From the IMG/VR virus record IMGVR_UViG_3300045988_157167, positions 11,551-75,550 of that record: 64,000 nucleotides of DNA, one strand, 5' to 3'. The number at the start of each line of letters is the position of its first letter. Position 1 is the stretch's first letter. The position numbers were made by a program, and so were the translations under genes. The notes beneath the pieces are model-generated. The model was given only the letters and a program-made list of their open reading frames with translations. It was not told where the DNA came from and did no database searches. Shown here one piece after another: positions 1-64,000 of the stretch. Source of the DNA: a virus.

Positions 1-3000
1 ACTTTATCCATATTAGCTTGGACTTGGATAGGTCTATCACTTATATCTCCTATAGTTTCTTTTAATGTTTCTCCTAGCGAATTAGCTATTTCTTTTACTG
101 TGTTATTACTTACACTATTTACAATTTTAAGATTACTGTTACTACTAGCTTCTAATGAAAATTTAGTTGTTTCAGATTGAACAGCCATTTTCATTGCATT
201 TTGCATTTCTGAAGTTACATCCCTAGCTACGGCATATACTTGTTCAGCTTTATTTTTCATACCAACAATTAAACCTTCGTCCATATATTCTCCATAATCA
301 GTGGTAACTTTTGAAGGCGAATTTATTTTAGCAGTTTTTTTCATTTCTGCATTAACTTGATTAACAAGACTTCTTGCTGCACTAACTGCTCTTGCTGTAC
401 CACTTTGAATGCCTTGAGTAACACCATTTGCTAATTGTTGACCAATTTCTCTTGATTGAGTTCTAGCAACATTTTTCATGCTTATCATTTGTCTTGTAAA
501 GTTATTTCTTGCTTCTCTTGATTGAGTAGTTATAACTCTTTTCATTGATATCATTTGATATGTAACAGCATTTCTAGCAAGTGTAATTTGTGTTCTAGAT
601 ACATTTCTAATTGATATCATTTGAGATGTAAGTTTATTCCTAGCCTCTGAAACTTGAGTTGATATAACATTCTTCATGCTTATCATTTGTGATGTAACAA
701 CATTTCTAGCATTTGTAATTTGATTACGTATTATATTACTAATAGATAGAAATTGGTTTCTTACTATATTAGATACATTTAAGCATTGATTTCTAGCTAC
801 GTTTGATATACTTACAAATTGATTTCTTGCTATATTTGCACATCCAACTAAACTAGTTCTTAAATTATTTTGTAATGATGTAAATGCTTGAGAAATTGAA
901 TTTGAAACACTTTGTACTGTTGTCTGTAAAGCTGTTAATTGTGTTTGTAATGCTTTTATTTCATCTGTGTTCATACTAGAAAGTTTAGAATTTATTTTGT
1001 TACTATTAGAATCTTTGCTAGTATTAAGAGGTTTTTCATTACCAGTCTTTTCATCAGCATAAGATTCCCCTGTAAACCAATTTACTAAACCTTGTATTAT
1101 ACCGGTACCACCTTTGCTAAAATCAGGTTTAGAACTAGTAATCCAACTTGTTATTGCTTGCCAAAGTTCTGATGCTCTACCAGTAAATCTGTCAGTTAAG
1201 TTTTCAATAAAACTATCAATAAAAATATCTGCAAAGCTACCAGTTAAAGATTTTATTTGTTCACTTCCTTCTACCCAGGAATTCATTACTGATGCAACTG
1301 CTTCTAAAGCATCATGTATATTGTCTGAATTGTTTTTTATTCCATCTCTTAAAGCATCTAAAATAACTTTACCAGCTTCCTCAACTTCTGGAGCAACATC
1401 TTTAATAAATTGAGAAATTTGTTTAATAGCACTTGAAATACCTTCTCTTATATCACCTTTACTTTTTATAATTCCTTGACAAATTTGATGTATAATTTCT
1501 TTACCGATAGCTAATACTCTGCTTAATCCACCTTTAGTTATAAAAGTATTAATTCCACTAAAAGCCTGTTGAATTGCTCCTGATATATCTGCATTTCTTA
1601 TATATCCAAGCATATTGTCTAATGCTTTTTTGAAATTATCAAATGTATATAAGACTTGGCCATCTTCTACAGTGCCTTCTTTATTTCCACTTCTCCAAAC
1701 ACTGAAAAACTCAGCTAATTTTTCAGAAGTAGATTGAATAGCTGGTTTTAAGAACTCAAATCCTTCTATAGCAACGTCTTGCAAAGCAGATGATAAAATT
1801 AATAATTTGTTTTTAGTTGTTTCATCCATAGCTTGCGCCATTTTTTCAGATAATCCAGTTACTAAATTTAAATTATCACAATATAATTTGAATTGTTCAT
1901 CAGATAAACCACATATTTCATTTATTTCATCTAAAGAATCAGATAAACCTAAATTTGTTAAAATTTGTTCTCTAGTCGCTTGATCCATGTTGCCAAATTT
2001 TTCTCTTAACTGAGTTAAATTTGCTATTAAGTCTATTTGGCCGGTAGATGCGCTTTTAGCAGACATTCCATATTCTTTTAATACTTTATTAGCTTCCTTA
2101 AGTGACATATCTGGATTTAACTTATCAATTATTTCTTGTTTAGAAACAACATCTTTTAACCCTTTAGCACTATCTACTATTCCTTTTGTATTTTCATTAA
2201 TCATGTCACAAGTAGCACTATAGTCAAAAGCATCATCATTAATTTCTTTATAAGTTAATCCAAGTTCTTTAAATTGCTTTTTCTGAGAATTTGTAGGATT
2301 TCTCATTGCATCTAATACACCGAATAAATCTTCAACATTTTTCGATGTTACTTTTGCATCAGAACCTAAAACTTGTAATGCTAAAGCCATATCTTGTGTA
2401 GTCATGTTGAATGCAGCACCTAAATATTCTGTTTGACTTAAAACTTCTTTTAAGTTATCTATTCTTTTACTACATTCTTCTCCAGTAACTCCTGCTTCTC
2501 CTAAATTTTGATTCCAATAAGAAACTGTTTGAGTAGAGTTTTGTACACTATCAGTTAAACTATCATATGCATCATCTGTAGCATTAACAATTGATAGTAA
2601 ACCTGTCATACCCGTTTTCCCAGCTAAATCTTTACATGCAGCTGCTTGCTCAACTAAAGGTAATGATTTTAAACTACTTCTTAAATTTCTTAATGTTTTA
2701 TCTAAGTCAACTGAACCATCTTTCGCAGTAATAAGTTCTATTCCGTATTTTTCCATGGCCTTTGCTACAGTATCGGTAGGTGCACTTAAATTTGCCAATA
2801 GTGTTCTCATTGCAGTACCTGCACGACTTCCCTTTACTGATGAATTCGCCATAAGGCCGATAGCTACGGATAAATCATCCATAGAAACGCCCAATGTCCC
2901 AGCTACTGAACCCGCATATTTCATTGTTTCTCCCATCATTTCAACATCTGTATTACTACGAGTAATAGTTGCTGCCATATAGTCAACAAAGTTTGATGCT

Positions 3001-3137
3001 TGAGATGCGGACATATTCATTGCTGTAAGACCATCAGTGACGATATCACTAGCTGTGCCAAGCTGAGTGGCCCCAATTGTAGTTAAGTTTAAAACATCTT
3101 TAATTGATGCGAGTGACTCTTGAAGTGAAAATCCAGC
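1..3137 (-). CDS. Tail tape measure protein, exon 2 (partial; continues past left edge of window)
   Basis: Minus-strand frame from 3137 reads AGFSLQESLASIKDVLNLTTIGATQLGTASDIVTDGLTAMNMS...MKYAGSVAGTLGVSMDDLSVAIGLMANSSVKGSRAGTAMRTLLANL (TP901-type tape-measure core). The same frame was spot-checked stop-free near 1085 and 119. It is absent from the ORF track because it has no in-window end. Confidence 0.85.
445..840. repeat. About 33-nt (11-codon) periodic tandem repeats inside the tape-measure gene
   Basis: Recurring units such as catgcttatcatttgt..catttct / cattgatatcatttga..catttct / aattgatatcatttgag. Alternate units pair up into a ~66-nt super-repeat. Confidence 0.7.
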
Positions 3138-3818
3138 ATACCGATAGGTAAAACTTTGATATACTTTATGTATAATCTCCATCTTTTCCCCCGGTCCAAA
3201 CCGTACGTGCGACTTTCATCGCATACGGCTTTCCATCGTAAAATTTTACGACTAGAGGCCTTCGCTCCTAATAGTTTTATCCTCCTTTATACATTACTGT
3301 ATATAGTAACTATCGGCTATTAATCAACACTACTATGCTTCCTCTGACTTCTTCTATTTTCAACGATATAGCAATCTCCAATAGAAGATCTCCTAAGTTC
3401 CAATAAGATTATCCCTTTTTTTACTTCGACTTAGGTTTCCTCTGTATGTTATAAGCTATATATAACTGACTACTTTAATCATCATATATTTAGTAAAACT
3501 TTAAATGTAAACAAAGTACGAATGTTTACATTAACTTATAACACTTCAAACAAGGATTCGTCTCCTAACCATATCAAAGTTTTTAAAGATGACCACTCCA
3601 TATAGTTATTTATATAACATCAGGCTTTGTCCTTACCGTACTTTATACAATTCGAGTGCTATCTCTTATGCATAACGGGGTATCATCAATATCACTTTAA
3701 AGTAGTTGTGATAGAAAGAAATTTCATCTTTCAATTCATCTTATTAGTTAAAGTTATAAATAACCTCTCAGCTTTTGTTCTCTATCTCAGAGCTTTTATA
3801 TGCTGAAACTTAGCGTAC
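3138..3818 (-). mobile_element. ORF-less group II intron inside the tape-measure gene
   Basis: 681 nt with no ORF on either strand. It starts GUACG and ends GGUAU, and has a canonical domain V near its 3' end. Flanking exons join in frame to give YMGM|AGF. Confidence 0.8.
3198..3231 (-). ncRNA. Group II intron domain V
   Basis: Minus strand reads AAGCCGUAUGCGAUGAAAGUCGCACGUACGGUUU. It has the AGC triad in the lower helix, a 2-nt CG bulge, a 5-bp upper helix and a U-G-closed GAAA tetraloop. Confidence 0.85.
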
Positions 3819-4376
3819 CATACCCATGTATTGGAAAGCTTCACTTACCTCTGTACTGGTGTACCTAGTGGTTGCTCCGTATTGCCTAGTTGTTTCTGTT
3901 AAGACTTCAATATCTTTTCCAGTAACACCCATAATTGCTGATACACGAGCCATTGAACTTTCAAATTCAATAGCATCTGCCATTAAGGAACTGAAATCAA
4001 AATTAAAATCTGTAACTTGACTAAAACAATCTAAAATAGTATTTGTTGCATTCTGAACTATATCTACAACAGGCTGTAATTTTTCAGATATATTTTGCAA
4101 GTTTTCAAAGAAATTCTGTTTACTAGCATCATATAGTTTTGAAAAAGCAGTTATCATTGTAGTTACTGCTGCAACAACTCCAGCCGCAACTGGTCCAACA
4201 ATTCCACTTAAAGCTTTAAAGGTATTTGAAAATGTTCCAACAATAGAACTCATTTCTCCAAATACTTTGCCAACACCACCTAAATCAGCAAAGGCATTTT
4301 TAAGTTCATTTAACTGACCTTCAACTTGGTCAGATTTTAATTCAACTTCTATAACAACTTTTCCATCTGCTGCCAT
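3819..4376 (-). CDS. Tail tape measure protein, exon 1 (ORF track 3810..4376 includes the read-through codons VR-stop)
   Basis: ORF ends ...TRYTSTEVSEAFQYMGM at the proposed 5' splice site. It lies directly downstream of the tail chaperone genes. Confidence 0.8.
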
Positions 4377-4432
4377 ACTCTCACCTCCTTTTTAGGCATA
4401 AAAAAAGAACACCGAAGTGTTCTACAAATTAA

Positions 4433-4939
4433 TTAATCTATTAAATCATAATAAGATTCAGACTTTTTAAGATAAGTATTATATTCATCTAAACAATGGC
4501 GATAACTTGTATCAAATTTATCTACTCTTTTACTTTGAAAATAAACATAATCGTTATATGCTTTCATAGATTTATTTAAATAATCAAAAGTTATAGCAAA
4601 ATTATTTTGTTCATCTTTATAACTTTCTTTTAGATTAAGATTTCTTATTTCATTACTTAATCCTTTTGTATTATTAAATATTTTTTTTGATATCTTCCCG
4701 CTTATACCACTGTTTATTAACTCTATACTATCATCATAAAGTTTATGATATTTTGAAAAAAGTTTTAATGTTTCACTATCACTTAATACTTGATTTTCTT
4801 CAATATTAGAATTTTCTATAGCAACACTACTTTTTTTATTAGTTATTGCACTAATTGCAGCAATTATTATAGCAATACTTAAAAAAGCTATTATTACAAT
4901 AAAAATGTTTTTCATATTGGACCCCGAGTTTCTTCTCAT
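4433..4939 (-). CDS. Hypothetical membrane-anchored protein (N-terminal TM helix; start may be the MKNIF Met at 4915)
   Basis: ORF track. Hydrophobic segment IFIVIIAFLSIAIIIAAISAI. Confidence 0.55.
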   Translation of the reverse strand: MRRNSGSNMKNIFIVIIAFLSIAIIIAAISAITNKKSSVAIENSNIEENQVLSDSETLKLFSKYHKLYDDSIELINSGISGKISKKIFNNTKGLSNEIRNLNLKESYKDEQNNFAITFDYLNKSMKAYNDYVYFQSKRVDKFDTSYRHCLDEYNTYLKKSESYYDLID

Positions 4940-4981
4940 GCTATACTCCCCCCTATAATAATATTATAGTACAAAACATAA

Positions 4982-5626
4982 CTATTGTCTTAATAATTCT
5001 CCAGGATCTTCACCTTTCAACAGCATTTCTGTTATTAATGCTTGTTTTTCCTTTTCCTCTAATGACTGAGGTAAAGCATAAAGTTTTTTCATTTTTCTAT
5101 AGAAATTCTTTTGTTGTTTATCTTGTATCTCAGATAAATCAATACTTCTATATTCTAATATTTTTATGAATTTACAATCACTTGATAAAGAATTAAATAA
5201 TGCTTTAAATTTCCACCAGTGTAATCCTTCAATATCTTGTAAATCAATGTGATAATCATGCATAAATGCACTATAAATGTAAAAATCATCATGTTCAAAG
5301 CTATAGATAATTTCATTTTTACTAGAGTTTTCGCTCTTTTCTGAATCTTCGTTAGTACTAATAATTTCTTTCCCACACTTATAAAATAATAACATTTCTT
5401 CAACAAATTGATTAATATTATTATTATTAATATATTTAATTGTATCTATTTCATAACCATAATATAGTTGTAGAGCCTCATCTGATTTTTCTTTTTCACT
5501 AATATTATTATTTAACATTAACTGTTCAAATAAAATAGAAGTGCGAAAATCCCAGTTAATTGGATATCGCACTCCTTCTATTTCAACTTCAATAGGTAAA
5601 AAATCGGTTAAAATACTTATACTCAT
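4982..5626 (-). CDS. Phage Gp15-like tail assembly protein
   Basis: N-terminus LPIEVEIEGVRYPINWDFRTSILFEQL resembles the Gp15 family. Position is just upstream of the tape measure. Confidence 0.55.
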   Translation of the reverse strand: MSISILTDFLPIEVEIEGVRYPINWDFRTSILFEQLMLNNNISEKEKSDEALQLYYGYEIDTIKYINNNNINQFVEEMLLFYKCGKEIISTNEDSEKSENSSKNEIIYSFEHDDFYIYSAFMHDYHIDLQDIEGLHWWKFKALFNSLSSDCKFIKILEYRSIDLSEIQDKQQKNFYRKMKKLYALPQSLEEKEKQALITEMLLKGEDPGELLRQ

Positions 5627-6054
5627 TAGTTATATTTTTTCTTATTTCTTTCAATAGCTCTACGTTGTTGCCTATTAAGAGAAATTTCTTCCTCTCCGAA
5701 TACTTCTTCAGAAATAGTAGTAACAGATTTTAATTCTGTTGCAAATGCTTTATCTTGTTCTAATTTAGCTTTTGTTAATTCTTTTATAGCTGTAGTACAT
5801 TTCATTAAATTGCATTTACCTGAAAAAATATCGTAAGTTTTTTCCTCACCGAACAATTCTTCAAACAAGCTAATTATGCTTTCACAATATTTTCTAGAGC
5901 TTTCAATAGAGAAATCTTTATCATCTTTAGCTACTTCTGATATTTTCTTGTTTGTTTCTGAAAAAACTGATTCAAAAAATTCTTTTTCATCTAAATCTAA
6001 AAAATCAAATTCTAATTCTACACCTAATATATTAAATTTTGTATAATCATTCAT
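5626..6054 (-). CDS. Tail assembly chaperone-like protein
   Basis: Acidic 142-aa ORF between the major tail and tape-measure genes; call is by position. Confidence 0.45.
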   Translation of the reverse strand: MNDYTKFNILGVELEFDFLDLDEKEFFESVFSETNKKISEVAKDDKDFSIESSRKYCESIISLFEELFGEEKTYDIFSGKCNLMKCTTAIKELTKAKLEQDKAFATELKSVTTISEEVFGEEEISLNRQQRRAIERNKKKYN

Positions 6055-6075
6055 ATTTTAACCTCCCTAATTTTT

Positions 6076-6609
6076 TTAGTTAGTTACACTTTGATTTTTG
6101 TTGGTATCACTTTGAGTTGCTGCTTGAGTTGCTGTAAAAGTTTTTGTTGTAACATTGAAAGTTCCTTGAATAGGATCTCCTATAGCATGTAAAACTCCTT
6201 CAACTTTCATCTTTTCTCCACCTTCACCAGAGAATTTTGAAACTTCATTTGCAACTCTAAACTTTCTTGCTTGATAAGTTCCTTCGCTTCCTGATACAGG
6301 ATCAAACATATCTACACGAACATAATCTCTTTCTGCATCTGTCCCAGTTTCATGATTTCTACCAGTTAAATATAAACTTTTTATTGCTTCTTGTTCCATT
6401 ATAATTTCAGAAGTATAAGGAAATTGTGTTTCGTATTTTGTTACTGTTGTAGATGATGTTTCATCATTTATGTAACAAGTTGTATCAGTTTGTGCACCTG
6501 GTTCTTCGTCTAAACTTTCAACTCCATAACCAAGTAAAGCATATGATGCATCAGTATCTTTTGCTGCAGTATTAAGATAATCTGCAAAATCTTTTCTTTT
6601 TAATGCCAT
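6076..6609 (-). CDS. Major tail protein
   Basis: 177-aa ORF in the canonical position after the head-tail genes, with strong RBS context. Confidence 0.55.
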   Translation of the reverse strand: MALKRKDFADYLNTAAKDTDASYALLGYGVESLDEEPGAQTDTTCYINDETSSTTVTKYETQFPYTSEIIMEQEAIKSLYLTGRNHETGTDAERDYVRVDMFDPVSGSEGTYQARKFRVANEVSKFSGEGGEKMKVEGVLHAIGDPIQGTFNVTTKTFTATQAATQSDTNKNQSVTN

Positions 6610-6621
6610 AATTTCAACCTC

Positions 6622-7071
6622 CTATTCAGCTATTTTAGTGTACACTAATTTCATTTGAATAACATAAATTGCTTTATTTGCGCTCATTTGTTCAACATAG
6701 CCATGAGTTAATACTTTTATTTGTTCAGCTATTAAAGGATAACTTAACTCAGGTAAAACACCTTCATTATTTTGAGTTTCTACCCATTCGGCTAATTTTT
6801 CATAAAAAGTAATATTTTTCTCATTGTTATATGCTTCAACACTTTCTCTGCTAGTAAAATCAAAAATTAATTGCCTTTCAGTAGAACCATCAACATAAGT
6901 TTTTAAAATGGTTTCTGAAGGCGAACCATCTACTGAGTAAGTGCCTATTTCATCACCTATGTAATCAGCAGAAATAGGAGATTTATCGTCTATTAGAGGG
7001 CATTTTAAGAAAAATTCTATTATTTTATCTGTAATAGTTCTATTTTCTATTTCATTTAAATTAAGTGTCAT
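6622..7071 (-). CDS. Head-tail / tail-completion protein (family not assigned)
   Basis: Structural operon position; overlaps the neighbouring gene. Confidence 0.45.
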   Translation of the reverse strand: MTLNLNEIENRTITDKIIEFFLKCPLIDDKSPISADYIGDEIGTYSVDGSPSETILKTYVDGSTERQLIFDFTSRESVEAYNNEKNITFYEKLAEWVETQNNEGVLPELSYPLIAEQIKVLTHGYVEQMSANKAIYVIQMKLVYTKIAE

Positions 7072-7451
7072 TTACTTGCTTTCCCTCCTATTGTATTTGC
7101 AATTTCATTTACTATTGCATCTCCTTCATTAACCCACATACGATTTATCCATTGTTTACCTCTTTTACCACCACGGTTTAAACCTTCTCTACCCATACCT
7201 CTGTTAGTATAGTAGTTAATAGCAGCATATGACTTTGTACCCCCATGATAACTAGCATATACAATACTTTTTTTGTTTTCTTGAGCGGTGTTTTTTAAGT
7301 CTCCTGATAAATAAGGTACGTATGGGTCAGCTTTTGTTCTTACTAGGTTTACGAGTTGTTTTTGCGCTCTATTTAATTTACTTTGATTTACAATTTTGTC
7401 ATAGTCTATATTAACAGTAACTTTTGCTTTTAAAGTTGCCATTTTACTCAC
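7068..7451 (-). CDS. Minor capsid / head-tail joining protein
   Basis: Structural operon position; overlapping start/stop with neighbours. Confidence 0.45.
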   Translation of the reverse strand: MSKMATLKAKVTVNIDYDKIVNQSKLNRAQKQLVNLVRTKADPYVPYLSGDLKNTAQENKKSIVYASYHGGTKSYAAINYYTNRGMGREGLNRGGKRGKQWINRMWVNEGDAIVNEIANTIGGKASK

Positions 7452-7875
7452 ATCCTAGTTCAAAGTGTTTTGTTAATTCACACTTAGTAACATTGATGAT
7501 TTTAACTACATCATCATAGTTTTTTTGAATATCATTAAACTCTTGAGAATTTGTAATTTCAATGTCATGTATTCCTTTTAAGAGAATATCTTCTCCTTCG
7601 TTGAATGTATAATAATTACTTTTATCTTCAAGTTTACTAAATTCTTTAGGACCTATGTAAGTTTTACCTTCATAAGTCCCATAATTTACAAAAACTAATA
7701 TTTTATTATCTATATCCGCAGATGAACCGGTTGTCTTTAAAAATTTAACTCCTGTAGCTTGTTGCCAATCGATACCCGTTAAATAAGTTCGGTGATAAAT
7801 GGGTTTTCGATTTTCATCTAAAGATATATTGAATAAAGTTGCACTATCTTCGTTATATCCGAACACATTTACCAC
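7444..7875 (-). CDS. Head-tail joining protein (family not assigned)
   Basis: Structural operon position. Confidence 0.4.
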   Translation of the reverse strand: MVNVFGYNEDSATLFNISLDENRKPIYHRTYLTGIDWQQATGVKFLKTTGSSADIDNKILVFVNYGTYEGKTYIGPKEFSKLEDKSNYYTFNEGEDILLKGIHDIEITNSQEFNDIQKNYDDVVKIINVTKCELTKHFELGCE

Positions 7876-8217
7876 CTAACCTCTCAATTTAACTACTGCT
7901 ACAGGTAAAAGTTCCTTGATCTCGTTAGTTATATCATAAGCACCGCTAGAACTAATACTTTCATCAAACGTAGTCTTCTTATTACCTTGAGAAATTGATT
8001 TGACACCTCTCACACTTGAATAATTAACTGCATTAGAAATTAAAAGAAACAGAGCAGGTTGATACTCTGTTTCTAATTGTTCAGCTGTTATAGTTCTATT
8101 AAGTCTATTCTTAAAATAAAGTAATAGCTTTTGAGTAGCAAGTTGTTTATGAATGACTAAACTTGATTCGCTTTCGTTAGGAAACTTTTTTTGTAATATA
8201 AAATCCAAGTTAGTCAT
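7876..8217 (-). CDS. Head-tail connector-like protein
   Basis: Position immediately after the capsid genes. Confidence 0.4.
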   Translation of the reverse strand: MTNLDFILQKKFPNESESSLVIHKQLATQKLLLYFKNRLNRTITAEQLETEYQPALFLLISNAVNYSSVRGVKSISQGNKKTTFDESISSSGAYDITNEIKELLPVAVVKLRG

Positions 8218-8463
8218 TTAAAACAACTCCTTTAAAATTTTAACTAAATCTGATTTTGTCAGTGTTGTATAGCCTTTAACTTTTTTTTCTTTAGCTAAAT
8301 TCTTTAACTCATTATATTTTAAAGAATCTAAATCTATTATTTCGGATTTTTCCTCTGAGTTGTCGATATTTTGAACTAATTCATAACCTTCAGCAATATA
8401 TTTTTTTGCCTGTTCTATGGTTTCTACTGTTCTATGAACATTTTCTTTTTTTATTTCAAACAT
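8218..8463 (-). CDS. Rho_N/SAP-like domain protein
   Basis: C-terminus LKYNELKNLAKEKKVKGYTTLTKSDLVKILKELF matches the Rho N-terminal (HeH) motif. Confidence 0.55.
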   Translation of the reverse strand: MFEIKKENVHRTVETIEQAKKYIAEGYELVQNIDNSEEKSEIIDLDSLKYNELKNLAKEKKVKGYTTLTKSDLVKILKELF

Positions 8464-8475
8464 GAAAGAATCAAA

Positions 8476-9435
8476 CTAATGACTTTCAGATTGAGTAGGT
8501 TTTGCATCTTTTATATTAGCATATACCCCCTCTTTTTTGCTTTCTAATACCCATAAATCATGGTATCTTCTGTAGTCCATAGCCCATGCATTTGCACTTT
8601 GGTTAGTTTCAGGGTCAAATATTCTCATGATATCTTGTTTAGTTACTGCTAAAGGTAAATCTAAAGGCATGATTAAAAAGTTAACATCTAATCCAGAAGT
8701 TGCTTTAATGTATCCGCCAGTAGTTTGACCACTAGTCGAACCATCATATAATTGTATTGCACTGTATAATCTATTTTGTGGAACTGGTATAATTGGGCAT
8801 CCATCAATAGCTGGAACTTTAGTGTTTATTCCACCTTGAGAAAAAGATACAGATGCTAATTTACCTAATGCAGCTTCTTCTATAGCTAGTTGTGTATCAT
8901 AGTTACACATAATAACTAGTGTTCCATTATGGCATTTTTCTCTTAATGTTTTTATACCTTTTTTTATTTTAGCTATAACAGTTGAATTTGCTACAGTATA
9001 TCCATATTCTACATTTTCATCATTAGCTACACCCATAGCAGTTGTTGCTAATTTACTTAATCTATAAGCATCTACTTCAGGTATAACTTTAGTTCTTTGA
9101 AATTCACCCATGATTGTTGTTGCTGTTAATACAAAGTTAGTTTCATCAACATCTTGAGAATCTATTTGGAATTTACGTCCTCTATCTTGTGTCATTGTGT
9201 AAGTTTTGTATTCGTATTTGATAGATCCTTTAGTATATCCACTATCAGCTTGTCTGTCATAGTTAGCAAGTCCGTCCATTGATAATTGAGGTATTTTAAC
9301 TTCTTTACCACCGTTATATTTAACTTGACCTGCATTGGCATCCATCCAGCCTGTCAATGATTCATGTACCATTTGTTTGTCTAATGCATTTTGTAAAATT
9401 TGAGCATATGATATTGTGTTAGCCATGCTAAACAC
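8476..9435 (-). CDS. Major capsid protein
   Basis: 319-aa ORF directly after the scaffold gene, in typical capsid position. Confidence 0.65.
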   Translation of the reverse strand: MFSMANTISYAQILQNALDKQMVHESLTGWMDANAGQVKYNGGKEVKIPQLSMDGLANYDRQADSGYTKGSIKYEYKTYTMTQDRGRKFQIDSQDVDETNFVLTATTIMGEFQRTKVIPEVDAYRLSKLATTAMGVANDENVEYGYTVANSTVIAKIKKGIKTLREKCHNGTLVIMCNYDTQLAIEEAALGKLASVSFSQGGINTKVPAIDGCPIIPVPQNRLYSAIQLYDGSTSGQTTGGYIKATSGLDVNFLIMPLDLPLAVTKQDIMRIFDPETNQSANAWAMDYRRYHDLWVLESKKEGVYANIKDAKPTQSESH

Positions 9436-9453
9436 CTCCTAATTAATTTATTT

Positions 9454-10140
9454 TTATGACAAGCCTAAAATTTGATTTACTTGAGCTTGAACAGGATCAA
9501 CAGAATCTCCATTTCCCCCACCACTAGGATTAAACGGATTATTTGTCATATCAGTTTTAAGGACTTCTTGTCCGTATTCGCTAAATGCATTAGCTAATTT
9601 ATCTATATTCTGTTTACTGATATCCATATCCTCACCAACTACAAACTCTAAGAAATTTTCGACTTGTTTTGGATATTTCATTTCTGCTAGATAAGTACGA
9701 CTTTCTTTGATTCTACCTTCATGAGCTAACTTAGCTTCATTCTCTGCATTTTTCTTTTCTGTTGCAGCATTTTTTTCTTCCATTTCTTTAAGTCTTGTTT
9801 CCATAGCTTCCATTTGTTCTCTTTGAGCCTTTTGTTCAGGAGTTTCGTGTTTTGGAGCAGTTGCCTTTTTTATTTCACTTTCTATAATTCCTGGCATCTT
9901 TTTAGTTTTAAAACTTTCAACTCCTTTAGATACTGCACTGTCTAATTGAGATTGGTTATATCCTTGTATTGCTTTATTTGTTTCAAGGATATTTTTATAA
10001 TCTTCAACAGTTAATTTGTTAACATCAAAAGGTATTTCTTTAACTTCTGCTATTCCATCAATCCCTTTTAAAACTTCAGTAACATCGGCAGTTTCATCTA
10101 TATCGTTTAATTTTTCTAACAAATCTTTTTTGATTATCAT
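9454..10140 (-). CDS. Capsid scaffolding protein (start moved to the Met at 10140 behind RBS gaaagagg)
   Basis: Coiled-coil, E/K-rich centre (EQKAQREQMEAMETRLKEMEEKN). Position is upstream of the capsid gene. Confidence 0.6.
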   Translation of the reverse strand: MIIKKDLLEKLNDIDETADVTEVLKGIDGIAEVKEIPFDVNKLTVEDYKNILETNKAIQGYNQSQLDSAVSKGVESFKTKKMPGIIESEIKKATAPKHETPEQKAQREQMEAMETRLKEMEEKNAATEKKNAENEAKLAHEGRIKESRTYLAEMKYPKQVENFLEFVVGEDMDISKQNIDKLANAFSEYGQEVLKTDMTNNPFNPSGGGNGDSVDPVQAQVNQILGLS

Positions 10141-10158
10141 TTTTACCTCTTTCCCCAT

Positions 10159-10227
10159 GAAGTACTAGCCCTCATAGTATTTAAATAAGAATTTAGTCCC
10201 TCGAAGTACTAGCCCCCAAAGTACTTA
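10159..10227. repeat. Direct repeats gaagtactagccc (x2) plus a partial third (aagtactta)
   Basis: Exact 13-mers at 10159-10171 and 10203-10215, in the G+C-rich spacer upstream of the scaffold gene. Confidence 0.7.
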
Positions 10228-10249
10228 GTTTACCCTCGTTTCGGAGCAT

Positions 10250-10271
10250 AAAAATAAGCCCTCTCGGGCTT
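10250..10271 (-). terminator. Rho-independent terminator (usable on both strands)
   Basis: Stem aagccc/gggctt with loop tctc, flanked by A-run and T-run. Confidence 0.6.
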
Positions 10272-10435
10272 TTATTATCTTGTTAATTTATATATTTCGG
10301 TAAATATTGTATCTGTGATATATTGTTCATGTACATAAGATTTTTGATTATACTCATTTATCTTATCGTTGTATAATTGAGCTAACTCAAACCAATCTGC
10401 ATTTTTACACTTTGCTTTGTTGAATATACTGGCTG

Positions 10436-10627
10436 CTACTTGCTTTTTGCTTTATCCTTAGCGAAACTTTTATATATGAAAGTATAATAATTTTCATCAT
10501 CTTCAGATAAATAATAAGTAGCACCATTTAATTTTAGTTTCTTTAAAGGTTTCTGTTTTGGTCTTTTTATTACTTTAACTTCTATAGCATCACAAGGTAA
10601 TGATACAAAATCAAATAATTTTTTCAT
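10436..10627 (-). CDS. Hypothetical protein
   Basis: ORF track. A stop-free -1 frame continues a further ~55 codons (see findings). Confidence 0.45.
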   Translation of the reverse strand: MKKLFDFVSLPCDAIEVKVIKRPKQKPLKKLKLNGATYYLSEDDENYYTFIYKSFAKDKAKSK

Positions 10628-10733
10628 TTAATCATTCTTTATGTAATTTCTATTTATTTCCAAAGATATAAACTATCAAGGGACTTTTTACAAGTACCTT
10701 AGAATTGATTTTAGAAGGTTGAATTATGTAAAC

Positions 10734-10886
10734 CTATCTTCTATTTCTTTTCCATTTAGTCTTTTTACTTATTCCTTGCATTCTTCTTACATAATTGCTA
10801 AAACTTTCTGACATCCAATCAAACGGAATCATGTAATTCACCTCCCCTGCTTTAGATAGTCCTAATAATTGTTTTATATCAAACAT
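10734..10886 (-). CDS. Small basic hypothetical protein (50 aa; alternative start at 10832 behind RBS ggggaggtg)
   Basis: Read by eye: MFDIKQLLGLSKAGEVNYMIPFDWMSESFSNYVRRMQGISKKTKWKRNRR. Start is coupled to the upstream stop. Confidence 0.4.
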   Translation of the reverse strand: MFDIKQLLGLSKAGEVNYMIPFDWMSESFSNYVRRMQGISKKTKWKRNRR

Positions 10887-10887
10887 A

Positions 10888-11376
10888 CTATTCCTTCTTT
10901 CTTTCTATCAATTCTGCTCTTTTTATATTCAATCTTACTACATAAACAATACTAAGTATTGATAGAACAATACTTGCTATCCAGTCTATAGCATTTGATA
11001 GATGTATATGAAGTATTGCTAATACTATTGAAAATATTGTGTATGCTAGAGCGTATACTCCTACAAAGGCATATATGCCTAAAAGGAAATCATAATCTTC
11101 TTTTCCATACTTATTTTGCTCAACTTTGTAATTCTCCCATTTCTTATAAGCATCTATGTACATTTCTTTTTTATCTCCATTGTATGTACATTCATAATAC
11201 ATTCCGTCAAATAAAGTTGTACTTAATAATGCTTTGTTATTTTGTAAAACTTTAGCACACCAAACCATAAACACGTCATCTTTTGTTATTTGCTTGTTAT
11301 CTGATTTATCTAAATGATTATTCGTATATTTTACAACTTCATCTTTACACCAATCTAAAAACTCTTGTTCGTTCAT
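10888..11376 (-). CDS. Hypothetical protein with C-terminal TM helices
   Basis: ORF track. Hydrophobic C-terminal third. Confidence 0.55.
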   Translation of the reverse strand: MNEQEFLDWCKDEVVKYTNNHLDKSDNKQITKDDVFMVWCAKVLQNNKALLSTTLFDGMYYECTYNGDKKEMYIDAYKKWENYKVEQNKYGKEDYDFLLGIYAFVGVYALAYTIFSIVLAILHIHLSNAIDWIASIVLSILSIVYVVRLNIKRAELIERKKE

Positions 11377-11385
11377 AATTTCCTC

Positions 11386-11631
11386 CTATAATTCTATATT
11401 TTCTATTTTTGCTCTTTCTTCTAATACATTTCTGTATGCTTCCATATATACTAATTGAGTGTGTAATATTTCATATGAGCAGTTAGGAGTAAAATTAAGA
11501 GTTCCATTTTTATATCCTTCTAGCATTCTTTGCAATCCAGCTATTCTATTATCTAGTTGATAATATTCAGCTTTAAATCTATCTTTAAAATCTGTTCCTA
11601 ACATTAAATCTACTGTATCTTGTAATTTCAT
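11386..11631 (-). CDS. Hypothetical protein
   Basis: ORF track; good RBS. Confidence 0.55.
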   Translation of the reverse strand: MKLQDTVDLMLGTDFKDRFKAEYYQLDNRIAGLQRMLEGYKNGTLNFTPNCSYEILHTQLVYMEAYRNVLEERAKIENIEL

Positions 11632-11644
11632 TTATTTACTCTCC

Positions 11645-12415
11645 TTATCCTTCTAAGTATTTTACAAACTCTTTGCCATTTGTACAAAACTGTGCTATCA
11701 TTGCTTTCATTAAGCCATATGACATTCCAGAATGACCTTGACTATCTAATTCATTACTAGCTCTTTTAAAACTATCCTCTGTTTTTGTTTGTAATATTTC
11801 TTCTATGTCTAATGTGCAATCCAATTCCATTCCTTCATAGAGGTCTTTGGCTCTTATTGGAACAATTTCATCCCAGTACTCCCACTTGTCTTCAGGAAGT
11901 ATTTCATGTCCTCTTTTAACCCAATTAGAAATTCCTTCGACTCCTCTTATTTTTTTTGTTCCAACTTTATTTAAATAACTTGCAACTTCTTCTAGTGATT
12001 TAAAATATTTCCCACCATTTCTTTCTACCATAACACCAACTTTGTCTAAAGATTTCATTTGCCCTTCATCAAATTGTTTTTCTGTTTCATCATGTCCTAT
12101 AAAAAATTTATTTTCTTCTCCATTCCATCTAAGATCAGGTATGTAATCTATATCTGATTTTAGCACACAGAATAAAGTTTTATTAGGTCTTTTATTACTA
12201 TCATCTATTACTTCTGCTATACTATACACTCCTGTCATTAATGGAGTTATAACATATAAGCAATAATCACATATTTCTCTTTGTTTTAATTCTTCCTGAT
12301 AGCATTCTTCCGTCCAATCATCTACTACTGGATTAAAATAATCTATATTAAGCATCGGAATTAATTTATCTCTCCATTTACTGTTATTACAAGTCCCACC
12401 TAAAAATACTTTCAT
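11645..12415 (-). CDS. Nucleoside 2-deoxyribosyltransferase-like domain protein with extra C-terminal domain
   Basis: N-terminus MKVFLGGTCNNSKWRDKLIPML..YFNPVVDDW..CDYCLYVITPLMTGVYSIAEV resembles the Nuc_deoxyri_tr2-type fold. Confidence 0.5.
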   Translation of the reverse strand: MKVFLGGTCNNSKWRDKLIPMLNIDYFNPVVDDWTEECYQEELKQREICDYCLYVITPLMTGVYSIAEVIDDSNKRPNKTLFCVLKSDIDYIPDLRWNGEENKFFIGHDETEKQFDEGQMKSLDKVGVMVERNGGKYFKSLEEVASYLNKVGTKKIRGVEGISNWVKRGHEILPEDKWEYWDEIVPIRAKDLYEGMELDCTLDIEEILQTKTEDSFKRASNELDSQGHSGMSYGLMKAMIAQFCTNGKEFVKYLEG

Positions 12416-12428
12416 TATTTTCCTCCTA

Positions 12429-13184
12429 TCATCTTATAACTATAAAATAACATTTACAGAAGTTATGCTGTGGTATTAAATCATAAGCTTCTTCAGCGGT
12501 TAAAATAGTACCATGCATACTTTCACAATCACTGCATGTTCTTTCTTCTAAAACTGAACAATACATAAATTTTTTATCTCTATTACAATAAATAAAGATA
12601 TCATTTGCTATTCTACTAAGCTCAGATATCAATATTCCTCTTGCTCTTTTTCTACTCATCTTTTGTCTTTGTGTTAGCCATGATGCAATATTATATAAAT
12701 TCTTCTTATTATAAGCTATTTTCAATCTTTTTTTAGTTCGATTGTTTATTTTAGCCATATTGCTTTGTATTCTTTGCTTATACGTTTTACTTTTGTATTT
12801 TCTATTTAATATTTTCTGTTTTTCTTCATTGTCTACAAAATATCCAAAATACTCTACAATTTCTTCAAACATTTCATCAAAGAAGTTATCTATTAAATCT
12901 TCAAGCCATTCATCTTCGTTATTAAGCATTGATAGAACTGCTATAACAATAAATCTTTCAGCACTTTCGTAATCTTTTGATGTTTTTTCTATTTGATAAG
13001 CAAAATTAGCAGTTTCCATCAACTCTCTAATCTGCTTATCTGTTTTATTCATCTTTTTAAGATATTTTTCAAGTTCCTGTTCGGCCTGATTATATGCTTT
13101 TTCCATGAAACTTTTAGTTTCTTCAGCACTTCTATTCTTCGATGTTTGCTTCTGTGTGTTGGTGTTTGTCGCCATACAATTCAC
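12429..13184 (-). CDS. Head morphogenesis protein, SPP1 gp7 / Mu F-like
   Basis: Position after the portal gene. C-terminal CSDCESMHGTILTAEEAYDLIPQHNFCKCY motif. Confidence 0.65.
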   Translation of the reverse strand: MNCMATNTNTQKQTSKNRSAEETKSFMEKAYNQAEQELEKYLKKMNKTDKQIRELMETANFAYQIEKTSKDYESAERFIVIAVLSMLNNEDEWLEDLIDNFFDEMFEEIVEYFGYFVDNEEKQKILNRKYKSKTYKQRIQSNMAKINNRTKKRLKIAYNKKNLYNIASWLTQRQKMSRKRARGILISELSRIANDIFIYCNRDKKFMYCSVLEERTCSDCESMHGTILTAEEAYDLIPQHNFCKCYFIVIR

Positions 13185-14544
13185 CTAAACTTTCATCTTC
13201 CCTCTTCATTTCTTCTTCATATTCTCTTGCAATTTGTCTTTGTTCAGCATCTAAATCTACTATAAATCCAAATCTACTTGATGCTGTTCTCTTGGAAATA
13301 ACTCCAGGAGGAACTTGACTAAGCATTTGAGCTGTAGCTAAATCATCTTGAGGGATATTTGCAGTATAAATAATTTTTATTTTTTTCCAATCAAAATTCT
13401 TTGCTTTGAAGTAATTTATATAATTGCACCAAAATTTCAATCTATTTGTAACTATATTTGAGTGAGCATTTATTTGAAGTGCACATTTATTTTCCAGTGC
13501 TATTAATCTACTTCTAAGTGTAATTCCGCTTAAATTTGATTGTAATCTTTCGTTGTGATTTATATGACAACTTATTTGATACATATCATCTTTATATCTG
13601 TCTAGCGTATTTTGTACAAAAGTATCGTTAATTTGCTTAATTAACCATTGAATTTTACCTTCTTTACCTACCATTAAGATGCCTTTTTTCTTCATTTCTA
13701 AAATTGGATCTATTTTCATTTCTTTTCCGGTTTCTTCATCAACAACTATTTTTTCTTCTTCAAATTCACAATCTGTCATAACCATATATGCGTTTCTAAA
13801 GTCTGAAATTTCATTTCCTAAATCAGATAAATTAGTTTCATAAGCATCTTGTAAACCTTTTAAGTCTTTATATAAACTATCTTCTGTTAGTTCTTCAGTT
13901 AATTTTCCTACTGAAACAGGTATTGTACCAAATCTATGGTTTGTTGGAGGTTCAACTTGATTAAACTCTCTATCTAAATGATAAATACATTTTTTTGTAT
14001 AAACATCTATATGATAAACATCTACATCTAAATGTTCTACTTTTACATCCATATAAAACAAAACATTGTCATATTCATCTTGATATGCATATCCTGTTAA
14101 AGGAGTTGAAATAACACTTTTAAAACCTTCTTCATCATATCGATAAAGTTCAAATACTTTTGTAAATATAACCATGTATTTCATTAAGTCACTATCATGA
14201 TTTTTATTCCATAAAGCCATAGTTGATGTTAATTCATCCAATAAACCTGGTTGTTCTTTACTTTCATAAGTAATAGGATTTCCTACAGTATAAGAGACCT
14301 CTTCCTTTACAAATTTTTTAAAAAAATTAGTATTTACTTTTAAATTCGACCTTTGTGTAATTGTTTTGTAATCGGCCATAGCATCTGTATTGCCTTTATA
14401 ATAGTCATACATTTTTTGATATTTATGTAAATCAGACTCAAAACATTGATACATATATCTGACAAAATTTAAATGATCAGGAATATTCAAATCTAAAGCC
14501 ATTCCTTTTTTTAGACCATCTACGATTTCTGCTACAGTCTGCAT
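13132..14544 (-). CDS. Portal protein
   Basis: 470-aa ORF immediately downstream of the terminase module with an acidic C-terminus. Confidence 0.7.
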   Translation of the reverse strand: MQTVAEIVDGLKKGMALDLNIPDHLNFVRYMYQCFESDLHKYQKMYDYYKGNTDAMADYKTITQRSNLKVNTNFFKKFVKEEVSYTVGNPITYESKEQPGLLDELTSTMALWNKNHDSDLMKYMVIFTKVFELYRYDEEGFKSVISTPLTGYAYQDEYDNVLFYMDVKVEHLDVDVYHIDVYTKKCIYHLDREFNQVEPPTNHRFGTIPVSVGKLTEELTEDSLYKDLKGLQDAYETNLSDLGNEISDFRNAYMVMTDCEFEEEKIVVDEETGKEMKIDPILEMKKKGILMVGKEGKIQWLIKQINDTFVQNTLDRYKDDMYQISCHINHNERLQSNLSGITLRSRLIALENKCALQINAHSNIVTNRLKFWCNYINYFKAKNFDWKKIKIIYTANIPQDDLATAQMLSQVPPGVISKRTASSRFGFIVDLDAEQRQIAREYEEEMKREDESLGELYGDKHQHTEANIEE

Positions 14545-14981
14545 TATTTTCGGCCTCCTTTTTTATTTATATAATTATTTTTAGTTTTACTTTTTTTAAC
14601 TTTTATTAAATCTTCAATAAATTTTATGTATTTTTCATCATTTGAAACTCTTGCATGACTTTTAAGTATATATAAATTATTCGTTTTAGGTTTTCTTTTG
14701 TAAATTACATTTTTTATTACTATTTCTGCAATAGTTCTAGAATTTAAATGAGAATGACCATTTTCCCATTCTTTTTTCGTATTATATACAATAAATCCAA
14801 TTTTTTTATTACTTTTAACTTTCAGTATAATAAATTCTTTATTTTGGTATATTTTTTCCGACTCGGTATAATTTGTTTTATTCCAGTTCGGTTTTTCTTT
14901 CATTAAACTTTCAGATTCCCATAATTCTTTAGGAACATCATAAACACTTATAACTTCATCGATAGGCTTATATTTTTTCAT
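14544..14981 (-). CDS. Hypothetical basic protein between terL and portal
   Basis: ORF track; start and stop are coupled to neighbours. Confidence 0.5.
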   Translation of the reverse strand: MKKYKPIDEVISVYDVPKELWESESLMKEKPNWNKTNYTESEKIYQNKEFIILKVKSNKKIGFIVYNTKKEWENGHSHLNSRTIAEIVIKNVIYKRKPKTNNLYILKSHARVSNDEKYIKFIEDLIKVKKSKTKNNYINKKGGRK

Positions 14982-16733
14982 TTACACACCCAATCTCCTT
15001 CTATCCATGAACCTAATTATATTTTTTGTTTTTATTTTTAGTATTTTATTTGCAAAATCAGAAACAACATCTGCAGCATCATCATGTAGTGTATATGCTG
15101 TTCCTTGAAAGTCTAATATCTGATCTGTAAATGCTTTATTATTATCTGCAAATATTATTTGGCCATTATTAACTGGATCTTGTATAGTTGCAATACGATT
15201 ATCTTTATTTTTATTATTCATATCATTAATAAATATTAAATTTCTTTTCTTTAGTTCAGGTATCTTTTCAATCATTTGTTGTATAGTAGTTACATCTGAA
15301 CCTAAGTAGGTATTTCTTTCTATAGATATATGAGTTATATCTGTAAATTCTAATAAAATATCAATAATTGTATTACAATACTCTGTGAAACTCATTTTTT
15401 CAAGTACCATTCTTCTGATATATTTAAAGTCATTTTCTCCTAATGAACCTACTATCATTGCAAATGAGTCAGTTTTCTTTTTCTTATTAGAAGAATTATC
15501 TCCCGCTGGGTCAACACAAAGCATTGTTTTTAAAAAAATATGGTCCTCTATTTCCTCTACTGATTGAGTTCTTATAGATTTAAACCATTTTTCACCTATA
15601 CTACTAGCATCATTCATTTTTTCTGACATAAATGATTTTCTATTACTCCAGTATTTAACTGCTATATCTATAAAAAAATCCCATTTTTCTTCCCATAAAA
15701 CAGGATATTTCATTTCTTCTTTATGTTTTTCATAAAATTTTCTAGCTTGTATTTGAGGATCTTCTATTTTATCGTCAAAATAAATCTTTTTACATTTAAT
15801 CCATAAATCACTTTCAAATATATCATCTATTGTTTGGCCATCTTCTAATAAAACAGCTCTATTCATAATAGTATGATAATCTCTATTTCTGCTAAGTTTA
15901 CTTATTAAGCAATCAATATGTAAAACAGTTCCTATACTTACAAACTTAGTTGCTGATTTAACTTTTTTACCTTTTCTAAATACTGCAGTATCTCCAACTT
16001 CCTCTACTTCTTTACACCATCTATTCCATTTCTTTTCTCTAGCATCTTCAGTTATAACATCAACTTCGGATTGATAGTCATCGGCAATAACCACCGTAGG
16101 TCTTACACCTCCCCAGTTAGCACCACGGACAGAAGTAGTTGAACCTACTGCTCTTATATATGTATCATTGGTAAACTCAATTTCGCCTGAATTAACCTTG
16201 TAATAATCTTTCGAATTAGGCTTTTTACCTTTTAAATCTATTAAGTTTCCAAATACATCTTTTATAAGCTCATTTTCCAGGAATTCTTTTTTTATAGAAT
16301 TTAAGAATTGCTCGGCATCATCTGCAGTTTTAGCACCTAATAGAGTAAACTTTGATTTTTTATAGCAATGTAACCATATTGCAAGTGTTTTATCGCATAT
16401 AGTTGACTTAGCAAGTCCTCTAGGTTCTACTATATTAAGTTTATCGTATAAATCCTGTACAAAGGCCTCCGAGAGAACTCTCCATATTTTATAATGTTCT
16501 TCACATAATTCCCTTGCACTGTTGTCATCACTTGGCACGAAAGTTGTTCTAAGAAAATATAAACTAAAAAAAGTTATATCCTTTTCTCCAATTACCTTTG
16601 CAACTTCATTAGGAAGATATTTTTTTCTGATATTATTTTGATTTTTAGGAAAATATTTCTTTAAATACTTATCAATCAAGTATATAGAGTATTTATTATC
16701 ATCAGCAAACTCTATATCATCAAAATAAATCAT
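14982..16733 (-). CDS. terL: Terminase large subunit
   Basis: 583 aa. Walker A-like EPRGLAKST, a DD acidic motif (VVIADDYQ), and nuclease-half acidic residues. Confidence 0.8.
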   Translation of the reverse strand: MIYFDDIEFADDNKYSIYLIDKYLKKYFPKNQNNIRKKYLPNEVAKVIGEKDITFFSLYFLRTTFVPSDDNSARELCEEHYKIWRVLSEAFVQDLYDKLNIVEPRGLAKSTICDKTLAIWLHCYKKSKFTLLGAKTADDAEQFLNSIKKEFLENELIKDVFGNLIDLKGKKPNSKDYYKVNSGEIEFTNDTYIRAVGSTTSVRGANWGGVRPTVVIADDYQSEVDVITEDAREKKWNRWCKEVEEVGDTAVFRKGKKVKSATKFVSIGTVLHIDCLISKLSRNRDYHTIMNRAVLLEDGQTIDDIFESDLWIKCKKIYFDDKIEDPQIQARKFYEKHKEEMKYPVLWEEKWDFFIDIAVKYWSNRKSFMSEKMNDASSIGEKWFKSIRTQSVEEIEDHIFLKTMLCVDPAGDNSSNKKKKTDSFAMIVGSLGENDFKYIRRMVLEKMSFTEYCNTIIDILLEFTDITHISIERNTYLGSDVTTIQQMIEKIPELKKRNLIFINDMNNKNKDNRIATIQDPVNNGQIIFADNNKAFTDQILDFQGTAYTLHDDAADVVSDFANKILKIKTKNIIRFMDRRRLGV

Positions 16734-16762
16734 CTAATCACTCCCTTCTGAATTTATTTACA

Positions 16763-16795
16763 TAAAAAAAGAGCAGCCAATTAATAACTACTCTT
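16763..16795 (-). terminator. Weak terminator-like hairpin; shares about 30 nt with the hairpin at 63382-63413
   Basis: Stem aagag/ctctt with a long loop and a T-run on the minus strand. Confidence 0.35.
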
Positions 16796-17048
16796 TTGTA
16801 TTTTTCTTTTTAACATATTTTTTCTTCTTTGATTTATTTTTCTTCTTAGGAAAAGTCTTTTCTAGTTTGCTTTTAGTCATTGCTCTACCATTTAGGTAAC
16901 AAATAACTTCTTCTTTTTCTTGCTTACTCTTTTTAACGATATTGTGAGACGTTTTTCCATTGATAAATTTATTCATAACCCCAAAATTTCTAGAGTTTTT
17001 ATCTTTTTCAACATTTAAATAAGCTAATTCATATAATTTCATAGACAT
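16788..17048 (-). CDS. Small lysine-rich protein (ORF track start at 17144 rejected; start at 17048 behind RBS agggag)
   Basis: The tracked N-terminal 32 codons overlap tRNA-Arg. The internal Met has a proper RBS. Confidence 0.5.
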   Translation of the reverse strand: MSMKLYELAYLNVEKDKNSRNFGVMNKFINGKTSHNIVKKSKQEKEEVICYLNGRAMTKSKLEKTFPKKKNKSKKKKYVKKKNTKE

Positions 17049-17065
17049 TCTCCCTTTAAATTTAA

Positions 17066-17143
17066 TGGCTGGCTTAGTGAGATTCGAACTCACAACAAAC
17101 CATGGTCCGTAGCCATGTGCTCTATCCGTTGAGCTATAAGCCA
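17066..17143 (-). tRNA. trnR: tRNA-Arg (anticodon ACG), CCA encoded
   Basis: Cloverleaf read by eye: acceptor TGGCTTA/TAAGCCA, D arm GCTC/GAGC, anticodon arm CATGG-CTACGGA-CCATG, T arm GTGAG-TTCGAAT-CTCAC. The variable loop is an unusual 7 nt. Confidence 0.75.
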
Positions 17144-17144
17144 A

Positions 17145-18017
17145 TATCTATTAGAAGGCTTGAGATTAGAGCCTTCTGTAGACACCTTTCACGGCATTAT
17201 TTATTCTCCGTTTATCCACGCACCTAATACGTATTGTCCATGACTGGTTGTAATTTTATAGTGCCACAAAACCCTAACACGAGGCACTCTACTATAGTAC
17301 TACTCAACACTTCGTATTCTGTCTGCCTTGCGAGCAACAAAGGTTTGCAAAACCACCATGCAACTTCATGTTAAACGATTCACCCTTGGGAGGTGTTACG
17401 CACTAGATTATATCATGCAATGATATTCTAGTATTAAGCCACTTTCATACTATAAGGGAACAGACTTTTCCTTTTATTGTTTTGTTATCATAGACAATTT
17501 ATCATCCAAAATTAATATTCTCTATGCCTGTATAAATCTGAATTAAATTTGACAGACGTTGTGCTGTTCTTGAAGATTCGTTTCCTTTTGAGACACGAAA
17601 TACTTCACAACATCAGTGTGTTTCATTGAATTCTTACTCCACGTTGTTAATACATACTCCAGCCCTTTCACTGTTTCACTATTAACAATGGTTAGTGCCC
17701 TTTGTTATCAGCATCGGACTATATAACCTCCTGATTATGTCTCGCTACATGACCAATTTGGCGTGAGGTAAATTATTCAGTGCCACCTGAAAATCTTCGA
17801 TATACGGTTCGCCTTTTCGAAGACTGTCCCTCTTGGGTTACGTAGTTATCTCCACTACTATCAATTCATGAAGACGTTGGACATTCAGTTCTGCTTAGAT
17901 GGACTAGTTTAACTAGCGGCATGTAGTCAGCATGCCTTTACACTGCTCACACAATGCTATCCTAAAGATACTAAGCTACCTAAAATAGATTTAGATTTAT
18001 TTTTTAAAACACATACA
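17145..18017 (-). ncRNA. Large (~870 nt) structured non-coding RNA candidate flanked by two tRNAs (GOLLD/ROOL-class guess)
   Basis: No ORF >=60 aa on either strand, and visibly higher G+C than coding DNA. Many local stems, e.g. 17153-17177, 17794-17823, 17918-17936. The minus strand is purine-rich. Confidence 0.55.
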
Positions 18018-18091
18018 TGGCTGGGCGTAATAGATTCGAACTATTATTCCAGGAATCAAAATCCTGTGTCCTACCTTTGAACGAACACCCA
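18018..18091 (-). tRNA. trnQ: tRNA-Gln (anticodon UUG), CCA encoded
   Basis: Acceptor TGGGTGT/ACGCCCA, anticodon arm CAGGA-TTTTGAT-TCCTG, T arm AATAG-TTCGAAT-CTATT; 74 nt. Confidence 0.85.
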
Positions 18092-18136
18092 ATATTTAAC
18101 TGATAATTATATTCTAATCTCCCAACAATATTTTTT

Positions 18137-18156
18137 CAATCGGAACATATTCCTAA
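18137..18156 (-). promoter_or_regulatory. Copy 1 of the 20-bp motif TTAGGAATATGTTCCGATTG, followed by N11-TTGGGA-N8-TATAAT (TATAAT at 18106-18111)
   Basis: Exact motif. The predicted transcription start is ~8 nt upstream of the tRNA-Gln 5' end. Confidence 0.6.
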
Positions 18157-18207
18157 TAAAAAAAGCCAGATTTCTCTGACTTTTAAAATGTATTATTATT
18201 TATTTTC

Positions 18208-18789
18208 TTATTGATATTCTTTCATTCTTCTAATTAGTGTAGCTTTGCTTATTCCTGTTACTTCTGTAACTTGCTTATAACTCATGCCACTTTGCTTTAG
18301 ATCAATGGCATGCTTAATTTGTTTATTTGAATACTTTTGCGGTCTACCTTCCGTAAAATCTTCTCTTTGTCTAGCTATTGCCTTGCCTTCTTTTGTTCTT
18401 TCAACTATCATGTCTCTTTCAAATTCGGCAAATCCAAGGAAGATAGTTCTTATTAGCTTTCCGTTAGGTGTATTATCCATTAAACCTAAGTTTACTATAT
18501 GAACCTTTATATCTTGTTCTAGTAATTTGTCTATTATGCTTAATCCATGTATTGTACTTCTAGCAAATCTGTCTAACTTAGTTACTACTAATGTATCTCC
18601 TGGTTTTAATTGTTTAAGAAGTTTATCAAAATTTTTGCGATCTTCTTGTTTCTTTGTTCCAGTATAAGAATCAACTACTATGTTTTCTTCTAAACACCCA
18701 TTTGCTAATAATATTTCTGTTTGACCTTCTAATGAGTTTCCATCTTTCTTTTGTGAGTAAGTACTAACTCTTGCATATCCATATTTCAT
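18208..18789 (-). CDS. Small serine recombinase (resolvase/invertase family)
   Basis: [13 protein letters not shown] catalytic Ser motif, [12 protein letters not shown], and a C-terminal HTH. Confidence 0.85.
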
Positions 18790-18888
18790 ATTTACAACCC
18801 CCTATGATTATCTTTTATACTTATATTGTATCATAAGTCTTAAAAGTTGTAAACCTATTTATGGACTTTAAATATTTGTTTTTAACAT

Positions 18889-20151
18889 TTAAACATATGC
18901 AAATGTATATCCATGCGTTGTTTTTCCTTTTCCTTGTAATACCCTTTCTATATTTTTTCTTGGGATATTTAGTTTTCTTGCACAAATCCCTATTCCCTCA
19001 ATAATTTCTTCTGAATTATCTTTTAAATTTGTTGCTTTAATAGTTTTCTTAGGAGCAACATTTTTGCTATATTTAGCTTTTACTGCCAATATAGAAGTGT
19101 AATCCTTACTTTCTATATATGGAATTAACTGTTGTTTTACATTTATAGCATCTTCTTCTGTTTTAAAATGGCCTATTGGTATCTGATTTCCATTAAAGGT
19201 TATTCTTAAAAACCAACTTTTCCTTTTAATATCATAATTAACTCCTTTTTCTTTGCTCTTATACATATTTTTATTTCTTATTTTTCTTAGCTTTTTACAT
19301 TGCTCTTGTAATCCTTCTCTTTCACACATTTTTTCAAGTGTATATCTCGAATGTCCAGTAAAATTTTCCATATCTATAAACGTTTCGATACCTTTTTCCA
19401 TTCCTTTTAAAAATTTTTGTTTCATTCGAGTATTTTTCACATCTTTAAAAACTTTACCATAATCTTTTATTTTTTCTTTGTAAAAAATAGTTCTAATGCT
19501 ATTTTCTGCAAGATTATATTTATTACAAAGTTCTTCTAAAGAATAATTATAAGAATATAAATCCTCTATAATTTTTTTATTTCTACACTCTATAAAATTT
19601 AATTGTTTGATTTTTTCATTTAAATCGGATCTCACATCTATCCAAGAGTCAAGATTTTTAATGCTATAAATGATATTTTCTCTAACTCCAGTTAATTTAG
19701 ATATTTTCTTTATAGAGATTGGATTATTTTCTAGTACTGACAACATTTCCTTAACCTTAGCAATTTGATGCTCTGTATAATCACTTCTTTCTCTATTTAC
19801 TTTCTTTAAATTTTCTAATCTTTTCTTTCGTATTTCTTCTGGAATTTCATTTAGAAAATAGTCTCCACCTTCTGTCATATTAAATCCATTATTATAAGTA
19901 TCATATTTTTTTATATAATACTTTTCTAAATCATTTAAAATGTCAAGTTCATCACAATAATATATAGCTTTAAACTTAAAAGCATCTTCTCCATATTTAT
20001 TCCAACTTCTTTGAAGATATTCATTATCATGATTACCTCTATTTAAAGCACTTATATGGCTTTTCCATCTTTTTTCAAAATCTTGGATCGTTTGTCCTAT
20101 ATACATATCACCTGTTACTACATTTGTTATTGAGTAAATTCCAAAATACAT
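18889..20151 (-). CDS. GIY-YIG homing endonuclease with AP2-like DNA-binding domain
   Basis: N-terminus YFGIYSITNVVTGDMYIGQT...R...H..L..G.H.N. C-terminal GVNYDIKRKSWFLRITFNGNQIPIGHFKTEEDA is AP2-type. Confidence 0.8.
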   Translation of the reverse strand: MYFGIYSITNVVTGDMYIGQTIQDFEKRWKSHISALNRGNHDNEYLQRSWNKYGEDAFKFKAIYYCDELDILNDLEKYYIKKYDTYNNGFNMTEGGDYFLNEIPEEIRKKRLENLKKVNRERSDYTEHQIAKVKEMLSVLENNPISIKKISKLTGVRENIIYSIKNLDSWIDVRSDLNEKIKQLNFIECRNKKIIEDLYSYNYSLEELCNKYNLAENSIRTIFYKEKIKDYGKVFKDVKNTRMKQKFLKGMEKGIETFIDMENFTGHSRYTLEKMCEREGLQEQCKKLRKIRNKNMYKSKEKGVNYDIKRKSWFLRITFNGNQIPIGHFKTEEDAINVKQQLIPYIESKDYTSILAVKAKYSKNVAPKKTIKATNLKDNSEEIIEGIGICARKLNIPRKNIERVLQGKGKTTHGYTFAYV

Positions 20152-20190
20152 TCTATCTCACCTCTTAATTATATTATATCACAAACTTAT

Positions 20191-20230
20191 ATCAGTTACA
20201 ATCAGTTGTAATCAGTTGTAATCAGTTGTA
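20191..20230. repeat. Four tandem 10-bp repeats atcagtt(a/g)(c/t)a
   Basis: Units at 20191-20200, 20201-20210, 20211-20220 and 20221-20230. They overlap the -35 of the RHH gene promoter. Confidence 0.8.
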
Positions 20231-20244
20231 ATATATTTTATAAT
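20216..20244 (+). promoter_or_regulatory. Sigma-A-type promoter TTGTAA-N17-TATAAT for the RHH gene
   Basis: Hexamers at 20216-20221 and 20239-20244. Confidence 0.55.
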
Positions 20245-20262
20245 TAACTCGAGGTGATTATT

Positions 20263-20421
20263 TTGGCAAGAAAAGATTTAAAAAACAGAGTTCCAATTGG
20301 TTCCGCTATTGATAAAGAGTTGTATCAATGGCTTAAAGAATATTCTAACCAATCATCTGTTCCAATATCTAAACTTTTAGATAAAGCTATTCAACTTCTT
20401 AAAGAGTCTACTGTTAAGTAG
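20263..20421 (+). CDS. Ribbon-helix-helix (CopG/Arc-like) protein, 52 aa, TTG start
   Basis: Read by eye: (M)ARKDLKNRVPIGSAIDKELYQWLKEYSNQSSVPISKLLDKAIQLLKESTVK. RBS gaggtg lies 6 nt upstream. Below the ORF-track size cutoff. Confidence 0.6.
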   Translation: MARKDLKNRVPIGSAIDKELYQWLKEYSNQSSVPISKLLDKAIQLLKESTVK

Positions 20422-20494
20422 GCTTTTTATTTTTTCTCAAGTTTCCAAAAAATTTTTTGTAGGATTTTTTTTGAGGTTTCATTTTCCCCTCAAG

Positions 20495-20955
20495 TCTCAT
20501 TTTTTGCTGAGCAGTTCTCTGTGGCTTGGCGCACGCGTTGAAAATACTAGGGTATAGAATGCACCGCCCCCTTACCTGGAGTACCCTACCCCACCGAGAG
20601 GCCCTTGTTTTGCCTTGTTACTTATGACACTAAGTTATAAGACAAGTAAACATATTGATATCACTTACTATGTCGAAGTGTATCATAACTTATAAGTATT
20701 GATACCTTATAGAGTACTATTAATGCTGTTGTCTTTTACTATACTGGTCTTACTGTTCACTCTGTTGTCTTATACCTTCTGTGCGCCCTTCTAAGATGTT
20801 ATACTTTGTCTTGCCTGTCCTTATTCTATTGGTAATATATTCCTTCTCTTAATAGTTCTTATAGCTTAATATTATTAAATCAACTATTTAAATAGTTTTT
20901 TAAGGGCAACACCTCGTAAATATGGACCGCGATAAGCGCCCCCCTACATTCCCTC
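20495..20955 (-). ncRNA. Second structured non-coding RNA candidate (~460 nt) immediately downstream of terS
   Basis: No ORFs. G+C-rich blocks at 20521-20604 and 20904-20944. 7-bp stem 20548-20554/20582-20588. 16-bp palindrome 20882-20897. The minus strand is purine-rich. Confidence 0.4.
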
Positions 20956-21423
20956 TTATGATATTTCACTATCTGTTATATCTATTACATTCCCTTCTAT
21001 AACATCTGAATCATTAAAATCATCCCAAGAAGGCTCATTATTATTTTCTTTTTCAGTTTCAGGAGTAATAACTGTTTTAGTTTCCACTTTTGAAATTGGA
21101 GCGCCAGCCAATCTATTAAGTAAGTATATGCTTGCATCTAGTCTAACCTTCTCGCTCTTAGCTGATCTTGATAGGTCGAGAATATTTTGTAAAAGTTGAT
21201 TAGAGAATTTCATTATACGATTGTCAACTTTATTTTTAGCAACTTCATATTGTCTATCAAGTTCTTCCATGAATTCTGGTCTTTTCTTCCAGCGCATTAT
21301 AGTTTTTTCACAAACATCTAATTGGTCTGCTACTTCTTTATTAGTTGCACCATACACTAATAATTCTGCTGCAATTAATTGGTCTTCTGTTAACCTAGAA
21401 TCTTTTTCTCGTGGCATAATCAA
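20956..21423 (-). CDS. terS: Terminase small subunit (HTH, phBC6A51-like)
   Basis: LTEDQLIAAELLVYGATNKEVADQLDVCEKTIMRWKKRPEF helix-turn-helix, with an acidic C-terminus. Confidence 0.6.
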   Translation of the reverse strand: MIMPREKDSRLTEDQLIAAELLVYGATNKEVADQLDVCEKTIMRWKKRPEFMEELDRQYEVAKNKVDNRIMKFSNQLLQNILDLSRSAKSEKVRLDASIYLLNRLAGAPISKVETKTVITPETEKENNNEPSWDDFNDSDVIEGNVIDITDSEIS

Positions 21424-21929
21424 TTACCCTCCTTCCTTTTTATTTCTTCTCTTAAGTGATAATATAAAATTTTATGGACCATTGAAGGTGATTCTTTTCT
21501 ATCACATGCAATAATATGAAGATTATCGAATTTGGCCATTAATGAAATTACCATAGCCGCGCTAGCGTTAGGATGAACATGGCTTATATATTCACCTTTT
21601 AAAAGTTTGATATAATAATCCTTGTCTTGTATAAGCAAGAATAATTTAACTCCTGCTTCTTTTGCTCTTTTTAGTTCCCTTATAAAACGGTTATCTTTAT
21701 TTTCGTCTTTTGCTGGATCCATTAAGTTTCCTAGCAATTCATCTAATCCTGCTTTTCTTTCTATTAAAATATTAGGTATATATTCTCCTTGATATCTAAT
21801 AGCATAATCTCCAGTATCTAATTTTTCTCTACTGGCCTGTATTCCATTTTTTATAAGAGTATCTTGGATTAATGTATCTTGTTCCCTTGTATCGCATATA
21901 ATTTCGTAATCTTCATTTTTTATTTTCAT
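21420..21929 (-). CDS. ERCC4/Mus81-type nuclease
   Basis: DTREQ ... GDY ... ERK..LDEL signature. Confidence 0.7.
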   Translation of the reverse strand: MKIKNEDYEIICDTREQDTLIQDTLIKNGIQASREKLDTGDYAIRYQGEYIPNILIERKAGLDELLGNLMDPAKDENKDNRFIRELKRAKEAGVKLFLLIQDKDYYIKLLKGEYISHVHPNASAAMVISLMAKFDNLHIIACDRKESPSMVHKILYYHLREEIKRKEGN

Positions 21930-22085
21930 ATTATCCCCTTCTATAAGCTAAACATATTGAATTTGCAACATTTATAGAGGTTTATGCCGTAGGCAATTAA
22001 GAGAAATTCTGTTCTGTATATAATATATAACTAACAAACTCTAAAAATAGGTTCTAAATGTTGATATTACTTAATTTGTCCTTCT

Positions 22086-22136
22086 CGTAAAAAGTTTACT
22101 TTTTGCCGTTTTTTCCACGTAAAAAGTTTACTTTTT
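22086..22136. repeat. Two exact 19-bp direct repeats cgtaaaaagtttacttttt, each containing GTAAA-N3-TTTAC
   Basis: Copies at 22086-22104 and 22118-22136. Confidence 0.8.
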
Positions 22137-22154
22137 TATTTTAAAGGCCTAATT

Positions 22155-23090
22155 TTAAGCATTAAAAAAAAGCCATGAAAGAGTTTTTCTATTCTCTTCT
22201 AGGCTATTCCCTCCCCATATTACAGCTGGGTTAATTACATAATAGTCTTTTATTCCGTATCCATTAGCAACCTTCACATAAGAAATAAGATAGTATTTTC
22301 GCCCATCTATTTTTATATAGAATTTTTTTAAACTTTCTCTAAATTTATAAACACTTTGCTTACTAGTTGAAATTCCTAATAATTTGCAAATTTCTTCTGA
22401 ATTTAGTTTTTTAAGCCTTGTAAAATCACTTTCTAATGGATTTCTACATAATATATTAAGTTCAAAATTCATAAACGGAATAAGTTGATATATATAACTA
22501 AGTGTTTTATGTTGTCTAGGTGTGCAATTCTCATAAATGTGTCTAGTTGTTGAAATAAAAACTCTTGTAAAAGATTTGTCATTATCACGTTTACCTTTAC
22601 TAAAATATTTCGGATCTATATAAAATTTATTATTAACCTCATAAATAATATTATTTTCTTTCATTTGGGCCAAGAATAAATCAAATACCGTTACACTTAG
22701 TTTTAGTAGTTTTCTCATTTCTTCTCTAGTCATAGCATGAATAACTTTGCTTTTTCCATATTTTATAAGTAAATTTGCTTGTCTGTCATTATAGTCTAAA
22801 TAAGTAGCTAAATAAATCAATCTGGCTATATTAGGTCTATCTATATTTAAATTATAAAATAACAGTTTACTATTTACATAAAACATATGAACAAAGCCTC
22901 CTTGCTTGTTGCAATACTTCTTTAAATCATTTTTTCTATTAATTAATCTTTTCTGTTTCGGAGTTAATTTTTTAGATTGTTTCTGAATAACTAACTCTTC
23001 ATCATTTTCTATTTTAAAAATATCTAGGAGATCTTCTGTTTCTGAGTTTACTATTAAAACATCTTTCATTTCACATATCTCCTTTTTCAA
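22155..23090 (-). CDS. Hypothetical protein, possibly a winged-helix DNA-binding or replication-type protein
   Basis: ORF track; no firm motif. Confidence 0.45.
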   Translation of the reverse strand: MKKEICEMKDVLIVNSETEDLLDIFKIENDEELVIQKQSKKLTPKQKRLINRKNDLKKYCNKQGGFVHMFYVNSKLLFYNLNIDRPNIARLIYLATYLDYNDRQANLLIKYGKSKVIHAMTREEMRKLLKLSVTVFDLFLAQMKENNIIYEVNNKFYIDPKYFSKGKRDNDKSFTRVFISTTRHIYENCTPRQHKTLSYIYQLIPFMNFELNILCRNPLESDFTRLKKLNSEEICKLLGISTSKQSVYKFRESLKKFYIKIDGRKYYLISYVKVANGYGIKDYYVINPAVIWGGNSLEENRKTLSWLFFNA

Positions 23091-23213
23091 AATAAAAAGA
23101 CAGTCCTGAAAAGACTGCCTTTACTTTGATACAATTAATGCATCTTAATATAATTATAGCATATTTTTTTTAAGTTTTAAATGAATTTTAAATACATTAA
23201 GTATTTATAATCA

Positions 23214-23417
23214 TTATTTCTTTTCTATTATAATTTTATTTCCATCAAAAGTAGCAATTACCTCTCTACTTTCTGAATCAATTCCCATTTCCTTAATCCA
23301 CATTGTTGGAATAGTTATTCTATTTGTTATTCCACCTTTCCCAGCAGTCCCACCACTCTTGTTAAAACTTACTTTCAAATTTCTTTGTTCTTCCATCATA
23401 TTCTCCTTAAAATTCAT
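23214..23417 (-). CDS. AbrB/SpoVT-like small DNA-binding protein
   Basis: NRITIPTMWIKEMGIDSESREVIATFDGNKIIIEKK. Confidence 0.5.
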   Translation of the reverse strand: MNFKENMMEEQRNLKVSFNKSGGTAGKGGITNRITIPTMWIKEMGIDSESREVIATFDGNKIIIEKK

Positions 23418-24852
23418 TTAGTATTTTCTTTTTAAATTCTTTTATTTTTTCTTTATCGTCCTTTATTTCGTTTATTTCTTGTCTTATACATCTAGCTAAA
23501 CTACTTTTATTTTCTATAGATTTTTCTATCATTCTGTCTATTCCAGAAAAAGATAATATATCTATAATGTGGCAGTTTTTATTTTGACCTATTCTATATA
23601 TCCTATCCTCTGACTGTATTCTTTTGGCATAATCAAACGTAGAATTATAATATATCATATAGTTTGCCTCTTGTAAGTTTAAACCTAGATTTCCTATATT
23701 TATATTTATTACTAAGGTATTTATATCTTTTGATGTTTTAAACTGTTCTATAGCTTTCTCGCGGTCTTTTAATTTTGATTTTCCGTTAACATAAACATAT
23801 TTTATTTGTTCTTTATCTAAAACATGTTGTAATAATTCTAAATCACTATTAAATTTATGCCATATTATTGTTTTGCTTCCTTTTGGCGTTAATTTAAGTT
23901 GTTCTATTGTTTCTATTGATCTATCGTAACTTTTGTGTTTAAATTCTATTATTCTGTTGCATTTTTCACCTTCTATATAATATTCTTCTTTTATTTCTAA
24001 ATCTATATATCCACTTGCTACTCTATGTAAATAGTTAAGCATATTAAGAATATATTCACCATTAAAATTATCTAAATCAATTTTGTCTATAAAATACTGT
24101 TTTATTTTGTTGTAAACTCTTTCTTGATCATCGTCAAAATAAAAATATGAATCAGTATAAGTTTTAGGCGGTAAATCTAAACATTCTTTTTTAGTAATTT
24201 GATAAACATAAGGATTGATTTTCTTTGTTATATAATCTGTATTATGTGTATCAATTATTTGCCCTGGATATTTATCTGAATACTCTAAGTGATTAGCAGC
24301 AAAAGCATAAAAGCTATTATATCCAAGTATTTTAGGATGTAAAAAATAAAATTGACTGTATAAATCCCATATACCCTGTGTAACTGGAGTTCCTGTTAAT
24401 ATCATTCTATTGCTAACTTGATTTGAAAGTTTTGAAATTCTTTCTGTTCTTACAGCTTTTGGATTTTTAAACATATGACTTTCATCTAGAATTAACATCG
24501 AATGTGTGTTTTGTTTAATCAGATTTACTAATTTCAAATAATATTTATCTGATTTGCTAATTGTTTCACTTCCTATAACACATATAAATTCATCTTGAAT
24601 ATTTTCTATATAAGCAACAGAGAATATAGAGTGTTTATTTATATCTGAAATTAAATTCTTTTTAGTAGAACAAGGGCATATCCAAAATACCCTTGTTATT
24701 TTACCTTTATTTAATTTATGTTGTATTAATTCGAGTGCAGTTCTTGTTTTACCTGTACCCATATCCATAAATAATGCGCACGCTTTCAAGTTTTTAAGTT
24801 TGTTAAAAGCATGTTGCTGGTGTTTAAACAAATTAGTCTTCAAGTAATTCAT
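23407..24852 (-). CDS. SNF2-family helicase
   Basis: GTGKT Walker A, DESH box, and helicase C motifs (QSEDRIYRIGQ). Confidence 0.8.
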   Translation of the reverse strand: MNYLKTNLFKHQQHAFNKLKNLKACALFMDMGTGKTRTALELIQHKLNKGKITRVFWICPCSTKKNLISDINKHSIFSVAYIENIQDEFICVIGSETISKSDKYYLKLVNLIKQNTHSMLILDESHMFKNPKAVRTERISKLSNQVSNRMILTGTPVTQGIWDLYSQFYFLHPKILGYNSFYAFAANHLEYSDKYPGQIIDTHNTDYITKKINPYVYQITKKECLDLPPKTYTDSYFYFDDDQERVYNKIKQYFIDKIDLDNFNGEYILNMLNYLHRVASGYIDLEIKEEYYIEGEKCNRIIEFKHKSYDRSIETIEQLKLTPKGSKTIIWHKFNSDLELLQHVLDKEQIKYVYVNGKSKLKDREKAIEQFKTSKDINTLVININIGNLGLNLQEANYMIYYNSTFDYAKRIQSEDRIYRIGQNKNCHIIDILSFSGIDRMIEKSIENKSSLARCIRQEINEIKDDKEKIKEFKKKILNEF

Positions 24853-25345
24853 CTAGAGCACCAACTTTCACTTCTTTTATTCCTACTATTTCTAAGAAGT
24901 TTTCAAATACAATTTCACCTTTTAAGTATCTCTTTAGTGTAGAAATTTTGTGTATATCATCTACATCACATATTTCAGTTATTTTGCCATTTAAAATGAT
25001 ACAATATTGTGAATAGCCGTAGTTGTTATTTCTATATCTTATATCCAAAATATCTAATTCATTAGCTTCAAAATCACCTTCTATAACTACATCATTTCTG
25101 CATCTTGTTTCTTGCAAATTATAAAAGTATCTTTCAATTCCTTTTTTACCATAAGTACATCTTGCTACGTAGCCTTTATTTCTAATATCACATTCTGTTT
25201 TAAAATAGAACGTATAAGTTTTATCTAATATTCTATTAACTTCTGCCTGAGCTTGTTTTATATCTCTAATTCTTTTATTTAGTTCTTCTTTTATATCTAA
25301 TGCTAAACTTTTTAATTCTTCTACAGTCATTTCTTTTAGTTTCAT
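24833..25345 (-). CDS. Hypothetical protein
   Basis: ORF track; overlaps neighbours. Confidence 0.55.
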   Translation of the reverse strand: MKLKEMTVEELKSLALDIKEELNKRIRDIKQAQAEVNRILDKTYTFYFKTECDIRNKGYVARCTYGKKGIERYFYNLQETRCRNDVVIEGDFEANELDILDIRYRNNNYGYSQYCIILNGKITEICDVDDIHKISTLKRYLKGEIVFENFLEIVGIKEVKVGALDELLED

Positions 25346-25354
25346 AATATCCCC

Positions 25355-26029
25355 CTAATCATAATACTTACTTTCAAATTCCTCCCATGATTTACTAAAT
25401 TCATGATTTTGAAATGCTTCTTTTAATCCAGTAATTTGTTTTAATTTGATTACCTCATCTAGTTCCATTCCTATTTTTTTACAAATTTCTTCATCAGTCC
25501 AGCCTGCCTTAGCAAGATCTAAAACTATTTCACTCATAGAACGTATTTGATGTGTTCCTCTAGCTCTATTATGTCTTATTGTACTCCCTATACGTTCATC
25601 TAAGGGCTTGTCTAATACAACTATAGGCAAATATCCATGTATTCTTTTATTTATATCTTTGTACTCTTTACCAATTCTATTTCTATGGAATCCATCAACC
25701 ACTTCATATTCTCCATTTTCAAGTTTATAAGCTACTATAGGTTGAGTATACCCATCTAATTTTATGGATGTATGGAGTAATTTCATTTCAGTAGAAGCAA
25801 CTTTATTAGGATTATATTCATTAGCTTTAACTTTGTCGGCTTTTATCCATCTTACACAATCAACAGGTTCTTCAAATGGTGAAACTTCTGTTAATGCTTC
25901 TTTTATAGAATTAATAGCATCCACCTTTTCATCTAATTCCATAGAGTTTACTTTTTCTTTTAAAAGAGTTAGTATATCTTCTAGTTTTAATTCGTTATTT
26001 ATTTTCATATTAAAAGATAATTGTTTCAT
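25355..26029 (-). CDS. ParB-like nuclease domain protein (IbrB-like)
   Basis: YEVVDGFHRNRIG ParB/Srx motif. Confidence 0.7.
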   Translation of the reverse strand: MKQLSFNMKINNELKLEDILTLLKEKVNSMELDEKVDAINSIKEALTEVSPFEEPVDCVRWIKADKVKANEYNPNKVASTEMKLLHTSIKLDGYTQPIVAYKLENGEYEVVDGFHRNRIGKEYKDINKRIHGYLPIVVLDKPLDERIGSTIRHNRARGTHQIRSMSEIVLDLAKAGWTDEEICKKIGMELDEVIKLKQITGLKEAFQNHEFSKSWEEFESKYYD

Positions 26030-26030
26030 A

Positions 26031-27350
26031 TTAATCCACTCCCTTATTTATTTTCTCAGCAACTTGTTTTAGATGCTTATCATTTGTAGCATTTGCATCT
26101 AATAAGTTGTTATATTTCTTTTTAAGTTCAAACATTCTTTCTACATCACCTTTTGTCTGACCAAAAGATAATCTTTTCATCCAGAAATCATTTCTTTCTA
26201 TAGCTCTAGCAATTCTTCTCCATGATGCTACCTTTTTAGCAGATTCTAATTTACTATCTTCTTCATCTTTTATATCTTGAAGTTTAACTCCTTCATGTTT
26301 TTCGTACCATTCCAAGAAAGTTGTAATTTTCTTATGATAATGATCACGAAGTTCTGGAGCATATAACCCAATACTTTCAAGTAACCATACGGTATATTGT
26401 TCCCATGTCATGTTAGTTGGTTTTTCTGATTTTATATTTCCTAAAAGAGAACTTCTGGCGTAGATATTACCAAAATTAACACCATGCACACGATTAAGGA
26501 CCTTTTCCCATGTTTCATATTCTAATGCTTTAAATTGGTCTAGTCCATTCCTTTGGTCATCTCCATAAGGCTGACAAAGTCTTTGTTCATGTATACTTAC
26601 ACCATTTTTATACATAAGTTCATATATTTCATTAAATTTTAAATCTAATTTTGCTACTGCACCCCAGTCATCTTCTGTTCTCCAATCATAAATTGGATAA
26701 AAATTATAAACATTTTTCATGTGCTTAAATTTAACTTGAGTGGTCCATGGTTTCCCTTTATAACGTACTTTTTTATCTGAAATTATTGTTCTAAAACGAT
26801 TAAGACTTTCATCGCTTCTTATTCCTACACCAGTTCCAGTAAGTCCTCCATGTTTTTTATTAAACCAATCAGCGAAATAAAGTATAAAATCCTCAAACTC
26901 CATACCTCTTTCAAACCAATCCCATTCTTTAGGATAATTATCTTCGTTTATTACATATTTTTTATATTTGCCCGTAGGCATATTTCTAACCCATTTAGCT
27001 TTATCTTTTTTATCCCAACACATCCATTTTGGTTGGATAACTGATACGGCATTTCTTAAGCTAAGAGGTAAACAACACCAATAAACATCCTCTAAAACAT
27101 CACTACATTCATCAATTAATACTTTTACATGATCTATTGTAGCTTTATATTGTGCTTCTAAATCGATGTATAATATTGAGAATTTTTTTCCTAGCTCTCT
27201 AGCTTTTCTAGCAGTTAGTTGCATCATTATAGAACTATCTTTTCCACCACTCACTGATAAAAATATAGAATCAAATTCATTGAATGCAAATTCAATTCTT
27301 TCAAAAGCAGCATCTAAGACATTCTTATTTTCATTATATATCTTAGCCAT
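26031..27350 (-). CDS. PAPS-reductase-like PP-loop protein (IbrA-like)
   Basis: SVSGGKDSS PP-loop. Size and pairing with the ParB-like gene fit the IbrA/IbrB pair. Confidence 0.7.
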   Translation of the reverse strand: MAKIYNENKNVLDAAFERIEFAFNEFDSIFLSVSGGKDSSIMMQLTARKARELGKKFSILYIDLEAQYKATIDHVKVLIDECSDVLEDVYWCCLPLSLRNAVSVIQPKWMCWDKKDKAKWVRNMPTGKYKKYVINEDNYPKEWDWFERGMEFEDFILYFADWFNKKHGGLTGTGVGIRSDESLNRFRTIISDKKVRYKGKPWTTQVKFKHMKNVYNFYPIYDWRTEDDWGAVAKLDLKFNEIYELMYKNGVSIHEQRLCQPYGDDQRNGLDQFKALEYETWEKVLNRVHGVNFGNIYARSSLLGNIKSEKPTNMTWEQYTVWLLESIGLYAPELRDHYHKKITTFLEWYEKHEGVKLQDIKDEEDSKLESAKKVASWRRIARAIERNDFWMKRLSFGQTKGDVERMFELKKKYNNLLDANATNDKHLKQVAEKINKGVD

Positions 27351-27369
27351 TTCATTCCTCCTTATAATA

Positions 27370-27397
27370 AAATAAAAGCCTTTTTGTTCGGAAGGCT
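27370..27397 (-). terminator. Rho-independent terminator
   Basis: Stem agcctt/aaggct followed by TTTTATTTT on the minus strand. Confidence 0.6.
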
Positions 27398-27415
27398 AAC
27401 CGATTATTTTGCTCC

Positions 27416-27655
27416 TTATTTTTTGTCATATCCTTGGTAGAAATAATATTTTCTTTCTCCATAATTATAATGTTTATCTTCTGTTTCTTCTGGAATGCCT
27501 ACCATTTCGCAAAGTTTTTTATAATCTTTTTCTTTGAAGTCTTTTCCTATACAACCAAGTGCATTAGTGTAATTGTTATCTCTTAGAATTTCATAAAATT
27601 GTTCCTTAGTGAATTTTTTGTTAAACTCTTGACCTAGTCTGTACCATTTATTCAT
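27416..27655 (-). CDS. Hypothetical protein
   Basis: ORF track. Confidence 0.55.
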   Translation of the reverse strand: MNKWYRLGQEFNKKFTKEQFYEILRDNNYTNALGCIGKDFKEKDYKKLCEMVGIPEETEDKHYNYGERKYYFYQGYDKK

Positions 27656-27669
27656 TTTTATCCCCCTAT

Positions 27670-28110
27670 TTATTCAGATTCAACACAATCGAAATATCTA
27701 AACATTTCAGTTGCTTTTTCTTTGTTTTCTTCACTTTCTTTTACAAATCTTAATAATCCACCCACGAAGTAATCAAAATCTCTCCAACCATCTTCGTCAT
27801 GATAACAATGTAAAAATGTATGTTTTTTACTTTCATCTAAATAAAATCTTACTTCATATATATTTTTTCCTACGTCTGCTGAATGATGTGTAATTTCTTT
27901 TGTAAAGTTATTTTCTAGATATTTATATATATCCCATTTGTTAACTTCGTTAAAGAATTTTTTTCTATTTATTACTGTCATTTTCTTTTCCCCTTCTTGA
28001 GCTAAGAAAGATAAACATAAACCTAATTGAGCTTGATAATCTACTTCTGGATATTGTTCTTTTATTTCCTTTGTCATTTTATGAGCTTCTTTCATTAAAT
28101 TTCTTTTCAT
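27670..28110 (-). CDS. Hypothetical protein (start moved to MKRNLMKEAHK behind RBS aaagggg)
   Basis: ORF track 27670..28155; the internal Met has a better RBS. Confidence 0.55.
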   Translation of the reverse strand: MKRNLMKEAHKMTKEIKEQYPEVDYQAQLGLCLSFLAQEGEKKMTVINRKKFFNEVNKWDIYKYLENNFTKEITHHSADVGKNIYEVRFYLDESKKHTFLHCYHDEDGWRDFDYFVGGLLRFVKESEENKEKATEMFRYFDCVESE

Positions 28111-28211
28111 CTTTCTTACCCCTTTCTTATTATTTATTATACTTATATAATACACTATTCGTTACGAATAATCAAGCGAATTTGAAACTTTTTTAAATTT
28201 ATTTTTTGACA

Positions 28212-28244
28212 ATAAAAAATAGGCTAGAATTAAGTAGCTAGCCC
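28212..28244 (-). terminator. Rho-independent terminator
   Basis: Stem ggctag/ctagcc followed by a T-run on the minus strand. Confidence 0.55.
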
Positions 28245-28266
28245 ATTTCTATAAGTCTATTTAATT

Positions 28267-28713
28267 TTATTTTTTATCAAAATTAACTAATTCAATTTCT
28301 GCTTCTTCTAGTATTTCACTTGATAATTCATCAGGATAATCTCCTAAATAAACTATTTTTTCTATTCCTGCATTTATACACATCTTTGCACATAATACAC
28401 ACGGTTTTGTAGTTACATATAACGTAGAATGATTTATATTAACTCCATTGTAAGCTGCTTGAATTATAGCATTTTGTTCAGCATGTAAAGCTCTACAAAG
28501 TTCATGTCTTTGTCCTGAAGGTATTTTTAGTTGTTTTCTTTTGCATCCGATTTCTTCACAATGTTTTAATTTTTTAGGTGCTCCATTATAACCAGTCGCT
28601 AGAATTTGTTTATCTTTTACAATAACTGCTCCTACTTGTCTTCTAATACATGTTGAACGTTTCTTTACTATTTCAGCAATTTCCATAAAATACTCGTCCC
28701 ATGTTGGTCTCAT
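28267..28713 (-). CDS. dCMP deaminase
   Basis: HAEQNAI and [14 protein letters not shown] zinc-binding motifs. Confidence 0.85.
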
Positions 28714-28721
28714 AATTTCAC

Positions 28722-29543
28722 CTACTTTCTAGGATTTTTACAACTCATGCTACCTTCTGGGCATTTACCTGTAACTGTACAAGGTGCTCCAGCATTTTTA
28801 AATAATACAGGTGCTACTTCTTTTACTAATTTAAGCATTTCATCTGCTAGTTGTCTAATTTCCCATTGAGCGCGATTGCAACATCTTTTATTAAAAAGAT
28901 TATATAAACTTCTAGCATTCATTGTTGTAACCATTTTAGTTTCACAAGCATTAGGAAATACATATCTAGCATCTTCTATAGCTTGTTTTTCTATTGCATT
29001 ATATTCTTTTTTATTATTTTCTTTATATATAAAATCAATATAGTCTTTTATGTTGGCTATATGTACGAAAGATTCAAAAAATGCTCTCGAATTTCTAAAA
29101 GCTAAATATTCATCTCTTATTTTATCCTCTATTAATATTTGTACTAAATCATCATAAGCATTTTGACATCTTTCCATATGTTTAATAAATATTTTTTTAG
29201 CTTCTTCATTTCTTTCTATCTCTGGTGGGATTATATATTCAAACTGATCAAGTTTTACATATCTTTGAGATTGTTGTGAGAAACTTGCTATTCTATGTCT
29301 CACTATTTGGTGAGAACAACTTCTTGATATTCCTTCAATTCCAAAAGTAAATGTAACATGTTCTATTGGGGATTCATGTCCCATACTTACTAAATGTTCT
29401 ACAAATTTTGCTACTTCTTCATCTGTAAGTTTTTCCATTATTCCGTCTACTCCTACTGGTGAGTAACAAAGTTTTGCTGCTGCTGCAACTATTGCATCTG
29501 AATTAGGCGTATGAGCCATTAATTTTACTTTTAATTCTGCCAT
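28722..29543 (-). CDS. thyX: FAD-dependent thymidylate synthase ThyX
   Basis: [14 protein letters not shown] ThyX signature. Confidence 0.9.
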
Positions 29544-29557
29544 TTTTAATATTCCTC

Positions 29558-29776
29558 CTATTTGTTAATTAATTCTTGCCATGCTTTTTCTTGAGCTTGT
29601 TCTGTTAATTTTTTTGATGGAATTATACCAAAACGTTTTACTTTAATTTTATATATTTTACTTAATTTATTACAACAAAACAGAGCTTCTTCTAAACTCC
29701 ATTGGCCGTCTGCTGCTCTATCATTACAATATCTGCTAAACTCTTTTAATGTCATCCCTTTAAATTTTTCTTTCAT
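29558..29776 (-). CDS. Hypothetical protein
   Basis: ORF track. Confidence 0.5.
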
Positions 29777-30102
29777 TATTCATCATCCTCCCATTCTTCT
29801 AATTCTTTTCTTAAATGATTTAATTTTGCCCATGCATAGTTAAATTTTTCTGTTCTTTCAAATACATAATTTCCTTGATAATCTCTTGTGAATTTAATTT
29901 TTAACCATGATAAAGCTAATGCTAAATATGTACTTTTTACAATTTTCTTTTCCTTTGTATCTACAGGTTTAGTTTGTTTTATAGGTCCTTGGCCATTAAG
30001 TTGTCTACATTTCTTTTCATCAGGATCTAAAAACATACATAAGTCATTAATTTTAGAACATTTTATTTCCTTCCCCATTTTCGTTGCATACTTGCATTTC
30101 AT
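29776..30102 (-). CDS. Hypothetical protein
   Basis: ORF track. Confidence 0.5.
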   Translation of the reverse strand: MKCKYATKMGKEIKCSKINDLCMFLDPDEKKCRQLNGQGPIKQTKPVDTKEKKIVKSTYLALALSWLKIKFTRDYQGNYVFERTEKFNYAWAKLNHLRKELEEWEDDE

Positions 30103-30250
30103 AAATTTTAACTTCCTCCCTCATTTTACCTTTAGTTAGACAGCCACAATCTTTGCATTGACTGACTACTCCATAATCTATTTCTAAGAAGAACACCATA
30201 CCCCCACAAAGAGGGCAGGCATTCTCTTTTCCTCCTAAGATTTTTCTCAT
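30053..30250 (-). CDS. Zinc-ribbon small protein
   Basis: CPLCGG ... CKDCGC. Confidence 0.45.
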   Translation of the reverse strand: MRKILGGKENACPLCGGMVFFLEIDYGVVSQCKDCGCLTKGKMREEVKIYEMQVCNENGEGNKMF

Positions 30251-30254
30251 GTTT

Positions 30255-30458
30255 TCACCACTTTATAGATTCTATTATCTCAAAATTGTTATTAAACTCT
30301 TCTTTGCTCATAATTAGTTGTATACCTTTCTTGAATATTCTGACTCTATTTCCAGTTATATATTGATATTCAAACTTTTTACCTCGTCCAAAATTAAGCT
30401 GATTTATTTTTTTAGATACATTCTTTTTCAATTTACATTTTCCTGTTTTAAAGTTCAA
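30255..30458 (-). CDS. Hypothetical protein
   Basis: ORF track. Confidence 0.5.
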   Translation of the reverse strand: MNFKTGKCKLKKNVSKKINQLNFGRGKKFEYQYITGNRVRIFKKGIQLIMSKEEFNNNFEIIESIKW

Positions 30459-31203
30459 TATTACACCATCTTTTCTTATTTAGATATCTCCATTGAATTT
30501 CTCCACCGGATATTCTAGTTTCTATATTTTCTATATTGTCTAATCCAAGTATCCATTCCCTATATTGATTTATTTCTTCATCAGATAAACCTTTGTAAAA
30601 TTTAAATCTACTAAGAGTTTTATCTATCTGTTCAACACACCAATCATACTCAGACAATTCTGCTTGTCTATTAAATTCTGCAATATTATCATCAACTTCT
30701 TTTTTTGCTTCTTCATAAGTAAAATATACTTTATCAGGTCTTATAGATACATGTGTTATATACGGAACAAACATCGGCCATTTTTTTACAACTCTAAAAC
30801 CTTGATTTGTAATTTCTGTTTCTATATTTCCTCCAAAGATTTTACTCTTTTTAACTAAATAACCTTTATTATATGCCTCTTTTATACCTTTAGAATCGTT
30901 AATTTTACAGTTTTTTAAGAACTCATTTTCTTCTTCATCTAAAACTTCATGTGTTACTTCAAATAATTTTGTATCATAAGACCAACCTTTAGGTAGTTTT
31001 CTATATCTTTCCTCGCTCTTAAATTCATCAAGTGGTATTCCGTCTATAATTCTACGTTCTCTTGGCACAATATAATCAATTATAACTGCATCAGAAAATT
31101 GTTCATCTACTAAGCCATATTGAACAGAATATTCATGTGCTTTTTTATGACACCAATAAACTAGATCTTCTTTATTAAAACGTTTTTCAAATCCTGGTTT
31201 CAT
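30448..31203 (-). CDS. Hypothetical protein
   Basis: ORF track. Confidence 0.55.
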   Translation of the reverse strand: MKPGFEKRFNKEDLVYWCHKKAHEYSVQYGLVDEQFSDAVIIDYIVPRERRIIDGIPLDEFKSEERYRKLPKGWSYDTKLFEVTHEVLDEEENEFLKNCKINDSKGIKEAYNKGYLVKKSKIFGGNIETEITNQGFRVVKKWPMFVPYITHVSIRPDKVYFTYEEAKKEVDDNIAEFNRQAELSEYDWCVEQIDKTLSRFKFYKGLSDEEINQYREWILGLDNIENIETRISGGEIQWRYLNKKRWCNIEL

Positions 31204-31279
31204 TTATCCCCCTTACATATATAACTTACTTATTATCCATGCACCAATAACCACTATGATTATTGCATCTGCTATTGCT

Positions 31280-31459
31280 CTATTCATGTTCTTCTATGTA
31301 CCAATCTTCTGGAATATCCTCTAAAGTGCAACTACCTAGTATATCATATATAGGGCAGTTACCTGATTCATACATATCATCACATTGTTTACCTGTAACA
31401 GATTTACAAGTTTGTTGAATTACTTTAAGTGCTTTTATTAACTCTTTTCTATCTTCCAT
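31280..31459 (-). CDS. Small Cys-containing hypothetical protein (59 aa)
   Basis: Read by eye: MEDRKELIKALKVIQQTCKSVTGKQCDDMYESGNCPIYDILGSCTLEDIPEDWYIEEHE. TAATG coupling to the upstream gene. Confidence 0.45.
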   Translation of the reverse strand: MEDRKELIKALKVIQQTCKSVTGKQCDDMYESGNCPIYDILGSCTLEDIPEDWYIEEHE

Positions 31460-31890
31460 TATTCCACCTCCAGTAGTTCTTTATTTTCGTATATATTTCC
31501 TATTACTTCTAAATATTTTGGAGGTATACCGCCTAAATCCAAATCAAAATATTGTGTATTATCTTCATCATATATATCTTGCATCATAAAACTACAACTT
31601 TCTTGATTGTAGAACACTTTAAATTTAGTTCCTATATAACAATTATCTGGATGTAAAGTTGGACCATCAACTATTTCCACTATATCTCCCTCATATATTT
31701 CTTTGTCGTTAGCATCTTTACAACCTGTATATTGTCCAGCACTTTCCTTATCTACAATAAATACTTCTCTAATACCAGCTGTTACGTATGCATTAGATGA
31801 ACCATCTATAAAAATTGATTGATGTAATCCATAACCATAAACCCATCTTTTATCGAATTTGTCATATCCTCTGAATTTAATTTCTCTCAT
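31459..31890 (-). CDS. YopX-family protein
   Basis: MREIKFRGYDKFDKRWVYG N-terminus is typical of YopX. Confidence 0.7.
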   Translation of the reverse strand: MREIKFRGYDKFDKRWVYGYGLHQSIFIDGSSNAYVTAGIREVFIVDKESAGQYTGCKDANDKEIYEGDIVEIVDGPTLHPDNCYIGTKFKVFYNQESCSFMMQDIYDEDNTQYFDLDLGGIPPKYLEVIGNIYENKELLEVE

Positions 31891-31893
31891 TTT

Positions 31894-32400
31894 TTATTTT
31901 CCTCCTATCAAATGAATTGTATTGTTTTGCTTATGATGATCATATATAGTAACATCTTTTCTTTTTATTTCTATAACCATGTTATATGTGTATCTATATT
32001 GTATTGAGGATAACTCAAATTTGATTATCTCTAATTTTTTAGCTTCAATTTGTCTTTTCATAAATTCAATATCTATATCTTTTATTTTTACTCCTGGTAC
32101 ATATATTGGTAATATTATTTTTCTATAATTATGATTTTTCATAGCATTAATAATCGGATTTACTACTCTCTCTTTATACATTGTCTTTATAGCTTCTTCT
32201 CTATATGTATACTCTTGTATTTCTTCATCTTCATCTAACATAGTCAATATTACATTTCTTACCCTCTCTGGTCTTAAATTGCAGTTCTTGCAATTAAAAA
32301 CTAATAATGCACTTCCTCTTAAAATTCTTATAAAGTTATCACATCTACAATCACATTCTTTATGCCAGATGCCCTTTTTTATCTTTATTCTTTTATTCAT
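31894..32400 (-). CDS. Hypothetical protein
   Basis: ORF track. Confidence 0.5.
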   Translation of the reverse strand: MNKRIKIKKGIWHKECDCRCDNFIRILRGSALLVFNCKNCNLRPERVRNVILTMLDEDEEIQEYTYREEAIKTMYKERVVNPIINAMKNHNYRKIILPIYVPGVKIKDIDIEFMKRQIEAKKLEIIKFELSSIQYRYTYNMVIEIKRKDVTIYDHHKQNNTIHLIGGK

Positions 32401-32683
32401 ATAGTCCCTCCAATTCCTTTTCAGCTAATTTAATTGCTTCCAATGTGCTATATCCCTTTTCTTTGAATTTTTCTACAACTTCATCACCTAAGTAATATAT
32501 GACGAATAGTAAAGCTCCTATTGTAAAAAATCCTATTATTACTTCTAAAATGGTCGTTATTATTTCACATTTTATAAAAATCATAAAACCCATCGTAATG
32601 GTAAAAACTATAGCTATTGCATATAATAAAAGTCTTATAGCACCGACTATTATTTTTATGATTATTTCTAATACATTTTTCAT
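32393..32683 (-). CDS. Small membrane protein
   Basis: Two hydrophobic helices. Confidence 0.5.
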   Translation of the reverse strand: MKNVLEIIIKIIVGAIRLLLYAIAIVFTITMGFMIFIKCEIITTILEVIIGFFTIGALLFVIYYLGDEVVEKFKEKGYSTLEAIKLAEKELEGLYE

Positions 32684-32693
32684 AAATTTCTCC

Positions 32694-32840
32694 CTAAAAT
32701 GTTTTTTTACTCATTCTTCCAGCAAAATAAATTAAGAAAAATCCTAATGTTACCATTAACCATTTTAAAGTATATAAACTCGGATTTCCTGCAGTTATAT
32801 ATACAATTGCATATCCAATTACCAATAATAACATGTACAT
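32694..32840 (-). CDS. Small membrane protein (48 aa)
   Basis: Read by eye: MYMLLLVIGYAIVYITAGNPSLYTLKWLMVTLGFFLIYFAGRMSKKTF. RBS aaaggag lies 9 nt upstream. Confidence 0.35.
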   Translation of the reverse strand: MYMLLLVIGYAIVYITAGNPSLYTLKWLMVTLGFFLIYFAGRMSKKTF

Positions 32841-33017
32841 ATTTATCATCTCCTTTATATTTTGTGTTTAGTATTGTTTCTTTTCTTCTTGTTCTATTTT
32901 TATTTCTATATTTGTTATTGCATATTCCATGGCTTTTTGTGGAGTTAAATTATATTTTTTAATATATTCCCTAGCCAGTTCTACAATTTCATTCACTCTG
33001 CTTAATAGCAAAGCTTA

Positions 33018-33203
33018 TCACCCCCTTTTTAGTACTTGTAATTCTTCAAGTTTCTTACAATCAACATACTTGCATTTATCTTTACAGTTATGTTTTATAA
33101 TCGTTCCTTCTCCATATGCTCCTACTATTTGTGGTCCTAAATAGTTGCTGCAGTATTTATCGCCAGTTTCTTTTTTAAAGTATTTACATTTCATCTTTAT
33201 CAC
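33018..33203 (-). CDS. Cys-rich small protein
   Basis: ORF track. Confidence 0.45.
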   Translation of the reverse strand: MIKMKCKYFKKETGDKYCSNYLGPQIVGAYGEGTIIKHNCKDKCKYVDCKKLEELQVLKRG

Positions 33204-33425
33204 CTAATTTTCTGTTATATCAACTATAGCTGCTACTTCTGAAAATCTTACAAAGAAATTTTGACCATCTTTATCATCTTTAAATAAATTGATTCCCTTT
33301 TCTTCTTCCTCTGCTATTTTATTTATATCTGCTAAATTTCTTATGATATTTTCCTCTTTGAAACTTCTTTCAAATTCCTTACCACTTTTTAAAATTATTC
33401 TAAATTTTCTGTATTGCTCTGCCAT
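33204..33425 (-). CDS. Hypothetical protein
   Basis: ORF track. Confidence 0.5.
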   Translation of the reverse strand: MAEQYRKFRIILKSGKEFERSFKEENIIRNLADINKIAEEEEKGINLFKDDKDGQNFFVRFSEVAAIVDITEN

Positions 33426-33429
33426 ATAC

Positions 33430-33711
33430 TTACCCCCTATTTTCCAGTTTTTTTGCGATTCTGTTTTGTTTATATGCTATCCACTTTTGTACTTCTAAAG
33501 CATCAATATCATATAATTCTTTAAGCCATTCAATTCCTATTAGTACATCAGCTATTTCCTCTGCCATGTTGTCAGCATCCAATTTGCCTCGTTTTGCTTT
33601 GCTTATTGCTTGAATTAATTCTGCACATTCTTCCATTGCGATAGTTGTAAATAATTCCTCATTTTCTGATGCCTTCATGAAGTATTTTATTGTATTTTCT
33701 TTTTTATCCAT
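33430..33711 (-). CDS. MazG-like nucleotide pyrophosphohydrolase
   Basis: EECAELIQAISK ... EEIADVLIGIEWL. Confidence 0.7.
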   Translation of the reverse strand: MDKKENTIKYFMKASENEELFTTIAMEECAELIQAISKAKRGKLDADNMAEEIADVLIGIEWLKELYDIDALEVQKWIAYKQNRIAKKLENRG

Positions 33712-33720
33712 TTTTCTCCC

Positions 33721-33921
33721 CTATTCTTTTACATTTATTTGCTCCATAGATACTCTAGCTGTTCTACCTTTGCCATTTCCTTTGTCCCAGCTTTCTCTTT
33801 CTATAAAAACAAATTCTTTTGTCTTTCTATCAACAGCTATGTATAATCCAGTTTCTTCTAATAGTCCTTTTAATACTGTGCATATCATTGTAACAGCACT
33901 TTCCATTTCTTCTTTATTCAT
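33721..33921 (-). CDS. Hypothetical protein
   Basis: ORF track. Confidence 0.5.
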   Translation of the reverse strand: MNKEEMESAVTMICTVLKGLLEETGLYIAVDRKTKEFVFIERESWDKGNGKGRTARVSMEQINVKE

Positions 33922-34139
33922 ATTTCCTCCTTGTATTCAACAATTTTAGTATTTTGTCTTAGATTTAAACATCTTTTTTCAGCATCTTCTATCAATCTGT
34001 CTTTATACTTTTCTGCACATTCTAAACTGCAAGTTTGTTTTAAAAATTTTTCTCCAGGAATGTCAATCGTATAATGTTTTTGCTCTCTACAGTCGTAAAC
34101 TTTCCCACAAAATTCACATTTATATGTATAATCGTCCAT
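33918..34139 (-). CDS. Zinc-ribbon small protein
   Basis: CEFCGK ... CSLEC. Confidence 0.45.
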   Translation of the reverse strand: MDDYTYKCEFCGKVYDCREQKHYTIDIPGEKFLKQTCSLECAEKYKDRLIEDAEKRCLNLRQNTKIVEYKEEI

Positions 34140-34159
34140 ACTAACCTCCTATATAAAAC

Positions 34160-35101
34160 TTAATTTGCCATCATTCTTTTTATATAATCTTCCATAGTTA
34201 TCTCATTCGCTCTTTCTTCAACTTTTTTAGCAGCATTTTCACAGTTTAATTTAGCTTGTTTGAAATAGCTATCTTTTAATTCTATACCTACGCCTTTTCT
34301 ATTCATTAATAGTGCTTGATATATACTAGAACCTATACCAGCAAATGGATCTAGAACTATATCCCCTGGATTGCTCCATAATTCTATACCTCTTTGTATT
34401 ACATCTAATTGTAAAGGGCATATATGTCTTTCGTCTTTTTCATCTCTTGCCGAATTTCTTTGTAGTGTATTTGATTGTTTTATATCCATCCATACTGGTG
34501 ATGCATAATTTTGCCACAAATCAACTGGGAAGCTTTCATTTGTATGTGTTATTCTTTCAAGGTTTTCTCCTGGTTTTCTCATAGTTATTAAATAATCTGG
34601 AATACCTTGTCTACACATTGAGCTATCTTTTTTTATTTGTTTATGAAGTAATCCTAGTGCTTTTGTTCTTTGCATTTCCGTTACAGGATTTTTCCATATA
34701 CAAACTTCTGAATGAAATATAAATCCAGCATCCACAAATAATTTTATAAGTTCCCCTCTAAAATCTTTTAATCCAATTACACCATCTTTAGATTTCATCA
34801 TAGGTAAATTCATACAATGAAAACTTATTAATCTACCTGGTTTTATAACTCTGTATAATTCAGATACTAAAAATTCAAATTGTTTATAAAATTGTTCGTC
34901 TTTGCTGCAATTTCCCATATCTCTATCTGAATTAGAATAAGTATATAAACTTGCAAATGGCGGACTAAATATACTGTAATGTATGCTGTTATCTGGAATG
35001 CCTTTTAATACTTCCACACAATCTCCTTGATATAATGCATAGTTTTCTTTTGTAATTTGGTCTATAACCTTCATCTCAAACCCCTCCTTTATGCTATCCA
35101 A
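34160..35101 (-). CDS. DNA methyltransferase (N4/N6 beta-class)
   Basis: IFSPPFASLY catalytic motif and DPFAGIGSS SAM-binding motif. Confidence 0.8.
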   Translation of the reverse strand: MDSIKEGFEMKVIDQITKENYALYQGDCVEVLKGIPDNSIHYSIFSPPFASLYTYSNSDRDMGNCSKDEQFYKQFEFLVSELYRVIKPGRLISFHCMNLPMMKSKDGVIGLKDFRGELIKLFVDAGFIFHSEVCIWKNPVTEMQRTKALGLLHKQIKKDSSMCRQGIPDYLITMRKPGENLERITHTNESFPVDLWQNYASPVWMDIKQSNTLQRNSARDEKDERHICPLQLDVIQRGIELWSNPGDIVLDPFAGIGSSIYQALLMNRKGVGIELKDSYFKQAKLNCENAAKKVEERANEITMEDYIKRMMAN

Positions 35102-36447
35102 CTTGGAATCTCCATTTCAATTTTAGGATTGTATTCAGTTGTTATCCTTGTTGTTTGTTTTAATTCTTTAGATGTGATATCTTTAGTTAGCTTAATCATT
35201 GCCTTTTGCATTTTCTCTGCATCTTGCTGTTTTCTCTCGATATTTTCTTTTACTGTACCTTCTTTTGAACTTATTATGATATATATGTTTACTTCCTTGT
35301 CTTGTCCGAATCTCCAGCATCTTCTAATAGCTTGATAATATGCTTCATAGCTATCTGATAATCCAACAAATATCATATTTCTGCAATTTTGCCAGTTCAT
35401 TCCGAATCCTGCGATTGACGGTTTAGTAACTAGGCATTTGATTTTATCATCTGAAAAATCTAACATAGCTGTACTTTTATGTTTTTGTTTATCTGATCCT
35501 TTTACTTCAACACTATCATTTATAAGTTGATGTAATTTTTTACTTTCATCATTTAAATCACACCATACCAGGAAAGTTTCTTCCGAATTATTAACTATAT
35601 CTGCTGCAACTTGGCATCTAACATCTAAACTTTCTTTTCTTGCATTTCTTCTTTGAGTTAGTGTTAATTTTTCAGTTGTTATTGGTAATCCATCAGCAAC
35701 TATTTGATTTATATTTAATTTTGGTAAGTCATATCCTTCTATGTTATAGCCTAAATTATTTGGATTATCTATAAATACTGACCAACTAGCCATCCATTGC
35801 CAGTAATTATTCTCTGCATGTCCTTTTAATCTCCATTTAGATGTTTGACCTCCGTCATGTACAAAGTACATAGATAGCATTTCCGCTCTTGTCATAACTC
35901 CTAAAAACTCTGAATGATTTCCTAATTCCATATAGTCATTTGGCGCTGGTGTTGCTGTACATGCTAGTTTATAAGGTGTTTTTCTAAAGTTCTCTATTAT
36001 CTGATTTCTTACTTTGCCTGTAAAACTTTTTAATATCGAACTTTCATCTAATACTATTCCAATAAATTCATTTGCTACAAATTTTTCTAATTTTTCATAG
36101 TTTGTTATATTTATACCTTCTTTTACATCATCTTGATTTTCGCATATATTAACAGGTATATGGAATTTTTCTCCTTCTCTTTGAGTTTGTGTAGCTACTG
36201 CTAATGGTGCTAATATTAATATTTTTCCACCTTCATGTTTGTATATTTGATTTGCCCATTCCAGTTGCATTGGAGTTTTCCCTAATCCACAATCTGCAAA
36301 TACTGCTGCTCTTCCTTTTTTTAATGCCCATCTAACAATATCCTTTTGAAAATCAAATAGCATTGGATTTAAATTTTCTTTTTCTATATCAAATCCATAA
36401 TTTTTCATTTGTTTATTCTTAGAATTAATAAAATCTTTATACTCCAT
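35089..36447 (-). CDS. DEAD/SNF2-like helicase
   Basis: GLGKT Walker A, DESS box, and C-terminal QAIRRCWRFGQ. Confidence 0.8.
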   Translation of the reverse strand: MEYKDFINSKNKQMKNYGFDIEKENLNPMLFDFQKDIVRWALKKGRAAVFADCGLGKTPMQLEWANQIYKHEGGKILILAPLAVATQTQREGEKFHIPVNICENQDDVKEGINITNYEKLEKFVANEFIGIVLDESSILKSFTGKVRNQIIENFRKTPYKLACTATPAPNDYMELGNHSEFLGVMTRAEMLSMYFVHDGGQTSKWRLKGHAENNYWQWMASWSVFIDNPNNLGYNIEGYDLPKLNINQIVADGLPITTEKLTLTQRRNARKESLDVRCQVAADIVNNSEETFLVWCDLNDESKKLHQLINDSVEVKGSDKQKHKSTAMLDFSDDKIKCLVTKPSIAGFGMNWQNCRNMIFVGLSDSYEAYYQAIRRCWRFGQDKEVNIYIIISSKEGTVKENIERKQQDAEKMQKAMIKLTKDITSKELKQTTRITTEYNPKIEMEIPSWIA

Positions 36448-36455
36448 ATTCCCTC

Positions 36456-36980
36456 CTAAAAAAATGTCAGTTGTTCATAATTAACTTGTTTTATTTCTTC
36501 TTGTTTGAATTCGTATTTTAGTCTTTCCCTTTCTAGATCTTCAAATTTACTTTGGTCTCCACATGCTTTATGAAAGCATTCATCACATAACCATATACAA
36601 TCTGCTTCATCACTTCGTATATTTGCTTTATGTCCTTCTTGATTGATTTCTTTTGCACAGTTGTAACATTTAATAACAAGTAACTTTTCTTGTCTCAATT
36701 CTTCATCGTTATAATTAATTTTTCTTTCTTCATTTGGCCAATCTACTCTATTGCAAGCATAAACACATAAATTAGATTTTTCACATCCATAGCAACAAGC
36801 ATTTGTACACATTTTCTCTTGTTGAATAATTGCTATCAACTCTTGTCTTCTTATTTCATTTTCTTCTTTTATGCCCTCTATCGCTTCTTCTATCTCTGCC
36901 ATGATTAATTCTTTTACTCCGTCCATACGTTCACAGCCAAATGGTGTCATGTTGCCACATTCAAATTCCATTTTATTCAC
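36456..36980 (-). CDS. Cys-rich hypothetical protein
   Basis: Multiple CxxC pairs. Confidence 0.5.
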   Translation of the reverse strand: MNKMEFECGNMTPFGCERMDGVKELIMAEIEEAIEGIKEENEIRRQELIAIIQQEKMCTNACCYGCEKSNLCVYACNRVDWPNEERKINYNDEELRQEKLLVIKCYNCAKEINQEGHKANIRSDEADCIWLCDECFHKACGDQSKFEDLERERLKYEFKQEEIKQVNYEQLTFF

Positions 36981-37341
36981 CTTGTTTATCTTCCAATTCT
37001 TTTGCTAATCTAAACATTGAAAATATCTTGCTTGATTTTGGTATGTATTTATATCCATCTATTTCGCAAGTATTACCATTTACACATTTCATTCCTTTTG
37101 CAACTCCGAATAACTTGCAAATAACTGGTCTAACTTTGTATATCAAACATTTTTTATTTTCTTCATCTCTAAAATAACAAGTGTTATCTAAACGAAAAAA
37201 TGGTTTTATATTATTCTTTATGCAATAATCCTTGATAGTTTTATATTCTCTTTCTCCCATTAAAACTGGACCACAACATTTGCCACAATTAGTGCAATTA
37301 GTGTGTTTCGGTATATACTCAACATTCTTTATATTATTCAT
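36973..37341 (-). CDS. YkgJ-type cysteine-cluster protein
   Basis: CTNCGKCCG motif. Confidence 0.6.
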   Translation of the reverse strand: MNNIKNVEYIPKHTNCTNCGKCCGPVLMGEREYKTIKDYCIKNNIKPFFRLDNTCYFRDEENKKCLIYKVRPVICKLFGVAKGMKCVNGNTCEIDGYKYIPKSSKIFSMFRLAKELEDKQGE

Positions 37342-37352
37342 TTTATTTCTCC

Positions 37353-37562
37353 CTATTTTAATCTTAGTTCAAATAAAAATGTATCGTAATTGTCTAATTC
37401 ATCATCTGTCATACTGTCTAAATCTCTGTGTTCTATTTCAAATTCATCCTCTAGCATTTCTATCCATTGTCTAAAAGTTAAATCATGATTTGCTTCTATT
37501 TCGTAATCTTTTATTTTTTTATCTAATAGTTTCTTTGTTAATTTCATTTTATTTTTCCTCAT
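37353..37562 (-). CDS. Hypothetical acidic protein
   Basis: ORF track. Confidence 0.5.
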   Translation of the reverse strand: MRKNKMKLTKKLLDKKIKDYEIEANHDLTFRQWIEMLEDEFEIEHRDLDSMTDDELDNYDTFLFELRLK

Positions 37563-38553
37563 AAAAAGTTATATTTTTTAATACTATGTCGAATGTTCCT
37601 TTTTCGTTTTTTCTAAAGCTGTATTTCATTGGATCTTCAAAATCTGTTAACTTTCCTTTTATACTAAAGCCAGTATCAGTTTTTATATTTCTGTTTTTAA
37701 GTTTCTTTTCAATCCATTTCTTGTCTATTTCAAAGTTTTCAGTTAAACCTCTATCTTCCATTTGCTCGTTAAAGTTTTCTTGTAATTCTTTGTCTTGAAT
37801 ACTATTTTCAGCAAATTTTTTAACATCTAGAGTTTCTTTTTCTTTTAAAGTATAATTAAGCATACTTCTTATATCTTCGGCCATTTTCAAATCTTCTGAT
37901 ATTGCATTTGTTATCCAGTTATCTGCAGTTTTCTTAAATACTTTTGTTTTATATTTATCATCTTCTATCTTTTCAGCATTTAGAAACTCTGTTAAAAATT
38001 TAGTTTCTAGTTGGTCCTTTTCTGCATCTTTGTCTAATAATCTAAAGTGATAATAATCATTCACTCCATTAGGTCCAACTATTACACATTGCTTTTGTCG
38101 GCCTGTTTCAGGTATACCTATCTCATTTGATGCGATTTGTATGTTAAATTTATCTTCTACATATTCTATTGAATGAGTATAAAGTTTTTTATAATCAAGT
38201 TTTATAATTGCTACATTTTTTTCATCTTTAACACTGTATAAACATATTGCTAAATCACAAGAATCTATTTCATTATTTCGTTGCATTACTTCAAATAAAT
38301 ATGCTGCTATCTCTTTTGAGTTTTGTAAGAATGTCTTTTCATCGTAAATTATTTGTTCACAGCAATTTTTTACGATATTATCGTTGTAATCTTTGAATTT
38401 TGCTTTTCTTAGATCATCATCTTTTAAAACTCTAGTTATTATCTTTTGAAAAAACTTATCTACTTCTAAACTATTTTTACATTCATAGTCATTTAATATT
38501 GGAGCATCACTATTTGTATCTAGTACATGTATTATTGATTTATGTATTATCAT
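37549..38553 (-). CDS. Nucleoid-associated protein NdpA/YejK-like
   Basis: N-terminus IIHKSIIHVLDTNSD and a size typical of the 37-kDa nucleoid-associated family. Confidence 0.6.
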   Translation of the reverse strand: MIIHKSIIHVLDTNSDAPILNDYECKNSLEVDKFFQKIITRVLKDDDLRKAKFKDYNDNIVKNCCEQIIYDEKTFLQNSKEIAAYLFEVMQRNNEIDSCDLAICLYSVKDEKNVAIIKLDYKKLYTHSIEYVEDKFNIQIASNEIGIPETGRQKQCVIVGPNGVNDYYHFRLLDKDAEKDQLETKFLTEFLNAEKIEDDKYKTKVFKKTADNWITNAISEDLKMAEDIRSMLNYTLKEKETLDVKKFAENSIQDKELQENFNEQMEDRGLTENFEIDKKWIEKKLKNRNIKTDTGFSIKGKLTDFEDPMKYSFRKNEKGTFDIVLKNITFYEEK

Positions 38554-39023
38554 TTTTCTTCCCCTTTCAATGCATCTTGGCCAAATAAGGCTACTGCCAT
38601 TTTTTCGATTATTTTCTTTTTAATGTAATGTACATTTGCTATTGTACAATCAAACTCCTCGGCAATATCTTTAAGAGTTTTTTCTTCAAAGTAAATATAT
38701 TTAAATATCTTTCTTTGTTTTTCACTCATGCTTTTAAACACTTCTGATATCACCTTTCTGTTTTTTTTATGTTCAAATATATCTCCCTCAACTTTTGCAA
38801 TTAAATCATCTATTCTTATAACTTCATTTTCTATAGGTCTATTAATTGCATGAGTTGGAGAAGATTTAACCATATCATTACAAACTGCCTTTATCGCCCC
38901 CCTATCTCCGTCCTTTATCTTTTTTATATGTTCTTCCTTTTGCTGTATATAGATAGTTATAAATTTCATGTTTTTTAAAATCATTTCTGTTTCTTCCATA
39001 ACATCTTTATTCAAACATTCCAC
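38550..39023 (-). CDS. Sigma-70 region-4-containing, sigma-factor-like protein
   Basis: SEKQRKIFKYIYFEEKTLKDIAEEFDCTIANVHYIKKKIIEKM. Confidence 0.6.
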   Translation of the reverse strand: MECLNKDVMEETEMILKNMKFITIYIQQKEEHIKKIKDGDRGAIKAVCNDMVKSSPTHAINRPIENEVIRIDDLIAKVEGDIFEHKKNRKVISEVFKSMSEKQRKIFKYIYFEEKTLKDIAEEFDCTIANVHYIKKKIIEKMAVALFGQDALKGEEK

Positions 39024-39066
39024 CTCATTATTTTTATTTTGTAGATAAAATAATTTTCTTGAATGT

Positions 39067-39471
39067 TTATATCATTTTCTTGAACTCCCAACCTCTTTCG
39101 ATTAACTTTGCCATATGTTTTATTCGACCTTCTTCTAAGAGATTGATTAATCCTATTTTGTCTAAAAGACCTAAAGATGCTTGAATCATATCAAAGAATT
39201 CTTCGATTATATGTTCTTTTTCTTCATTTGTTCCACTTTCTGCTTCGAATTTTGCTACCGCTCCAATAAATTCAGCTTGTTCTTCTGTTACTTTCATCAT
39301 TTGTTCTATAGTAGAAAGATGATTTTCAGCTAGAAGAGGCATTATATATTTGTTGTATTCTATTTTTTTGTACTCTTCTTTATAACACTCATCGCATATT
39401 CCAAAGAAGTCTCCAACAGTTTGAGGATCTTCATATTCTCTATTGCATTCTTTGCACTTCTTCATAATCAA
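39067..39471 (-). CDS. MazG-like protein with N-terminal zinc ribbon
   Basis: CKECN..CDEC, then EEQAEFIGAV ... EEFFDMIQASLGLL. Confidence 0.6.
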   Translation of the reverse strand: MIMKKCKECNREYEDPQTVGDFFGICDECYKEEYKKIEYNKYIMPLLAENHLSTIEQMMKVTEEQAEFIGAVAKFEAESGTNEEKEHIIEEFFDMIQASLGLLDKIGLINLLEEGRIKHMAKLIERGWEFKKMI

Positions 39472-39715
39472 CCTCCCAGTCTAAAAAGTAATTTAAACAA
39501 TCTTTGCAACTTTTAAATTTTGTACAATTTTTTATATAAAAATCACTTTTACATAAGTCTATTTGTATTAAATCAGTTATAACATCACAAGAGCTTTTTA
39601 AGTTTTCAACTAAATATTTAAATACCTGGTCTTTATCACTCTCTATTCTGCCTTTACTCATAAGAGCTACGTATTGAAAAACTTTCACTTTATCACCATC
39701 CTCTAACTCCAGCAT
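39440..39715 (-). CDS. Hypothetical protein
   Basis: ORF track. Confidence 0.5.
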   Translation of the reverse strand: MLELEDGDKVKVFQYVALMSKGRIESDKDQVFKYLVENLKSSCDVITDLIQIDLCKSDFYIKNCTKFKSCKDCLNYFLDWEVDYEEVQRMQ

Positions 39716-40082
39716 ATTGAACTTCTTTCGTCTTTAACTCTTTTAAATATGCATCTAGCTCATTTGGATTAAGTTTATAAACTTTAATTGTATTTCCATT
39801 AGTTTTTTCTAATTTTTGTACTTTTGGTACAAATGCATTTTTAATATTTTTACTTGTTCTTAAGCATCCACAACTTTTTACTTTCTTTTTTAGTAAACTG
39901 GATCTAACTACTAATTTTTCATTTCCACACTCACATTTACATAAGTAATAATCGTATTTTATTTTTCCTGTATTTCTTTTTCCAGCATACTCTACAACTG
40001 TAAGCTTTCCTATTTTCTTTCCTACTAAATCTTGTTTGTCAACTTTTCCAAAAGGTCTTCCCATTATATTAACCCCCTTCAA
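39693..40082 (-). CDS. Hypothetical zinc-ribbon protein
   Basis: CKCECGNEK ... CGC. Confidence 0.5.
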   Translation of the reverse strand: MKGVNIMGRPFGKVDKQDLVGKKIGKLTVVEYAGKRNTGKIKYDYYLCKCECGNEKLVVRSSLLKKKVKSCGCLRTSKNIKNAFVPKVQKLEKTNGNTIKVYKLNPNELDAYLKELKTKEVQYAGVRGW

Positions 40083-40089
40083 GATTTTA

Positions 40090-40239
40090 CTATTTTTTAT
40101 TTTCTATTTTCTTTATATATTTTTTTACAAAGGAAATAGGTCTGTTTATGTTGTAAGCTATTTCTAATGCACTATAACCTTTTTTATACAATCTTTTTAA
40201 CTTTCTTATTTCTAAATCAGTTGCTATTTTGCCTCCCAT
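40090..40239 (-). CDS. Small HTH protein (49 aa)
   Basis: Read by eye: MGGKIATDLEIRKLKRLYKKGYSALEIAYNINRPISFVKKYIKKIENKK. RBS aggtga. Confidence 0.45.
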   Translation of the reverse strand: MGGKIATDLEIRKLKRLYKKGYSALEIAYNINRPISFVKKYIKKIENKK

Positions 40240-40295
40240 ATTCATCACCTTTTCATAGCCCCAGGAGGTTTTACGCCTCCTAGGATATTTATTAG

Positions 40296-40463
40296 TTAAT
40301 TTTCTTCTTTTAAAGGTATAATTCTTATTTCTTTTAAAATTGAATCATACTCTACTGTCAGAAAAGTTTCTCTATTTATGTGTAACAATCTTCTTAATTC
40401 TGCAGGTATAGATACTCTTCCTAATTTATCTATCTTTCTTATATTTCCTACTCTTTCTTTCAT
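40296..40463 (-). CDS. AbrB/SpoVT-family small protein (55 aa)
   Basis: Read by eye: MKERVGNIRKIDKLGRVSIPAELRRLLHINRETFLTVEYDSILKEIRIIPLKEEN. Confidence 0.6.
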   Translation of the reverse strand: MKERVGNIRKIDKLGRVSIPAELRRLLHINRETFLTVEYDSILKEIRIIPLKEEN

Positions 40464-40465
40464 AG

Positions 40466-40768
40466 TTACTCCTTGTCTTTTAATAACTCTGCAAGCTTTT
40501 CTATTGCACCTTTTAAAGCTTCTTCTATGTTTGTTTCTTCTGTTTCAGTATGTGATTTGATTTTTATATCTTTACTTCTTAGTTGTATTATTTTTTCTAT
40601 TGATGTAGTTAAGATGTTTAATAATTTTGTTTCACTTATATCACATTCATCTGCCATTCCTTTTAGAGCTCCATAGTTTAAATATGCTAGTTCAGTCAAC
40701 ATTTCTGCTCTGTCTTCACCTTTTATGTTTACCTCTACTTTTCCATTATTTACGATTGCTTTTATCAT
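40466..40768 (-). CDS. Hypothetical protein
   Basis: ORF track. Confidence 0.55.
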   Translation of the reverse strand: MIKAIVNNGKVEVNIKGEDRAEMLTELAYLNYGALKGMADECDISETKLLNILTTSIEKIIQLRSKDIKIKSHTETEETNIEEALKGAIEKLAELLKDKE

Positions 40769-40778
40769 CTTTTACCCC

Positions 40779-41492
40779 CTAAAATATAATTTCTGTGCTT
40801 TTTTCTGCTATTAAAACAGGTATTCCAGTAGCTTCTTCTACCTTTTCTTTCATTATTTGACTATCTCCGTGTTTGTCACTTAAATGTAATAACATCAAAT
40901 TTCTTGTCTTACTTAAATCACTAGCTTTTAGAAAGTCAATTACATTTTCAAGTTCAAAATGTGATTCTTTTATACGAACGCTTAAACTTGTTTCTATGCA
41001 ATATTCTTCTAAATTTTCTTTGATATAGTTACATTCAACCAAGATACTATTTACATTCTTGAAGTTGTATTCACAGTAGCAAGTATCAGTTATAAATAAC
41101 AAAGTTCCTATGTCCTGATGTTTTATAAGAAATCCTAAAGGTTCTTCTGCATCATGAATAACATCAAACGGTAAAATAGTAAAATTTCCTATTTGTTGCC
41201 TTTTGTTAGCTTTTACTATTTTAGTCCTATAGTTTTTTATGTTTAACTTTTCAAAAGTCCCCTTAGCTGAATATACATCTATTCCATTTTCTGTTAAGTC
41301 TTTAATTGATTTAGAGTGATCTTTATGTTCATGAGTAACTAAACATCCAACAACTTTGTCAATTTTGTAATTAAGACCTTTTAAAATTTCTTTATATTTG
41401 ATACCTGCTTCAATTATTAGAGTTTCATCAGGAGTAATAAGTAAATAGCAATTACCCCTGCTCCCACTTGCTAAAACTTTTAAAACGGACAA
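40779..41492 (-). CDS. Metallo-beta-lactamase-fold hydrolase
   Basis: THEHKDH motif. Confidence 0.7.
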   Translation of the reverse strand: MSVLKVLASGSRGNCYLLITPDETLIIEAGIKYKEILKGLNYKIDKVVGCLVTHEHKDHSKSIKDLTENGIDVYSAKGTFEKLNIKNYRTKIVKANKRQQIGNFTILPFDVIHDAEEPLGFLIKHQDIGTLLFITDTCYCEYNFKNVNSILVECNYIKENLEEYCIETSLSVRIKESHFELENVIDFLKASDLSKTRNLMLLHLSDKHGDSQIMKEKVEEATGIPVLIAEKSTEIIF

Positions 41493-42391
41493 TCTTCTTC
41501 CTCTTGAGTTTCTTCTACAACTTCAGCATCTATTTTCGTATCTTCATCAATTATTTCTGCTTCCATTTGCTCTACTTCATCTATATCTATTGTTTTTTTA
41601 TTAGCTTTTTCTGTTATTTCACTTTCAAAAGCTTCATTTTGGAATGTCACAACATCTTCATCATCTGAATAAGGGCTTCTATTAAATGCACTTGCAAATA
41701 ACTCACTATCATCTGATGTATTTATATATAATTTACAAGCTCTATTTATAACAGTTCTTTTAGCCATTTGATCTGGGAAATTTATATGTGAAGGACTTTT
41801 ACCTTTTGTTGGTCCTTGCGCCCATGATGTTTTTATTTGTGGCATACTCATATATTCCGTATGTAAAACCCCTTCTTCTCCTATAACAACAGCAAATGCT
41901 CCTATTATCTTTGAGTTATCTATATTTTTTAAATCAGGTTTATAATCTATTACATTTATATTTCCATTTTTATACTCAAACTCAACTTCATCACCTTCAT
42001 AGATACAATAAGCTTTCACATCTTTTATATATTTACTTCTTTTCGCTGCAGCTATAGTTCCCATATAGCTTTTAGTTAGTTGGAGTTTATTTCCATGTGG
42101 AATAAAGTAACATTGCTTTTTCGAAGGACTTAATCCTTGAATAATCATATCTAAAAGAGAATTTGCTATACTTACTTTTGTACAAGTTTCTAATACACAT
42201 CTTTTATTTTTATCTTTTGTTTCTTGTAAGATTAGATAAGCTGATTTTAAAGCGTTTTGTGCTGCATAATTCTCTGGTATTACTAATTCTTTACTTGCTT
42301 GTAACTCTCTTACCCTTTCTAAAACTTCGTCTGTAACAGTTTTAGGTTTTTCTGCAATATTTTGAGATTGTTTAATTATTTGATTTTTCAA
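41480..42391 (-). CDS. recT: RecT-family single-strand annealing protein (TTG start)
   Basis: Size, acidic C-terminal tail, and context with SSB, MBL and AAA ATPase. Confidence 0.65.
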   Translation of the reverse strand: MKNQIIKQSQNIAEKPKTVTDEVLERVRELQASKELVIPENYAAQNALKSAYLILQETKDKNKRCVLETCTKVSIANSLLDMIIQGLSPSKKQCYFIPHGNKLQLTKSYMGTIAAAKRSKYIKDVKAYCIYEGDEVEFEYKNGNINVIDYKPDLKNIDNSKIIGAFAVVIGEEGVLHTEYMSMPQIKTSWAQGPTKGKSPSHINFPDQMAKRTVINRACKLYINTSDDSELFASAFNRSPYSDDEDVVTFQNEAFESEITEKANKKTIDIDEVEQMEAEIIDEDTKIDAEVVEETQEEEDCPF

Positions 42392-42450
42392 TACTCGTCA
42401 CTCTCCTAACTTTTTAGTGTTTAATTATGTTTAATTATAGACAAATGTGT

Positions 42451-43698
42451 TTATATCACACTATCTAACCAATAAATTTTATTATATTTCCAAAGTAATC
42501 TACATTTTCTTACATTGACTTTTTTGCAATGTTTTGTAGGACTTTGAAAATTTAATGCGTTCAAATGTGGATATAATGCTGTAACATATCCTTTATGAGT
42601 TTCTCCATTTCTGTAAGTATATTCAACCAAATCTCTATGTTTAATTCCTAATACATTATCTGTTTTTGCTTTTGATTTTCTACGCATCGGTTTAATCATC
42701 CATTCTTTTATATTGCAAGTATCTGGAAAACAATTTGTTATACAAATAGCATCGTTTGAATGAGATTTTTCTATATTCCATTCAATTCTTTTATTTGCAG
42801 TATCTCCACCTGTTGTAAGATGTAATATTCCTAATTGTTTAATATTTTCTCTAAGATAATTTTTACCTTGCATGACATGCATTGCATAATCAAATCTTTT
42901 TGGCTTACTTTTTATTTTGGTGAAATATCTCTCTTCAAATTCTCGTTCTTTCCCTTCTGTCTTTTGATGACAAGAAGAACAAAGAGTAATGAGATTCCCA
43001 ATAGTATTTGCTCCACCAAATCTCTTTGCTCGAATATGATGAACCTCAAGTACAGTATTTGTTTTTCCACATTCTTGACATTTACAACTATCTCTTAATA
43101 TTGTCGCTTTTCTAAGATTTTCATCTAATCTATTATTCTTCTGATATTGCCAATTATAAGGTTTATATCCATCGGCCATTGCTCTTATATCTATTGCTAC
43201 ATCTTCAAGATAATATTCTTTAATATTTATCCATTTATTTAATTGATATAAAACTCTAAGAATAGAATCTTTCTTTTGTTTAATACTTGGCGCTAATCTA
43301 TTAGTTTTTTTTGAAGATGCTCTATTATTGAATCTAGGTTTACGATATCTTTTATGATATCTACGGTATTGTCTATATCCTCTACGAACATCCATTAAGT
43401 GTTTTACATCTTGTCTTTGTTCAATAGTTCCTTTAAATACAACTTTATTTTTACTTGGACATTTTTGAACAATTGCTATTCCAACATGAGAACTACCATC
43501 GTCAATTCCACAAACCATATGACTTTCATCTTCGTCATCAGGTTCAACTTCTTTTTCTAACTGAATTACCATAGGATATTTACTTTTTAATTTTGCTCGA
43601 CCTTTTCTAATCAAATACCAACCTTTATTTACTTTAGTTGGAGCTAAAGGTCTATTGTTTTTATCTACAACAAAACAATATTCAATTTTATTTTCCAT
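42451..43698 (-). CDS. iscB: IscB RNA-guided nuclease (copy 1)
   Basis: PLMP-type N-terminus ([26 protein letters not shown]), Ruv[16 protein letters not shown], an Arg-rich bridge helix, Ruv[28 protein letters not shown], and Ruv[13 protein letters not shown]. Confidence 0.85.
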
Positions 43699-43973
43699 CT
43701 CTGGACACCTTCCTTTCGGAGAATTTTTCGTCTTGGGAATGTCAAGTAGAGGATATGTGTTTCCCTGTTATCAATACAGGACATTAGCATTGTTTCTTGG
43801 TTAGCACTCACAGAGTTTCAGACTGACGATTACATCTAAAAGTGTGTGTTTACCTTACTACTCAACATAGTTCATATCTGCAATATATGTTTCCATAAAA
43901 GCAGTCACTAACCCTTGAAACCTCTTGTTAAGCCATATACAAAAGACTAATGTGTCCACTTTTCTATATGTTT
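43699..43973 (-). ncRNA. Omega-RNA (HEARO-type) candidate for IscB copy 1
   Basis: ~275 nt ORF-free, G+C-enriched block abutting the iscB start. Contains stems such as cctgt-attgata-acagg. A 9-bp hairpin at 43974-43999 sits at its 5' edge. Confidence 0.65.
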
Positions 43974-43997
43974 GACTATATATTTCTATGTATATAG

Positions 43998-44240
43998 TCA
44001 CTTAACAATTAGTCCTGTTGCTAGTAACAATATGCGTTTAACTTTTTCTTTCCTTTGTTCTTCTGTCAGATAGTTATTTTTCTTAGTCAATCTATCTTGT
44101 TTATGTCTCTTAGCTTTTTCAAAATTAACCTTTCCTCTAACTGAAGATAATGTTCGCCCTAAATATTTTGCTATTTCTTCATCTGATATTAATTTATAAT
44201 TTTCTTCTAAAAACTTTTCTTCTTCTATGCTCCATTTCAT
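43998..44240 (-). CDS. SANT/Myb-like HTH small protein
   Basis: KWSIEEEKFLEENYKLISDEEIAKYLGRTLSSVRGK. Confidence 0.5.
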   Translation of the reverse strand: MKWSIEEEKFLEENYKLISDEEIAKYLGRTLSSVRGKVNFEKAKRHKQDRLTKKNNYLTEEQRKEKVKRILLLATGLIVK

Positions 44241-44248
44241 TTTTACAC

Positions 44249-46198
44249 CTATTCATTTATTTTTATTTCTTTATCCTCTGTGACTACCAACTTAATCAAT
44301 TGACCTTTAGTATCTGCTATTTTATTTACACATTCACTATTATCAATGAATATAGGTGCGACTAATTCGAAATACTCGGATAAAGTGTTTATTATATCTA
44401 TACCAGCATTTATTTGACCTGCAGTATTTGCATTAGAAAATGGTACTCCATTTATAGTTGCCTCACAGGTTTCTGCAATAGCTCCGTTAACTTGAGTAGA
44501 GAATAATTTAAAGCTTACGTTCTTAAAATGCTTATTTATATTTTTTTCTAAAAGTTCTACTCTCTTAGTAATAAACTTTTCATATAGCATTATAAGACCT
44601 TCTTGTCTTGCTATTTCTACTCCGATTTGTTTTTCCTCTGCTTTTAGATCTTCTATTCTTTGATTTACTTTCTTGTTATTTTTAACTGCTCCTAATTGAC
44701 TATATAACCCTTTTAGTTGTGTATTAATTTCTCCTTTTTCAATTAAAAGTCCTGATTTATCTGGATATGTATCATCTTCTTGTAAACTTTCTAAAAGCTT
44801 GTTGTTTTCTCTTTTAAGTTTTAATATTTTTTCTTTCGTTGCATCACTAGGCGTATAAGAAATACCTCCTATTTGGCTTTCTAGCTGATTTATTTTTTCT
44901 TTCTTGATGTTTATATTATTTTCTATCTCAGAAAGCTTTAAAGTATAATTTTCGATATCTTCTTGAATATCTTCTTGTTCTTTAACTTTTATTTTGCCTT
45001 TTTCTATTACTTCTTCTTTTCTTCTAGCTTTATCAAGATTGAAGTTTTTCTCTAATTCTGCTTGTTTTTCTTCTATGTCTGATTCATCAAAAGGTCGTTT
45101 ACAAGTAGGGCACTCTGTTTTTATACTACTAAAATCAACTTTCTCAGCTTGAATTCCACTAAATTCTTCTCTTAATTTAGCAGCTTCATTTTTTAGCATT
45201 TCAAACTTTCTAGTTAATCCATCTATTTTATATTCACATTCATTTTTCTTTTGTTGTTGTGAATATAAATCTTTTTCTTCTTTTCTTCTTTCTTCTTCTA
45301 ATATTCTTACTTTATTGTCATAATCTTTTCTGTCAGCTTGTCTTTCTTCTTCGATTAAGTTTTCATTTTCACTTATTTTTTTCATTACTTCATTTCTTTT
45401 AGCTAATAATTCTTTACTACTATTAGCTATATCGCTTATTTTATTGTCTATATCTTTTAACTTACTTTCTTTAAATGCTATTTCTTTTTCAACTTCTTTT
45501 ACATCTAAATCAACTACTGTTTCCATTAATTCCTCGATTTTGTAAGGAATTGACTTTTTATTTTCTCTTAGTTTTTTAATGCTACCTTTTTTACTGTCTA
45601 TTAGCTTTGATACATCTTCTTTTTCTAGATCTTGTTTTACTAAATTTAAATCTTTATCAGTTTTTACAACATCATCTACTGATATATTCCCTCCAGCAAC
45701 TTCTAAGATGACTTTTCTTTGTTCTTTCCAACCAAGAGAAGGAAAATGGAAAGGGTTAGTTAATAATTTAAATGTTTCTTCGTCTGCTATTTCATTTATT
45801 TGCTTGTTATAATCTGATTTTTTAACTGGAATATCATCAATTTCATATTTTGTTGTATTCCCATCAAATACTTTTTCGCTTTCTCCTCTTCTAGAGGTCC
45901 ATTTTTCTTTATATTCTTTTGATAGTTTTACTTCTAATCCATCTACTTCTAAGATGCCTGTTACATGAGGATTTAAACCTCTTATATATTCGTTATTTTC
46001 ATCTAAAGGTTTTAACTCAAATTTGCTATCTCCTTTACTGTTTTTATCGAATAATAACCATGTAAAAGCATCAAATATACTTGATTTTCCAGTTGCATTT
46101 TGGCCTGATATTGTTGTGATGTCTTTGAAATTTATGTCTAATTTTGATATGCCTTTAAAATTGCTTATTGATAGTTGTTTTAATTTTATCTCTTTCAT
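44249..46198 (-). CDS. AAA ATPase, SMC/Rad50/SbcC-like
   Basis: N-terminal GQNATGKSS Walker A, a long coiled coil with a CPTC hook-like motif, and a C-terminal ABC signature region. Confidence 0.7.
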   Translation of the reverse strand: MKEIKLKQLSISNFKGISKLDINFKDITTISGQNATGKSSIFDAFTWLLFDKNSKGDSKFELKPLDENNEYIRGLNPHVTGILEVDGLEVKLSKEYKEKWTSRRGESEKVFDGNTTKYEIDDIPVKKSDYNKQINEIADEETFKLLTNPFHFPSLGWKEQRKVILEVAGGNISVDDVVKTDKDLNLVKQDLEKEDVSKLIDSKKGSIKKLRENKKSIPYKIEELMETVVDLDVKEVEKEIAFKESKLKDIDNKISDIANSSKELLAKRNEVMKKISENENLIEEERQADRKDYDNKVRILEEERRKEEKDLYSQQQKKNECEYKIDGLTRKFEMLKNEAAKLREEFSGIQAEKVDFSSIKTECPTCKRPFDESDIEEKQAELEKNFNLDKARRKEEVIEKGKIKVKEQEDIQEDIENYTLKLSEIENNINIKKEKINQLESQIGGISYTPSDATKEKILKLKRENNKLLESLQEDDTYPDKSGLLIEKGEINTQLKGLYSQLGAVKNNKKVNQRIEDLKAEEKQIGVEIARQEGLIMLYEKFITKRVELLEKNINKHFKNVSFKLFSTQVNGAIAETCEATINGVPFSNANTAGQINAGIDIINTLSEYFELVAPIFIDNSECVNKIADTKGQLIKLVVTEDKEIKINE

Positions 46199-46207
46199 TT
46201 TCTCCCC

Positions 46208-46363
46208 CTATTTAAAAAACTCTAATGGTGATACATTTAAAGCTTTCGAAAGTCCTTTTAGCACTACTAGAGTAGGATTTGTTATAACCCCATTCTCTAG
46301 TTTTGCTATATAGCTTTCTGTAACACCAACTGCGTTTGCTAATTCTGTTCGGCTTTTTTTCAT
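46208..46363 (-). CDS. XRE-family HTH protein (51 aa)
   Basis: Read by eye: MKKSRTELANAVGVTESYIAKLENGVITNPTLVVLKGLSKALNVSPLEFFK. Confidence 0.6.
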   Translation of the reverse strand: MKKSRTELANAVGVTESYIAKLENGVITNPTLVVLKGLSKALNVSPLEFFK

Positions 46364-46610
46364 ATTTAGCCTTTTACTCCTAACATAACCCCCCTATGTT
46401 CATTTGATTACCCCCTTATAAGTTTCTATAAATTCTAAAATTGTAAGTGTCGGATACTTTTCTGCTATTTTTTTTAAGGTTTCTATTTTGCAAATCAATT
46501 TAATCATCTCCTTCTGCATTAGCACACCACCATGCTCCAACCACAAAACCTATACAGAAAATTAAACTTATTTCTAAAAATTTAATTATCATTTATACTC
46601 CCCATTTAAA

Positions 46611-47021
46611 TTAAAAAGGTATGTCATCATCATCTATAGCTTGAAATCCATTTGGATCTAACCCTGGATTTGTTATATTATTTGTTCCTTGTTGATTATC
46701 TTTCGGATAATCTAATGCTTGTACACTTCTACCACTAACCTTAGTAAAAGTTCTATTTTCTCCATCTTGAGTTTGATATCTATCAACTCTAAGATTTCCT
46801 TGAATAGCAACTAATCTACCTTTTGTTATATAATTAGCACAAAATTCAGCTGCTTTCCCTATAACTTCTATTGGTATAAAGTCTGTTTCTTTTGTCCCAT
46901 CTTTTTTCTTATAGTCTCTGTCTATTGCCATCGTAAAAGTAGCAACAGGTGTTCCAGAATTAGGTATGTATCTTAACTCTGGGTCTTTTGTTAATCGTCC
47001 TACTAAAACTACATTATTCAT
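46611..47021 (-). CDS. ssb: Single-stranded DNA-binding protein
   Basis: MNNVVLVGRLTKDPELRY OB-fold N-terminus and a DDDIPF tail. Confidence 0.9.
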   Translation of the reverse strand: MNNVVLVGRLTKDPELRYIPNSGTPVATFTMAIDRDYKKKDGTKETDFIPIEVIGKAAEFCANYITKGRLVAIQGNLRVDRYQTQDGENRTFTKVSGRSVQALDYPKDNQQGTNNITNPGLDPNGFQAIDDDDIPF

Positions 47022-47613
47022 CTTTACCTTTCCTTTCACTAACTTTCATTATTAATTTAGCTATATTTGAACCCGTTTTCGTCAATTCTTTATCATGAAA
47101 AATTAATTTTTCATGGTTCATTCTTAGTAATTGACTTTTATTAATTAATATTAAATTATCTTTTTCTAAGTTCAATTTGTTTTGATCAGCAAATATAACT
47201 ACATCATCTTGTGTTAATTTGATATTATGATATTTTTCATATAGAATCCTATGCTTCAACTTCCACACATTAGGTTCTTTTACTTTCATTAGAATATATC
47301 CATTACTATCAATTCTTTCACTACCAATTTCTTTTTTATTCCAAGGTTTACAACCTTTTTGAAAAGAAGTTTTATTTGGACCAGTAAGTCCTTTAGTTCC
47401 TTTATTCCACGTTTTATGTCCCTTTTGAAACTGGCCATCAAACTCTGTGTTATATCCATATCTTTTAATTGCACTTGTTATTTGACTTAGTTTGAATTTA
47501 TACTCAAATTTTTCGTTCATTAAGTCTAATATTTCCTTACGATGTTTCCCTGGAGTAATTTCTCCAAGATACTTTTTTTCTTCTTCACTCCATTTATGTG
47601 GTTTTTCGCTCAT
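47014..47613 (-). CDS. HNH homing endonuclease (HNH_3-like with Myb-like N-terminus)
   Basis: SNGYILMKV...WKLKHRILYEKY...ADQNKLNLEKDNLILI. Confidence 0.65.
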   Translation of the reverse strand: MSEKPHKWSEEEKKYLGEITPGKHRKEILDLMNEKFEYKFKLSQITSAIKRYGYNTEFDGQFQKGHKTWNKGTKGLTGPNKTSFQKGCKPWNKKEIGSERIDSNGYILMKVKEPNVWKLKHRILYEKYHNIKLTQDDVVIFADQNKLNLEKDNLILINKSQLLRMNHEKLIFHDKELTKTGSNIAKLIMKVSERKGKDE

Positions 47614-47855
47614 TATTCACCACCTTCTAGCATTTTAGGCATTTCTTTTTCATTGTTTTTACCATATTCTAATTCTATGGATTTTGCTTTTAATACAACA
47701 TTTGCATTGGCAATAATTTGTTTTGAAACTCCTATAACTGCTTTACTTCTTATAATTTCATCTTCTAATTTTTCTCCTGTTATCTCTTCGTCATTTAAAC
47801 GTTCTAATTGAGCGAATAAATGATTGTTTAGATCACCCAAAGTATTCCTAGGCAC
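47613..47855 (-). CDS. Hypothetical protein
   Basis: ORF track. Confidence 0.5.
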   Translation of the reverse strand: MPRNTLGDLNNHLFAQLERLNDEEITGEKLEDEIIRSKAVIGVSKQIIANANVVLKAKSIELEYGKNNEKEMPKMLEGGE

Positions 47856-47858
47856 TTT

Positions 47859-48542
47859 TTAAACCCCCTTAGTTATTCTCATATTCGGTACATTTTTAAA
47901 CTCGATTATATTTTCTCTACACATTTCTATGATTCTACTAGTTATAGCAGCATCATAATTCATCAATTCATCTAGTGATTTTTCTGTACTTACTATAATC
48001 GGTTTTTCTGTCATGTAACGATAATTTATTATTTCATAGATATACTTTCTATCAGCTTCGCTTGTTTGACCTTTGAGTAAATCATCAACGAATAGCACAG
48101 TGCAATTCTTATACTGGTCTATTTCTTTGTTGTAATTAATTGGATCCATACAACATTGTTTTAGTTTCATAATTAAGCTAACATATTCAGCATATCTACA
48201 TCCTACATTTTGATTTACGAGTTGCATCATCATTGCAATTCCTAAATGGGTTTTTCCCGTTCCTGGTTTTCCAGTTAATAAGAAACTACCCTTTTCCTCT
48301 TTAAACTTCTTACAGTAGCTCATGGCTCGTAATTTTGCCTGTTTCTGATGCTCTGTATCTGTTTTGAAGTTTAAAAAAGTTTTCTTTTTAAAAGAATCCG
48401 TTAGGCCACATCTTTCTAACTTTTCTTTTATGTGTCTTTTCTTGATACATTCACAAGGAACGGCTTGAGTATAGCCTTCTTTATCTTCTTGTAAAGTGTA
48501 TCCTAAATCTCTACACTTCTCACATTGATATTCTATAGCCAT
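47859..48542 (-). CDS. DnaC/IstB-like helicase-loader ATPase
   Basis: LTGKPGTGKTHL Walker A and an FVDDL Walker B. Confidence 0.8.
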   Translation of the reverse strand: MAIEYQCEKCRDLGYTLQEDKEGYTQAVPCECIKKRHIKEKLERCGLTDSFKKKTFLNFKTDTEHQKQAKLRAMSYCKKFKEEKGSFLLTGKPGTGKTHLGIAMMMQLVNQNVGCRYAEYVSLIMKLKQCCMDPINYNKEIDQYKNCTVLFVDDLLKGQTSEADRKYIYEIINYRYMTEKPIIVSTEKSLDELMNYDAAITSRIIEMCRENIIEFKNVPNMRITKGV

Positions 48543-49450
48543 TTTTCTATGCTGCCGCCTCCCATTTCATCTAATTCTTTTTGTAATTCGTCTATTTCAT
48601 CTAAGTCATCTTGACTTACTGGTTTCATTTTCTCGGGATCTATATAACCTTGATATTTTTGTAAGTCCTCTAATATGTTTGAATTGTTATTGTCTTGATG
48701 TTTATTTGAGTTGTAGTTACTGAAGTTGTCTTTTAGTGGAAAAACTCCTTGCCAACAATTTTCAATCGAGTTTTCCAGTATTTTTATTTTGATATCATCT
48801 GTTGTTGCTAACTTATCTAGTTTATTTAGTATTCCTTTTAATGCTCTTTCTGTAACAGGCTTTTTAATGCTCTTTCGCATTTTCATAAAATCTATTATTG
48901 TTTCCTGTAAGAAAGAGTTAGAAGTATACTCATTTATAAGAACATCTAAATCAGTTCTTTTTTTCTTTTTTTCTTTTTTATTAAGACTGTTATTATTAAC
49001 ACTATTAATATTTAAACTGTTATTATTAAGACTGTTAATATTAGTGTATTCGTTTTCGAGATATTCATTTTCGATATCTTTATTTTCGTGATATTCATTT
49101 TCGATATCTCTAAAATTAATACATCGGTCTCTTTCATCCATTATGATTTCATATATATTTTTTGCTTTTAAATTACCTGATTTTATTCTTTCTACTTTTA
49201 TGTACCCGGATTCTTTTAATGTTTTTAAGTGTTTAGTAAATCTATTGATTGAGATTCCTAATTCTTCACACATTAAATCTCTACTTGGATAACATGTTTT
49301 TTTATCTCCAGCGAAGGCTATTAAATATGCATAAATTGCTTTTGCCTCAATTGAAAGATTCTTATCTCTCATAACTATCTTAGGTATTATTCCATACCCA
49401 TCACGTAAAATACTATTTTTGTTGTATTTTACCTCCATTGAATCTGTCAT
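48533..49450 (-). CDS. Replication protein, HTH plus DnaD-like C-terminal domain
   Basis: N-terminal winged helix, an N-rich low-complexity linker, and a DnaD-like C-terminal domain. Position is upstream of the DnaC-like gene. Confidence 0.65.
   Translation of the reverse strand: MTDSMEVKYNKNSILRDGYGIIPKIVMRDKNLSIEAKAIYAYLIAFAGDKKTCYPSRDLMCEELGISINRFTKHLKTLKESGYIKVERIKSGNLKAKNIYEIIMDERDRCINFRDIENEYHENKDIENEYLENEYTNINSLNNNSLNINSVNNNSLNKKEKKKKRTDLDVLINEYTSNSFLQETIIDFMKMRKSIKKPVTERALKGILNKLDKLATTDDIKIKILENSIENCWQGVFPLKDNFSNYNSNKHQDNNNSNILEDLQKYQGYIDPEKMKPVSQDDLDEIDELQKELDEMGGGSIEKWL
48975..49112. repeat. Iteron-like repeats inside the replication gene (putative phage ori)
   Basis: ttttcg(a/t)(g)atat repeated four times at ~15-bp spacing (49053-49110), plus actgttattattaa repeats at 48982-49045. 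Confidence 0.55.
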
Positions 49451-49463
49451 TTAATCACCTCGT

Positions 49464-49646
49464 TTAAACTTGCTGGCTTTCCTTCTCTTTTACTAATTCA
49501 GAAAGTTTAGAAGGGTCTATTCCTAAAATTTTTGCTGATTCAGAAACTTGAAAAGCTTTTATAATTTTAAGAACCGTGTTGTAATTTTCTTTATTAAGTC
49601 CTTGTAAATCTGATGCTATTTTTAGTCTTTCTTCATATCTAGTCAT
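49464..49646 (-). CDS. Hypothetical small protein, first gene of the leftward early operon
   Basis: ORF track; divergent from the cI-like gene. Confidence 0.5.
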   Translation of the reverse strand: MTRYEERLKIASDLQGLNKENYNTVLKIIKAFQVSESAKILGIDPSKLSELVKEKESQQV

Positions 49647-49877
49647 CTAATTACCTCCTTCGTTGTTTTTCGTTTATATATACATTATATTCCATTTTTT
49701 TACGTTAGTCAACGAATTTTTAAACATTTTTAATTATTATTTCTCGTTTTGCATCGTTGATATTTTTGTTTTATTAACGACTTTTTGTAATTTTCTCGTT
49801 TATTTTTTTCTATTAATATGTTACAATTATTGTATATTAATAAAATAAAAACTTTTAAATATAATTGGAGGCAAGAT

Positions 49878-50264
49878 ATGAATGGTGTAAATGAAAAAGA
49901 TATTGGTAAAAGAATTGAATTTATAAGAAAGAAAGAAAAGCTTTCAAGACGAGAGTTTGGAAAAATAGTAAATAAAAGTGAAGATGCTGTATATAATATT
50001 GAGAAAGCTAGAGCTAAAATAAGTGATGATATTATTTATAGCATATGTAATATTTTCCACATTAATAAAAATTGGCTGCTTAATGGAGAGGATGGTATGT
50101 ATGAAACTAATTCCAAACATATTAGACTTGCAAATATAGTTGGAAATTTAGAAAAAGAAGAAAATCTATTTGAATTAACAGAAATGCTTCTAGATCTAAA
50201 TGATAGACAAATTGAGGTAATTAAAGATTTAATAGATGTGTTTAAAGAATCAGAAAAAAAATAG
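49878..50264 (+). CDS. XRE/cI-like repressor (start moved to the Met at 49878 behind RBS ggagg)
   Basis: IGKRIEFIRKKEKLSRREFGKIVNKSEDAVYNIEKARAK HTH. One of the few plus-strand genes. Confidence 0.7.
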   Translation: MNGVNEKDIGKRIEFIRKKEKLSRREFGKIVNKSEDAVYNIEKARAKISDDIIYSICNIFHINKNWLLNGEDGMYETNSKHIRLANIVGNLEKEENLFELTEMLLDLNDRQIEVIKDLIDVFKESEKK

Positions 50265-50289
50265 GTGCTATGCACCTACTTTTTATTTT
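50262..50289 (+). terminator. Rho-independent terminator of the cI-like gene
   Basis: Stem taggtgc-tat-gcaccta followed by ctttttatttt. Confidence 0.7.
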
Positions 50290-50407
50290 CCTCGTTTTTT
50301 TTATTTTTCTTTGTTAAATATTGATAAACGAACCCCAGTGTATCAATATCTTTATTTTGTTTTAACAAAATTATTATTTCTTCTTTTAATTTTGTTATAT
50401 AGTCCAT
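50276..50407 (-). CDS. Small hypothetical protein (43 aa)
   Basis: Read by eye: MDYITKLKEEIIILLKQNKDIDTLGFVYQYLTKKNKKNEENKK. RBS gggggag. Confidence 0.35.
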   Translation of the reverse strand: MDYITKLKEEIIILLKQNKDIDTLGFVYQYLTKKNKKNEENKK

Positions 50408-50554
50408 AGCATCTCCCCCAAAACAGCTTAATAATATCGAACTTACGTTCTATGTAGATATATTATAATACTAATTTTCATAAAATTCTATACCTTATTT
50501 ACATTATACTTCCATTTATTGCCATTTTGTCTATTTGTCCCCCATTGCGGGACA

Positions 50555-50755
50555 CTATTTGTATTCAGAATCAAATAAGTCAGTTATTCTACAACCTAAA
50601 GCTATCGCTATTTTTTCTAGCTTTACTAGATCCAGTACTGTATCGTTATTCTCCAGTCTAAAGAGAGTACTTTTACTTAGTTTAGTTTTGTATGCTAACT
50701 TTCTAAGACTATGATTTTTCTCGTTTCTTACCTTTGAAATATTGTTGATTATCAT
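50555..50755 (-). CDS. XRE-family HTH (cro-like) protein
   Basis: RNEKNHSLRKLAYKTKLSKSTLFRLENN. Confidence 0.65.
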   Translation of the reverse strand: MIINNISKVRNEKNHSLRKLAYKTKLSKSTLFRLENNDTVLDLVKLEKIAIALGCRITDLFDSEYK

Positions 50756-50832
50756 AAAATTTATTCTAAAATAACTGCTTTTTCTCGTAAATGTAAAATA
50801 TTTGGTTAATATTCCACAAAAACACTAGAAAA

Positions 50833-50862
50833 GAAAAAAAATCCACCTTCCGCAAGATGGAT
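50833..50862 (-). terminator. Rho-independent terminator of mini-cassette 3
   Basis: Stem atccaccttccgcaagatggat plus an 8-T run on the minus strand. Confidence 0.65.
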
Positions 50863-50945
50863 TTTCTTCTAAATAATCATAGGTCATATATAAGATATAG
50901 AAATACTTTTAACAATTTAATTATAACATTCCAATACTTATTTGA

Positions 50946-50965
50946 AAATCGGAACATATTCCTAA
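50946..50965 (-). promoter_or_regulatory. Copy 2 of the 20-bp motif (TTAGGAATATGTTCCGATTT)
   Basis: 19/20 identity to the other copies. TGtTATAAT follows 20 nt downstream on the minus strand. Confidence 0.55.
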
Positions 50966-50971
50966 CTTTTA

Positions 50972-51010
50972 CAAAAAAACAACCGCTCTTGATGAGGGTT
51001 AAGAGCGGTT
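50972..51010 (-). terminator. Rho-independent terminator of mini-cassette 2
   Basis: 10-bp stem aaccgctctt/aagagcggtt plus a T-run on the minus strand. Confidence 0.7.
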
Positions 51011-51133
51011 AGGGAGTATTGTTTCATACCATAAATTCTAATGATAAACAATATACTAGAAATATTTTAGGAATAAAAAAATATAATCTTAGATAACTAT
51101 ATTATTAATGATACTACTGTTTTTTCAAAACTT

Positions 51134-51153
51134 CAATCGGAACATATTCCTAA
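51134..51153 (-). promoter_or_regulatory. Copy 3 of the 20-bp motif
   Basis: Exact TTAGGAATATGTTCCGATTG. Confidence 0.55.
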
Positions 51154-51160
51154 TTAACAA

Positions 51161-51197
51161 TAAAAAATAACTACCTCACAGATGGAAAGGTAGTTAT
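51161..51197 (-). terminator. Rho-independent terminator of mini-cassette 1
   Basis: 10-bp stem ataactacct/aggtagttat plus a T-run on the minus strand. Confidence 0.7.
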
Positions 51198-51285
51198 TCT
51201 TTAAGAAAGGAGTACTTATATTAGTAATATAGCTAAAACTTTAAGTCTTATACAATATAAGATTAACACCTTTCATTTCCAATTA

Positions 51286-51305
51286 CAATCGGAACATATT
51301 CCTAT
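51286..51305 (-). promoter_or_regulatory. Copy 4 of the 20-bp motif (ATAGGAATATGTTCCGATTG); contains the TAG stop of the upstream ORF
   Basis: 19/20 identity. Confidence 0.55.
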
Positions 51306-51619
51306 ATATTTTTATAAGTGAATTTTACAAAAGTTCCGTTTTCAGTTTTAGCCTTAACTCTGGCAACTTCTGTTGTTTCATCTATTTCTAGACTTTTAAT
51401 AGCTTGAAGAACCATATTTGTTGTACAATTTTTAGTTTTAAATTCAATAATATCATCTGTATATTTTACAGTTGCATTTGACATACTAAAATCTACCCCA
51501 CAAATAGTTAATACATATACATTAACTTTTTCTCCTTCAAATGGTTCTAGAAATTTTTTAATTTCCCATTGTTCAAATAATTTTTTAACCTTTTCGAGAA
51601 AGAAGTCCCCTTCTATAAT
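51302..51619 (-). pseudogene. 3' part of a small gene split by the IscB element (ORF track lists only 51302..51484)
   Basis: The reading frame stays open 45 codons upstream of the tracked ATG (..IIEGDFFLEKVKKLFEQWEIKKFLEPFEGEKVNVYVLTICGVDFS-MSNATV..), right into the element's end hairpin. Confidence 0.5.
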
Positions 51620-51645
51620 TTAGCCGTAGGCAAATTTAGGAGGGG
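51607..51645 (-). repeat. Right-end (RE) subterminal hairpin of the IscB element
   Basis: Plus strand reads ccccttctataatttagccgtaggcaaatttaggagggg. Confidence 0.7.
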
Positions 51646-51679
51646 ATGAATTTCTCTGATATTGAATCAATATAGAATT

Positions 51680-53062
51680 TTATATCGCAAAATTACTTTC
51701 GTATTGCCAATTATTATTATGATTTATGAATTTCAAGGCATAAATTGAAACTTGTTTATATTTTTTGCCTGGTATAGTTATATACTCATCATTTATATTT
51801 TTTACATAAGCAGATGATTTGCCAGAAAAACCTGTAATATAACCAATTTGACCAAAGATTTCTACTTTATCATTAAGGTAAAAACCATTTGCAAAACTTG
51901 TATTTTTCTCATTTCTTTTGCTTTCAGTGTTTTTAGTTTTTCTACCTTTTCTAGCTGTCGCTTCATGCAGTGAACGTTTTTTCTTTCTAAACTGCTTTAT
52001 TTTAAAAACTTCATCACAGTTTTGATTTATACATTCAACTTTACTTATTGCAATAGCATCGTTATAATGAGTTTTCTCAAGTCCAAGTTTTTTTCTTCTT
52101 GGTGTTGTTATAGAACCATAAGTTATGTTAGCTTGAGGATATTTTTTAAATACTTTTACCCTCATTGAGTTCATAAACGGTGGTTCTTTATAAGTTTTCA
52201 TCTTTTTCTTTTTTATCATCCATTCATAAAGTATGCCGCCTGGTTTATGATTCTCAGATGTGTGACAATCAGTACAAATTGTAGCTAAGTTGTCAGCTCT
52301 ATCGCTTCCACCTTTACTTTTATAAATTACATGATGTGTATGAAGTACTTTATCTTTACTTTTTTTACAAACCTGGCAAGTGTAATTATCTCTTGCAAAG
52401 ACAAAGTATCTCGTATTATAAAAGCCGAAGGCTTCGCCTTGTTGATAATCAGCACCTTCTATTTCTGGATTTATCATTTTAGCCATATCAAATTTACCTA
52501 CTTCAATACTTAAATTGCATTTTGGAAGTAAATTATAATATTTATCAATCCAGAAAAATGTATTATCTATTTTAGACTGTATGCTTGGCGGCAGCCAACC
52601 AACAGGTCTATTTGAATCTATGTTTGTAGATAGTGTTCTCCAGTTCTTTTTGGAGTCACTACCTTTTTTAAGAGTTTTTAGTTTTGCTCCTTTTGGAGCA
52701 TTAAAAACTCTTTTATTTCTGAAGTTAAATTTACATCTTCTATATCTAGTTTTTCTAGAACGTCTACCTCTTCTTAGAATTTTTTTAGTTTCTATTAAAC
52801 TACTTACATCTTGTCTAAGTTCTATTTCACCTTTTGCTAATACTTTATTTTGGGTAGTTACAGCTATACCAATGTTTTTAGAACCTAAATCGACACCTAA
52901 ATTAGTATTTTGTGTATATCCATAAGAACCGTAAATAAGTTTTATTGTAAATGGTTTATAATTTACTATCTTTGCTTTCTTTTCTTTTATTAATTTTCTA
53001 GCACGTTGAGGCTTACAAGGCATCAACGGCTTATTGTTTTTATTAAGTACGTATACTACCAT
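51680..53062 (-). CDS. iscB: IscB RNA-guided nuclease (copy 2; start moved to MVVYVLNKNNKPLMPC behind RBS ggagg)
   Basis: Literal PLMP motif, RuvC-I GVDLGSKNIGIAV, RuvC-II SIEVGKFD, HNH CQVCKK..HTHHV..N..TIC..CH, and RuvC-III HYNDAIAIS. The tracked 28-codon N-terminal extension overlaps the RNA block. Confidence 0.85.
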   Translation of the reverse strand: MVVYVLNKNNKPLMPCKPQRARKLIKEKKAKIVNYKPFTIKLIYGSYGYTQNTNLGVDLGSKNIGIAVTTQNKVLAKGEIELRQDVSSLIETKKILRRGRRSRKTRYRRCKFNFRNKRVFNAPKGAKLKTLKKGSDSKKNWRTLSTNIDSNRPVGWLPPSIQSKIDNTFFWIDKYYNLLPKCNLSIEVGKFDMAKMINPEIEGADYQQGEAFGFYNTRYFVFARDNYTCQVCKKSKDKVLHTHHVIYKSKGGSDRADNLATICTDCHTSENHKPGGILYEWMIKKKKMKTYKEPPFMNSMRVKVFKKYPQANITYGSITTPRRKKLGLEKTHYNDAIAISKVECINQNCDEVFKIKQFRKKKRSLHEATARKGRKTKNTESKRNEKNTSFANGFYLNDKVEIFGQIGYITGFSGKSSAYVKNINDEYITIPGKKYKQVSIYALKFINHNNNWQYESNFAI

Positions 53063-53403
53063 AAAGTATACCTCCTTCGAGTTATTTGAATCACCGACCA
53101 AAAGTGGTGGGCGACACGAAATTTTCCCTTCGCCAATGTTAAGCATACTTCTTGCACCAAGTTGACTGTTCTTACCTCACAGAACTGTTTACAGAGCCCG
53201 AACAACAAAAGGTGCTAGGGAATCACACCAAGCTGTATTGATACACTTAACGTAGCTTATTCGCTGTGCCAAATCGCACATCCCGACAAGCTAAGGCTAG
53301 ACAATATTAAGGCAAAAGCCTTACCCCCAAATCTAGAGTCATACTGGGGCTTATATTGAAATACAAGCCCCTTCTATAATCTCCGTAGGTGATTTAGGAG
53401 GGG
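53063..53403 (-). ncRNA. Omega-RNA (HEARO-type) candidate for IscB copy 2, including the left-end hairpin
   Basis: ~340 nt, ORF-free and markedly G+C-rich. Stems include ggggctt/aagcccc, aaggc-tttt-gcctt, tgtgc/gcaca, ggcga/tcgcc and cacc/ggtg. Confidence 0.7.
53368..53403 (-). repeat. Left-end (LE) subterminal hairpin of the IscB element
   Basis: Plus strand reads ccccttctataatctccgtaggtgatttaggagggg. Confidence 0.7.
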
Positions 53404-53427
53404 TTATTGACTGTTATTATTTTTCAT
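53404..53427 (-). pseudogene. 5' stub (RBS + ATG + 6 codons, MKNNNSQ-stop) of the gene split by the IscB element
   Basis: RBS gaagggg, then ATG at 53427. The stop lies exactly at the hairpin boundary. Confidence 0.45.
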
Positions 53428-53490
53428 TTTTACTACCCCTTCTCTAATTAATATCATTCAACTTTAAAACCTGAATAGTCGGTAAAAATA

Positions 53491-53588
53491 GTCCCTGTCA
53501 TGTTGATTGTCCCTGTCACTCTTACCCACTATCATCATTATAAAATCAATAGCTAAAACCTCTCTCTGTTTTTATAATAGTCCCTGTC
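53491..53588. repeat. Three copies of gtccctgtc (two extended to aatagtccctgtc)
   Basis: Copies at 53491-53499, 53509-53517 and 53580-53588, in the promoter region upstream of the split gene. Confidence 0.65.
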
Positions 53589-53669
53589 TCTCTTAAAAGT
53601 AATTTTTCATTTAGAGTAGAGGCTTTAGCATTTTTTATGTTATTTTTAATCCGCTAGGGTAGTGGAAAT

Positions 53670-54128
53670 TTACCCTAGTAATTCATATAATCGTTGTTGT
53701 CTTTCATACTCTTTTAAAGTCTTTTGAGATTTATTTCTAAACTCTAATCTTAGGTTAGATCTTCTACAATTTTCAGGATTATTATCTTTGAATACTATTT
53801 TAAAAAATCTTGTATTATACGCTCCAAAGAATCCTTCGTAAACTAATTTATGAACTGGAATATTTTTTCTTTTACCATTTTGGACCAATGTTACAGTTTT
53901 ATATCTGTGAGTATAAAAAACTTTCAACTCTTTCCAAACAACACTTCCATAATCAATTTTATCTAGTGTTTGATGCTCAAATCTTTTCTTGCTGCTAAAT
54001 ACTCTTCCAAAACTAGTTATGTAATAATCATCAAAGTTTGTAACTGGAACAGCATCTTCATCTATAAATAAATAATCTTTAATTGTATCTTTCATCAAGT
54101 TCTTCCAGTTGTTCTCTGTTATATTCAC
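53670..54128 (-). CDS. NUMOD4/HNH_3-like homing-endonuclease-family protein (HNH His possibly degenerate)
   Basis: YYITSFGRVFS (NUMOD4-like), HKLVYEGFFG, DNNPENCRRSNLRL. Confidence 0.5.
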   Translation of the reverse strand: MNITENNWKNLMKDTIKDYLFIDEDAVPVTNFDDYYITSFGRVFSSKKRFEHQTLDKIDYGSVVWKELKVFYTHRYKTVTLVQNGKRKNIPVHKLVYEGFFGAYNTRFFKIVFKDNNPENCRRSNLRLEFRNKSQKTLKEYERQQRLYELLG

Positions 54129-54729
54129 GATAATCCTCCCCTCTTAAAACTCTATCTTCAATATATTTGTCAAATTCCTCTGTGCTTTCAAATTTATATC
54201 TAGTTTTCTTTGCAAATTTATATCCTTCTGCATGTGCTTGTCTTTCTGCTTCTGTAATGATAATATCTATTCTTTTCATAATGTCTTTATATAGATCTTC
54301 GTTCATTTCCGCATCATGCTTTGCACAATTAGAAAGTAATTTATCTATTTTTAGATAGTTACGAGCAAATACTTTACTTCTAATAAACTCGTAGTTGTGT
54401 GAAGTTACTGCATGCGGTTTTGTGTTTCTTTTAATATAATCTTCTACTTTTTTATCTTGTTTTTCTTTATAAACATCACTAATAGGTTTAAAAGGTTCAT
54501 AATCTCTTAAAAATAATCCCTCTATGACCTTTATAAGCATTTTTAAAAGATTAATAACTAAATATAAGCTAAATCTACAAAGTTTTATTACAAGGGCAAA
54601 TACAACCTCAAGCCATGAACTATATTCAGTTTTTTCTTTATATCCTTCTAAATGTTCTTCTTTGCTTAAAATATAAGTTGCTTTTGTTTTTTTATCTCTA
54701 TCTAATATTTCTATACTATCATTTTGCAT
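54079..54729 (-). CDS. Hypothetical protein with a central TM segment
   Basis: ORF track. Confidence 0.5.
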   Translation of the reverse strand: MQNDSIEILDRDKKTKATYILSKEEHLEGYKEKTEYSSWLEVVFALVIKLCRFSLYLVINLLKMLIKVIEGLFLRDYEPFKPISDVYKEKQDKKVEDYIKRNTKPHAVTSHNYEFIRSKVFARNYLKIDKLLSNCAKHDAEMNEDLYKDIMKRIDIIITEAERQAHAEGYKFAKKTRYKFESTEEFDKYIEDRVLRGEDYREYNREQLEELDERYN

Positions 54730-54913
54730 TCCAACCCCTCCAATCTAAAATTTTAATTGCAAGTGATCTTAAAATTGGATTAGAATACAAAAAATCTTTT
54801 ATTTCTTCCTCTTTTCTTTTTATTGCCTTTTCTTCATCTGACAATACATCGACAAAAAATATTTTTTCTAAATTCATATTATCGTCGAACATTTTGACTT
54901 TATGTCTTCTCAT
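54719..54913 (-). CDS. Hypothetical protein
   Basis: ORF track; RBS ggagga. Confidence 0.5.
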   Translation of the reverse strand: MRRHKVKMFDDNMNLEKIFFVDVLSDEEKAIKRKEEEIKDFLYSNPILRSLAIKILDWRGWNAK

Positions 54914-54930
54914 TATTCTTCCCCTTCCTC

Positions 54931-55026
54931 CTGGAGAAAAACTATGTTATAATTTACTTGCTACGGTTAGTTATAACATAGTTGTAACTTCCAGGGTCGC
55001 TCATCTTTGTGTGGGCGACTTTTTTA
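54931..55026 (+). promoter_or_regulatory. Long hairpin (perfect 12-bp inverted repeat actatgttataa/ttataacatagt) followed by a plus-strand terminator hairpin
   Basis: Inverted repeat at 54941-54952/54971-54982 and outer ctgga/tccag stem. gtcgc..gcgac plus a T-run at 54996-55026. Confidence 0.5.
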
Positions 55027-55028
55027 TT

Positions 55029-55196
55029 TTATTTTTTTATTTCAACATCTAAATAGATGCTAGAATACTTACTTTTACCTCTGCTTTTATAAGCTTGTGA
55101 TTGACTTATAATTTCAAATTCCTTTTCTAACTTTTTAATAGCACTTTCTAATTCTTCTGGTCTTTCATGGTTGTATGTAATTCTTATTTTTAGCAT
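55029..55196 (-). CDS. Small conserved-looking protein (55 aa) downstream of rep
   Basis: Read by eye: MLKIRITYNHERPEELESAIKKLEKEFEIISQSQAYKSRGKSKYSSIYLDVEIKK. Strong RBS aaggaggtga. Confidence 0.6.
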   Translation of the reverse strand: MLKIRITYNHERPEELESAIKKLEKEFEIISQSQAYKSRGKSKYSSIYLDVEIKK

Positions 55197-55208
55197 ATTC
55201 TCACCTCC

Positions 55209-56291
55209 TTATTTTGGAATATCTAAATTATTTTCTGTAGCATAATGTAATACTCTACTTTGTGACAAATCGCTTAAAGAATTAAAACCATTTTCAACTG
55301 CTGCTAAATATAATTGTTCTTCTAAATTATTATTGTTATTAGATTTAGACTGTCTAAGCTTATCGTCTAATTCATCAGATGTATAATTTTTATAGTGTTC
55401 ATTAAATGTATCGTGATATTTTGTTAAAGGTTTTTTATTCTCTTTTCCAGTATCTTTTGTAACAGTTTTTCCTTTGCCTTTTTTATTTTTAAATTCTGCT
55501 TGATCCTTTTGATAATCATCTAAAGTTACTATATTTTTTTTATCTAGATTTTCAAAAACTTGTTTCATATAAGCATATTTTTTACTAACACTTTCTTCAC
55601 TTGCTGCTATAAAAACTTGTTCAAATACATCTAAATCAAATTTATTTGCATATTCTAAAAGTAATTTTTTAGTATGTGGCATAAATCTTTTTTCAATTTT
55701 AAAAGACTTATATAGTTCTATAAGTTTTGTTTCTTTTTCAACACCAACAACAACTTCATTTTCTTTATTAATATAGTTGTTATTATTATTTTCTTTATTA
55801 GCGTATCGAAAATCGGTATCGCAGAAATTGGTATCCCTATTTTCGGTATCCCAGTTTTTAGGATTACGGTGAGATGTAGTGTTTTCAATGCTTTCATCGT
55901 TATTAGTTTTTTCGCTTACGTTCGTATTTACGTTATCGTTTACGTTCGTAATATCTACGTTTTGTTTTTCGCTAAAAACTTCGTATAAATAACCATTTGT
56001 AAGGTTACCGTTTTTTAGAGGTGTTCTTTTTATATAACCAACCTCTATAAGCTTATTTAAGCCATTAGATACTCTAGTTTTACTTACTCCTAATTGAGTA
56101 GCTAAGCCTTGTATACTTATTACATGATTTGGATTAGATATATATTGTAAAATCTTTGCAAATACAAAAAATGCATTTGGGCCTAATAAATTCATATCGT
56201 TCATAATTTCATTTGGAATAACTGTAAAACCTTTGGCTAGTTCTGCGCTTGCTATAAATTTGGATTCATTGCTACTTTCGAACTTAGACAT
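55209..56291 (-). CDS. Plasmid-type replication initiator (winged HTH plus DnaD-like C-terminal domain; start moved to MSKFESS behind RBS ggaggg)
   Basis: GLATQLGVSKTRVSNGLNKLIEVGYIKR HTH and a C-terminal DnaD-like repeat. Internal iterons. Confidence 0.65.
   Translation of the reverse strand: MSKFESSNESKFIASAELAKGFTVIPNEIMNDMNLLGPNAFFVFAKILQYISNPNHVISIQGLATQLGVSKTRVSNGLNKLIEVGYIKRTPLKNGNLTNGYLYEVFSEKQNVDITNVNDNVNTNVSEKTNNDESIENTTSHRNPKNWDTENRDTNFCDTDFRYANKENNNNNYINKENEVVVGVEKETKLIELYKSFKIEKRFMPHTKKLLLEYANKFDLDVFEQVFIAASEESVSKKYAYMKQVFENLDKKNIVTLDDYQKDQAEFKNKKGKGKTVTKDTGKENKKPLTKYHDTFNEHYKNYTSDELDDKLRQSKSNNNNNLEEQLYLAAVENGFNSLSDLSQSRVLHYATENNLDIPK
55800..55955. repeat. Iteron-like repeats inside the rep gene (putative plasmid ori)
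   Basis: (c/t)ggtatc at 55814, 55829 and 55844 (15-bp phasing). ttacgtt repeated four times at 55906-55950. Confidence 0.55.
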
Positions 56292-56353
56292 ATCTATTTC
56301 CCTCCTATGTTGAATTTTATCGATTTGTAGCAATTTTTATCTATCTTAAAGAA

Positions 56354-56382
56354 TTGAAAATATAATAAATGCATGATATAAT
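56354..56382 (+). promoter_or_regulatory. Consensus promoter TTGAAA-N17-TATAAT, antisense to the rep leader
   Basis: Hexamers at 56354-56359 and 56377-56382. Confidence 0.65.
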
Positions 56383-56389
56383 ATAAATA

Positions 56390-56481
56390 CAACATTGATA
56401 TATGTGATACAAGATAGACCTACTTTGCTACAGTTTCTGTACAATTTGATTGTTGGCGCGATCAAAAAAGTAGGTTTTTTT
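56390..56481 (+). ncRNA. Counter-transcript (antisense) RNA candidate for rep copy control
   Basis: ~90 nt between the consensus promoter and the terminator (acctacttt ... aaagtaggt plus 7 T). Two internal hairpins. Fully antisense to the copG-rep intergenic leader. Confidence 0.6.
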
Positions 56482-56485
56482 ATGT

Positions 56486-56644
56486 TTATTTTTCTTTATT
56501 TTGTTTCTCTAAATATTCTAAAACGATTTCACTTACAAATCCTGATGTACTTTTGTTTGCAGCTTTTGCCATTTTATCTAAATCTTCTTTTTTCTTTTTA
56601 GAGATAACTATATTTATTCGGGTATTATTTTTAGAAATTGCCAT
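56486..56644 (-). CDS. CopG-like ribbon-helix-helix protein (52 aa)
   Basis: Read by eye: MAISKNNTRINIVISKKKKEDLDKMAKAANKSTSGFVSEIVLEYLEKQNKEK. Confidence 0.65.
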   Translation of the reverse strand: MAISKNNTRINIVISKKKKEDLDKMAKAANKSTSGFVSEIVLEYLEKQNKEK

Positions 56645-56742
56645 ATATTCACCTACCTAGAATTGTACTTGAATTAAGTGTAACACTTTTAGGTTAAAAA
56701 ATAAAGGGATAGATTTAATTATTTTTACCTATCCCCTTTGTA

Positions 56743-57036
56743 TTAATCGTCAAATTCATCTTCTATATTGCTGTTAAAATCTGTACCTTTATCTATTTCT
56801 TTAGATTCTTCTTGTTTATCTGTTTCTATATTAAAGCCATTTATTTGTAATAAATTTAGAATTTCTCTAGCAACTTCATCAACGTTTTTTATTAGATTGT
56901 TTTCTCTTTTCATTTCTACAGTAGCTAAATCTTTTAAAAATCCAGAAGCACTTCGTTTTGAAGTTATATAGTTAAATAATTCAATTTCACTATCAGAAAA
57001 TCGAATTCTAACCTCTCTGTTTATTTTATTTTCCAT
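56743..57036 (-). CDS. parR: ParR-like centromere-binding protein (RHH N-terminus)
   Basis: Follows and overlaps parM. REVRIRFSDSEIELFNYI beta-strand/helix, with an acidic tail. Confidence 0.6.
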   Translation of the reverse strand: MENKINREVRIRFSDSEIELFNYITSKRSASGFLKDLATVEMKRENNLIKNVDEVAREILNLLQINGFNIETDKQEESKEIDKGTDFNSNIEDEFDD

Positions 57037-57953
57037 TTTGCAACTCCTAACATGTAAAATGCTTTCGCATTAACTTGAACATCGGAAACTGCTATTGTTT
57101 GAGGATATTTTTGTTTAAAGTATTTATATCCGAATCTTTCTCCGCCTCCAGCTAAAATTATATTACAAGCTGATGCATCAGGGAAAGCTCCTTTAAATTC
57201 GTTTATAACTTCTTCCATAAAGTCATCTAAGTATTCTTCTTTGAATTTATAATCTGTTATATTAAACATTTTCATATCTCCATCAAACACTTTCTTAGTA
57301 TCTTCTAGAGATATTTTACAGTATTTAGTGCTTATATATCTTCTAACTTTCTTATAAAGATCTAAAAGACCAATATCTAAACTTTCACCATCAATAAATT
57401 TCATACTTTCATCAAATATAGCTACATCAGTAGAACCTCCACCAATATCAACTATAAGAGTTCTAACACCTTTTTCACATTGATTGATAACTTTTAGATT
57501 CTTAATACCATAACTTTCTGGTCTAACAATAACTTCTTCTATCAGAATGTTTCTTGTTATTTGGTCTTCACCAACTCCAATTTGTATTTTTTTGAAATTG
57601 TTATCAGTTATAAATTGTTTCAATTGTTTGTGATACTCATTAAACTGACCAGCTGGAATTCCTATAACCAACTTTACTCTATCATGTTCACAAGTCTTTG
57701 CTAAACCATAATATAATAGTTGAAGAAAATTATCTTTTTCAAATTTTAGATGTTCATTTTTAAATAGCCCTTGATTAACTACCCATTTTTCACCATCAAT
57801 TTCAAAAATTTCGTTTTCTCCTAATTCTTTTACATTAGAATATTTTTCAATTCTACTTTCAATTATTAATTCGCTTGTTGTTCCTGTAATATCCCCGGAA
57901 AAAATACTAGTGATGTTTCCGATATCAGCTCCTGCAACACTAAAATTACTCAT
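57021..57953 (-). CDS. parM: ParM-like actin-family partition ATPase (start at MSNFSV behind RBS ggagg)
   Basis: AGADIGN phosphate-1 motif, VDIGGGSTDV phosphate-2 motif, LAGGG adenosine motif. Confidence 0.8.
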   Translation of the reverse strand: MSNFSVAGADIGNITSIFSGDITGTTSELIIESRIEKYSNVKELGENEIFEIDGEKWVVNQGLFKNEHLKFEKDNFLQLLYYGLAKTCEHDRVKLVIGIPAGQFNEYHKQLKQFITDNNFKKIQIGVGEDQITRNILIEEVIVRPESYGIKNLKVINQCEKGVRTLIVDIGGGSTDVAIFDESMKFIDGESLDIGLLDLYKKVRRYISTKYCKISLEDTKKVFDGDMKMFNITDYKFKEEYLDDFMEEVINEFKGAFPDASACNIILAGGGERFGYKYFKQKYPQTIAVSDVQVNAKAFYMLGVAKWKIK

Positions 57954-57970
57954 ATATATAACCTCCATGA

Positions 57971-58073
57971 TTTGTATTTAAATAGTACTCTGTGTACCTT
58001 ATATTATATATTATAAGGTAAAAATGGTAAAAAAGCAACATTAAAATAAAAATATTTGTATTTAAATAGGACT
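57971..58073. promoter_or_regulatory. parC-like centromere/promoter region
   Basis: 19-bp direct repeats tttgtatttaaatag(t/g)act at 57971 and 58055. They flank a 24-bp near-palindrome (57996-58019) and a minus-strand TTGCTT-N17-TATAAT promoter. Confidence 0.55.
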
Positions 58074-58148
58074 TTAAGTACAAATAATAGTTGATTTTTA
58101 TAAAAGAAGGTGTTACACTTTTAGTATAAAGATAAGGAGGTAAGAAAA

Positions 58149-58397
58149 ATGAAAAAAACTTGGTGTATAACAAAATGGTGTAAATCCATTACAGATGATG
58201 GGAAAGATAAATACATAAATAAAGACATTGATAAATCTAACATGCAATACAAATTTAGAATTTTAGATGATGATGGTATAGTTTATGGATATGGAGTTTC
58301 AGAAAAAATAAGCTTTAAACCACTAAACAGATATATGAATTCTTTAGGAGTAACAGAAATCCAGTATAAAAACAATGGTAAATATGAAGTATTATAG
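58149..58397 (+). CDS. Hypothetical protein
   Basis: ORF track; RBS aaggagg. Confidence 0.55.
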   Translation: MKKTWCITKWCKSITDDGKDKYINKDIDKSNMQYKFRILDDDGIVYGYGVSEKISFKPLNRYMNSLGVTEIQYKNNGKYEVL

Positions 58398-58467
58398 TAT
58401 GTTGATAATTTAAAGGTTTTAAGATTTATTCTTAGAGCCTTTTATTTTACAAAAAGAGGGGATATAC

Positions 58468-58926
58468 ATGAATATAGCAATAGAACAAGCAACTTACAAC
58501 GAACGATTTATGTTAAAAGCAACAAATGAAATATCAAAACAATTTGGGTTCAATATTATTCAAGAACGAGCTTTATATGATACATTATACAAATGTACAC
58601 GAAATGTAGAAATGTACTTGATTACAAGTGAGGAGGGAGATTTTTACACATATATAGACTTATATTTAAAATCTAAAAGATTAGAAGGAATTCAAAGTAA
58701 TACTTTACAAAATACAAAATATAAACTAGTAGAATTGAATAATTACATAGGAAAGAAAATTGAAGATATAACAGTAACTGATTTAAAAATGTATATTTTT
58801 CATAAACAAAATGATTGCTTACCGAGTACTGTAAACGGACTAATCACATGCATAAAAGAATTTTTTAAATATTTATATGAAGACGAGTATATAAGTACTA
58901 ATCCAGCTAGGAAATTAAAAAAATGA
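58468..58926 (+). CDS. Tyrosine recombinase (XerC/D-like), N-terminal SAM-like domain; ends at the A7 frameshift site
   Basis: The ..STNPARKLKK C-terminus is typical of the linker before the catalytic domain. Confidence 0.7.
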   Translation: MNIAIEQATYNERFMLKATNEISKQFGFNIIQERALYDTLYKCTRNVEMYLITSEEGDFYTYIDLYLKSKRLEGIQSNTLQNTKYKLVELNNYIGKKIEDITVTDLKMYIFHKQNDCLPSTVNGLITCIKEFFKYLYEDEYISTNPARKLKK

Positions 58927-59474
58927 AGGAAGATAAAAGATTAAAACATTCGCTAAACGAAGTTGTATTTGAACATGTAAGAATGAGTTGTAAAAATTCT
59001 AGAGATAGAGCAATAATAGAATTTCTATATGCTACAGGTTTAAGAGTTTCAGAACTAGTGAATCTTAATAGATCTGATATAGACCCGAATGCAAATAGTT
59101 TAAAAGTAATTGGAAAGGGAAATAAAGAAAGAGTAGTTATATATTCTGATGTAGCAAAGTTTTATTTACAAAATTATTTAAATGAAAGAAAAGACGATAA
59201 TGATGCTTTATTTGTATCAGTTAAAAAACCATATAAAAGACTTACAACTAGAGTTGTGCAAAAGATGTTTGAAAGAATAAAAAAAGATATAGGACTATCA
59301 GGAGATTTTAGCCCTCACGTTTTACGACATACTTTCGCAACTCGTTTAGCTGCTACTGCAGATATTACAACAGTACAAAAGCTTTTGGGCCACACAAACA
59401 TAAATACAACACTCATATATGCTGAAATGAGTGACGATAAAATAGCATATGAATATAAAAAATCAAAATTATAA
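58923..59474 (+). CDS. Tyrosine recombinase catalytic domain (-1 frame relative to 58468..58926)
   Basis: ATGLRVSEL (Arg), HVLRHTFAT (HxxR), GHTNINTTLIYAE (His..Tyr). Confidence 0.75.
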   Translation: MKEDKRLKHSLNEVVFEHVRMSCKNSRDRAIIEFLYATGLRVSELVNLNRSDIDPNANSLKVIGKGNKERVVIYSDVAKFYLQNYLNERKDDNDALFVSVKKPYKRLTTRVVQKMFERIKKDIGLSGDFSPHVLRHTFATRLAATADITTVQKLLGHTNINTTLIYAEMSDDKIAYEYKKSKL

Positions 59475-59495
59475 ATAATTTTATAAAATAAAAAA

Positions 59496-59524
59496 AGCTA
59501 GAGGAGAGTATCCCCTAGCTTTTA
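59496..59524 (+). terminator. Rho-independent terminator (bidirectional context)
   Basis: Stem agctag/ctagct, with an A-run before and a T-run after. Confidence 0.6.
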
Positions 59525-59529
59525 ATATT

Positions 59530-59600
59530 ATCGGTCGCTATCGGTTGCTTATCGGTCGCTATCGGTCGCTATCGGTCGCTATCGGTCGCTATCGGTCGCG
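59530..59600. repeat. Seven tandem 10-bp (one 11-bp) repeats atcggtcgct
   Basis: Unit starts at 59530, 59540, 59551, 59561, 59571, 59581 and 59591. The last unit forms an inverted repeat with tccgat at 59601-59606. Confidence 0.85.
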
Positions 59601-59610
59601 TCCGATAGAA

Positions 59611-60426
59611 TTATTTTTTAAATACTTCTACATATTTTGGGCTGGCAGTGATATATACTCCTGATTTTAATTTATACATATCTGTTCCAGTTCTTTTTAT
59701 AGTTTCTACTACAGTATAAGCTCCACCAGCGGTAACTTTACCTACCACACTGCTTGAATTAAAATCAGCTTTGCTATGTATATTTACATCTTTTAATATT
59801 CTAATGTATTTAGTTTTAGTAGTAGCAGTAGTAGGTATAACTGTGACTTTTCCTTTTCCATTAGTACAATTAATTATATTTGATGTTTTTATCTTACCAG
59901 CTTTTAAATTAGCACAATCTAATTTGAATTGAGTGTATTTTGAAGGATTAAGAACCATATATATTGGGCATAATTTATATGCTCTACCCACCACATCTGT
60001 ATGTCTTATTATATCTTTTTTACAGTCTAATCCTTTTCTGTCGCATAACCATGCACATAAATGAACCATACTTTTATATGTAGCATCTGTGTAATGATTA
60101 TCTTGCCCTGTTGTGGCAACTTCTATACCTATAGCATATCTATTAGCTGAGTTTGTGCAATAGCATCTTTCATCAGTTGGAATAAGTTGATAAATAGTTC
60201 CGTCTAGATCAATAACAAAATGTGCTGATGCATATACATATTTACCATTAACTTTTGTTCCATTTGCAACTACATTGTTAAAATAGTTAACTGTAGCAGA
60301 ACCTTTAACATCTGCTTCACCAGTATAGTGAATTGCTACTTTTGTATAATTTAATGGAGTTCCAGGTCTACCATATTTGTTTTTCTTTTGCCATTTTTCA
60401 ACGATTGTTGGTTTTACTATTGACAT
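59611..60426 (-). CDS. Endolysin: N-acetylmuramoyl-L-alanine amidase (Amidase_2) with SH3b-like C-terminal domain
   Basis: AIHYTGE ... AHFVIDLDG ... IGIEV motifs, next to the holin. Confidence 0.8.
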   Translation of the reverse strand: MSIVKPTIVEKWQKKNKYGRPGTPLNYTKVAIHYTGEADVKGSATVNYFNNVVANGTKVNGKYVYASAHFVIDLDGTIYQLIPTDERCYCTNSANRYAIGIEVATTGQDNHYTDATYKSMVHLCAWLCDRKGLDCKKDIIRHTDVVGRAYKLCPIYMVLNPSKYTQFKLDCANLKAGKIKTSNIINCTNGKGKVTVIPTTATTKTKYIRILKDVNIHSKADFNSSSVVGKVTAGGAYTVVETIKRTGTDMYKLKSGVYITASPKYVEVFKK

Positions 60427-60437
60427 TATATCATCTC

Positions 60438-60698
60438 CTATTTATTTTCAATTAAAGCTTTGAAACTTTGGTGCAATCCTACACTAGAAAGCCCACTTAA
60501 AAGCCCTCCTAAGAAAATATTCATATCAAATGATTTAGATATTGCTATGTTTAATACAACACCTAATACAGCCATTATGAAAGGAATATACTTATTAGGA
60601 ATAAAATCAAAGCTAGTTTTTATAACATATCCTATTCCACAACAACCTAATACAACTCCAATGACTAAATAACTATTAATAACATTTAAATCTATCAT
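60438..60698 (-). CDS. Holin
   Basis: 86 aa with hydrophobic helices, immediately upstream of the endolysin. Confidence 0.7.
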   Translation of the reverse strand: MIDLNVINSYLVIGVVLGCCGIGYVIKTSFDFIPNKYIPFIMAVLGVVLNIAISKSFDMNIFLGGLLSGLSSVGLHQSFKALIENK

Positions 60699-60708
60699 AA
60701 TTAACCTC

Positions 60709-60942
60709 CTATTCTTCTAAGTGATCTATTCTGTGATGTGCAGACTTTGTTGAATCTTCTACTTTTGCCATTCTTTCTACTAAATTATTATGTTTATCTA
60801 CTCTAGTTGACAAAATATTTATCTCTTCTTTTAAACTTTTTATTTGTTCTTGCATTACTGCAGTAGTTTTACTATTTGCAAAATAAGAACCAGCTAAAGT
60901 CCCTATAAATGCTATAATAGCAACAATTATTTCTGTTTGCAT
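60709..60942 (-). CDS. XhlA-like membrane/coiled-coil lysis accessory protein (start at MQTEI)
   Basis: N-terminal TM helix then a coiled coil (MQEQIKSLKEEINILSTRVDKHNNLVERM). Confidence 0.55.
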   Translation of the reverse strand: MQTEIIVAIIAFIGTLAGSYFANSKTTAVMQEQIKSLKEEINILSTRVDKHNNLVERMAKVEDSTKSAHHRIDHLEE

Positions 60943-60962
60943 ATTAATACCTCTCAATTTTC

Positions 60963-61232
60963 TTAAGTATGTTTTACTCTATCTCTAAGTTCTCCTTTTT
61001 TACCATCGTTAAATTGTCGAACTTCACTTAAATAACCTGTAATTCTTCTGATTCTTTCAAATGAAACAGGAACAAGTTTATATTCTAAATCTACATACCC
61101 TTTATCGTCTATTGTTATATTTAAATAATCAATTTCTCGATTTGGATATTTTTTATGAATATGTTTTATGTAAGCTTCGATTTCTCTTTGTTCAGCATGA
61201 ACTCCTTCTGGAGTTTTTATATTTATTTTCAT
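60963..61232 (-). CDS. Small protein carrying an NrdD-type C-terminal glycyl-radical motif
   Basis: C-terminus RIRRITGYLSEVRQFNDGKKGELRDRVKH matches the R-x-x-G-Y...N-x-G-K..E...R..H tail of anaerobic ribonucleotide reductases. Confidence 0.5.
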   Translation of the reverse strand: MKINIKTPEGVHAEQREIEAYIKHIHKKYPNREIDYLNITIDDKGYVDLEYKLVPVSFERIRRITGYLSEVRQFNDGKKGELRDRVKHT

Positions 61233-61545
61233 CTTTTCAAACTCCTTTTTACAAAATAAAAGGGATTACAAATTAGTAACCCCCTTAGAAAAAATGGTAA
61301 GTGCCTCTAAATACTATATACACATATAACTTTTAAAATTAAAATTCGATTAAAATATAAATGTTTTTTTATTAAGTCCACATTGGAATCACCCTCTTTC
61401 ATAGCCAATAAGCAAAAGAAGGACCCACTCTAAAAGTAAGTCCTTTCCGGAAAAGGTTATTAAACCGATTCCTTTGCTCGTTGGGGTTTCAAATGAGAAA
61501 TTATTTTATCTACAATTATAGTGTAAATTCCCAATAACAAATTTG
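61233..61545 (-). promoter_or_regulatory. Late-type promoter plus a ~280-nt structured leader upstream of the lysis operon
   Basis: TTGGGA-N8-TATAAT at 61515-61534. G+C-rich nested stems at 61380-61490 (ccttttccggaaagg; aaggac..gtcctt followed by cttttgc). Confidence 0.45.
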
Positions 61546-61565
61546 CAATCGGAACATATTCCTAA
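61546..61565 (-). promoter_or_regulatory. Copy 5 of the 20-bp motif; contains the TAG stop of the FtsK-like gene
   Basis: Exact TTAGGAATATGTTCCGATTG, followed by N11-TTGGGA-N8-TATAAT as at copy 1. Confidence 0.6.
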
Positions 61566-62566
61566 CAATCATTAGGGATATAAAAACATTGTATTTCTTT
61601 TGTATCTGTAGCTGTAAATATTTTACCATGGCCTTTGCCTCTAAGTTCAGTTAATGCATCATAATCTCCACAAACCACTTTGCTTGCTTCTTTAGTATTA
61701 ACTTTTAATCCTATTTTAGTATTTATATTAGATTTAAGTAAACCTGGCAAAACTTCAGCATACGGTGTTTGAGTTGTTAATATTACATAAATATTAGCTG
61801 CTCTACCTTTAGACAATAATTCACCTAATAACTTATAAATAATTTTATTTTCTTTAGGATCAAAGGTAGCTAGTTCCTCAATGATTAAAAATATTGATTT
61901 AAATTTTTTATTATTTTTTCTTATTTCAAGATATCTTTTATTCATTTCATTAATTAATCTGTTTAATATTTCTTCTATACCATTAATACCTTCGCCATAG
62001 TATACAGCTTTATCCTTATATTTATATAAATCAATATACTTAGTATCTTGAATGTACAATTCAACATCTTTTCTTTTAATAAGATTATTTATAACAACAT
62101 TTAAACAAACTGATTTACCACTACCCGTTGCACCTGCAATCAATAAATGACACTCATTAGGTGAGTAATATTTCCAGTAGACTATATTTCCATTATCTAA
62201 ATCTATTCCTATTGGAACACCTTTTTTATCATTAAACAAATAATCGTTATAATTATTGTTAATTACACCATCTGTAATACTAATTAATGCTAAATTGTTT
62301 TTATATTCAATTTTTAAATTATTCTTTGGGACTTTAAGAAAAGTACTTATGTCTAATTTATGTTTTATAAAATCATTTATATTTAAACCTATTGGAATAG
62401 TGAAATAATATTTATTTACGCATTGGTTAATCAATAAAGGATATTCTTCGCTTCTATTACATAATTTAATTTCATAAAACAACCTATCCCATTGATCTAT
62501 TTTGAAAATCATATTATATAAAGAATTAGCAGCATTAAAAATGCCATTTACAAATAATTTAACCAA
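61562..62566 (-). CDS. FtsK/SpoIIIE-family DNA translocase ATPase
   Basis: GATGSGKS Walker A and FLIIEE Walker B. Confidence 0.8.
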   Translation of the reverse strand: MVKLFVNGIFNAANSLYNMIFKIDQWDRLFYEIKLCNRSEEYPLLINQCVNKYYFTIPIGLNINDFIKHKLDISTFLKVPKNNLKIEYKNNLALISITDGVINNNYNDYLFNDKKGVPIGIDLDNGNIVYWKYYSPNECHLLIAGATGSGKSVCLNVVINNLIKRKDVELYIQDTKYIDLYKYKDKAVYYGEGINGIEEILNRLINEMNKRYLEIRKNNKKFKSIFLIIEELATFDPKENKIIYKLLGELLSKGRAANIYVILTTQTPYAEVLPGLLKSNINTKIGLKVNTKEASKVVCGDYDALTELRGKGHGKIFTATDTKEIQCFYIPNDC

Positions 62567-63134
62567 TTATTTCACCAACCTTTTCAATCTTTACATTATC
62601 ATAGATAACTTTCATATCTATTAATTTTTTATTCAAACCTTGATTGTTAATAACGTAAAGCAAAGGCATGACCTCCCAATTTGTATTATTAATTATAACT
62701 TCTTTGAAATTGTAATACTTACTAATACAATCATGTGGGCTTAATTGTACTTCTAATAATATTTTTTTTGTTCTGTTATTCTTTTTTACATTTATATAAC
62801 CATCAGAAATTATATTGCCTAAAGAAAAATTTTTCTTAAATTCTATAATTTCATAATTGTTTTTAATTAATTTTACAAGAAAATCAGTTATATAAAGATC
62901 ATGTTCCACTAATTTCTTACTTGGCTTTTTGTCTAAATAATAAACATAAACACTTCTAGTATTTTCTACTTTAAACATTTTTCTATTTACATAACCATCA
63001 TCAGCTAATCTTTTCAATCTTCTCAAAGGTACATTTTGATGCTTATTTTCAAACAATAATTCTTGCACTTGTTTTCTAGTACATATTCTACTTAATGTTA
63101 AAAATTCTAAAATCTCCATATCTCTATTTGTCAT
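62559..63134 (-). CDS. Replication-relaxation family protein
   Basis: N-terminal wHTH (RDMEILEFLTLSRICTRKQVQELLF). Typical pairing with an FtsK-like ATPase on Firmicute plasmids. Confidence 0.6.
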   Translation of the reverse strand: MTNRDMEILEFLTLSRICTRKQVQELLFENKHQNVPLRRLKRLADDGYVNRKMFKVENTRSVYVYYLDKKPSKKLVEHDLYITDFLVKLIKNNYEIIEFKKNFSLGNIISDGYINVKKNNRTKKILLEVQLSPHDCISKYYNFKEVIINNTNWEVMPLLYVINNQGLNKKLIDMKVIYDNVKIEKVGEIIG

Positions 63135-63381
63135 AATATCACCTCTTACATATATGATATGTATAAGGTATTAAATATGTGATAACCTTTTAAAAAATAT
63201 ATGATTTATCGTGTGATAACTAATGTAAAGTAGGTTTTTTCTAGTTCACACCTTAAAATAAGTATTTCACTAGTTTTGGGGTTGTCCAACTGCAAGGTTT
63301 AAATAAAGAAAAAATACAAGATAATATATTTTTATATAATACACCGGACCAATCTAAATTAGTTTTTATTTATTTTTTCAA

Positions 63382-63413
63382 ATAAAAAGAGCAGCTAAAT
63401 TAATAACTGCTCT
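63382..63413 (-). terminator. Rho-independent terminator
   Basis: 7-bp stem agagcag/ctgctct plus TTTTATTT on the minus strand. Confidence 0.6.
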
Positions 63414-63423
63414 ATGATCTTAC

Positions 63424-63609
63424 TTATTGTAACCAGCTAGAATCAAAATTTATTATCTTTTTAATAATTAAAAAAATATAAATCAGAGTTGTTAAAATTA
63501 GTACAGAGTAACTAATTCCAAACACTTTAAAAGCTAAAGCTACTACTAAACTATAAATAAGCAACATTAAACTATATTTAGAAATATAATGCATTACTTT
63601 ATAAAACAT
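63424..63609 (-). CDS. Small membrane protein
   Basis: Two hydrophobic helices. Confidence 0.5.
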   Translation of the reverse strand: MFYKVMHYISKYSLMLLIYSLVVALAFKVFGISYSVLILTTLIYIFLIIKKIINFDSSWLQ

Positions 63610-63650
63610 TTTTACACCTCTATTTTTTATATAAATAAGTTCACAATATT

Positions 63651-63941
63651 TTATCTATACTTATTTAAATAAGAAAGTCTATCTTTTATATCTTTATGTA
63701 TAATTTTTTGCTTTTCGACAAACCTTTTTCTGCTAATTTCCATTTGTTCCTTAGATACAAATCTTTCATACTTACTAATTTCTTCATAATTATACTTAAA
63801 CTCTGCTTCAACTTCACTTCTATCTAATAAGTAGGAAACATCATCCCAAAATAATTTTTCAGCATCTGCAGTAGTAAACTTTTGATTTTTTATTTGTCCT
63901 AATTTTTTTTTACCTTCAACATCTAGCATTTGAATAGTCAC
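63651..63941 (-). CDS. Hypothetical protein
   Basis: ORF track. Confidence 0.5.
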   Translation of the reverse strand: MTIQMLDVEGKKKLGQIKNQKFTTADAEKLFWDDVSYLLDRSEVEAEFKYNYEEISKYERFVSKEQMEISRKRFVEKQKIIHKDIKDRLSYLNKYR

Positions 63942-64000
63942 TGTTTTACTAAATGTATAAGGTATAAGATATTGAACATTTTTTATTTTATATCCTGTTC

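Follow-up and report, generated by a model that had tools for sequence, protein, structure and literature searches.

The 681 nucleotides from position 3138 to 3818 of the window (the whole 64-kb stretch of viral DNA analyzed here), read on the minus strand, are best explained, when the evidence is taken whole, as an intact ORF-less group IIB ribozyme intron that interrupts the essential tail tape-measure gene of a phage; on the sequence evidence we give this reading a probability of roughly 0.92. The gene and its interruption are laid out as follows:

3819 to 4376, minus strand: exon 1 of the tape-measure gene, 186 codons, with its ATG at 4376 preceded by a strong ribosome-binding site, AAGGAGG
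3138 to 3818, minus strand: ORF-less group II intron, probably IIB, 681 nt, 5' GUACG...GGUAU 3', placed by RF00029, the c-st intron alignment, and the intron-less contig L130
3810 to 3812, minus strand: in-frame UAA at intron nt 7 through 9, which ends unspliced reading after ...MGMVR
1 to 3137, minus strand: exon 2 of the tape-measure gene, partial, 1045 open codons, running off the window start

Read without splicing, the gene gives an open reading frame of 188 aa (3810 to 4376, minus strand) with the C-terminal end ...SEAFQYMGMVR-stop. The first-pass annotation had placed exon 1, the VR-stop, and the 188-aa product exactly so, and had the same strand resume 681 nt later; the frame from 3137 does open there with AGFSLQESLASIKDVLNL. 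The spliced tape-measure protein is predicted to comprise ~1262 aa, with CTTTCCAATACATGGGTATG|GCTGGATTTTCACTTCAAGA as the 40-mer spanning the exon 1|exon 2 join and ...AFQYMGMAGFSLQ... as the predicted junction-spanning peptide. It matches PF10145 (PhageMin_Tail) over residues 161 through 359 (E = 1.3e-54; 185.6 bits, cut-off 33.2) and the NCBIfam model TIGR01760 (tape_meas_TP901) over residues 130 through 389 (179 bits, cut-off 28.8); both matches cross the exon junction at residue 186|187. Exon 1 by itself reaches only profile positions 10 through 67 of TIGR01760 and stays under the cut-off; the intron break lies at profile position ~67 of 349, within the conserved domain.

The window has the content of a siphovirus-type genome, including an SPP1-like portal, a Gp15-like protein, and the TP901-type tape-measure protein. 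By portal, its nearest isolate relatives are phages of Clostridium perfringens and Clostridium difficile (41 to 46% identity), and the source phage appears to be a low-G+C, Clostridia-type phage of the gut. Since sister contigs measure between 52 and 103 kb, several of them 63 to 70 kb long, the window probably covers most of the phage genome.

Uninterrupted versions of the gene define the insertion. The closely related intron-less IMG/VR sister contig L130 reads ...ATGGGTATG|GCTGGATTT..., also given as ...CAATACATGGGTATG|GCTGGATTTTCAC..., and its DNA is exactly that of exon 1 joined to exon 2. In four IMG/VR contigs (L130 through L132 and L134) the tape-measure protein is colinear over 667 aa at 89 to 97% identity and carries no insert; more distant tape-measure genes, for example those of C. 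difficile phages, are likewise colinear across the insertion site. The alignment with uninterrupted homologs that had been proposed as a check is thereby in hand, and the domain models and the L130 allele agree on the suggested junction, YMGM|AGF in the TP901-type tape-measure core. Comparison of DNA alone leaves the borders ambiguous by a few bases because a 6-nt repeat, GGTATG, stands at both of them; what fixes the boundaries at 3818 and 3138 is the consensus for group II ends, taken with the point at which the Rfam match stops and with the c-st intron alignment.

The Rfam covariance search that the first-pass annotation had called for bears out its group II assignment. RF00029 (group II domain V/VI) matches 3233 to 3138 with 64.2 bits (gathering score 40; E = 2.6e-10 over the whole 64-kb window), and the final base of the match is 3138. 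RF02004 (D1D4-5) matches 3752 to 3582 with 31.8 bits, below its gathering score of 34.5 (E = 8.6e-5 in a local search); this is the family that matches IIB phage introns, all of class B in Table S1 of the 2025 catalog by Merk, Jones & Eddy (PMC12350094), where the c-st intron has no listed D1-D4 match either. The insert has the ends GUACG and GGUAU that had been reported for it. Its 3' terminus, AU, fits the AY consensus, and its 5' end departs from the commoner GUGYG at position 3; GUAUG is the 5' end of the published phage IIB introns of c-st, AR9, and Internexus (PMC12350094). Homology to the B-class c-st intron, together with D1D4-5 as the best D1-D4 family, makes subgroup IIB the probable assignment of the insert. 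One early claim did not hold: rather than exceeding its flanks in G+C, the intron has 32.5%, exon 1 having 34.2% and the first kilobase of exon 2 having 35.0%, and a G+C of ~40% is confined to the domain V/VI end. A group I intron was considered and rejected, there being no RF00028 match in the window, as was an intein, which the in-frame stop after two codons of the insert precludes.

Of the sequences in the phage and plasmid collections, the c-st intron (NC_007581, 115302 to 114619) alone is related over the full length, with 76.5% identity over 94% of the intron. The similarity extends from G1 to the final U and stops there, the exons on either side being unrelated. The c-st intron is listed as subtype B, orfless, with ends GTATG...AT in Table S1 of the catalog (PMC12350094), and the boundaries that we derived independently are the same. 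The two introns have nearly the same length (684 nt in c-st, 681 nt in the window) and share the six-domain fold, a minimal domain IV, the ...AU 3' end, the AGC triad, and the ORF-less state; their domains V differ by one base. For both, the interrupted gene belongs to the tail module of a Clostridia phage low in G+C. They differ in that the c-st intron sits between CST128 (YomG-like minor tail/tail-spike) and CST127 instead of in a tape-measure gene, has an EBS1 matched to a different exon, and is known from one prophage-plasmid, whereas the window intron occurs in many metagenomic contigs; the introns themselves are 24% diverged. The window intron is thus a second member of the c-st intron lineage, at an unrelated target.

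A consensus fold was computed with RNAalifold from the window intron, the c-st intron, and two near-identical copies. It reproduces the six-domain group II architecture:

3393 to 3813, minus strand: domain I, intron nt 6 through 426 (RNAalifold, window and c-st)
3346 to 3392, minus strand: domain II, intron nt 427 through 473 (RNAalifold consensus and single-sequence fold)
3254 to 3342, minus strand: domain III, intron nt 477 through 565 (RNAalifold), preceded by the J2/3 linker AGA
3235 to 3252, minus strand: domain IV, intron nt 567 through 584, a bare 18-nt hairpin with no ORF or ORF remnant
3198 to 3231, minus strand: domain V, intron nt 588 through 621 (34 nt), with the AGC triad at 3230 to 3228, a 2-nt bulge, and a GAAA loop
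3140 to 3195, minus strand: domain VI, intron nt 624 through 679, with the bulged branch-point A674 at window position 3145

Across the 211 consensus pairs, 98.6% of cells are paired and 35 pairs are changed on both sides, compared with 0 to 2 both-side changes in slid controls (3' partners moved by one to three columns); this covariation derives essentially from a single diverged relative, c-st. In the closing helix of domain I, five of the seven pairs are changed on both sides relative to c-st. Domain IV of c-st is a 21-nt hairpin with a compensated pair, and domain VI shows a compensatory C-G to U-A change. Minimum-energy folding of the single sequence returns the same domains except domain III (z = -4.5). 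Domain V had been described in the first-pass annotation as running from 3231 to 3198 with an AGC triad, a 2-nt bulge, and a GAAA tetraloop closed by U-G, 60 nt from the 3' end, and every one of these details was found. The predicted branch-point A3145 is the eighth nucleotide from the 3' end, seven nucleotides before the 3' splice site, with 5 bp below the bulge. As predicted from sequence, the intron therefore has the full anatomy for branching-type splicing: 5' GUACG, six domains, AGC triad, bulged A, and EBS1.

Target recognition can be followed in the alignment with c-st. The elements concerned are:

3515 to 3520, minus strand: EBS1, CGUACU, intron nt 299 through 304, in a 9-nt hairpin loop (nt 297 through 305)
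3819 to 3824, minus strand: IBS1, GGUAUG, the last 6 nt of exon 1
3624 to 3628, minus strand: tentative EBS2, AAAGC, intron nt 191 through 195, pairing with GCUUU at exon positions -21 to -17 (window 3835 to 3839)

In the window, EBS1 is complementary to IBS1. The corresponding columns of c-st read CGCCUA, which can pair with UGGGUG, the end of the c-st exon, and the stem under the loop differs from that of c-st by four compensated pairs. The loop-exon pairing is accordingly assigned, on this covariation with the target, as the predicted EBS1-IBS1 interaction. In the window and c-st pair, EBS1 appears to have been re-tuned to a new site while the ORF-less ribozyme stayed intact. EBS2 is tentative: the column-matched candidate, the only one of its kind, has GUCAUA at its columns in c-st, which pairs with the c-st exon sequence UAUGAC, and leaves atypical gaps of 10 nt and 6 nt to IBS1. 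Exact-complement searches and RNAduplex returned several mutually inconsistent candidates for EBS2, and a pair of perfect 6-mers, in domain III of the window intron and domain II of c-st, was rejected as the positions are not homologous.

Mobile bacterial group II introns, such as Ll.LtrB, carry an intron-encoded reverse transcriptase (RT)/maturase. The window intron resembles the Ll.LtrB type in its ribozyme core, branch-point A, and EBS-IBS target recognition, but it has neither an intron-encoded protein nor a domain IV protein-binding arm, and for these two reasons it is not an autonomous retroelement. The longest ORFs of the insert on the two strands encode 59 and 55 aa, so the early statement that none reaches 60 aa is true, if barely. 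The accompanying statement that the window encodes no RT or maturase also stands: RT/maturase Pfam families gave no match among the 29 window ORFs of at least 200 aa, and tblastn over the window with a 630-aa group II intron protein (from L208) gave E = 0.38 at best.

Phage group II introns were first catalogued in 2025 by Merk, Jones & Eddy (NAR; PMC12350094), with c-st among them, and their existence is not new; what is new here is the tape-measure gene as a host gene for them. None of the 20 introns of that catalog lies in a tape-measure gene (PMC12350094), and our full-text literature search found no report of a group II intron in one. The IMG/VR contigs that carry the window intron are probably already among the bulk matches of Merk et al., undescribed. 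The ORF-less IIB introns of jumbo phages (Listeria LPJP1, Staphylococcus PALS_2, and Bacillus Internexus), along with the endonuclease-carrying ones of AR9 and PBS1, are of the same D1D4-5 type, measure 580 to 690 nt when ORF-less, and interrupt essential conserved phage genes (PMC12350094). Only their domains V and VI can be aligned by BLAST with those of the window intron, at 75 to 89% similarity. They differ in lying in RNA polymerase, terminase, or DNA polymerase genes (PMC12350094), and the LPJP1 genome also contains an RT-encoding intron, whereas the window has none.

Megablast of the locus against isolated phages gave no match, and in the plasmid collection only the c-st plasmid record matched over the full length. 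A domain V pattern search of genome contigs returned at least 120 bacterial and archaeal loci, none of them matching beyond domains V and VI and no RT-encoding relative among them; it is uninformative on the host because the sequence is common to very many bacterial and archaeal group II introns. Of the patterns used to follow the lineage, AAGGAGGATAAAACTA (viral contigs) was rejected: it occurred at 91 loci, the newly fetched ones had no intron match, and the motif looks like a ribosome-binding site. The patterns GTATAAAGTACGGTAAGG and ATACAGAGGAAACCTAA (viral contigs) and GAAGTCAGAGGANNCATAGTAG (metagenome contigs) retrieved only near-identical copies (L005, L009, L213, and L220) and distant D1D4-5 introns (L208, L214, L215, and L218), of which L208 encodes a 630-aa RT-X-HNH protein and L214 a 457-aa homing endonuclease.

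In the mechanism that we propose, the unspliced RNA would be translated only as far as ...MGMVR-stop, leaving the intron free to fold. EBS1 would then hold the 5' exon for attack on the 5' splice site by the 2'-OH of A3145; exon 1, now free, would in turn attack the 3' splice site, so that AUG|GCU is joined and a lariat is released, and the full-length ~1262-aa tape-measure protein would come from spliced mRNA only. With no maturase or RT in the intron or the 64-kb window and with a bare hairpin as domain IV, the RNA would have to splice either on its own or with the aid of a factor from the host cell. Any gating of tail assembly by the efficiency of splicing, as suggested in the first-pass annotation, is speculation. 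Spread could proceed by reverse splicing with an RT acting in trans, or by recombination between co-infecting phages.

Spread is indicated by the population pattern. Public assemblies contain the exact 188-aa product, including the intron-encoded VR-stop, in 271 indexed blocks, and the contigs concerned reach 103 kb, as does ERZ28563760 scaffold_146; sample names, the one basis for this assignment, suggest that the carriers come from human gut metagenomes. Among ten intron-carrying contigs the intron differs at 0 to 4 of its 681 positions (≤0.6%), while exon 2 differs by 6.3 to 7.7% and exon 1 by up to 7.9%; the exon differences nearest to the intron are at -40 and +30. The intron is present on at least three exon haplotype combinations. 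Alongside the carriers there are alleles that lack the intron and have the identical target site (L130). Part of the low intron diversity could be due to purifying selection acting on the ribozyme rather than to recent transfer, but constraint alone does not explain the near-identity because the window and c-st introns differ by 24%, many positions thus being changeable. The simplest reading of these sequences is a spread of the intron, recent or still under way, among diverged tape-measure alleles of a phage group that is common in metagenomes of the human-gut type, and a near-invariant intron between exons that are 7 to 8% diverged makes a testable case of mobility without an intron-encoded protein. 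In its strongest form, a protein-less ribozyme whose domain IV has no space for a dedicated maturase would be sweeping through a common population of human-gut phages, splicing alone in vivo and moving with almost no co-conversion of flanking sequence. We regard this strong form as doubtful; if true, the autonomous sweep would be a natural example of efficient group II splicing and mobility that is independent of protein or needs host factors only.

Three other accounts have to be weighed, the first of which concerns how the intron works and not what it is. It holds that the ribozyme is functional and depends, for both retrohoming and efficient splicing in vivo, on a maturase/RT supplied in trans by a group II intron of the host or of a co-infecting phage. 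We consider such dependence a real possibility, though short of probable. The usual high-affinity protein-binding stem of group II introns lies in subdomain IVa, and domain IV, a hairpin of 18 to 21 nt in the window and c-st, has no room for such a stem. The ORF-less state, moreover, is older than the split that has left the window and c-st introns 24% diverged, yet the fold has remained intact, and the 64-kb window contains no RT. On the other hand, proteins are encoded by related D1D4-5 introns (those of L208 and L214), the population pattern points to recent spread, a diverged relative of the c-st intron is reported in the c-st host (PMC12350094), and trans-mobilization of ORF-less phage introns has been proposed by Merk et al. 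(PMC12350094).

Alternatively, the intron may have spread at the level of DNA, by homologous recombination between co-infecting phages or by break repair following cleavage by a free-standing nuclease (collaborative homing), which we judge somewhat unlikely. In favor of this account, the window encodes a GIY-YIG/NUMOD endonuclease (18889 to 20151) and two RRXRR+HNH proteins, and inserts in the tape-measure genes of sister phages carry ORFs for HNH-type or Vsr-like endonucleases. None of the window nucleases adjoins the tape-measure gene, however, and none has a known target. Mosaic breakpoints close to the intron also speak for this account; the identical flanks that carriers share are nevertheless short (~40 nt upstream and ~30 nt downstream) and fit retrohoming without co-conversion at least equally well.

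The third account turns on a start codon near the 3' end of the intron:

3180 to 3190, minus strand: GGGAAAAG-AUG (also given as GGGGGAAAAG-AUG) within domain VI, sharing the reading frame of exon 2

Gene callers start a 1091-aa ORF at this AUG in full-length contigs, and in all six public contigs inspected, from among many assemblies with the intron-bearing allele, the tape-measure gene is called as two ORFs of 188 aa and 1091 aa. At the start-codon column c-st has UUG, from which CST127 is annotated. That the insert is a dead, non-splicing relic, with tape-measure function provided by the 188-aa and 1091-aa polypeptides, would accord with the in-frame GGGGGAAAAG-AUG, its use by gene callers, and the UUG of c-st, but it is very improbable given that every catalytic feature is intact, 35 pairs are kept by compensatory change, EBS1 remains complementary to the exon, the interruption lies within a conserved domain (TIGR01760 position ~67 of 349), near-identical copies sit in diverged alleles, and an open stretch of 15 codons with a start codon easily arises by chance. 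The start codon in frame with exon 2 may itself be such a chance occurrence. Under the preferred reading, an intact intron, its recognition merges the split calls (188 aa and 1091 aa) into one gene of ~1262 aa; left as they are, the calls would mislead predictions of tail length, because the length of the tape-measure protein sets that of the tail.

Self-splicing elements have a hot spot in the tape-measure core, as other inserts in related phages indicate, among them group I introns, a second group II lineage, and endonuclease-bearing inserts (positions below are residues of the spliced window protein). At residue ~222, sister contigs carry group I introns of ~270 nt (RF00028, 105 to 106 bits), and in one contig the insert is 1390 nt long and contains a 321-aa HNH ORF. 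At residue ~258 the sister-contig inserts are ~257 nt long, one with a 59.8-bit group I match, and a 1256-nt version in other contigs includes a 317-aa ORF for a Vsr-like endonuclease. At E < 0.01, Rfam assigned no family to the inserts in L145, L157, L187, L188, L190, and L192 or to that at site C of L165 and L220; L192 has an insert of 1040 nt with an HNH ORF at residue ~187, within one or two codons of the window site. A more distant tape-measure gene (L191) is interrupted at residue 218|219 by another group II intron, distinct from that of the window, likewise ORF-less, and 778 nt long (D1D4-5, 111 bits). The same pattern was described by Tourasse & Kolsto in 2008 for prophages of the Bacillus cereus group, in which group I introns occupy several alternative sites in the conserved portion of the tape-measure gene, with a patchy distribution over related phages (PMC2504315); those introns differ from the window intron in ribozyme class, splicing chemistry, and mobility mechanism.

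Intervening sequences in the tape-measure gene extend beyond the window intron to the sister contigs (phage contigs from IMG/VR with a related tape-measure gene). In sister phages the same tape-measure domain holds group I introns (Rfam model RF00028, with scores of up to 106 bits) as well as longer inserts with endonuclease ORFs; these inserts occupy two further sites, at about residues 222 and 258 of the spliced window protein, and in some contigs a single tape-measure gene is interrupted two or three times. A number of the short inserts have no match in Rfam.

Inserts in sister-phage tape-measure genes (fetched contig locus, coordinates)
L148, 2702-2973: insert
L148, 3102-3344: insert
L147, 1320-1591: insert
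L145, 1611-3001: insert
L165, 1745-3000: insert
L157, 3381-3639: insert
L220, 2646-2920: insert

More distantly related tape-measure genes contain inserts too. One insert is an ORF-less group II intron that differs from the window's and lies at DI|VTD; another, encoding an HNH protein, directly follows ...SYMGMA, which is almost the window intron's own site. The three unclassified inserts range in size from 270 to 377 nt.

Inserts in more distant tape-measure genes
L191, 2224-3001: ORF-less group II intron, 778 nt, GUGCG...AAU, 111 bits with D1D4-5 (an Rfam D1-D4 model)
L192, about 1961-3000: 1040-nt insert with a 246-aa HNH ORF
L190, about 3160-3427: unclassified insert
L187 and L188, about 3200-3590: unclassified inserts

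Two distant D1D4-5 introns, both on the minus strand, contain protein ORFs. The first (L214 4-1790) encodes 457 aa with Cys-rich repeats and a Vsr-like end (...IEFDGIQHF...), and by eye it resembles the endonuclease type of Merk et al. (NAR 2025, PMC12350094); the second (L208 4141-6900) encodes a 630-aa RT-X-HNH protein.

Ten sister contigs (L135-L144) have a single added A in the tape-measure gene at about locus 3238 (e.g., L135 3230-3245), where they read GAA CTC A GGC, as opposed to ...CTT/CTC GGT/GGC in intron-less alleles. The zero frame continues CTC AGG CAC AGC TAG, reaching a stop four codons on, and omission of the extra A recovers the conserved ELGTASD. The CUC-AGG-C context is a possible site of programmed +1 frameshifting; alternatively, the extra A may mark a genuine split of the tape-measure gene.

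Domain VI of the window intron contains GGGAAAAG-AUG (3180-3190, minus strand) in frame with exon 2; Clostridium phage c-st (L001 5611), the nearest intron relative, has UUG at the same alignment column. Automated gene calls place the start of the downstream "gene" at this domain VI codon, giving a 1091-aa ORF in full-length public contigs that carry the intron, and CST127 in c-st. A C-terminal tape-measure fragment could in principle be expressed from unspliced RNA via this codon, although its agreement in frame with exon 2 may be due to chance.

Upstream of the tape-measure gene, between it and a Gp15-like gene, lies a 168-aa ORF (4433-4939, minus strand) with a hydrophobic segment at its N terminus, for which an NCBIfam search gave no match. 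In phage tail modules this slot is usually taken by tail-assembly chaperone genes.

Elsewhere in the window, two ORFs combine RRXRR and HNH, the domain composition of IscB-type RNA-guided nucleases; the longer has an additional, weak Pfam match to RuvX. A full-length GOLLD RNA sits between two tRNA genes, a short way upstream of a terminase-like ORF, and a homing-endonuclease ORF adjoins this region. GOLLD is reportedly associated with phages; the carrier here is a gut Clostridia-type siphovirus.

Other features of the window
42451-43698, minus: 415-aa ORF, RRXRR + HNH (Pfam RRXRR, E 8e-49)
51680-53146, minus: 488-aa ORF, RRXRR + HNH (Pfam RRXRR, E 1e-52)
14982-16733: terminase-like ORF
17069-17143, minus: tRNA
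17157-17615, minus: GOLLD RNA (RF02032, 187 bits, E 4.7e-51)
18021-18091, minus: tRNA
18889-20151, minus: 420-aa homing-endonuclease ORF, GIY-YIG + NUMOD-like

Follow-up and report, generated by a model that had tools for sequence, protein, structure and literature searches.

A probable full-length GOLLD RNA gene between two tRNA genes of a low-G+C tailed phage

GOLLD is one of the largest non-coding RNAs of bacteria and phages, and the structure of its cage was solved in 2025. The family is defined by the combination of a conserved 3' domain with a 5' domain that varies (PMC12286853). The env-38 GOLLD, of 833 nt, forms a 14-mer RNA-only cage (Kretsch et al. 2025, PMC12286853), and the 700-nt GOLLD of S. 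agalactiae forms a 12-mer cage (PDB 9L0R; PMC12990946). Cage assembly with dihedral symmetry, from 12–14 copies, has been seen for these two RNAs only (PMC12286853, PMC12990946). In env-38, the loops of hairpins P21a and P21b kiss symmetrically (PMC12286853). An inward-facing linker, tRNAs within that linker and a rise in GOLLD during lysis are also on record (PMC12286853, PMC12990946). According to the account of Morgado et al. 2020 given in PMC12990946, the tRNA arrays of Mycobacterium contain GOLLD with a tRNA-Phe embedded in its linker.

Here we analysed a 64,000-nt stretch of viral DNA (the window; positions 11,551 to 75,550 of IMG/VR record IMGVR_UViG_3300045988_157167). An initial annotation, made from the letters alone, had pointed to about 870 nt between tRNA-Gln and tRNA-Arg as a candidate large RNA of the GOLLD or ROOL kind. 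ARAGORN found two tRNAs in the whole window, both on the minus strand, and agrees with Rfam on the 874-nt block between them (17144–18017, minus strand), with tRNA-Gln on one side and tRNA-Arg on the other. We read the parts of this locus as follows.

18018–18091, minus strand: tRNA-Gln (UUG) with encoded CCA (ARAGORN and Rfam, 56.2 bits)
17981–18017, minus strand: AU-rich spacer from tRNA-Gln to the first conserved hairpin, different between clades and unconserved
17616–17980, minus strand: probable GOLLD 5' domain of Firmicute/gut type, ~365 nt, 16 helices in the consensus fold
17967–17980, minus strand: first hairpin, GGUA-GCUUAG-UAUC, which opens the conserved structure
17157–17615, minus strand: GOLLD conserved 3' domain, the Rfam RF02032 match
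~17615–17554, minus strand: first hairpin of the 3' domain, positioned before the linker
17564–17570, minus strand: AGAACAG in the internal loop of that hairpin, which pairs with CUGUUCC
17474–17548, minus strand: variable AU-rich linker of 75 nt, the tRNA site in sister phages
17457–17463, minus strand: CUGUUCC just after the linker, the 3' partner of the linker-bracketing helix
17342–17354 (loop UUUGCAA) and 17323–17337 (loop CGCAA), minus strand: two neighbouring hairpins, aligned to paired hairpins of the Rfam model
17153–17177, minus strand: hairpin at the 3' terminus, with arms AGAAGGCU and AGCCUUCU around a conserved loop, CUAAUCUCA; this is also the terminal hairpin in the Rfam GOLLD model
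17066–17143, minus strand: tRNA-Arg (ACG) with encoded CCA (ARAGORN and Rfam, 58.4 bits)

The block had been described as free of open reading frames (ORFs) of 60 or more amino acids, and the longest that lies wholly within it, on either strand, encodes 46 amino acids. It is also richer in G+C, as had been noted, at 0.34–0.40 against 0.21–0.32 in the flanking genes. Two other observations of the initial annotation did not survive: the genome is not otherwise almost gap-free, as the window has further ORF-poor stretches (for example, 20152–20955 and 50830–51300), and a purine-rich minus strand is no special trait, as the purine/GC skew of the block is the same as that of the adjacent minus-strand genes. 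Relative to shuffled sequences, the folding-energy z of the block is −2.35 for the minus strand and −4.0 for the plus strand. Because the minus strand surpasses shuffled sequences by a small margin and is itself outdone by the plus strand, thermodynamics alone proves nothing. The decisive evidence for a structured RNA is the covariance-model match together with covariation, rather than folding energy.

An Rfam 15 scan of the whole window gave a GOLLD (RF02032) match at 17157–17615 on the minus strand, with 187 bits (gathering score, 150 bits), an E value of 4.7e-51 and coverage of model positions 1–416 of 416. The flanking tRNAs apart, ROOL (RF03087), group I and group II introns and all other Rfam families gave no match, even at E ≤ 1 over 16500–21500. 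The Rfam search proposed in the initial annotation thus singled out GOLLD from the two families that it named, with ROOL and the other large-RNA models negative. The Rfam GOLLD model represents the conserved 3' domain only, and the identity of the remaining ~400 nt therefore had to be asked separately.

We gathered GOLLD loci from IMG/VR by a 3'-domain motif, by terL relatives and by a 5'-domain motif. With 17616–18017 as the query, nhmmer reached 107 loci, that is, the sequence that precedes other GOLLD 3' domains in phage contigs; the 11 loci examined with Rfam each show a complete GOLLD 3' domain (167–206 bits) directly downstream of the 5' domain. Clustering of the 91 full-length homologues of the 5' domain left 20 sequences at 97% identity and 10 clusters at 85%. 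For an alignment of 18 of the homologues (A2), RNAalifold returned a consensus of 98 pairs in 16 helices. The two domains were analysed separately, as RNAalifold gave doubtful long-range pairs on the whole 1094-column alignment. Standard pairs occupy 90.8% of the cells of the 5' fold, compared with 36–42% when the partners are slid by 1–3 columns, and 60 of the 98 pairs are compensatory, with changes on both sides. The covariation score of this fold is 0.533 (at most 0.125 in controls), a value reached by 0 of 500 shuffles. The nhmmer and covariation check that had been recommended was thus positive as well.

We put the probability at roughly 0.9 that the block is a complete, full-length GOLLD RNA gene on the minus strand, with a 5' domain at ~17980–17616 and a 3' domain at 17615–17157, within a two-tRNA mini-array. 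The locus is a further example of the known GOLLD family and not a new RNA class. The initial annotation had held an undescribed class to be equally plausible, and a large structured RNA of another kind (ROOL-like, a ribozyme or an intron) that merely resembles GOLLD would explain why the 5' half lies outside the Rfam model and has no detectable sequence similarity to the 5' regions of env-38 or of Streptococcus phage Javan636. However, the GOLLD match of the 3' half covers every one of the 416 model positions and exceeds the threshold by 37 bits, the searches for ROOL, introns and all other families were negative, and the 5' domain covaries. Moreover, a variable 5' domain is part of the GOLLD definition (PMC12286853), and the opening 5' motifs are, by eye, common to the Javan636 GOLLD. 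Another class is already largely refuted by the Rfam match, and we consider it very improbable.

Covariation is evident in individual elements of the 5' domain. The stem of the first hairpin shows compensating differences between clades (alignments inspected by eye, uncounted). Its loop (17971–17976) is complementary to CUAAGC at 17893–17898; this pairing (helix 1) is 100% paired, 3 of its 6 pairs are compensatory, and its variants include GCUUGA/UCAAGC, GCAUAG/CUAUGC and GCUUCA/UGAAGC. It forms a pseudoknot or, alternatively, links separate copies. All four stems named in the initial annotation exist: the 3'-terminal hairpin (17153–17177), a local hairpin of the 3' domain, in an insert that is variable (17260–17288), a covarying helix of the 5' domain (helix 3, 17918–17936) and a stem at 17794–17823 that a relative (L236) keeps by compensating changes, from UCUUCGA/UCGAAGA to CCUCA/UGAGG.

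Such changes bear on whether the block might be decayed coding sequence or a dead tRNA array, and hence non-functional spacer DNA. The lack of ORFs would fit decay, as would the position of the locus in a hot spot of gain and loss at which some relatives have other tRNAs. Yet compensatory pair changes extend over at least 10 clades, there are strand-specific G–U pairs, the covariance model is matched in full, and ~30 related phage contigs keep the block, in the Gln–GOLLD–Arg arrangement, at 85–100% identity. We regard decay as next to impossible.

In the 3' domain, the loops of the two neighbouring hairpins contain the self-complementary GC and CG. These hairpins (17354–17342 and 17337–17323) are candidates for P21a and P21b, a naming that we draw from PMC12286853 and the alignment. 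The env-38 sequence that we took from the supplement of Kretsch et al. has 816 nt rather than the published 833; as it is 17 nt short, the published helix names (L20, L21a/b and L11a) and residue numbers are not transferred to the window. A blind search for covarying stacked pairs in 145 distinct 3' domains identified a 7-bp helix (17570–17564 with 17463–17457), 6 pairs of which covary and which brackets the linker. This helix has 6 bp in the own sequence of the window, env-38 has GAUAGAC/GUCUAUC in its place, and the pairing may occur within one RNA or between copies. The linker itself differs among relatives that are otherwise 90–99% identical and have near-identical 5' domains by nhmmer score. 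By homology, it would be the counterpart of the disordered linker inside the cage.

As an ORF-free block, the stretch does abut both tRNAs, as had been claimed, but the RNA structure does not. Conserved structure starts at ~17980, 38 nt past tRNA-Gln and beyond the AU-rich spacer. At the other end, a gap of 9–13 nt remains between tRNA-Arg and the end of the last conserved hairpin (17153) or of the Rfam match (17157). The structured length is ~825 nt, within 874 nt from tRNA to tRNA. Window-type GOLLDs are nearly always tRNA-flanked, with a same-strand tRNA starting at the 3' end in 41 of 42 cases and an upstream tRNA in 33 of 41, whereas env-38-type GOLLDs rarely are (downstream tRNA, 7 of 65; upstream tRNA, 5 of 63). 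The identities of the tRNAs vary, and the gap between GOLLD and the downstream tRNA is 6–46 nt in 12 of 12 loci. This suggests that the window type is almost always made within a tRNA transcript and that the aquatic env-38 type is not.

Two further features define the upstream side of the unit.

18161–18184, minus strand: terminator-like hairpin ending the upstream resolvase gene, the upstream limit of the tRNA/GOLLD unit
18106–18155, minus strand: promoter-like region, with the motif TAGGAATATGTTCCGATTG (18155–18137), TTGAAA (18139–18134), TAGAAT (18116–18111) and TATAAT (18111–18106)

The TATAAT at 18106–18111, to which the initial annotation attributed a promoter for the precursor, is present, although the distance from TTGAAA to it is a non-classical 22 nt. 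A better-spaced candidate, TTGAAA-17-TAGAAT at 18139–18111, directly follows the terminator-like hairpin, with a −10 element that is merely TAGAAT. The motif core GTTCCGATTG has four exact and two one-mismatch copies (0.99 expected), all on the minus strand save for one one-mismatch match on the plus strand. The 19-nt motif is also found at four other transcription-unit starts, and one copy lies ahead of the endolysin gene and of three small ORFs, two of which look holin-like by eye. From these sequence features, a dedicated promoter just past the terminator probably drives a tRNA-Gln/GOLLD/tRNA-Arg transcript. Alternatively, a genuine GOLLD might be transcribed by read-through out of the resolvase and endonuclease genes that lie upstream, with no promoter of its own and no processing at the tRNA sites. 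All genes here are on the minus strand, and the promoter call consists of consensus matches that are about as frequent in shuffled sequence (12 found, 9.3 expected). Against read-through, 20 nt separate the motif from the terminator-like hairpin upstream of it, the motif recurs at the other unit starts, and in relatives the promoter segment accompanies tRNA-Gln and is missing wherever tRNA-Gln is. We therefore judge read-through to be unlikely and favour the dedicated promoter. Because the 19-nt motif also precedes lysis genes, late expression is suggested, which would agree with the increase in GOLLD reported during lysis; we give this timing an even chance.

A joint tRNA transcript and processing of a common precursor, as proposed in the initial annotation, fit the family pattern described above. 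We expect, with good but incomplete confidence, that RNase P at the 5' end of tRNA-Arg would set the 3' end of GOLLD, predicted to lie 9–13 nt past the last hairpin, and that 3' maturation of tRNA-Gln would free the 5' side. An encoded CCA is said to block RNase Z in Firmicutes, a result attributed to Pellegrini et al. 2003. As both flanking tRNAs encode CCA, an RNase Z cut is unlikely here. Instead, an endonuclease and exonucleases would act on the CCA-encoding tRNA-Gln, and the 38-nt AU-rich leader would be either left on GOLLD or trimmed.

The window derives from a tailed phage, with genes for an SPP1-type portal, terL, an endolysin amidase, RecT, a DnaC-like protein, ThyX and methylases. 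ParM-like, FtsK-like and replication-relaxation genes are also present and may hint at plasmid-like maintenance. The carrier is a ~65–75 kb low-G+C tailed phage from metagenomes, apparently of the human gut. Its exact terL product occurs in 247 blocks of a metagenome collection, with assembly names that resemble human-gut studies. The contigs with this product are metagenomic only and fall into size bins of at most 200 kb, with none above 200 kb; the longest among the contigs listed is 103 kb. A one-genome-per-species collection gave no match with terL as the query. The initial annotation had placed the block in a prophage; the phage is clear, but no evidence that we found supports integration, with terL on metagenome contigs of at most 200 kb and no integrase or host flank among the ORFs scanned. 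In a cultured-phage database, neither the block nor the surrounding 24 kb has a DNA relative, tRNA-Arg being the sole match. The nearest cultured terL proteins are from a Clostridium perfringens phage (45%) and a C. difficile phage (38%), and the catalytic domain of the endolysin shares 79% identity with its counterpart in a Terrisporobacter phage. The nearest cultured relatives of the carrier thus infect Clostridia.

The tRNA/GOLLD unit occupies an accessory region of the genome. Between the terS-like gene and terL lie ~4 kb of accessory genes, comprising a GIY-YIG endonuclease, a small serine recombinase, the tRNA/GOLLD unit and a small ORF. The boundary features are as follows.

20956–21423: terS-like HTH gene
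16788–17048, minus strand: small conserved ORF of 86 amino acids from the ATG at 17048 (84 amino acids as called in relatives), with no Pfam match
16767–16797: terminator-like hairpin after the small ORF

Related phages differ in what they carry at this position. The linker of the window itself holds no tRNA, and the variants in relatives are listed below.

L141: linker holds tRNA-Ile
L146: linker holds tRNA-Asn, followed by tRNAs Arg-Ile-Ser
L150 and L149: linker holds a tRNA-like unit whose anticodon loop has 8 nt
L149: also without 208 nt of the 5' domain
L153: tRNAs Gln-Ile-Ser and no GOLLD
L138: tRNAs Ile-Ser only
L122–L125: a single tRNA-Asn

L153 corresponds to L146 minus GOLLD and tRNA-Arg, and the junction falls precisely on the CCA ends. 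The two tRNAs at this junction share TTCGAATCT...CCAGCCA, which is enough for recombination. In L122–L125, which lack the module, the match to the window stops at 18160. The GOLLD and tRNA module is gained or lost exactly at tRNA 3' ends. Because phages with terL products 97–98% identical to that of the window lack GOLLD, it is dispensable, and it behaves as a dispensable unit of the tRNA array.

The same variants bear on whether the block could be a DNA-level site, for pac/cos packaging or recombination between terS and terL, with an incidental RNA fold. Its position just upstream of terL, near the serine recombinase and GIY-YIG endonuclease genes, would suit such a site, and the reverse strand also folds well. 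However, the close relatives L122–L125, L153 and L138 package without the block; in the nearest cultured phage, that of C. perfringens, terS adjoins terL without such an insert; and covariation preserves RNA pairs, including G–U pairs. A DNA-level site is barely credible, and we retain the reading of the block as a GOLLD gene.

If this GOLLD behaves like its described relatives, the ~840–870-nt RNA is likely to assemble with its own copies into a closed RNA-only cage of 12 to 14 subunits. Its caps would be built from the 5' domains and its ring from the 3' domains, with the 75-nt linker directed inward. As the 5' domain has no nhmmer similarity to that of env-38 or Javan636, the cap architecture and the number of subunits cannot be read from those RNAs. 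Because GOLLD is found together with tRNAs, and because the lumen-facing linker holds a tRNA in sister phages, its role might be tied to phage tRNAs or late translation, through the holding, shielding or timed release of tRNAs; this is a speculative and tentative proposal. More doubtful still is the idea that the linker is an exchangeable cargo slot, filled by AU-rich sequence, tRNA-Ile, tRNA-Asn or a tRNA-like unit between the strands of the bracketing helix. If an embedded tRNA were cut out, by RNase P and 3' processing, the two resulting pieces of GOLLD would stay joined through the bracketing helix; an uncut tRNA would instead be stored in the lumen of the cage. On either course, a true cargo slot would make the GOLLD family a tRNA-handling device, and a clade with GOLLD-positive and GOLLD-negative variants makes this directly testable.

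The locus leaves the picture of GOLLD unchanged and adds a well-populated clade from apparently human-gut metagenomes. Near-identical phages of this clade differ in the presence of GOLLD, in the presence of a linker tRNA and in the neighbouring tRNAs, and such natural variants are material that could link GOLLD to tRNA biology.

Among known large RNAs, ROOL (RF03087) is, like GOLLD, a large ornate RNA of phages and prophages that lies near tRNAs and forms an RNA-only cage, but its model does not match the window RNA, to which it is unrelated in sequence and secondary structure. The env-38 GOLLD, also from a phage, has in common with the window RNA the conserved 3' domain, the organization into two domains with a variable linker, a similar length (~840–870 nt here), tRNA neighbours and the covarying helix that brackets the linker. 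Its 5' domain belongs to another sequence family: of the loci sampled from phage contigs, 75 are of the env-38 type and 107 of the window type, with zero overlap even after iteration.

Closer in layout is Streptococcus phage Javan636, in which a tRNA, 329 nt, a GOLLD 3' domain (245 bits) and a second tRNA lie directly upstream of terS and terL; the window likewise has its tRNA–GOLLD–tRNA unit just upstream of terminase genes. By eye, the 5' opening of the Javan636 RNA (UAUG-GCUUAG-CAUA, GAUAA, a GNRA hairpin, AAAG and a downstream CUAAGC) matches that of the window, and the common motif consists of the loop GCUUAG, GAUAR, a GNRA hairpin, AAAG and CUAAGC. In nhmmer searches, the Javan636 5' region linked to neither the window type nor the env-38 type. 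It has ~330 nt, compared with ~365 nt in the window, and the linker of Streptococcus GOLLD is shorter. We conclude that the 5' domain of the window GOLLD is of a Firmicute/gut flavour, related, by a likeness seen by eye, to the Streptococcus type but longer. In the tRNA arrays of Mycobacterium, as in the window, GOLLD is one unit of the array, and the tRNA in the mycobacterial linker has its parallel in the tRNA-Ile, tRNA-Asn and tRNA-like units of the sister phages. In contrast to the mycobacterial case, the window combines a 75-nt AU-rich linker without a tRNA with an array of two tRNAs in a low-G+C phage.

A motif of about 19 nt, TAGGAATATGTTCCGATTG, is repeated in the window upstream of TATAAT-like hexamers and is common to the tRNA/GOLLD unit (GOLLD being a giant phage RNA), the lysis cassette of holin-like and endolysin genes, and three short units. 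Its core occurs six times with at most one mismatch, compared with 0.99 expected, and one of the six lies on the plus strand. TAGGAATATGTTCCGATTG has the look of a promoter or regulator site specific to this phage.

Copies of the recurring motif in the window
18155-18137, minus strand, exact core
51304-51286, minus strand, exact core
51152-51134, minus strand, exact core
61564-61546, minus strand, exact core
50964-50946, minus strand, one mismatch
20290-20299, plus strand, core match with one mismatch

The three short units stand in tandem on the minus strand at 50830-51300, each consisting of the motif, a stretch of roughly 100-130 nt with no convincing ORF, and an intrinsic terminator (at about 51190-51160, 51010-50975 and 50869-50834, all minus strand). 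These units could encode small RNAs, or could be leaders whose transcription stops close to the promoter, as happens in Q-type antitermination.

In sister phages, the segment equivalent to the GOLLD linker (17474-17548, variable and AU-rich, inside the 3' domain) carries an embedded tRNA (L141:5152-5227, L146:3256-3332 and L150:3272-3347). A single scaffold is kept while the anticodon loop varies, the loops across these three loci being Ile(GAU), Asn(GUU) and one of 8 nt that is read as 'ggtt'. This variation could reflect anticodon remodelling, or decay of the tRNA into a tRNA-like structural module.

The load of homing-type nucleases in the window is unusually rich, comprising two RRXRR-HNH endonuclease genes (42451-43698 and 51680-53146) and a GIY-YIG/NUMOD endonuclease gene (18889-20151), in place of which the related phage L247 has a second resolvase gene. 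At 3138-3233 on the minus strand, Rfam reports a group II intron (domain V/VI) with 64.2 bits (gathering score 40), which suggests that the structural-gene region contains such an intron. The window terL is uninterrupted. The terL match is limited to residues 219-583 in eight related contigs (L145-L152), and in the C. perfringens phage vB_CpeS-1181 (Clostridium phage; L255:839-3793) terL is annotated as two pieces around an extra ORF; an intron or an inserted homing endonuclease probably splits the gene in some relatives.

ORFs are sparse at 20152-20955, the interval that separates the GIY-YIG gene from the terS-like gene. This interval is 85-97% conserved among relatives, and its mosaic breakpoints lie near 20740, 20525 and 20430. 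Within 20430-20955 (about 525 nt; G+C 0.37-0.38), the only ORFs of at least 30 aa lying wholly inside, on either strand, are of 33 and 31 aa, both on the plus strand. At E values up to 1, Rfam returned no match in 20152-20955 except chance-level small nucleolar RNA hits.

The window phage may be a phage-plasmid, persisting as a plasmid instead of integrating; no integrase was found among the window ORFs scanned.

Possible plasmid-maintenance genes
57021-57968, ParM/actin-like gene
61562-62566, FtsK/SpoIIIE-like gene
62559-63134, replication-relaxation gene

A minus-strand ORF of 89 aa (60963-61232) lies downstream of the 61.5-kb motif copy and ends in ...RRITGYLSEVRQFNDGKKGELRDRVKHT, which bears a putative likeness to the glycyl-radical C-terminus found in anaerobic ribonucleotide reductases.

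Follow-up and report, generated by a model that had tools for sequence, protein, structure and literature searches.

An invariant 18-bp box abutting σA-type −35 elements in an uncultured gut phage-plasmid: a likely regulator site shared by GOLLD, small-RNA and lysis promoters

A 20-bp motif, hereafter the box, occurs five times in the window (the whole 64,000-nt stretch of DNA analysed), which derives from an uncultured gut phage-plasmid. The box most likely binds a phage regulator that would co-control the giant GOLLD RNA, three small RNAs and the lysis genes. We give a probability of roughly 0.6 to the reading that it is the operator of one σA-type promoter class in a gut phage-plasmid family, bound by a phage regulator. 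Our analysis supports the 20-mer being a promoter-associated element of one dedicated promoter class and not a chance repeat. A scan of the window allowing up to three mismatches located five copies, all on the minus strand, against 0.01 expected by chance; none of 100 shuffled sequences reached five matches and no further degenerate copies were found in the 64 kb. The scan confirmed the first-pass annotation, which had listed these five co-oriented copies, each exact or with a single mismatch, and had correctly placed TAG stop codons of upstream ORFs inside copies 4 and 5 (Table 1).

Table 1 Coordinates of the box copies, their predicted promoters and associated features in the window
Feature	Position	Strand	Remarks
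Box copy 1	18137..18156	-	exact 20-mer; dyad at predicted -51..-36, 3′ TTG opens -35
Box copy 2	50946..50965	-	1 mismatch, last base (...GATTT)
Box copy 3	51134..51153	-	exact
Box copy 4	51286..51305	-	1 mismatch, first base (ATAGG...); holds TAG stop of 60-aa ORF 51484..51302
Box copy 5	61546..61565	-	exact; holds TAG stop of FtsK-like ORF 62566..61562
Copy 1 core promoter	18111..18139	-	TTGAAA 18139-18134, 17-nt spacer, TAGAAT 18116-18111
Copy 2 core promoter		-	TTTTCA 50948-50943, 17 nt, TGtTATAAT (extended -10), -10 at 50925-50920
Copy 3 core promoter		-	TTGAAG 51136-51131, 17 nt, TATCAT 51113-51108
Copy 4 core promoter		-	TTGTAA 51288-51283, 17 nt, TGtTAATCT, -10 at 51265-51260
Copy 5 core promoter		-	TTGCAA 61548-61543, 17 nt, TACACT 61525-61520
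Resolvase-gene intrinsic terminator	18161..18184	-	ends 4 nt before box copy 1; insulates unit from upstream transcription
tRNA-Gln(UUG)	18018..18091	-	first product of copy-1 unit
GOLLD RNA conserved 3′ core	17157..17615	-	Rfam RF02032, 187 bits (gathering score 150), E=4.7e-51
tRNA-Arg(ACG)	17066..17143	-	directly after GOLLD
Terminator-like hairpin + T-run	16767..16797	-	between RNA unit (incl. 84-aa ORF) and terL (16733..14982)
157-aa sigma-region-4/RinA-ArpU-like regulator	38550..39023	-	second-rank binder candidate
Copy-4 promoter + small RNA 1 (~90 nt)	51160..51288	-	fold z=-3.55
Copy-3 promoter + small RNA 2 (~128 nt)	50968..51136	-	ACUCCCU before terminator; fold z=-3.70
Copy-2 promoter + small RNA 3 (~85 nt)	50826..50948	-	ends in terminator 50869-50834
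66-aa XRE/Cro-type HTH protein	50555..50755	-	Pfam HTH_26/HTH_3; just downstream of three boxed units
Copy-5 promoter + ~280-nt leader	61233..61548	-	terminator-like hairpins 61445-61419, 61286-61259
Copy-5 cassette	59611..61232	-	89-aa NrdD-C-terminus-like ORF, 82-aa ORF, holin, amidase endolysin
Holin	60698..60438	-	in copy-5 cassette
Amidase endolysin	60426..59611	-	in copy-5 cassette
Terminator closing copy-5 cassette	59523-59493		

The core of the motif is a 16-bp quasi-palindrome with halves TAGGAATA and TGTTCCGA, and its 3′ TT(G) opens a σA-type −35 hexamer. The dyad spans −51 to −36 with its centre near −43.5; this position and the start sites are predictions from the hexamers. The common −10, TAnnnT, sits exactly 21 nt past ...GATT, and the −35 is mostly TTGnAA. 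Of 22 distinct promoter variants, collected from about 40 related contigs in IMG/VR, metagenomes and genomes, 20 keep this register; the contigs are mosaic but fairly close relatives whose spacers represent only about six independent lineages, making the effective sample smaller than 22. One of the two off-register variants has a 1-nt deletion (16-nt spacer) and the other is a junction variant with TATAAG. As a control, 2 of 82 chance 16-mer matches in unrelated contigs show the register; the background is 0.027 per position. In all variants compared, a TTTnnn −35 is paired with TGn and TATAAT, TAGAAT or TATAAG, including in three lineages with unrelated spacers (G, H and L083). The weak −35 in these lineages cannot account for the fixed distance from box to −10. 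In this comparison, predicted promoters with a weak TTTnnn −35 make up for it through a TGn extended −10 whose hexamer is perfect or nearly so.

A different promoter had been proposed for copies 1 and 5, with the layout motif-N11-TTGGGA-N8-TATAAT and no good −35 hexamer. The layout is literally present (TATAAT at 18111-18106 and 61520-61515), but at 26 nt this hexamer lies 5 nt too far downstream of the shared 21-nt −10. Nor is a −35 missing, as in every copy the TT(G) begins a −35-like hexamer, with a TAnnnT hexamer 17 nt away. Since the 3′ end of the motif forms a σA-like −35, the promoters are neither without a −35 nor like those of a dedicated sigma factor. The cores are near consensus (for example TTGAAA-17-TAGAAT and TTGTCA-17-TATAAT). 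Promoters that depend on an activator seldom look like this, and a repressor would explain it no less well.

The box is retained in all syntenic relatives found, and all 27 viral contigs with this tRNA-Gln carry it upstream. The information profile shows a sharp block at −51 to −34 with abrupt loss upstream of −52. Among the loci that were rescanned with up to four mismatches, a single internal variant was seen, an A to C change that makes the dyad more symmetrical. Apart from this the box shows no substitutions where the flanking DNA diverges by 15-40%; orthologous flanks are only 77-90% identical, and between promoters D1 and D2 many positions of the spacer and −10 have changed, but none of the box. 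A transcription-factor site would be expected to vary more than this 18-bp block, whose complete invariance may reflect several overlapping constraints or gene conversion. In line with a role at the DNA level, copies within one contig all face the same direction of transcription, and the box begins a few nt past upstream terminators. Upstream flanks switch abruptly at its edge while the downstream sequence is unchanged; hybrid promoters also occur, such as one in L039 in which a D leader follows an H promoter. The box had been said to mark gene-cassette boundaries; this is correct, and the better explanation is that portable promoter cassettes have the box as their 5′ edge. T4-type PeSL elements combine early promoters with stem-loops in lytic T4-like phages. 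As there, repeated promoter sequences edge exchangeable cassettes, with hybrid or alternative flanks among relatives here.

Copy 1 is the sole promoter candidate between the terminator of the resolvase gene (Pfam Resolvase, 1e-35) and the tRNA/GOLLD/terL block. The earlier view that it heads this block holds; the start was revised from about 8 nt to about 13 nt before tRNA-Gln, near 18104 (predicted), the tRNA itself having been placed correctly from 18091. The variable 5′ part of GOLLD probably fills 17616-18017. Copies 4, 3 and 2 head three predicted tandem terminated small RNAs that carry anti-Shine-Dalgarno-like ACUCCU. In small RNA 1 a single-stranded ACUCCUUUCU is followed by a 17-bp terminator hairpin. 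The ACUCCU seeds are conserved, and the terminator stems show compensatory changes. Copy 5 precedes the holin/amidase cassette, as proposed from the outset, and the first 104 nt of its leader have a fold z of −3.41. An intrinsic terminator comes after most box promoters; in the short units it lies 84-134 nt from the predicted start. The label of a late-operon promoter is too simple, since short terminated non-coding RNAs follow three of the five copies and terS is located upstream of copy 1.

An identical box is found in circular, satellite-like elements of 9.5 kb (L039 and its close relatives L144 and L174) that encode a primase-helicase, a scaffold and a major head protein. In L039, L144 and L083 a box promoter leads straight into a protein gene and no terminator was detected. 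The box also lies upstream of a full-length homologue of the anti-phage kinase Stk2 (PADLOC E=2.4e-189) in Intestinibacter bartlettii, where TGtTAGAAT is found at the same offset. As the box is identical in the satellite-like element and upstream of the host Stk2 gene, the regulator would act there in trans.

Our favoured candidate for the box-binding protein is the 66-aa XRE protein, which consists of an HTH domain only. Its gene adjoins the box cluster in 24 of 24 viral contigs found with the gene, a check that covered contigs with more than the A and D boxes, and a homologue is present in satellite-like L039 and L144 and in the fragment L105. The recognition helix SKST[LI][FYS]R[LI]EN is kept across homologues of 58-100% identity. 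In remoter homologues (32-59% identity) the recognition helix is different, and the flanks inspected around their genes (up to 4 kb) contained no box. The preference for this protein relies on the conserved helix and on the co-occurrence with box-bearing elements, which could reflect linkage instead of function.

We propose that the dyad is the site of a dimeric helix-turn-helix protein encoded by the phage, through which all box promoters would be switched together. The portable cassettes would drive tRNA-Gln-GOLLD-tRNA-Arg (then terL), the three small RNAs, and the leader with the lysis cassette. The binder would most likely be the XRE protein and less likely the RinA/ArpU-like protein. Activation is favoured, in which the protein would touch RNA polymerase from its site next to the −35; repression is the main alternative. 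The geometry would be that of λ cI at OR2/PRM, the restriction-modification C-proteins and Mu Mor/C, whose activator sites abut the −35; these likewise are ~16-17-bp dyads centred at about −42 to −43.5 that touch a housekeeping-sigma −35. There the site is bound by a small HTH dimer, and both cI and the C-proteins are XRE-family members, like the candidate favoured here. Their −35 is usually poor, while here it is mostly TTGnAA. The present box differs further in being invariant over 18 bp and dispersed over four to five promoters per genome, most of which drive non-coding RNAs.

It is possible, though we consider it rather unlikely, that the box is instead a repressor operator, through which a small phage repressor such as the XRE protein silences strong σA promoters in the plasmid-prophage state. 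The silenced set would be the GOLLD unit, the small RNAs, the lysis cassette and the satellite capsid genes, and an XRE-type repressor would autoregulate by read-through from the three boxed upstream units. The near-consensus cores are consistent with this idea, as are the classic autoregulated-repressor layout of an HTH-only XRE gene downstream of three boxed promoters, and the need to keep the lysis genes, which have a good promoter, silent in lysogens. The phage-plasmid P1 has many dispersed asymmetric C1 operators. These, like the stoperators of mycobacteriophage L5, bind the immunity repressor at variable positions, some inside transcription units; P1, L5 and the present element have in common many identical or near-identical sites dispersed across a temperate genome, all oriented alike with respect to transcription, and P1 shares the plasmid-prophage genome. 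However, the box keeps a fixed register with the −10, even at extended −10 promoters that need no −35, whereas occluding operators normally occur in variable registers over the −35, spacer or −10. The dyad merely touches the −35, and a protein at the nearly identical λ OR2 position activates and does not occlude. The CI-like immunity-type repressor is excluded as the binder because it varies independently of an invariant box (100, 75 and 33% identity among box-bearing contigs); repeats in the early promoter region also differ from the box. Improbable in our view is a loading site for a λ-Q-like antiterminator, in which the promoters are constitutive and yield short terminated RNAs, and a box-bound factor modifies RNA polymerase to allow read-through into the terL, lysis or XRE genes. 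The terminators past most box promoters, that of the tRNA/GOLLD unit directly before terL, the two hairpins in the lysis leader and the apparently self-sufficient cores would suit it. Against it, no Q-like protein was recognised among the regulators scanned, the terminated RNAs look genuine (tRNAs, GOLLD, small RNAs with conserved seeds), and the box promoters of L039, L144 and L083 lack a detectable terminator.

The earlier suggestion of a recombination site, with the copies as crossover sites of the adjacent serine recombinase or as hot spots for deletion or cassette exchange, is the least likely of the readings considered. Copy 1 does lie 52 bp from the end of the resolvase gene, as first reported, flanks change abruptly at the box edge with hybrid promoters, and a RecT-like annealing protein is encoded. 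Small serine recombinases use dyads of ~26-30 bp with accessory sites, for which a 16-bp dyad is too short. The other four copies are remote from the recombinase gene, recombination between direct repeats 10-43 kb apart would delete essential genes, and the main ORFs of box-bearing L039 include no detectable serine recombinase. Phage phiSemix9P1 has a Hin-like gene upstream of terL, yet no such repeat. This reading would leave the strict −10 phasing unexplained. Selection for an identical 18-mer would in any case lead one to expect mosaic junctions at its edge. A small chance, above that of an antiterminator site, is allowed to a dedicated phage sigma factor or RinA/ArpU/LtrA-type late activator, the 157-aa protein, reading the box to drive late transcription. 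Sigma70 region 4 is recognised in this ORF (Pfam 9e-09), its distant relatives match RinA (14 of 26) and ArpU (8 of 26) models, and the satellites, which lack such a gene, would depend on a helper. Only region 4 is detectable, however, and the −10 is σA-like with TGn compensation. The first-pass annotation had put this ORF forward as a candidate, but as a binder it is a weak one: its alleles (subgroup-2 phages hold the other) are 51% identical with diverged recognition helices (TIANVHYIKKK in subgroup 2 versus SVAKISYMRKD), yet boxes at the same sites are identical. For a 311-aa regulator-like protein in the same genomes, an allele pair 66% identical does have wholly different repeats. In Gram-positive phages, members of the Ltr superfamily (RinA, ArpU, LtrA-C) are made from the early transcript and switch on packaging and lysis operons; their sites consist of two to four 7-nt direct repeats that lie just past the ltr gene and precede terS (PMC3753634). 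Alike are a phage protein with a sigma-region-4-like C-terminus encoded in an early operon, promoters ahead of the packaging/structural (here terL) and lysis modules, and modularity of regulatory site and core promoter (PMC3753634). In contrast, each of the five box sites is a single quasi-palindrome without 7-nt direct repeats, and none of the five precedes terS; the regulator gene lies ~17 kb from terS, and its alleles diverge while the box does not. We also note that the 311-aa ORF is accompanied by allele-specific 17-20-bp direct repeats upstream of a nuclease-terS operon, which fits the Ltr layout better.

The five copies of the 20-bp box (TTAGGAATATGTTCCGATTG) described in the first-pass annotation are all present on the minus strand, three of them exact and two with a terminal-base mismatch. 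By chance 0.01 copies would be expected, and none of 100 shuffles of the window yields five. Relaxed searches of the window with a 12-bp core or with the 3′ half of the box gave no extra degenerate copies. Also borne out are the layout motif-N11-TTGGGA-N8-TATAAT at copies 1 and 5, the TAG stop codons contained in two copies, the resolvase gene end 52 bp upstream of copy 1 and the tRNA-Gln just downstream of it. Searching the literature for the core sequence turned up a single paper, which was unrelated, and papers on GOLLD plus promoters describe no such motif. The LexA/Cheo-box consensus is GAAC-N4-GTTC; only the right half of the box (ATGTTC) fits it, and this identity was rejected on reading the sequence.

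The window has a G+C content of 28.5% and nearly all of its genes lie on the minus strand. As it holds both phage genes (terminase small and large subunits, portal, major head protein, holin, amidase and RecT) and plasmid-type genes (ParM-like partition ATPase, Rep/DnaD-like initiators, Replic_Relax, FtsK-like ATPase and tyrosine recombinase), the genome is most likely a phage-plasmid. Nucleotide searches with the window found no match among INPHARED phages (near and distant modes) or PLSDB plasmids. Judged by TerL, which shares 45% identity with its counterpart in C. perfringens phage vB_CpeS-1181 and 38% with the protein of the C. difficile phage-plasmid phiSemix9P1, phages of C. perfringens and C. 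difficile are the nearest isolates of this gut lineage. In phiSemix9P1, the closest phage-plasmid isolate, a search for a comparable dispersed repeat showed only iterons and a CRISPR array.

The 18-mer TAGGAATATGTTCCGATT occurs at 74 loci on about 35 IMG/VR contigs of 38–78 kb, most of which carry 2–5 copies in a single orientation within each contig. These contigs are mosaic relatives of the window, with 77–99% identity across 5–100% of each locus. One IMG/VR match (L033) lies inside an ORF and was discarded as chance. A scan of metagenomes for the 16-mer core brought in contigs from the human gut along with numerous chance matches, the latter serving as a control set. The 18-mer matched genomes nine times, comprising seven chance matches in unrelated taxa, a gut MAG fragment belonging to the same phage group as the window and Intestinibacter bartlettii N19; by our own arithmetic about 17 chance matches are expected in 596 Gb. 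Since the box stands upstream of this tRNA-Gln in all 27 viral contigs carrying that tRNA-Gln, it is absent from no syntenic relative found.

The anatomy of the promoter was derived by lining up all occurrences on the motif. A TAnnnT hexamer lies exactly 21 nt after ...GATT in 20 of the 22 distinct variants, giving a 17-nt spacer from TT(G)nnn; the exceptions are a 1-nt deletion (16-nt spacer) and a junction variant with TATAAG. The hexamer is found at that offset in 2/82 of the chance 16-mer controls and 0/7 of the chance genome matches, the background being 0.027 per position. The -10 hexamers seen are TAGAAT, TACACT, TAAAAT, TATAAT, TAATCT and TATCAT. The final TT of the motif plus four bases makes up the -35 hexamer (TTGAAA, TTGCAA, TTGTAA, TTGTCA or TTGAAG). 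Where the motif ends in T instead of G, the -35 becomes TTTATA, TTTTCA or TTTAAA, and every such TTTnnn variant has TGn with a perfect or near-perfect -10 (TATAAT, TAGAAT or TATAAG). Compensation for a weak -35 by TGn is a signature of the housekeeping sigma factor. The TTGnnn-like -35, 17±1 nt spacer, TAnnnT and extended -10 compensation thus found are those of a predicted SigmaA/sigma70 promoter. The TATAAT that had been taken as the -10 at copies 1 and 5 has a one-base overlap with the shared hexamer and is not kept in the other promoter classes, where its position holds TTAAAT, TTTAAG or TTAATA. TTGGGA was likewise rejected as a promoter element. It is found in one spacer lineage only (classes A, D, H and the satellite promoters) and is absent from B/E/F, C, G, L174 and L083; its sharing is better explained by common descent than by function.

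With the predicted -10 placed at -12 to -7, the 18-mer spans -51 to -34. The two halves TAGGAATA and TGTTCCGA form a 16-bp quasi-palindrome in which 6/8 pairs match, centred at -43.5 as derived from the predicted -10, and this location lies within the range for activator sites abutting the -35 (centre about -41.5 to -43.5). The sole internal box variant (at most 4 mismatches, loci then in the set) is an A to C change at the seventh position from the centre; the variant (TCGG) raises the dyad symmetry to 7/8 pairs. The information profile shows a sharp block from -51 to -34 and nothing conserved upstream of -52, and the upstream flanks vary among contigs that share one downstream unit. This places the start of the functional unit at the box.

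Orthologous neighbourhoods are 77–90% identical, and no box substitution was seen across the variants compared. Many spacer and -10 positions distinguish the two forms of the lysis promoter, and the small-RNA units have diverged enough for compensatory changes in terminator stems. The lack of box substitutions amid such diverged neighbourhoods, promoter forms and RNA units argues for sequence-specific constraint on the box. The box usually begins a few nt after an upstream terminator, thus the constraint would act on the DNA and not on the transcript.

Copy 1 is the sole good promoter ahead of tRNA-Gln, GOLLD, tRNA-Arg and an 84-aa ORF. GOLLD is a giant phage RNA that forms a 14-mer nanocage; its expression goes up at lysis and its function is unknown (PMC12286853). 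The variable 5′ half of GOLLD probably occupies the 400 nt between tRNA-Gln and the Rfam match. Coordinates of this and the other units are collected in the table.

Positions of the box copies, the units behind them and the loci compared
Feature	Position	Strand	Remarks
Box copy 1	18137-18156	-	heads tRNA-Gln/GOLLD/tRNA-Arg
Box copy 2	50946-50965	-	heads small RNA 3
Box copy 3	51134-51153	-	heads small RNA 2
Box copy 4	51286-51305	-	heads small RNA 1
Box copy 5	61546-61565	-	heads lysis cassette
Resolvase terminator	18184-18161		directly before copy 1
tRNA-Gln	18018-18091	-	flanks GOLLD
GOLLD RNA core, complete	17157-17615	-	Rfam, 187 bits (gathering score 150); upstream of terL
tRNA-Arg	17066-17143	-	flanks GOLLD
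Terminator-like hairpin	16797-16767	-	parts tRNA/GOLLD unit from terL
terS	21423..20956		upstream of copy 1
311-aa ORF (phrog_9501)	23090..22155
Two 17-bp direct repeats AAAGTAAACTTTTTACG, 32 bp apart	22086-22134	-	between 311-aa ORF and nuclease-terS operon
Sigma-like ORF, 157 aa	38550-39023	-	RinA/ArpU-like
CI-like repressor	49818-50264	+
XRE protein, 66 aa	50755..50555	-	Cro-type HTH
Three tandem promoter-RNA-terminator units	51160-51253, 50968-51101, 50826-50913	-
89-aa first ORF of lysis cassette	60963-61232	-	NCBIfam NrdD 6.5e-09
L039, satellite-like element	whole contig, 9564 bp
I. bartlettii N19 box and Stk2 locus	L083:5668-7281		NZ_JAHLOQ010000024.1

Copies 4, 3 and 2 are followed by about 90, 128 and 85 nt and then by a strong intrinsic terminator. 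The small RNAs so delimited have fold z-scores of -3.6, -3.7 and -2.7 and no Rfam match; relatives (orthologues L009, L011 and L024) have two such units, partly of other families. Units 1 and 2, like an unrelated unit of the second phage subgroup (G), contain ACUCCU(UUCU), AUCCCU or ACUCCCU immediately before the terminator; in the minimum-free-energy fold of unit 1 this motif is single-stranded. It resembles the anti-Shine-Dalgarno 3′ end of 16S rRNA as generally known, and because of this resemblance of an exposed motif the small RNAs may target the RBS. Copy 5 leads into a structured leader (about 280 nt) in which two hairpins look like terminators, after which come an 89-aa NrdD-C-terminus-like ORF, an 82-aa ORF, holin and amidase. 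The 89-aa ORF matches only the C-terminal glycyl-radical end of the anaerobic ribonucleotide reductase NrdD and may be a “spare part” radical domain. Terminators lie 84–134 nt downstream of most box promoters.

The box is also located outside the phage. A 9.5-kb element was recovered from human-gut metagenomes in three independent assemblies (L039, L144 and L174) and a fragment (L105, 1-1200). The contig ends of L039 overlap inside the capsid gene, therefore L039 is circular. The element encodes a primase-helicase, CopG-like, HNH and Cro-like XRE proteins, a second XRE protein, scaffold and major head protein, and from its sequence it resembles a satellite, or a mini phage-plasmid, that encodes a capsid. 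Two boxes around 195 nt apart are present in each of L039 and L144; the incomplete L174 has one, the counterpart of the second L039 box. The predicted promoter at the first box would yield a terminated RNA of about 130 nt and that at the second would serve the XRE-scaffold-capsid module. Element and window otherwise have about 1% sequence similarity. We note that L144 and L174 share the 60-aa ORF cassette of window positions 51303-51586 at 94–97% identity.

I. bartlettii N19 has one box. TGtTAGAAT follows it at the canonical offset of 21 nt, and 65 nt downstream of the box begins a 505-aa ORF that matches the PADLOC Stk2 model over its full length (E=2.4e-189). A phage protein activates Stk2, a kinase of abortive infection (PMC6532042). 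The 8 kb examined showed neither an XRE nor a sigma-like gene. This locus is the only lead to the phage host.

Several window proteins were considered as binders of the box. The CI-like repressor was excluded, as its identity is 100, 75 or 33% among contigs whose boxes do not differ and the early promoter region facing it has different, AACGAgAAA-type repeats and a box-less TTGACT-17-TATAAT promoter. Operators of immunity repressors (P1 C1, L5 gp71, CI type) are expected to co-vary with the repressor, whereas the box does not.

The sigma-like protein had been among the candidates named in the first-pass annotation. Pfam, NCBIfam and PDB profile searches detected only sigma region 4 in it, and in a single-sequence AlphaFold (AF2) model (mean pLDDT 61) only the C-terminal HTH is confident, the N-terminus being too poor. 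The protein scores 21.4 bits against RinA (cutoff 31.9). An exhaustive HMMER search gave 45 small relatives; among 25 aligned relatives plus the window protein, RinA is matched by 14/26, ArpU by 8/26 and the sigma70-ECF C-terminal half by 25/26. The RinA and ArpU matches place it in the Ltr superfamily of late packaging/lysis activators (PMC3753634), a regulator of which the phage thus encodes. Ltr-dependent promoters have short direct repeats distal to the regulator gene and upstream of terS, whereas the box is a single quasi-palindrome; here the next gene overlaps the stop codon of the sigma-like ORF and terS is upstream of copy 1. An Ltr site also co-varies with the C-terminal DNA-binding region of its regulator, which is not so for the box. 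The box-bearing phages form two subgroups, the second having a sigma-like allele only 51% identical (L258-L266), and the alleles are most diverged in the recognition helix (TIANVHYIKKK vs SVAKISYMRKD). Across the subgroups the neighbouring gene is 80–83% identical, and at each of the four shared sites the box stays the same. The 51% allele was reached only via this NdpA-like neighbour; the word-indexed database returned only sigma-like homologues at least 86% identical, and queries P0003 and P0004 added nothing. Such fast divergence suggests that the real DNA target of the protein differs between the subgroups; no subgroup-specific target was found.

The 311-aa ORF and the direct repeats beside it look like the regulator/site pair of the Ltr layout for terS. 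Contigs with a 66%-identical 311-aa allele (L071 and L059) have in the same place an unrelated repeat pair, AAAAACC(C/T)A(G/A)CTCGAACCGA, and the promoter downstream of the swapped pair stays identical across alleles. By this calibration, in which a change of allele brings a change of repeats, the sigma-like protein is unlikely to be the reader of a box that remains identical beside 51%-identical alleles with diverged recognition helices.

The favoured candidate binder is the 66-aa XRE protein. In every one of the 24 viral contigs recovered with it, its gene adjoins the box cluster, and a homologue is present in the satellite-like L039 and L144 and the fragment L105. The helix SKST[LI][FYS]R[LI]EN is retained at 58–100% protein identity; homologues at 32–59% identity have different recognition helices and no box in flanks of up to 4 kb. 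Linkage, not function, could give the same pattern. The XRE gene's own promoter, as read from the sequence, is TTTACG-17-TAGAAT at 50756-50797 (-); it ends 7 nt before the ATG, which suggests a leaderless mRNA.

The anatomy, conservation and contexts of the box are direct observations, and from them we infer the remainder of the mechanism. We put at about 0.6 the probability that this is a regulated sigmaA-promoter box bound by a phage HTH dimer, with activation somewhat likelier than repression. The dimer, abutting the -35, would activate by polymerase contact. Lambda cI at PRM, restriction-modification C-proteins and Mu Mor/C likewise contact the polymerase from around -43, through sigma region 4 or alpha. 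In favour of activation, the site lies flush against the -35 and leaves it uncovered, and its strict phasing persists in extended -10 promoters of three unrelated spacer lineages. Repression, with the box as a repressor operator, is somewhat less likely; it would fit core promoters near consensus, lysis genes that must stay silent in lysogens and an XRE gene downstream of three boxed promoters. A promoter of a dedicated or alternative sigma factor (ECF, TcdR or Xpf-like), the dedicated factor being one of the earlier proposals, is undercut by a -10 that varies as TAnnnT with TGn compensation and by a sigma region 2 that went undetected; this or an Ltr promoter we judge improbable.

A Q-like antitermination site at the box would make sense of the terminator found in nearly every unit, but the RNAs that end there have the look of products and the regulators scanned included no recognisable Q-like protein, AT-rich DNA being uninformative on a pause element; we regard such a site as very improbable. 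The box had also been read as a recombination site, placed as copy 1 is near the resolvase gene. The crossover sites res, hix and gix are imperfect palindromes of about 26–30 bp by the recombinase gene, whereas the dyad of the box, at 16 bp, is too short and four of the five copies are far from that gene. The main ORFs of L039 yielded no serine recombinase, and phasing with the -10 would go unexplained, which makes a serine-recombinase site less probable still. The mosaic junctions seen at the box edge are genuine; such junctions are to be expected at the boundary of an identical, selected 18-mer in a RecT-encoding genome.

It is possible, though doubtful, that the box wires the GOLLD phage-plasmid, the 9.5-kb satellite-like plasmid and the host Stk2 gene to one phage regulator in trans. 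The box would then control GOLLD and the tRNAs, the three small RNAs with their anti-Shine-Dalgarno-like seeds and lysis in the phage-plasmid; the 9.5-kb plasmid would listen in to time its own capsid genes, and on the host side the gene of the abortive-infection kinase would sit behind the same box. If so, the regulon would be largely RNA output aimed at translation, the box would be the first regulatory handle on GOLLD, and helper, parasite and host defence would offer a compact case of dependence on one transcriptional signal. An ordinary operator would still leave a cleanly annotated class of promoters in this uncultured phage-plasmid lineage of the gut. As a kind, promoter boxes that serve phage regulators are already known; new here are an invariant 16–18-bp dyad fused to the -35, its dispersal over 4–5 promoters, the mostly non-coding RNAs, GOLLD included, that the predicted promoters drive, and a box common to a satellite-like element and a host Stk2 gene. 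Because GOLLD rises at lysis and has no known function (PMC12286853), the main value lies in a handle on its regulation. Its predicted promoter is defined at the sequence level, as a member of a small putative regulon with the lysis cassette and three small RNAs, and its timing and co-expression partners are now testable with a single operator and one or two candidate proteins.

Other features of the window were recorded. Two OMEGA-type elements are predicted inside the phage-plasmid: an IscB-type ORF (RRXRR+HNH, 488 aa) after a HEARO/omega RNA at 51680-53411 (-) (80.2 bits, gathering score 83), and a second, 415-aa ORF after a weak HEARO match (31 bits) at 42451-43956 (-). The sequence TTGCCTACGGC(A/T)(A/T)AA...TATAGAAGGGGA is repeated at 21982-21996 and 51619-51633 (-), after the IscB ORF and before the nuclease gene. 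In three contigs (L067, 108 region; L195; L221) a related sequence runs straight into the -10 of a box promoter of the H type (TATAA|G, the bar marking the join), and the element may be an IS end or insertion junction. The 800-bp gap from terS to the GIY-YIG endonuclease gene (20152-20955) holds four tandem 10-bp repeats TACAACTGAT (about 20190-20231) and a small plus-strand RHH-like ORF read by eye (about 20274-20430). A G+C-rich stretch at about 20440-20960 has no Rfam match, and its fold (z=-1.9) was unconvincing as a structured RNA. Group II intron domains sit at the 3′ end of the structural region (3138-3233 and 3582-3752, minus strand; Rfam, D5/D6 64 bits, D1-D4 31.8 bits). The tyrosine recombinase gene (58468-59474, plus strand) consists of two overlapping ORFs (152 and 183 aa), a split that may come from a frameshift or from faulty assembly. 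Two terminator hairpins that are nearly the same, AGAG(C/T)AGTTATTAATT..GCTGCTCT, occur at the distant sites 63388-63413 and 16767-16797 (-).
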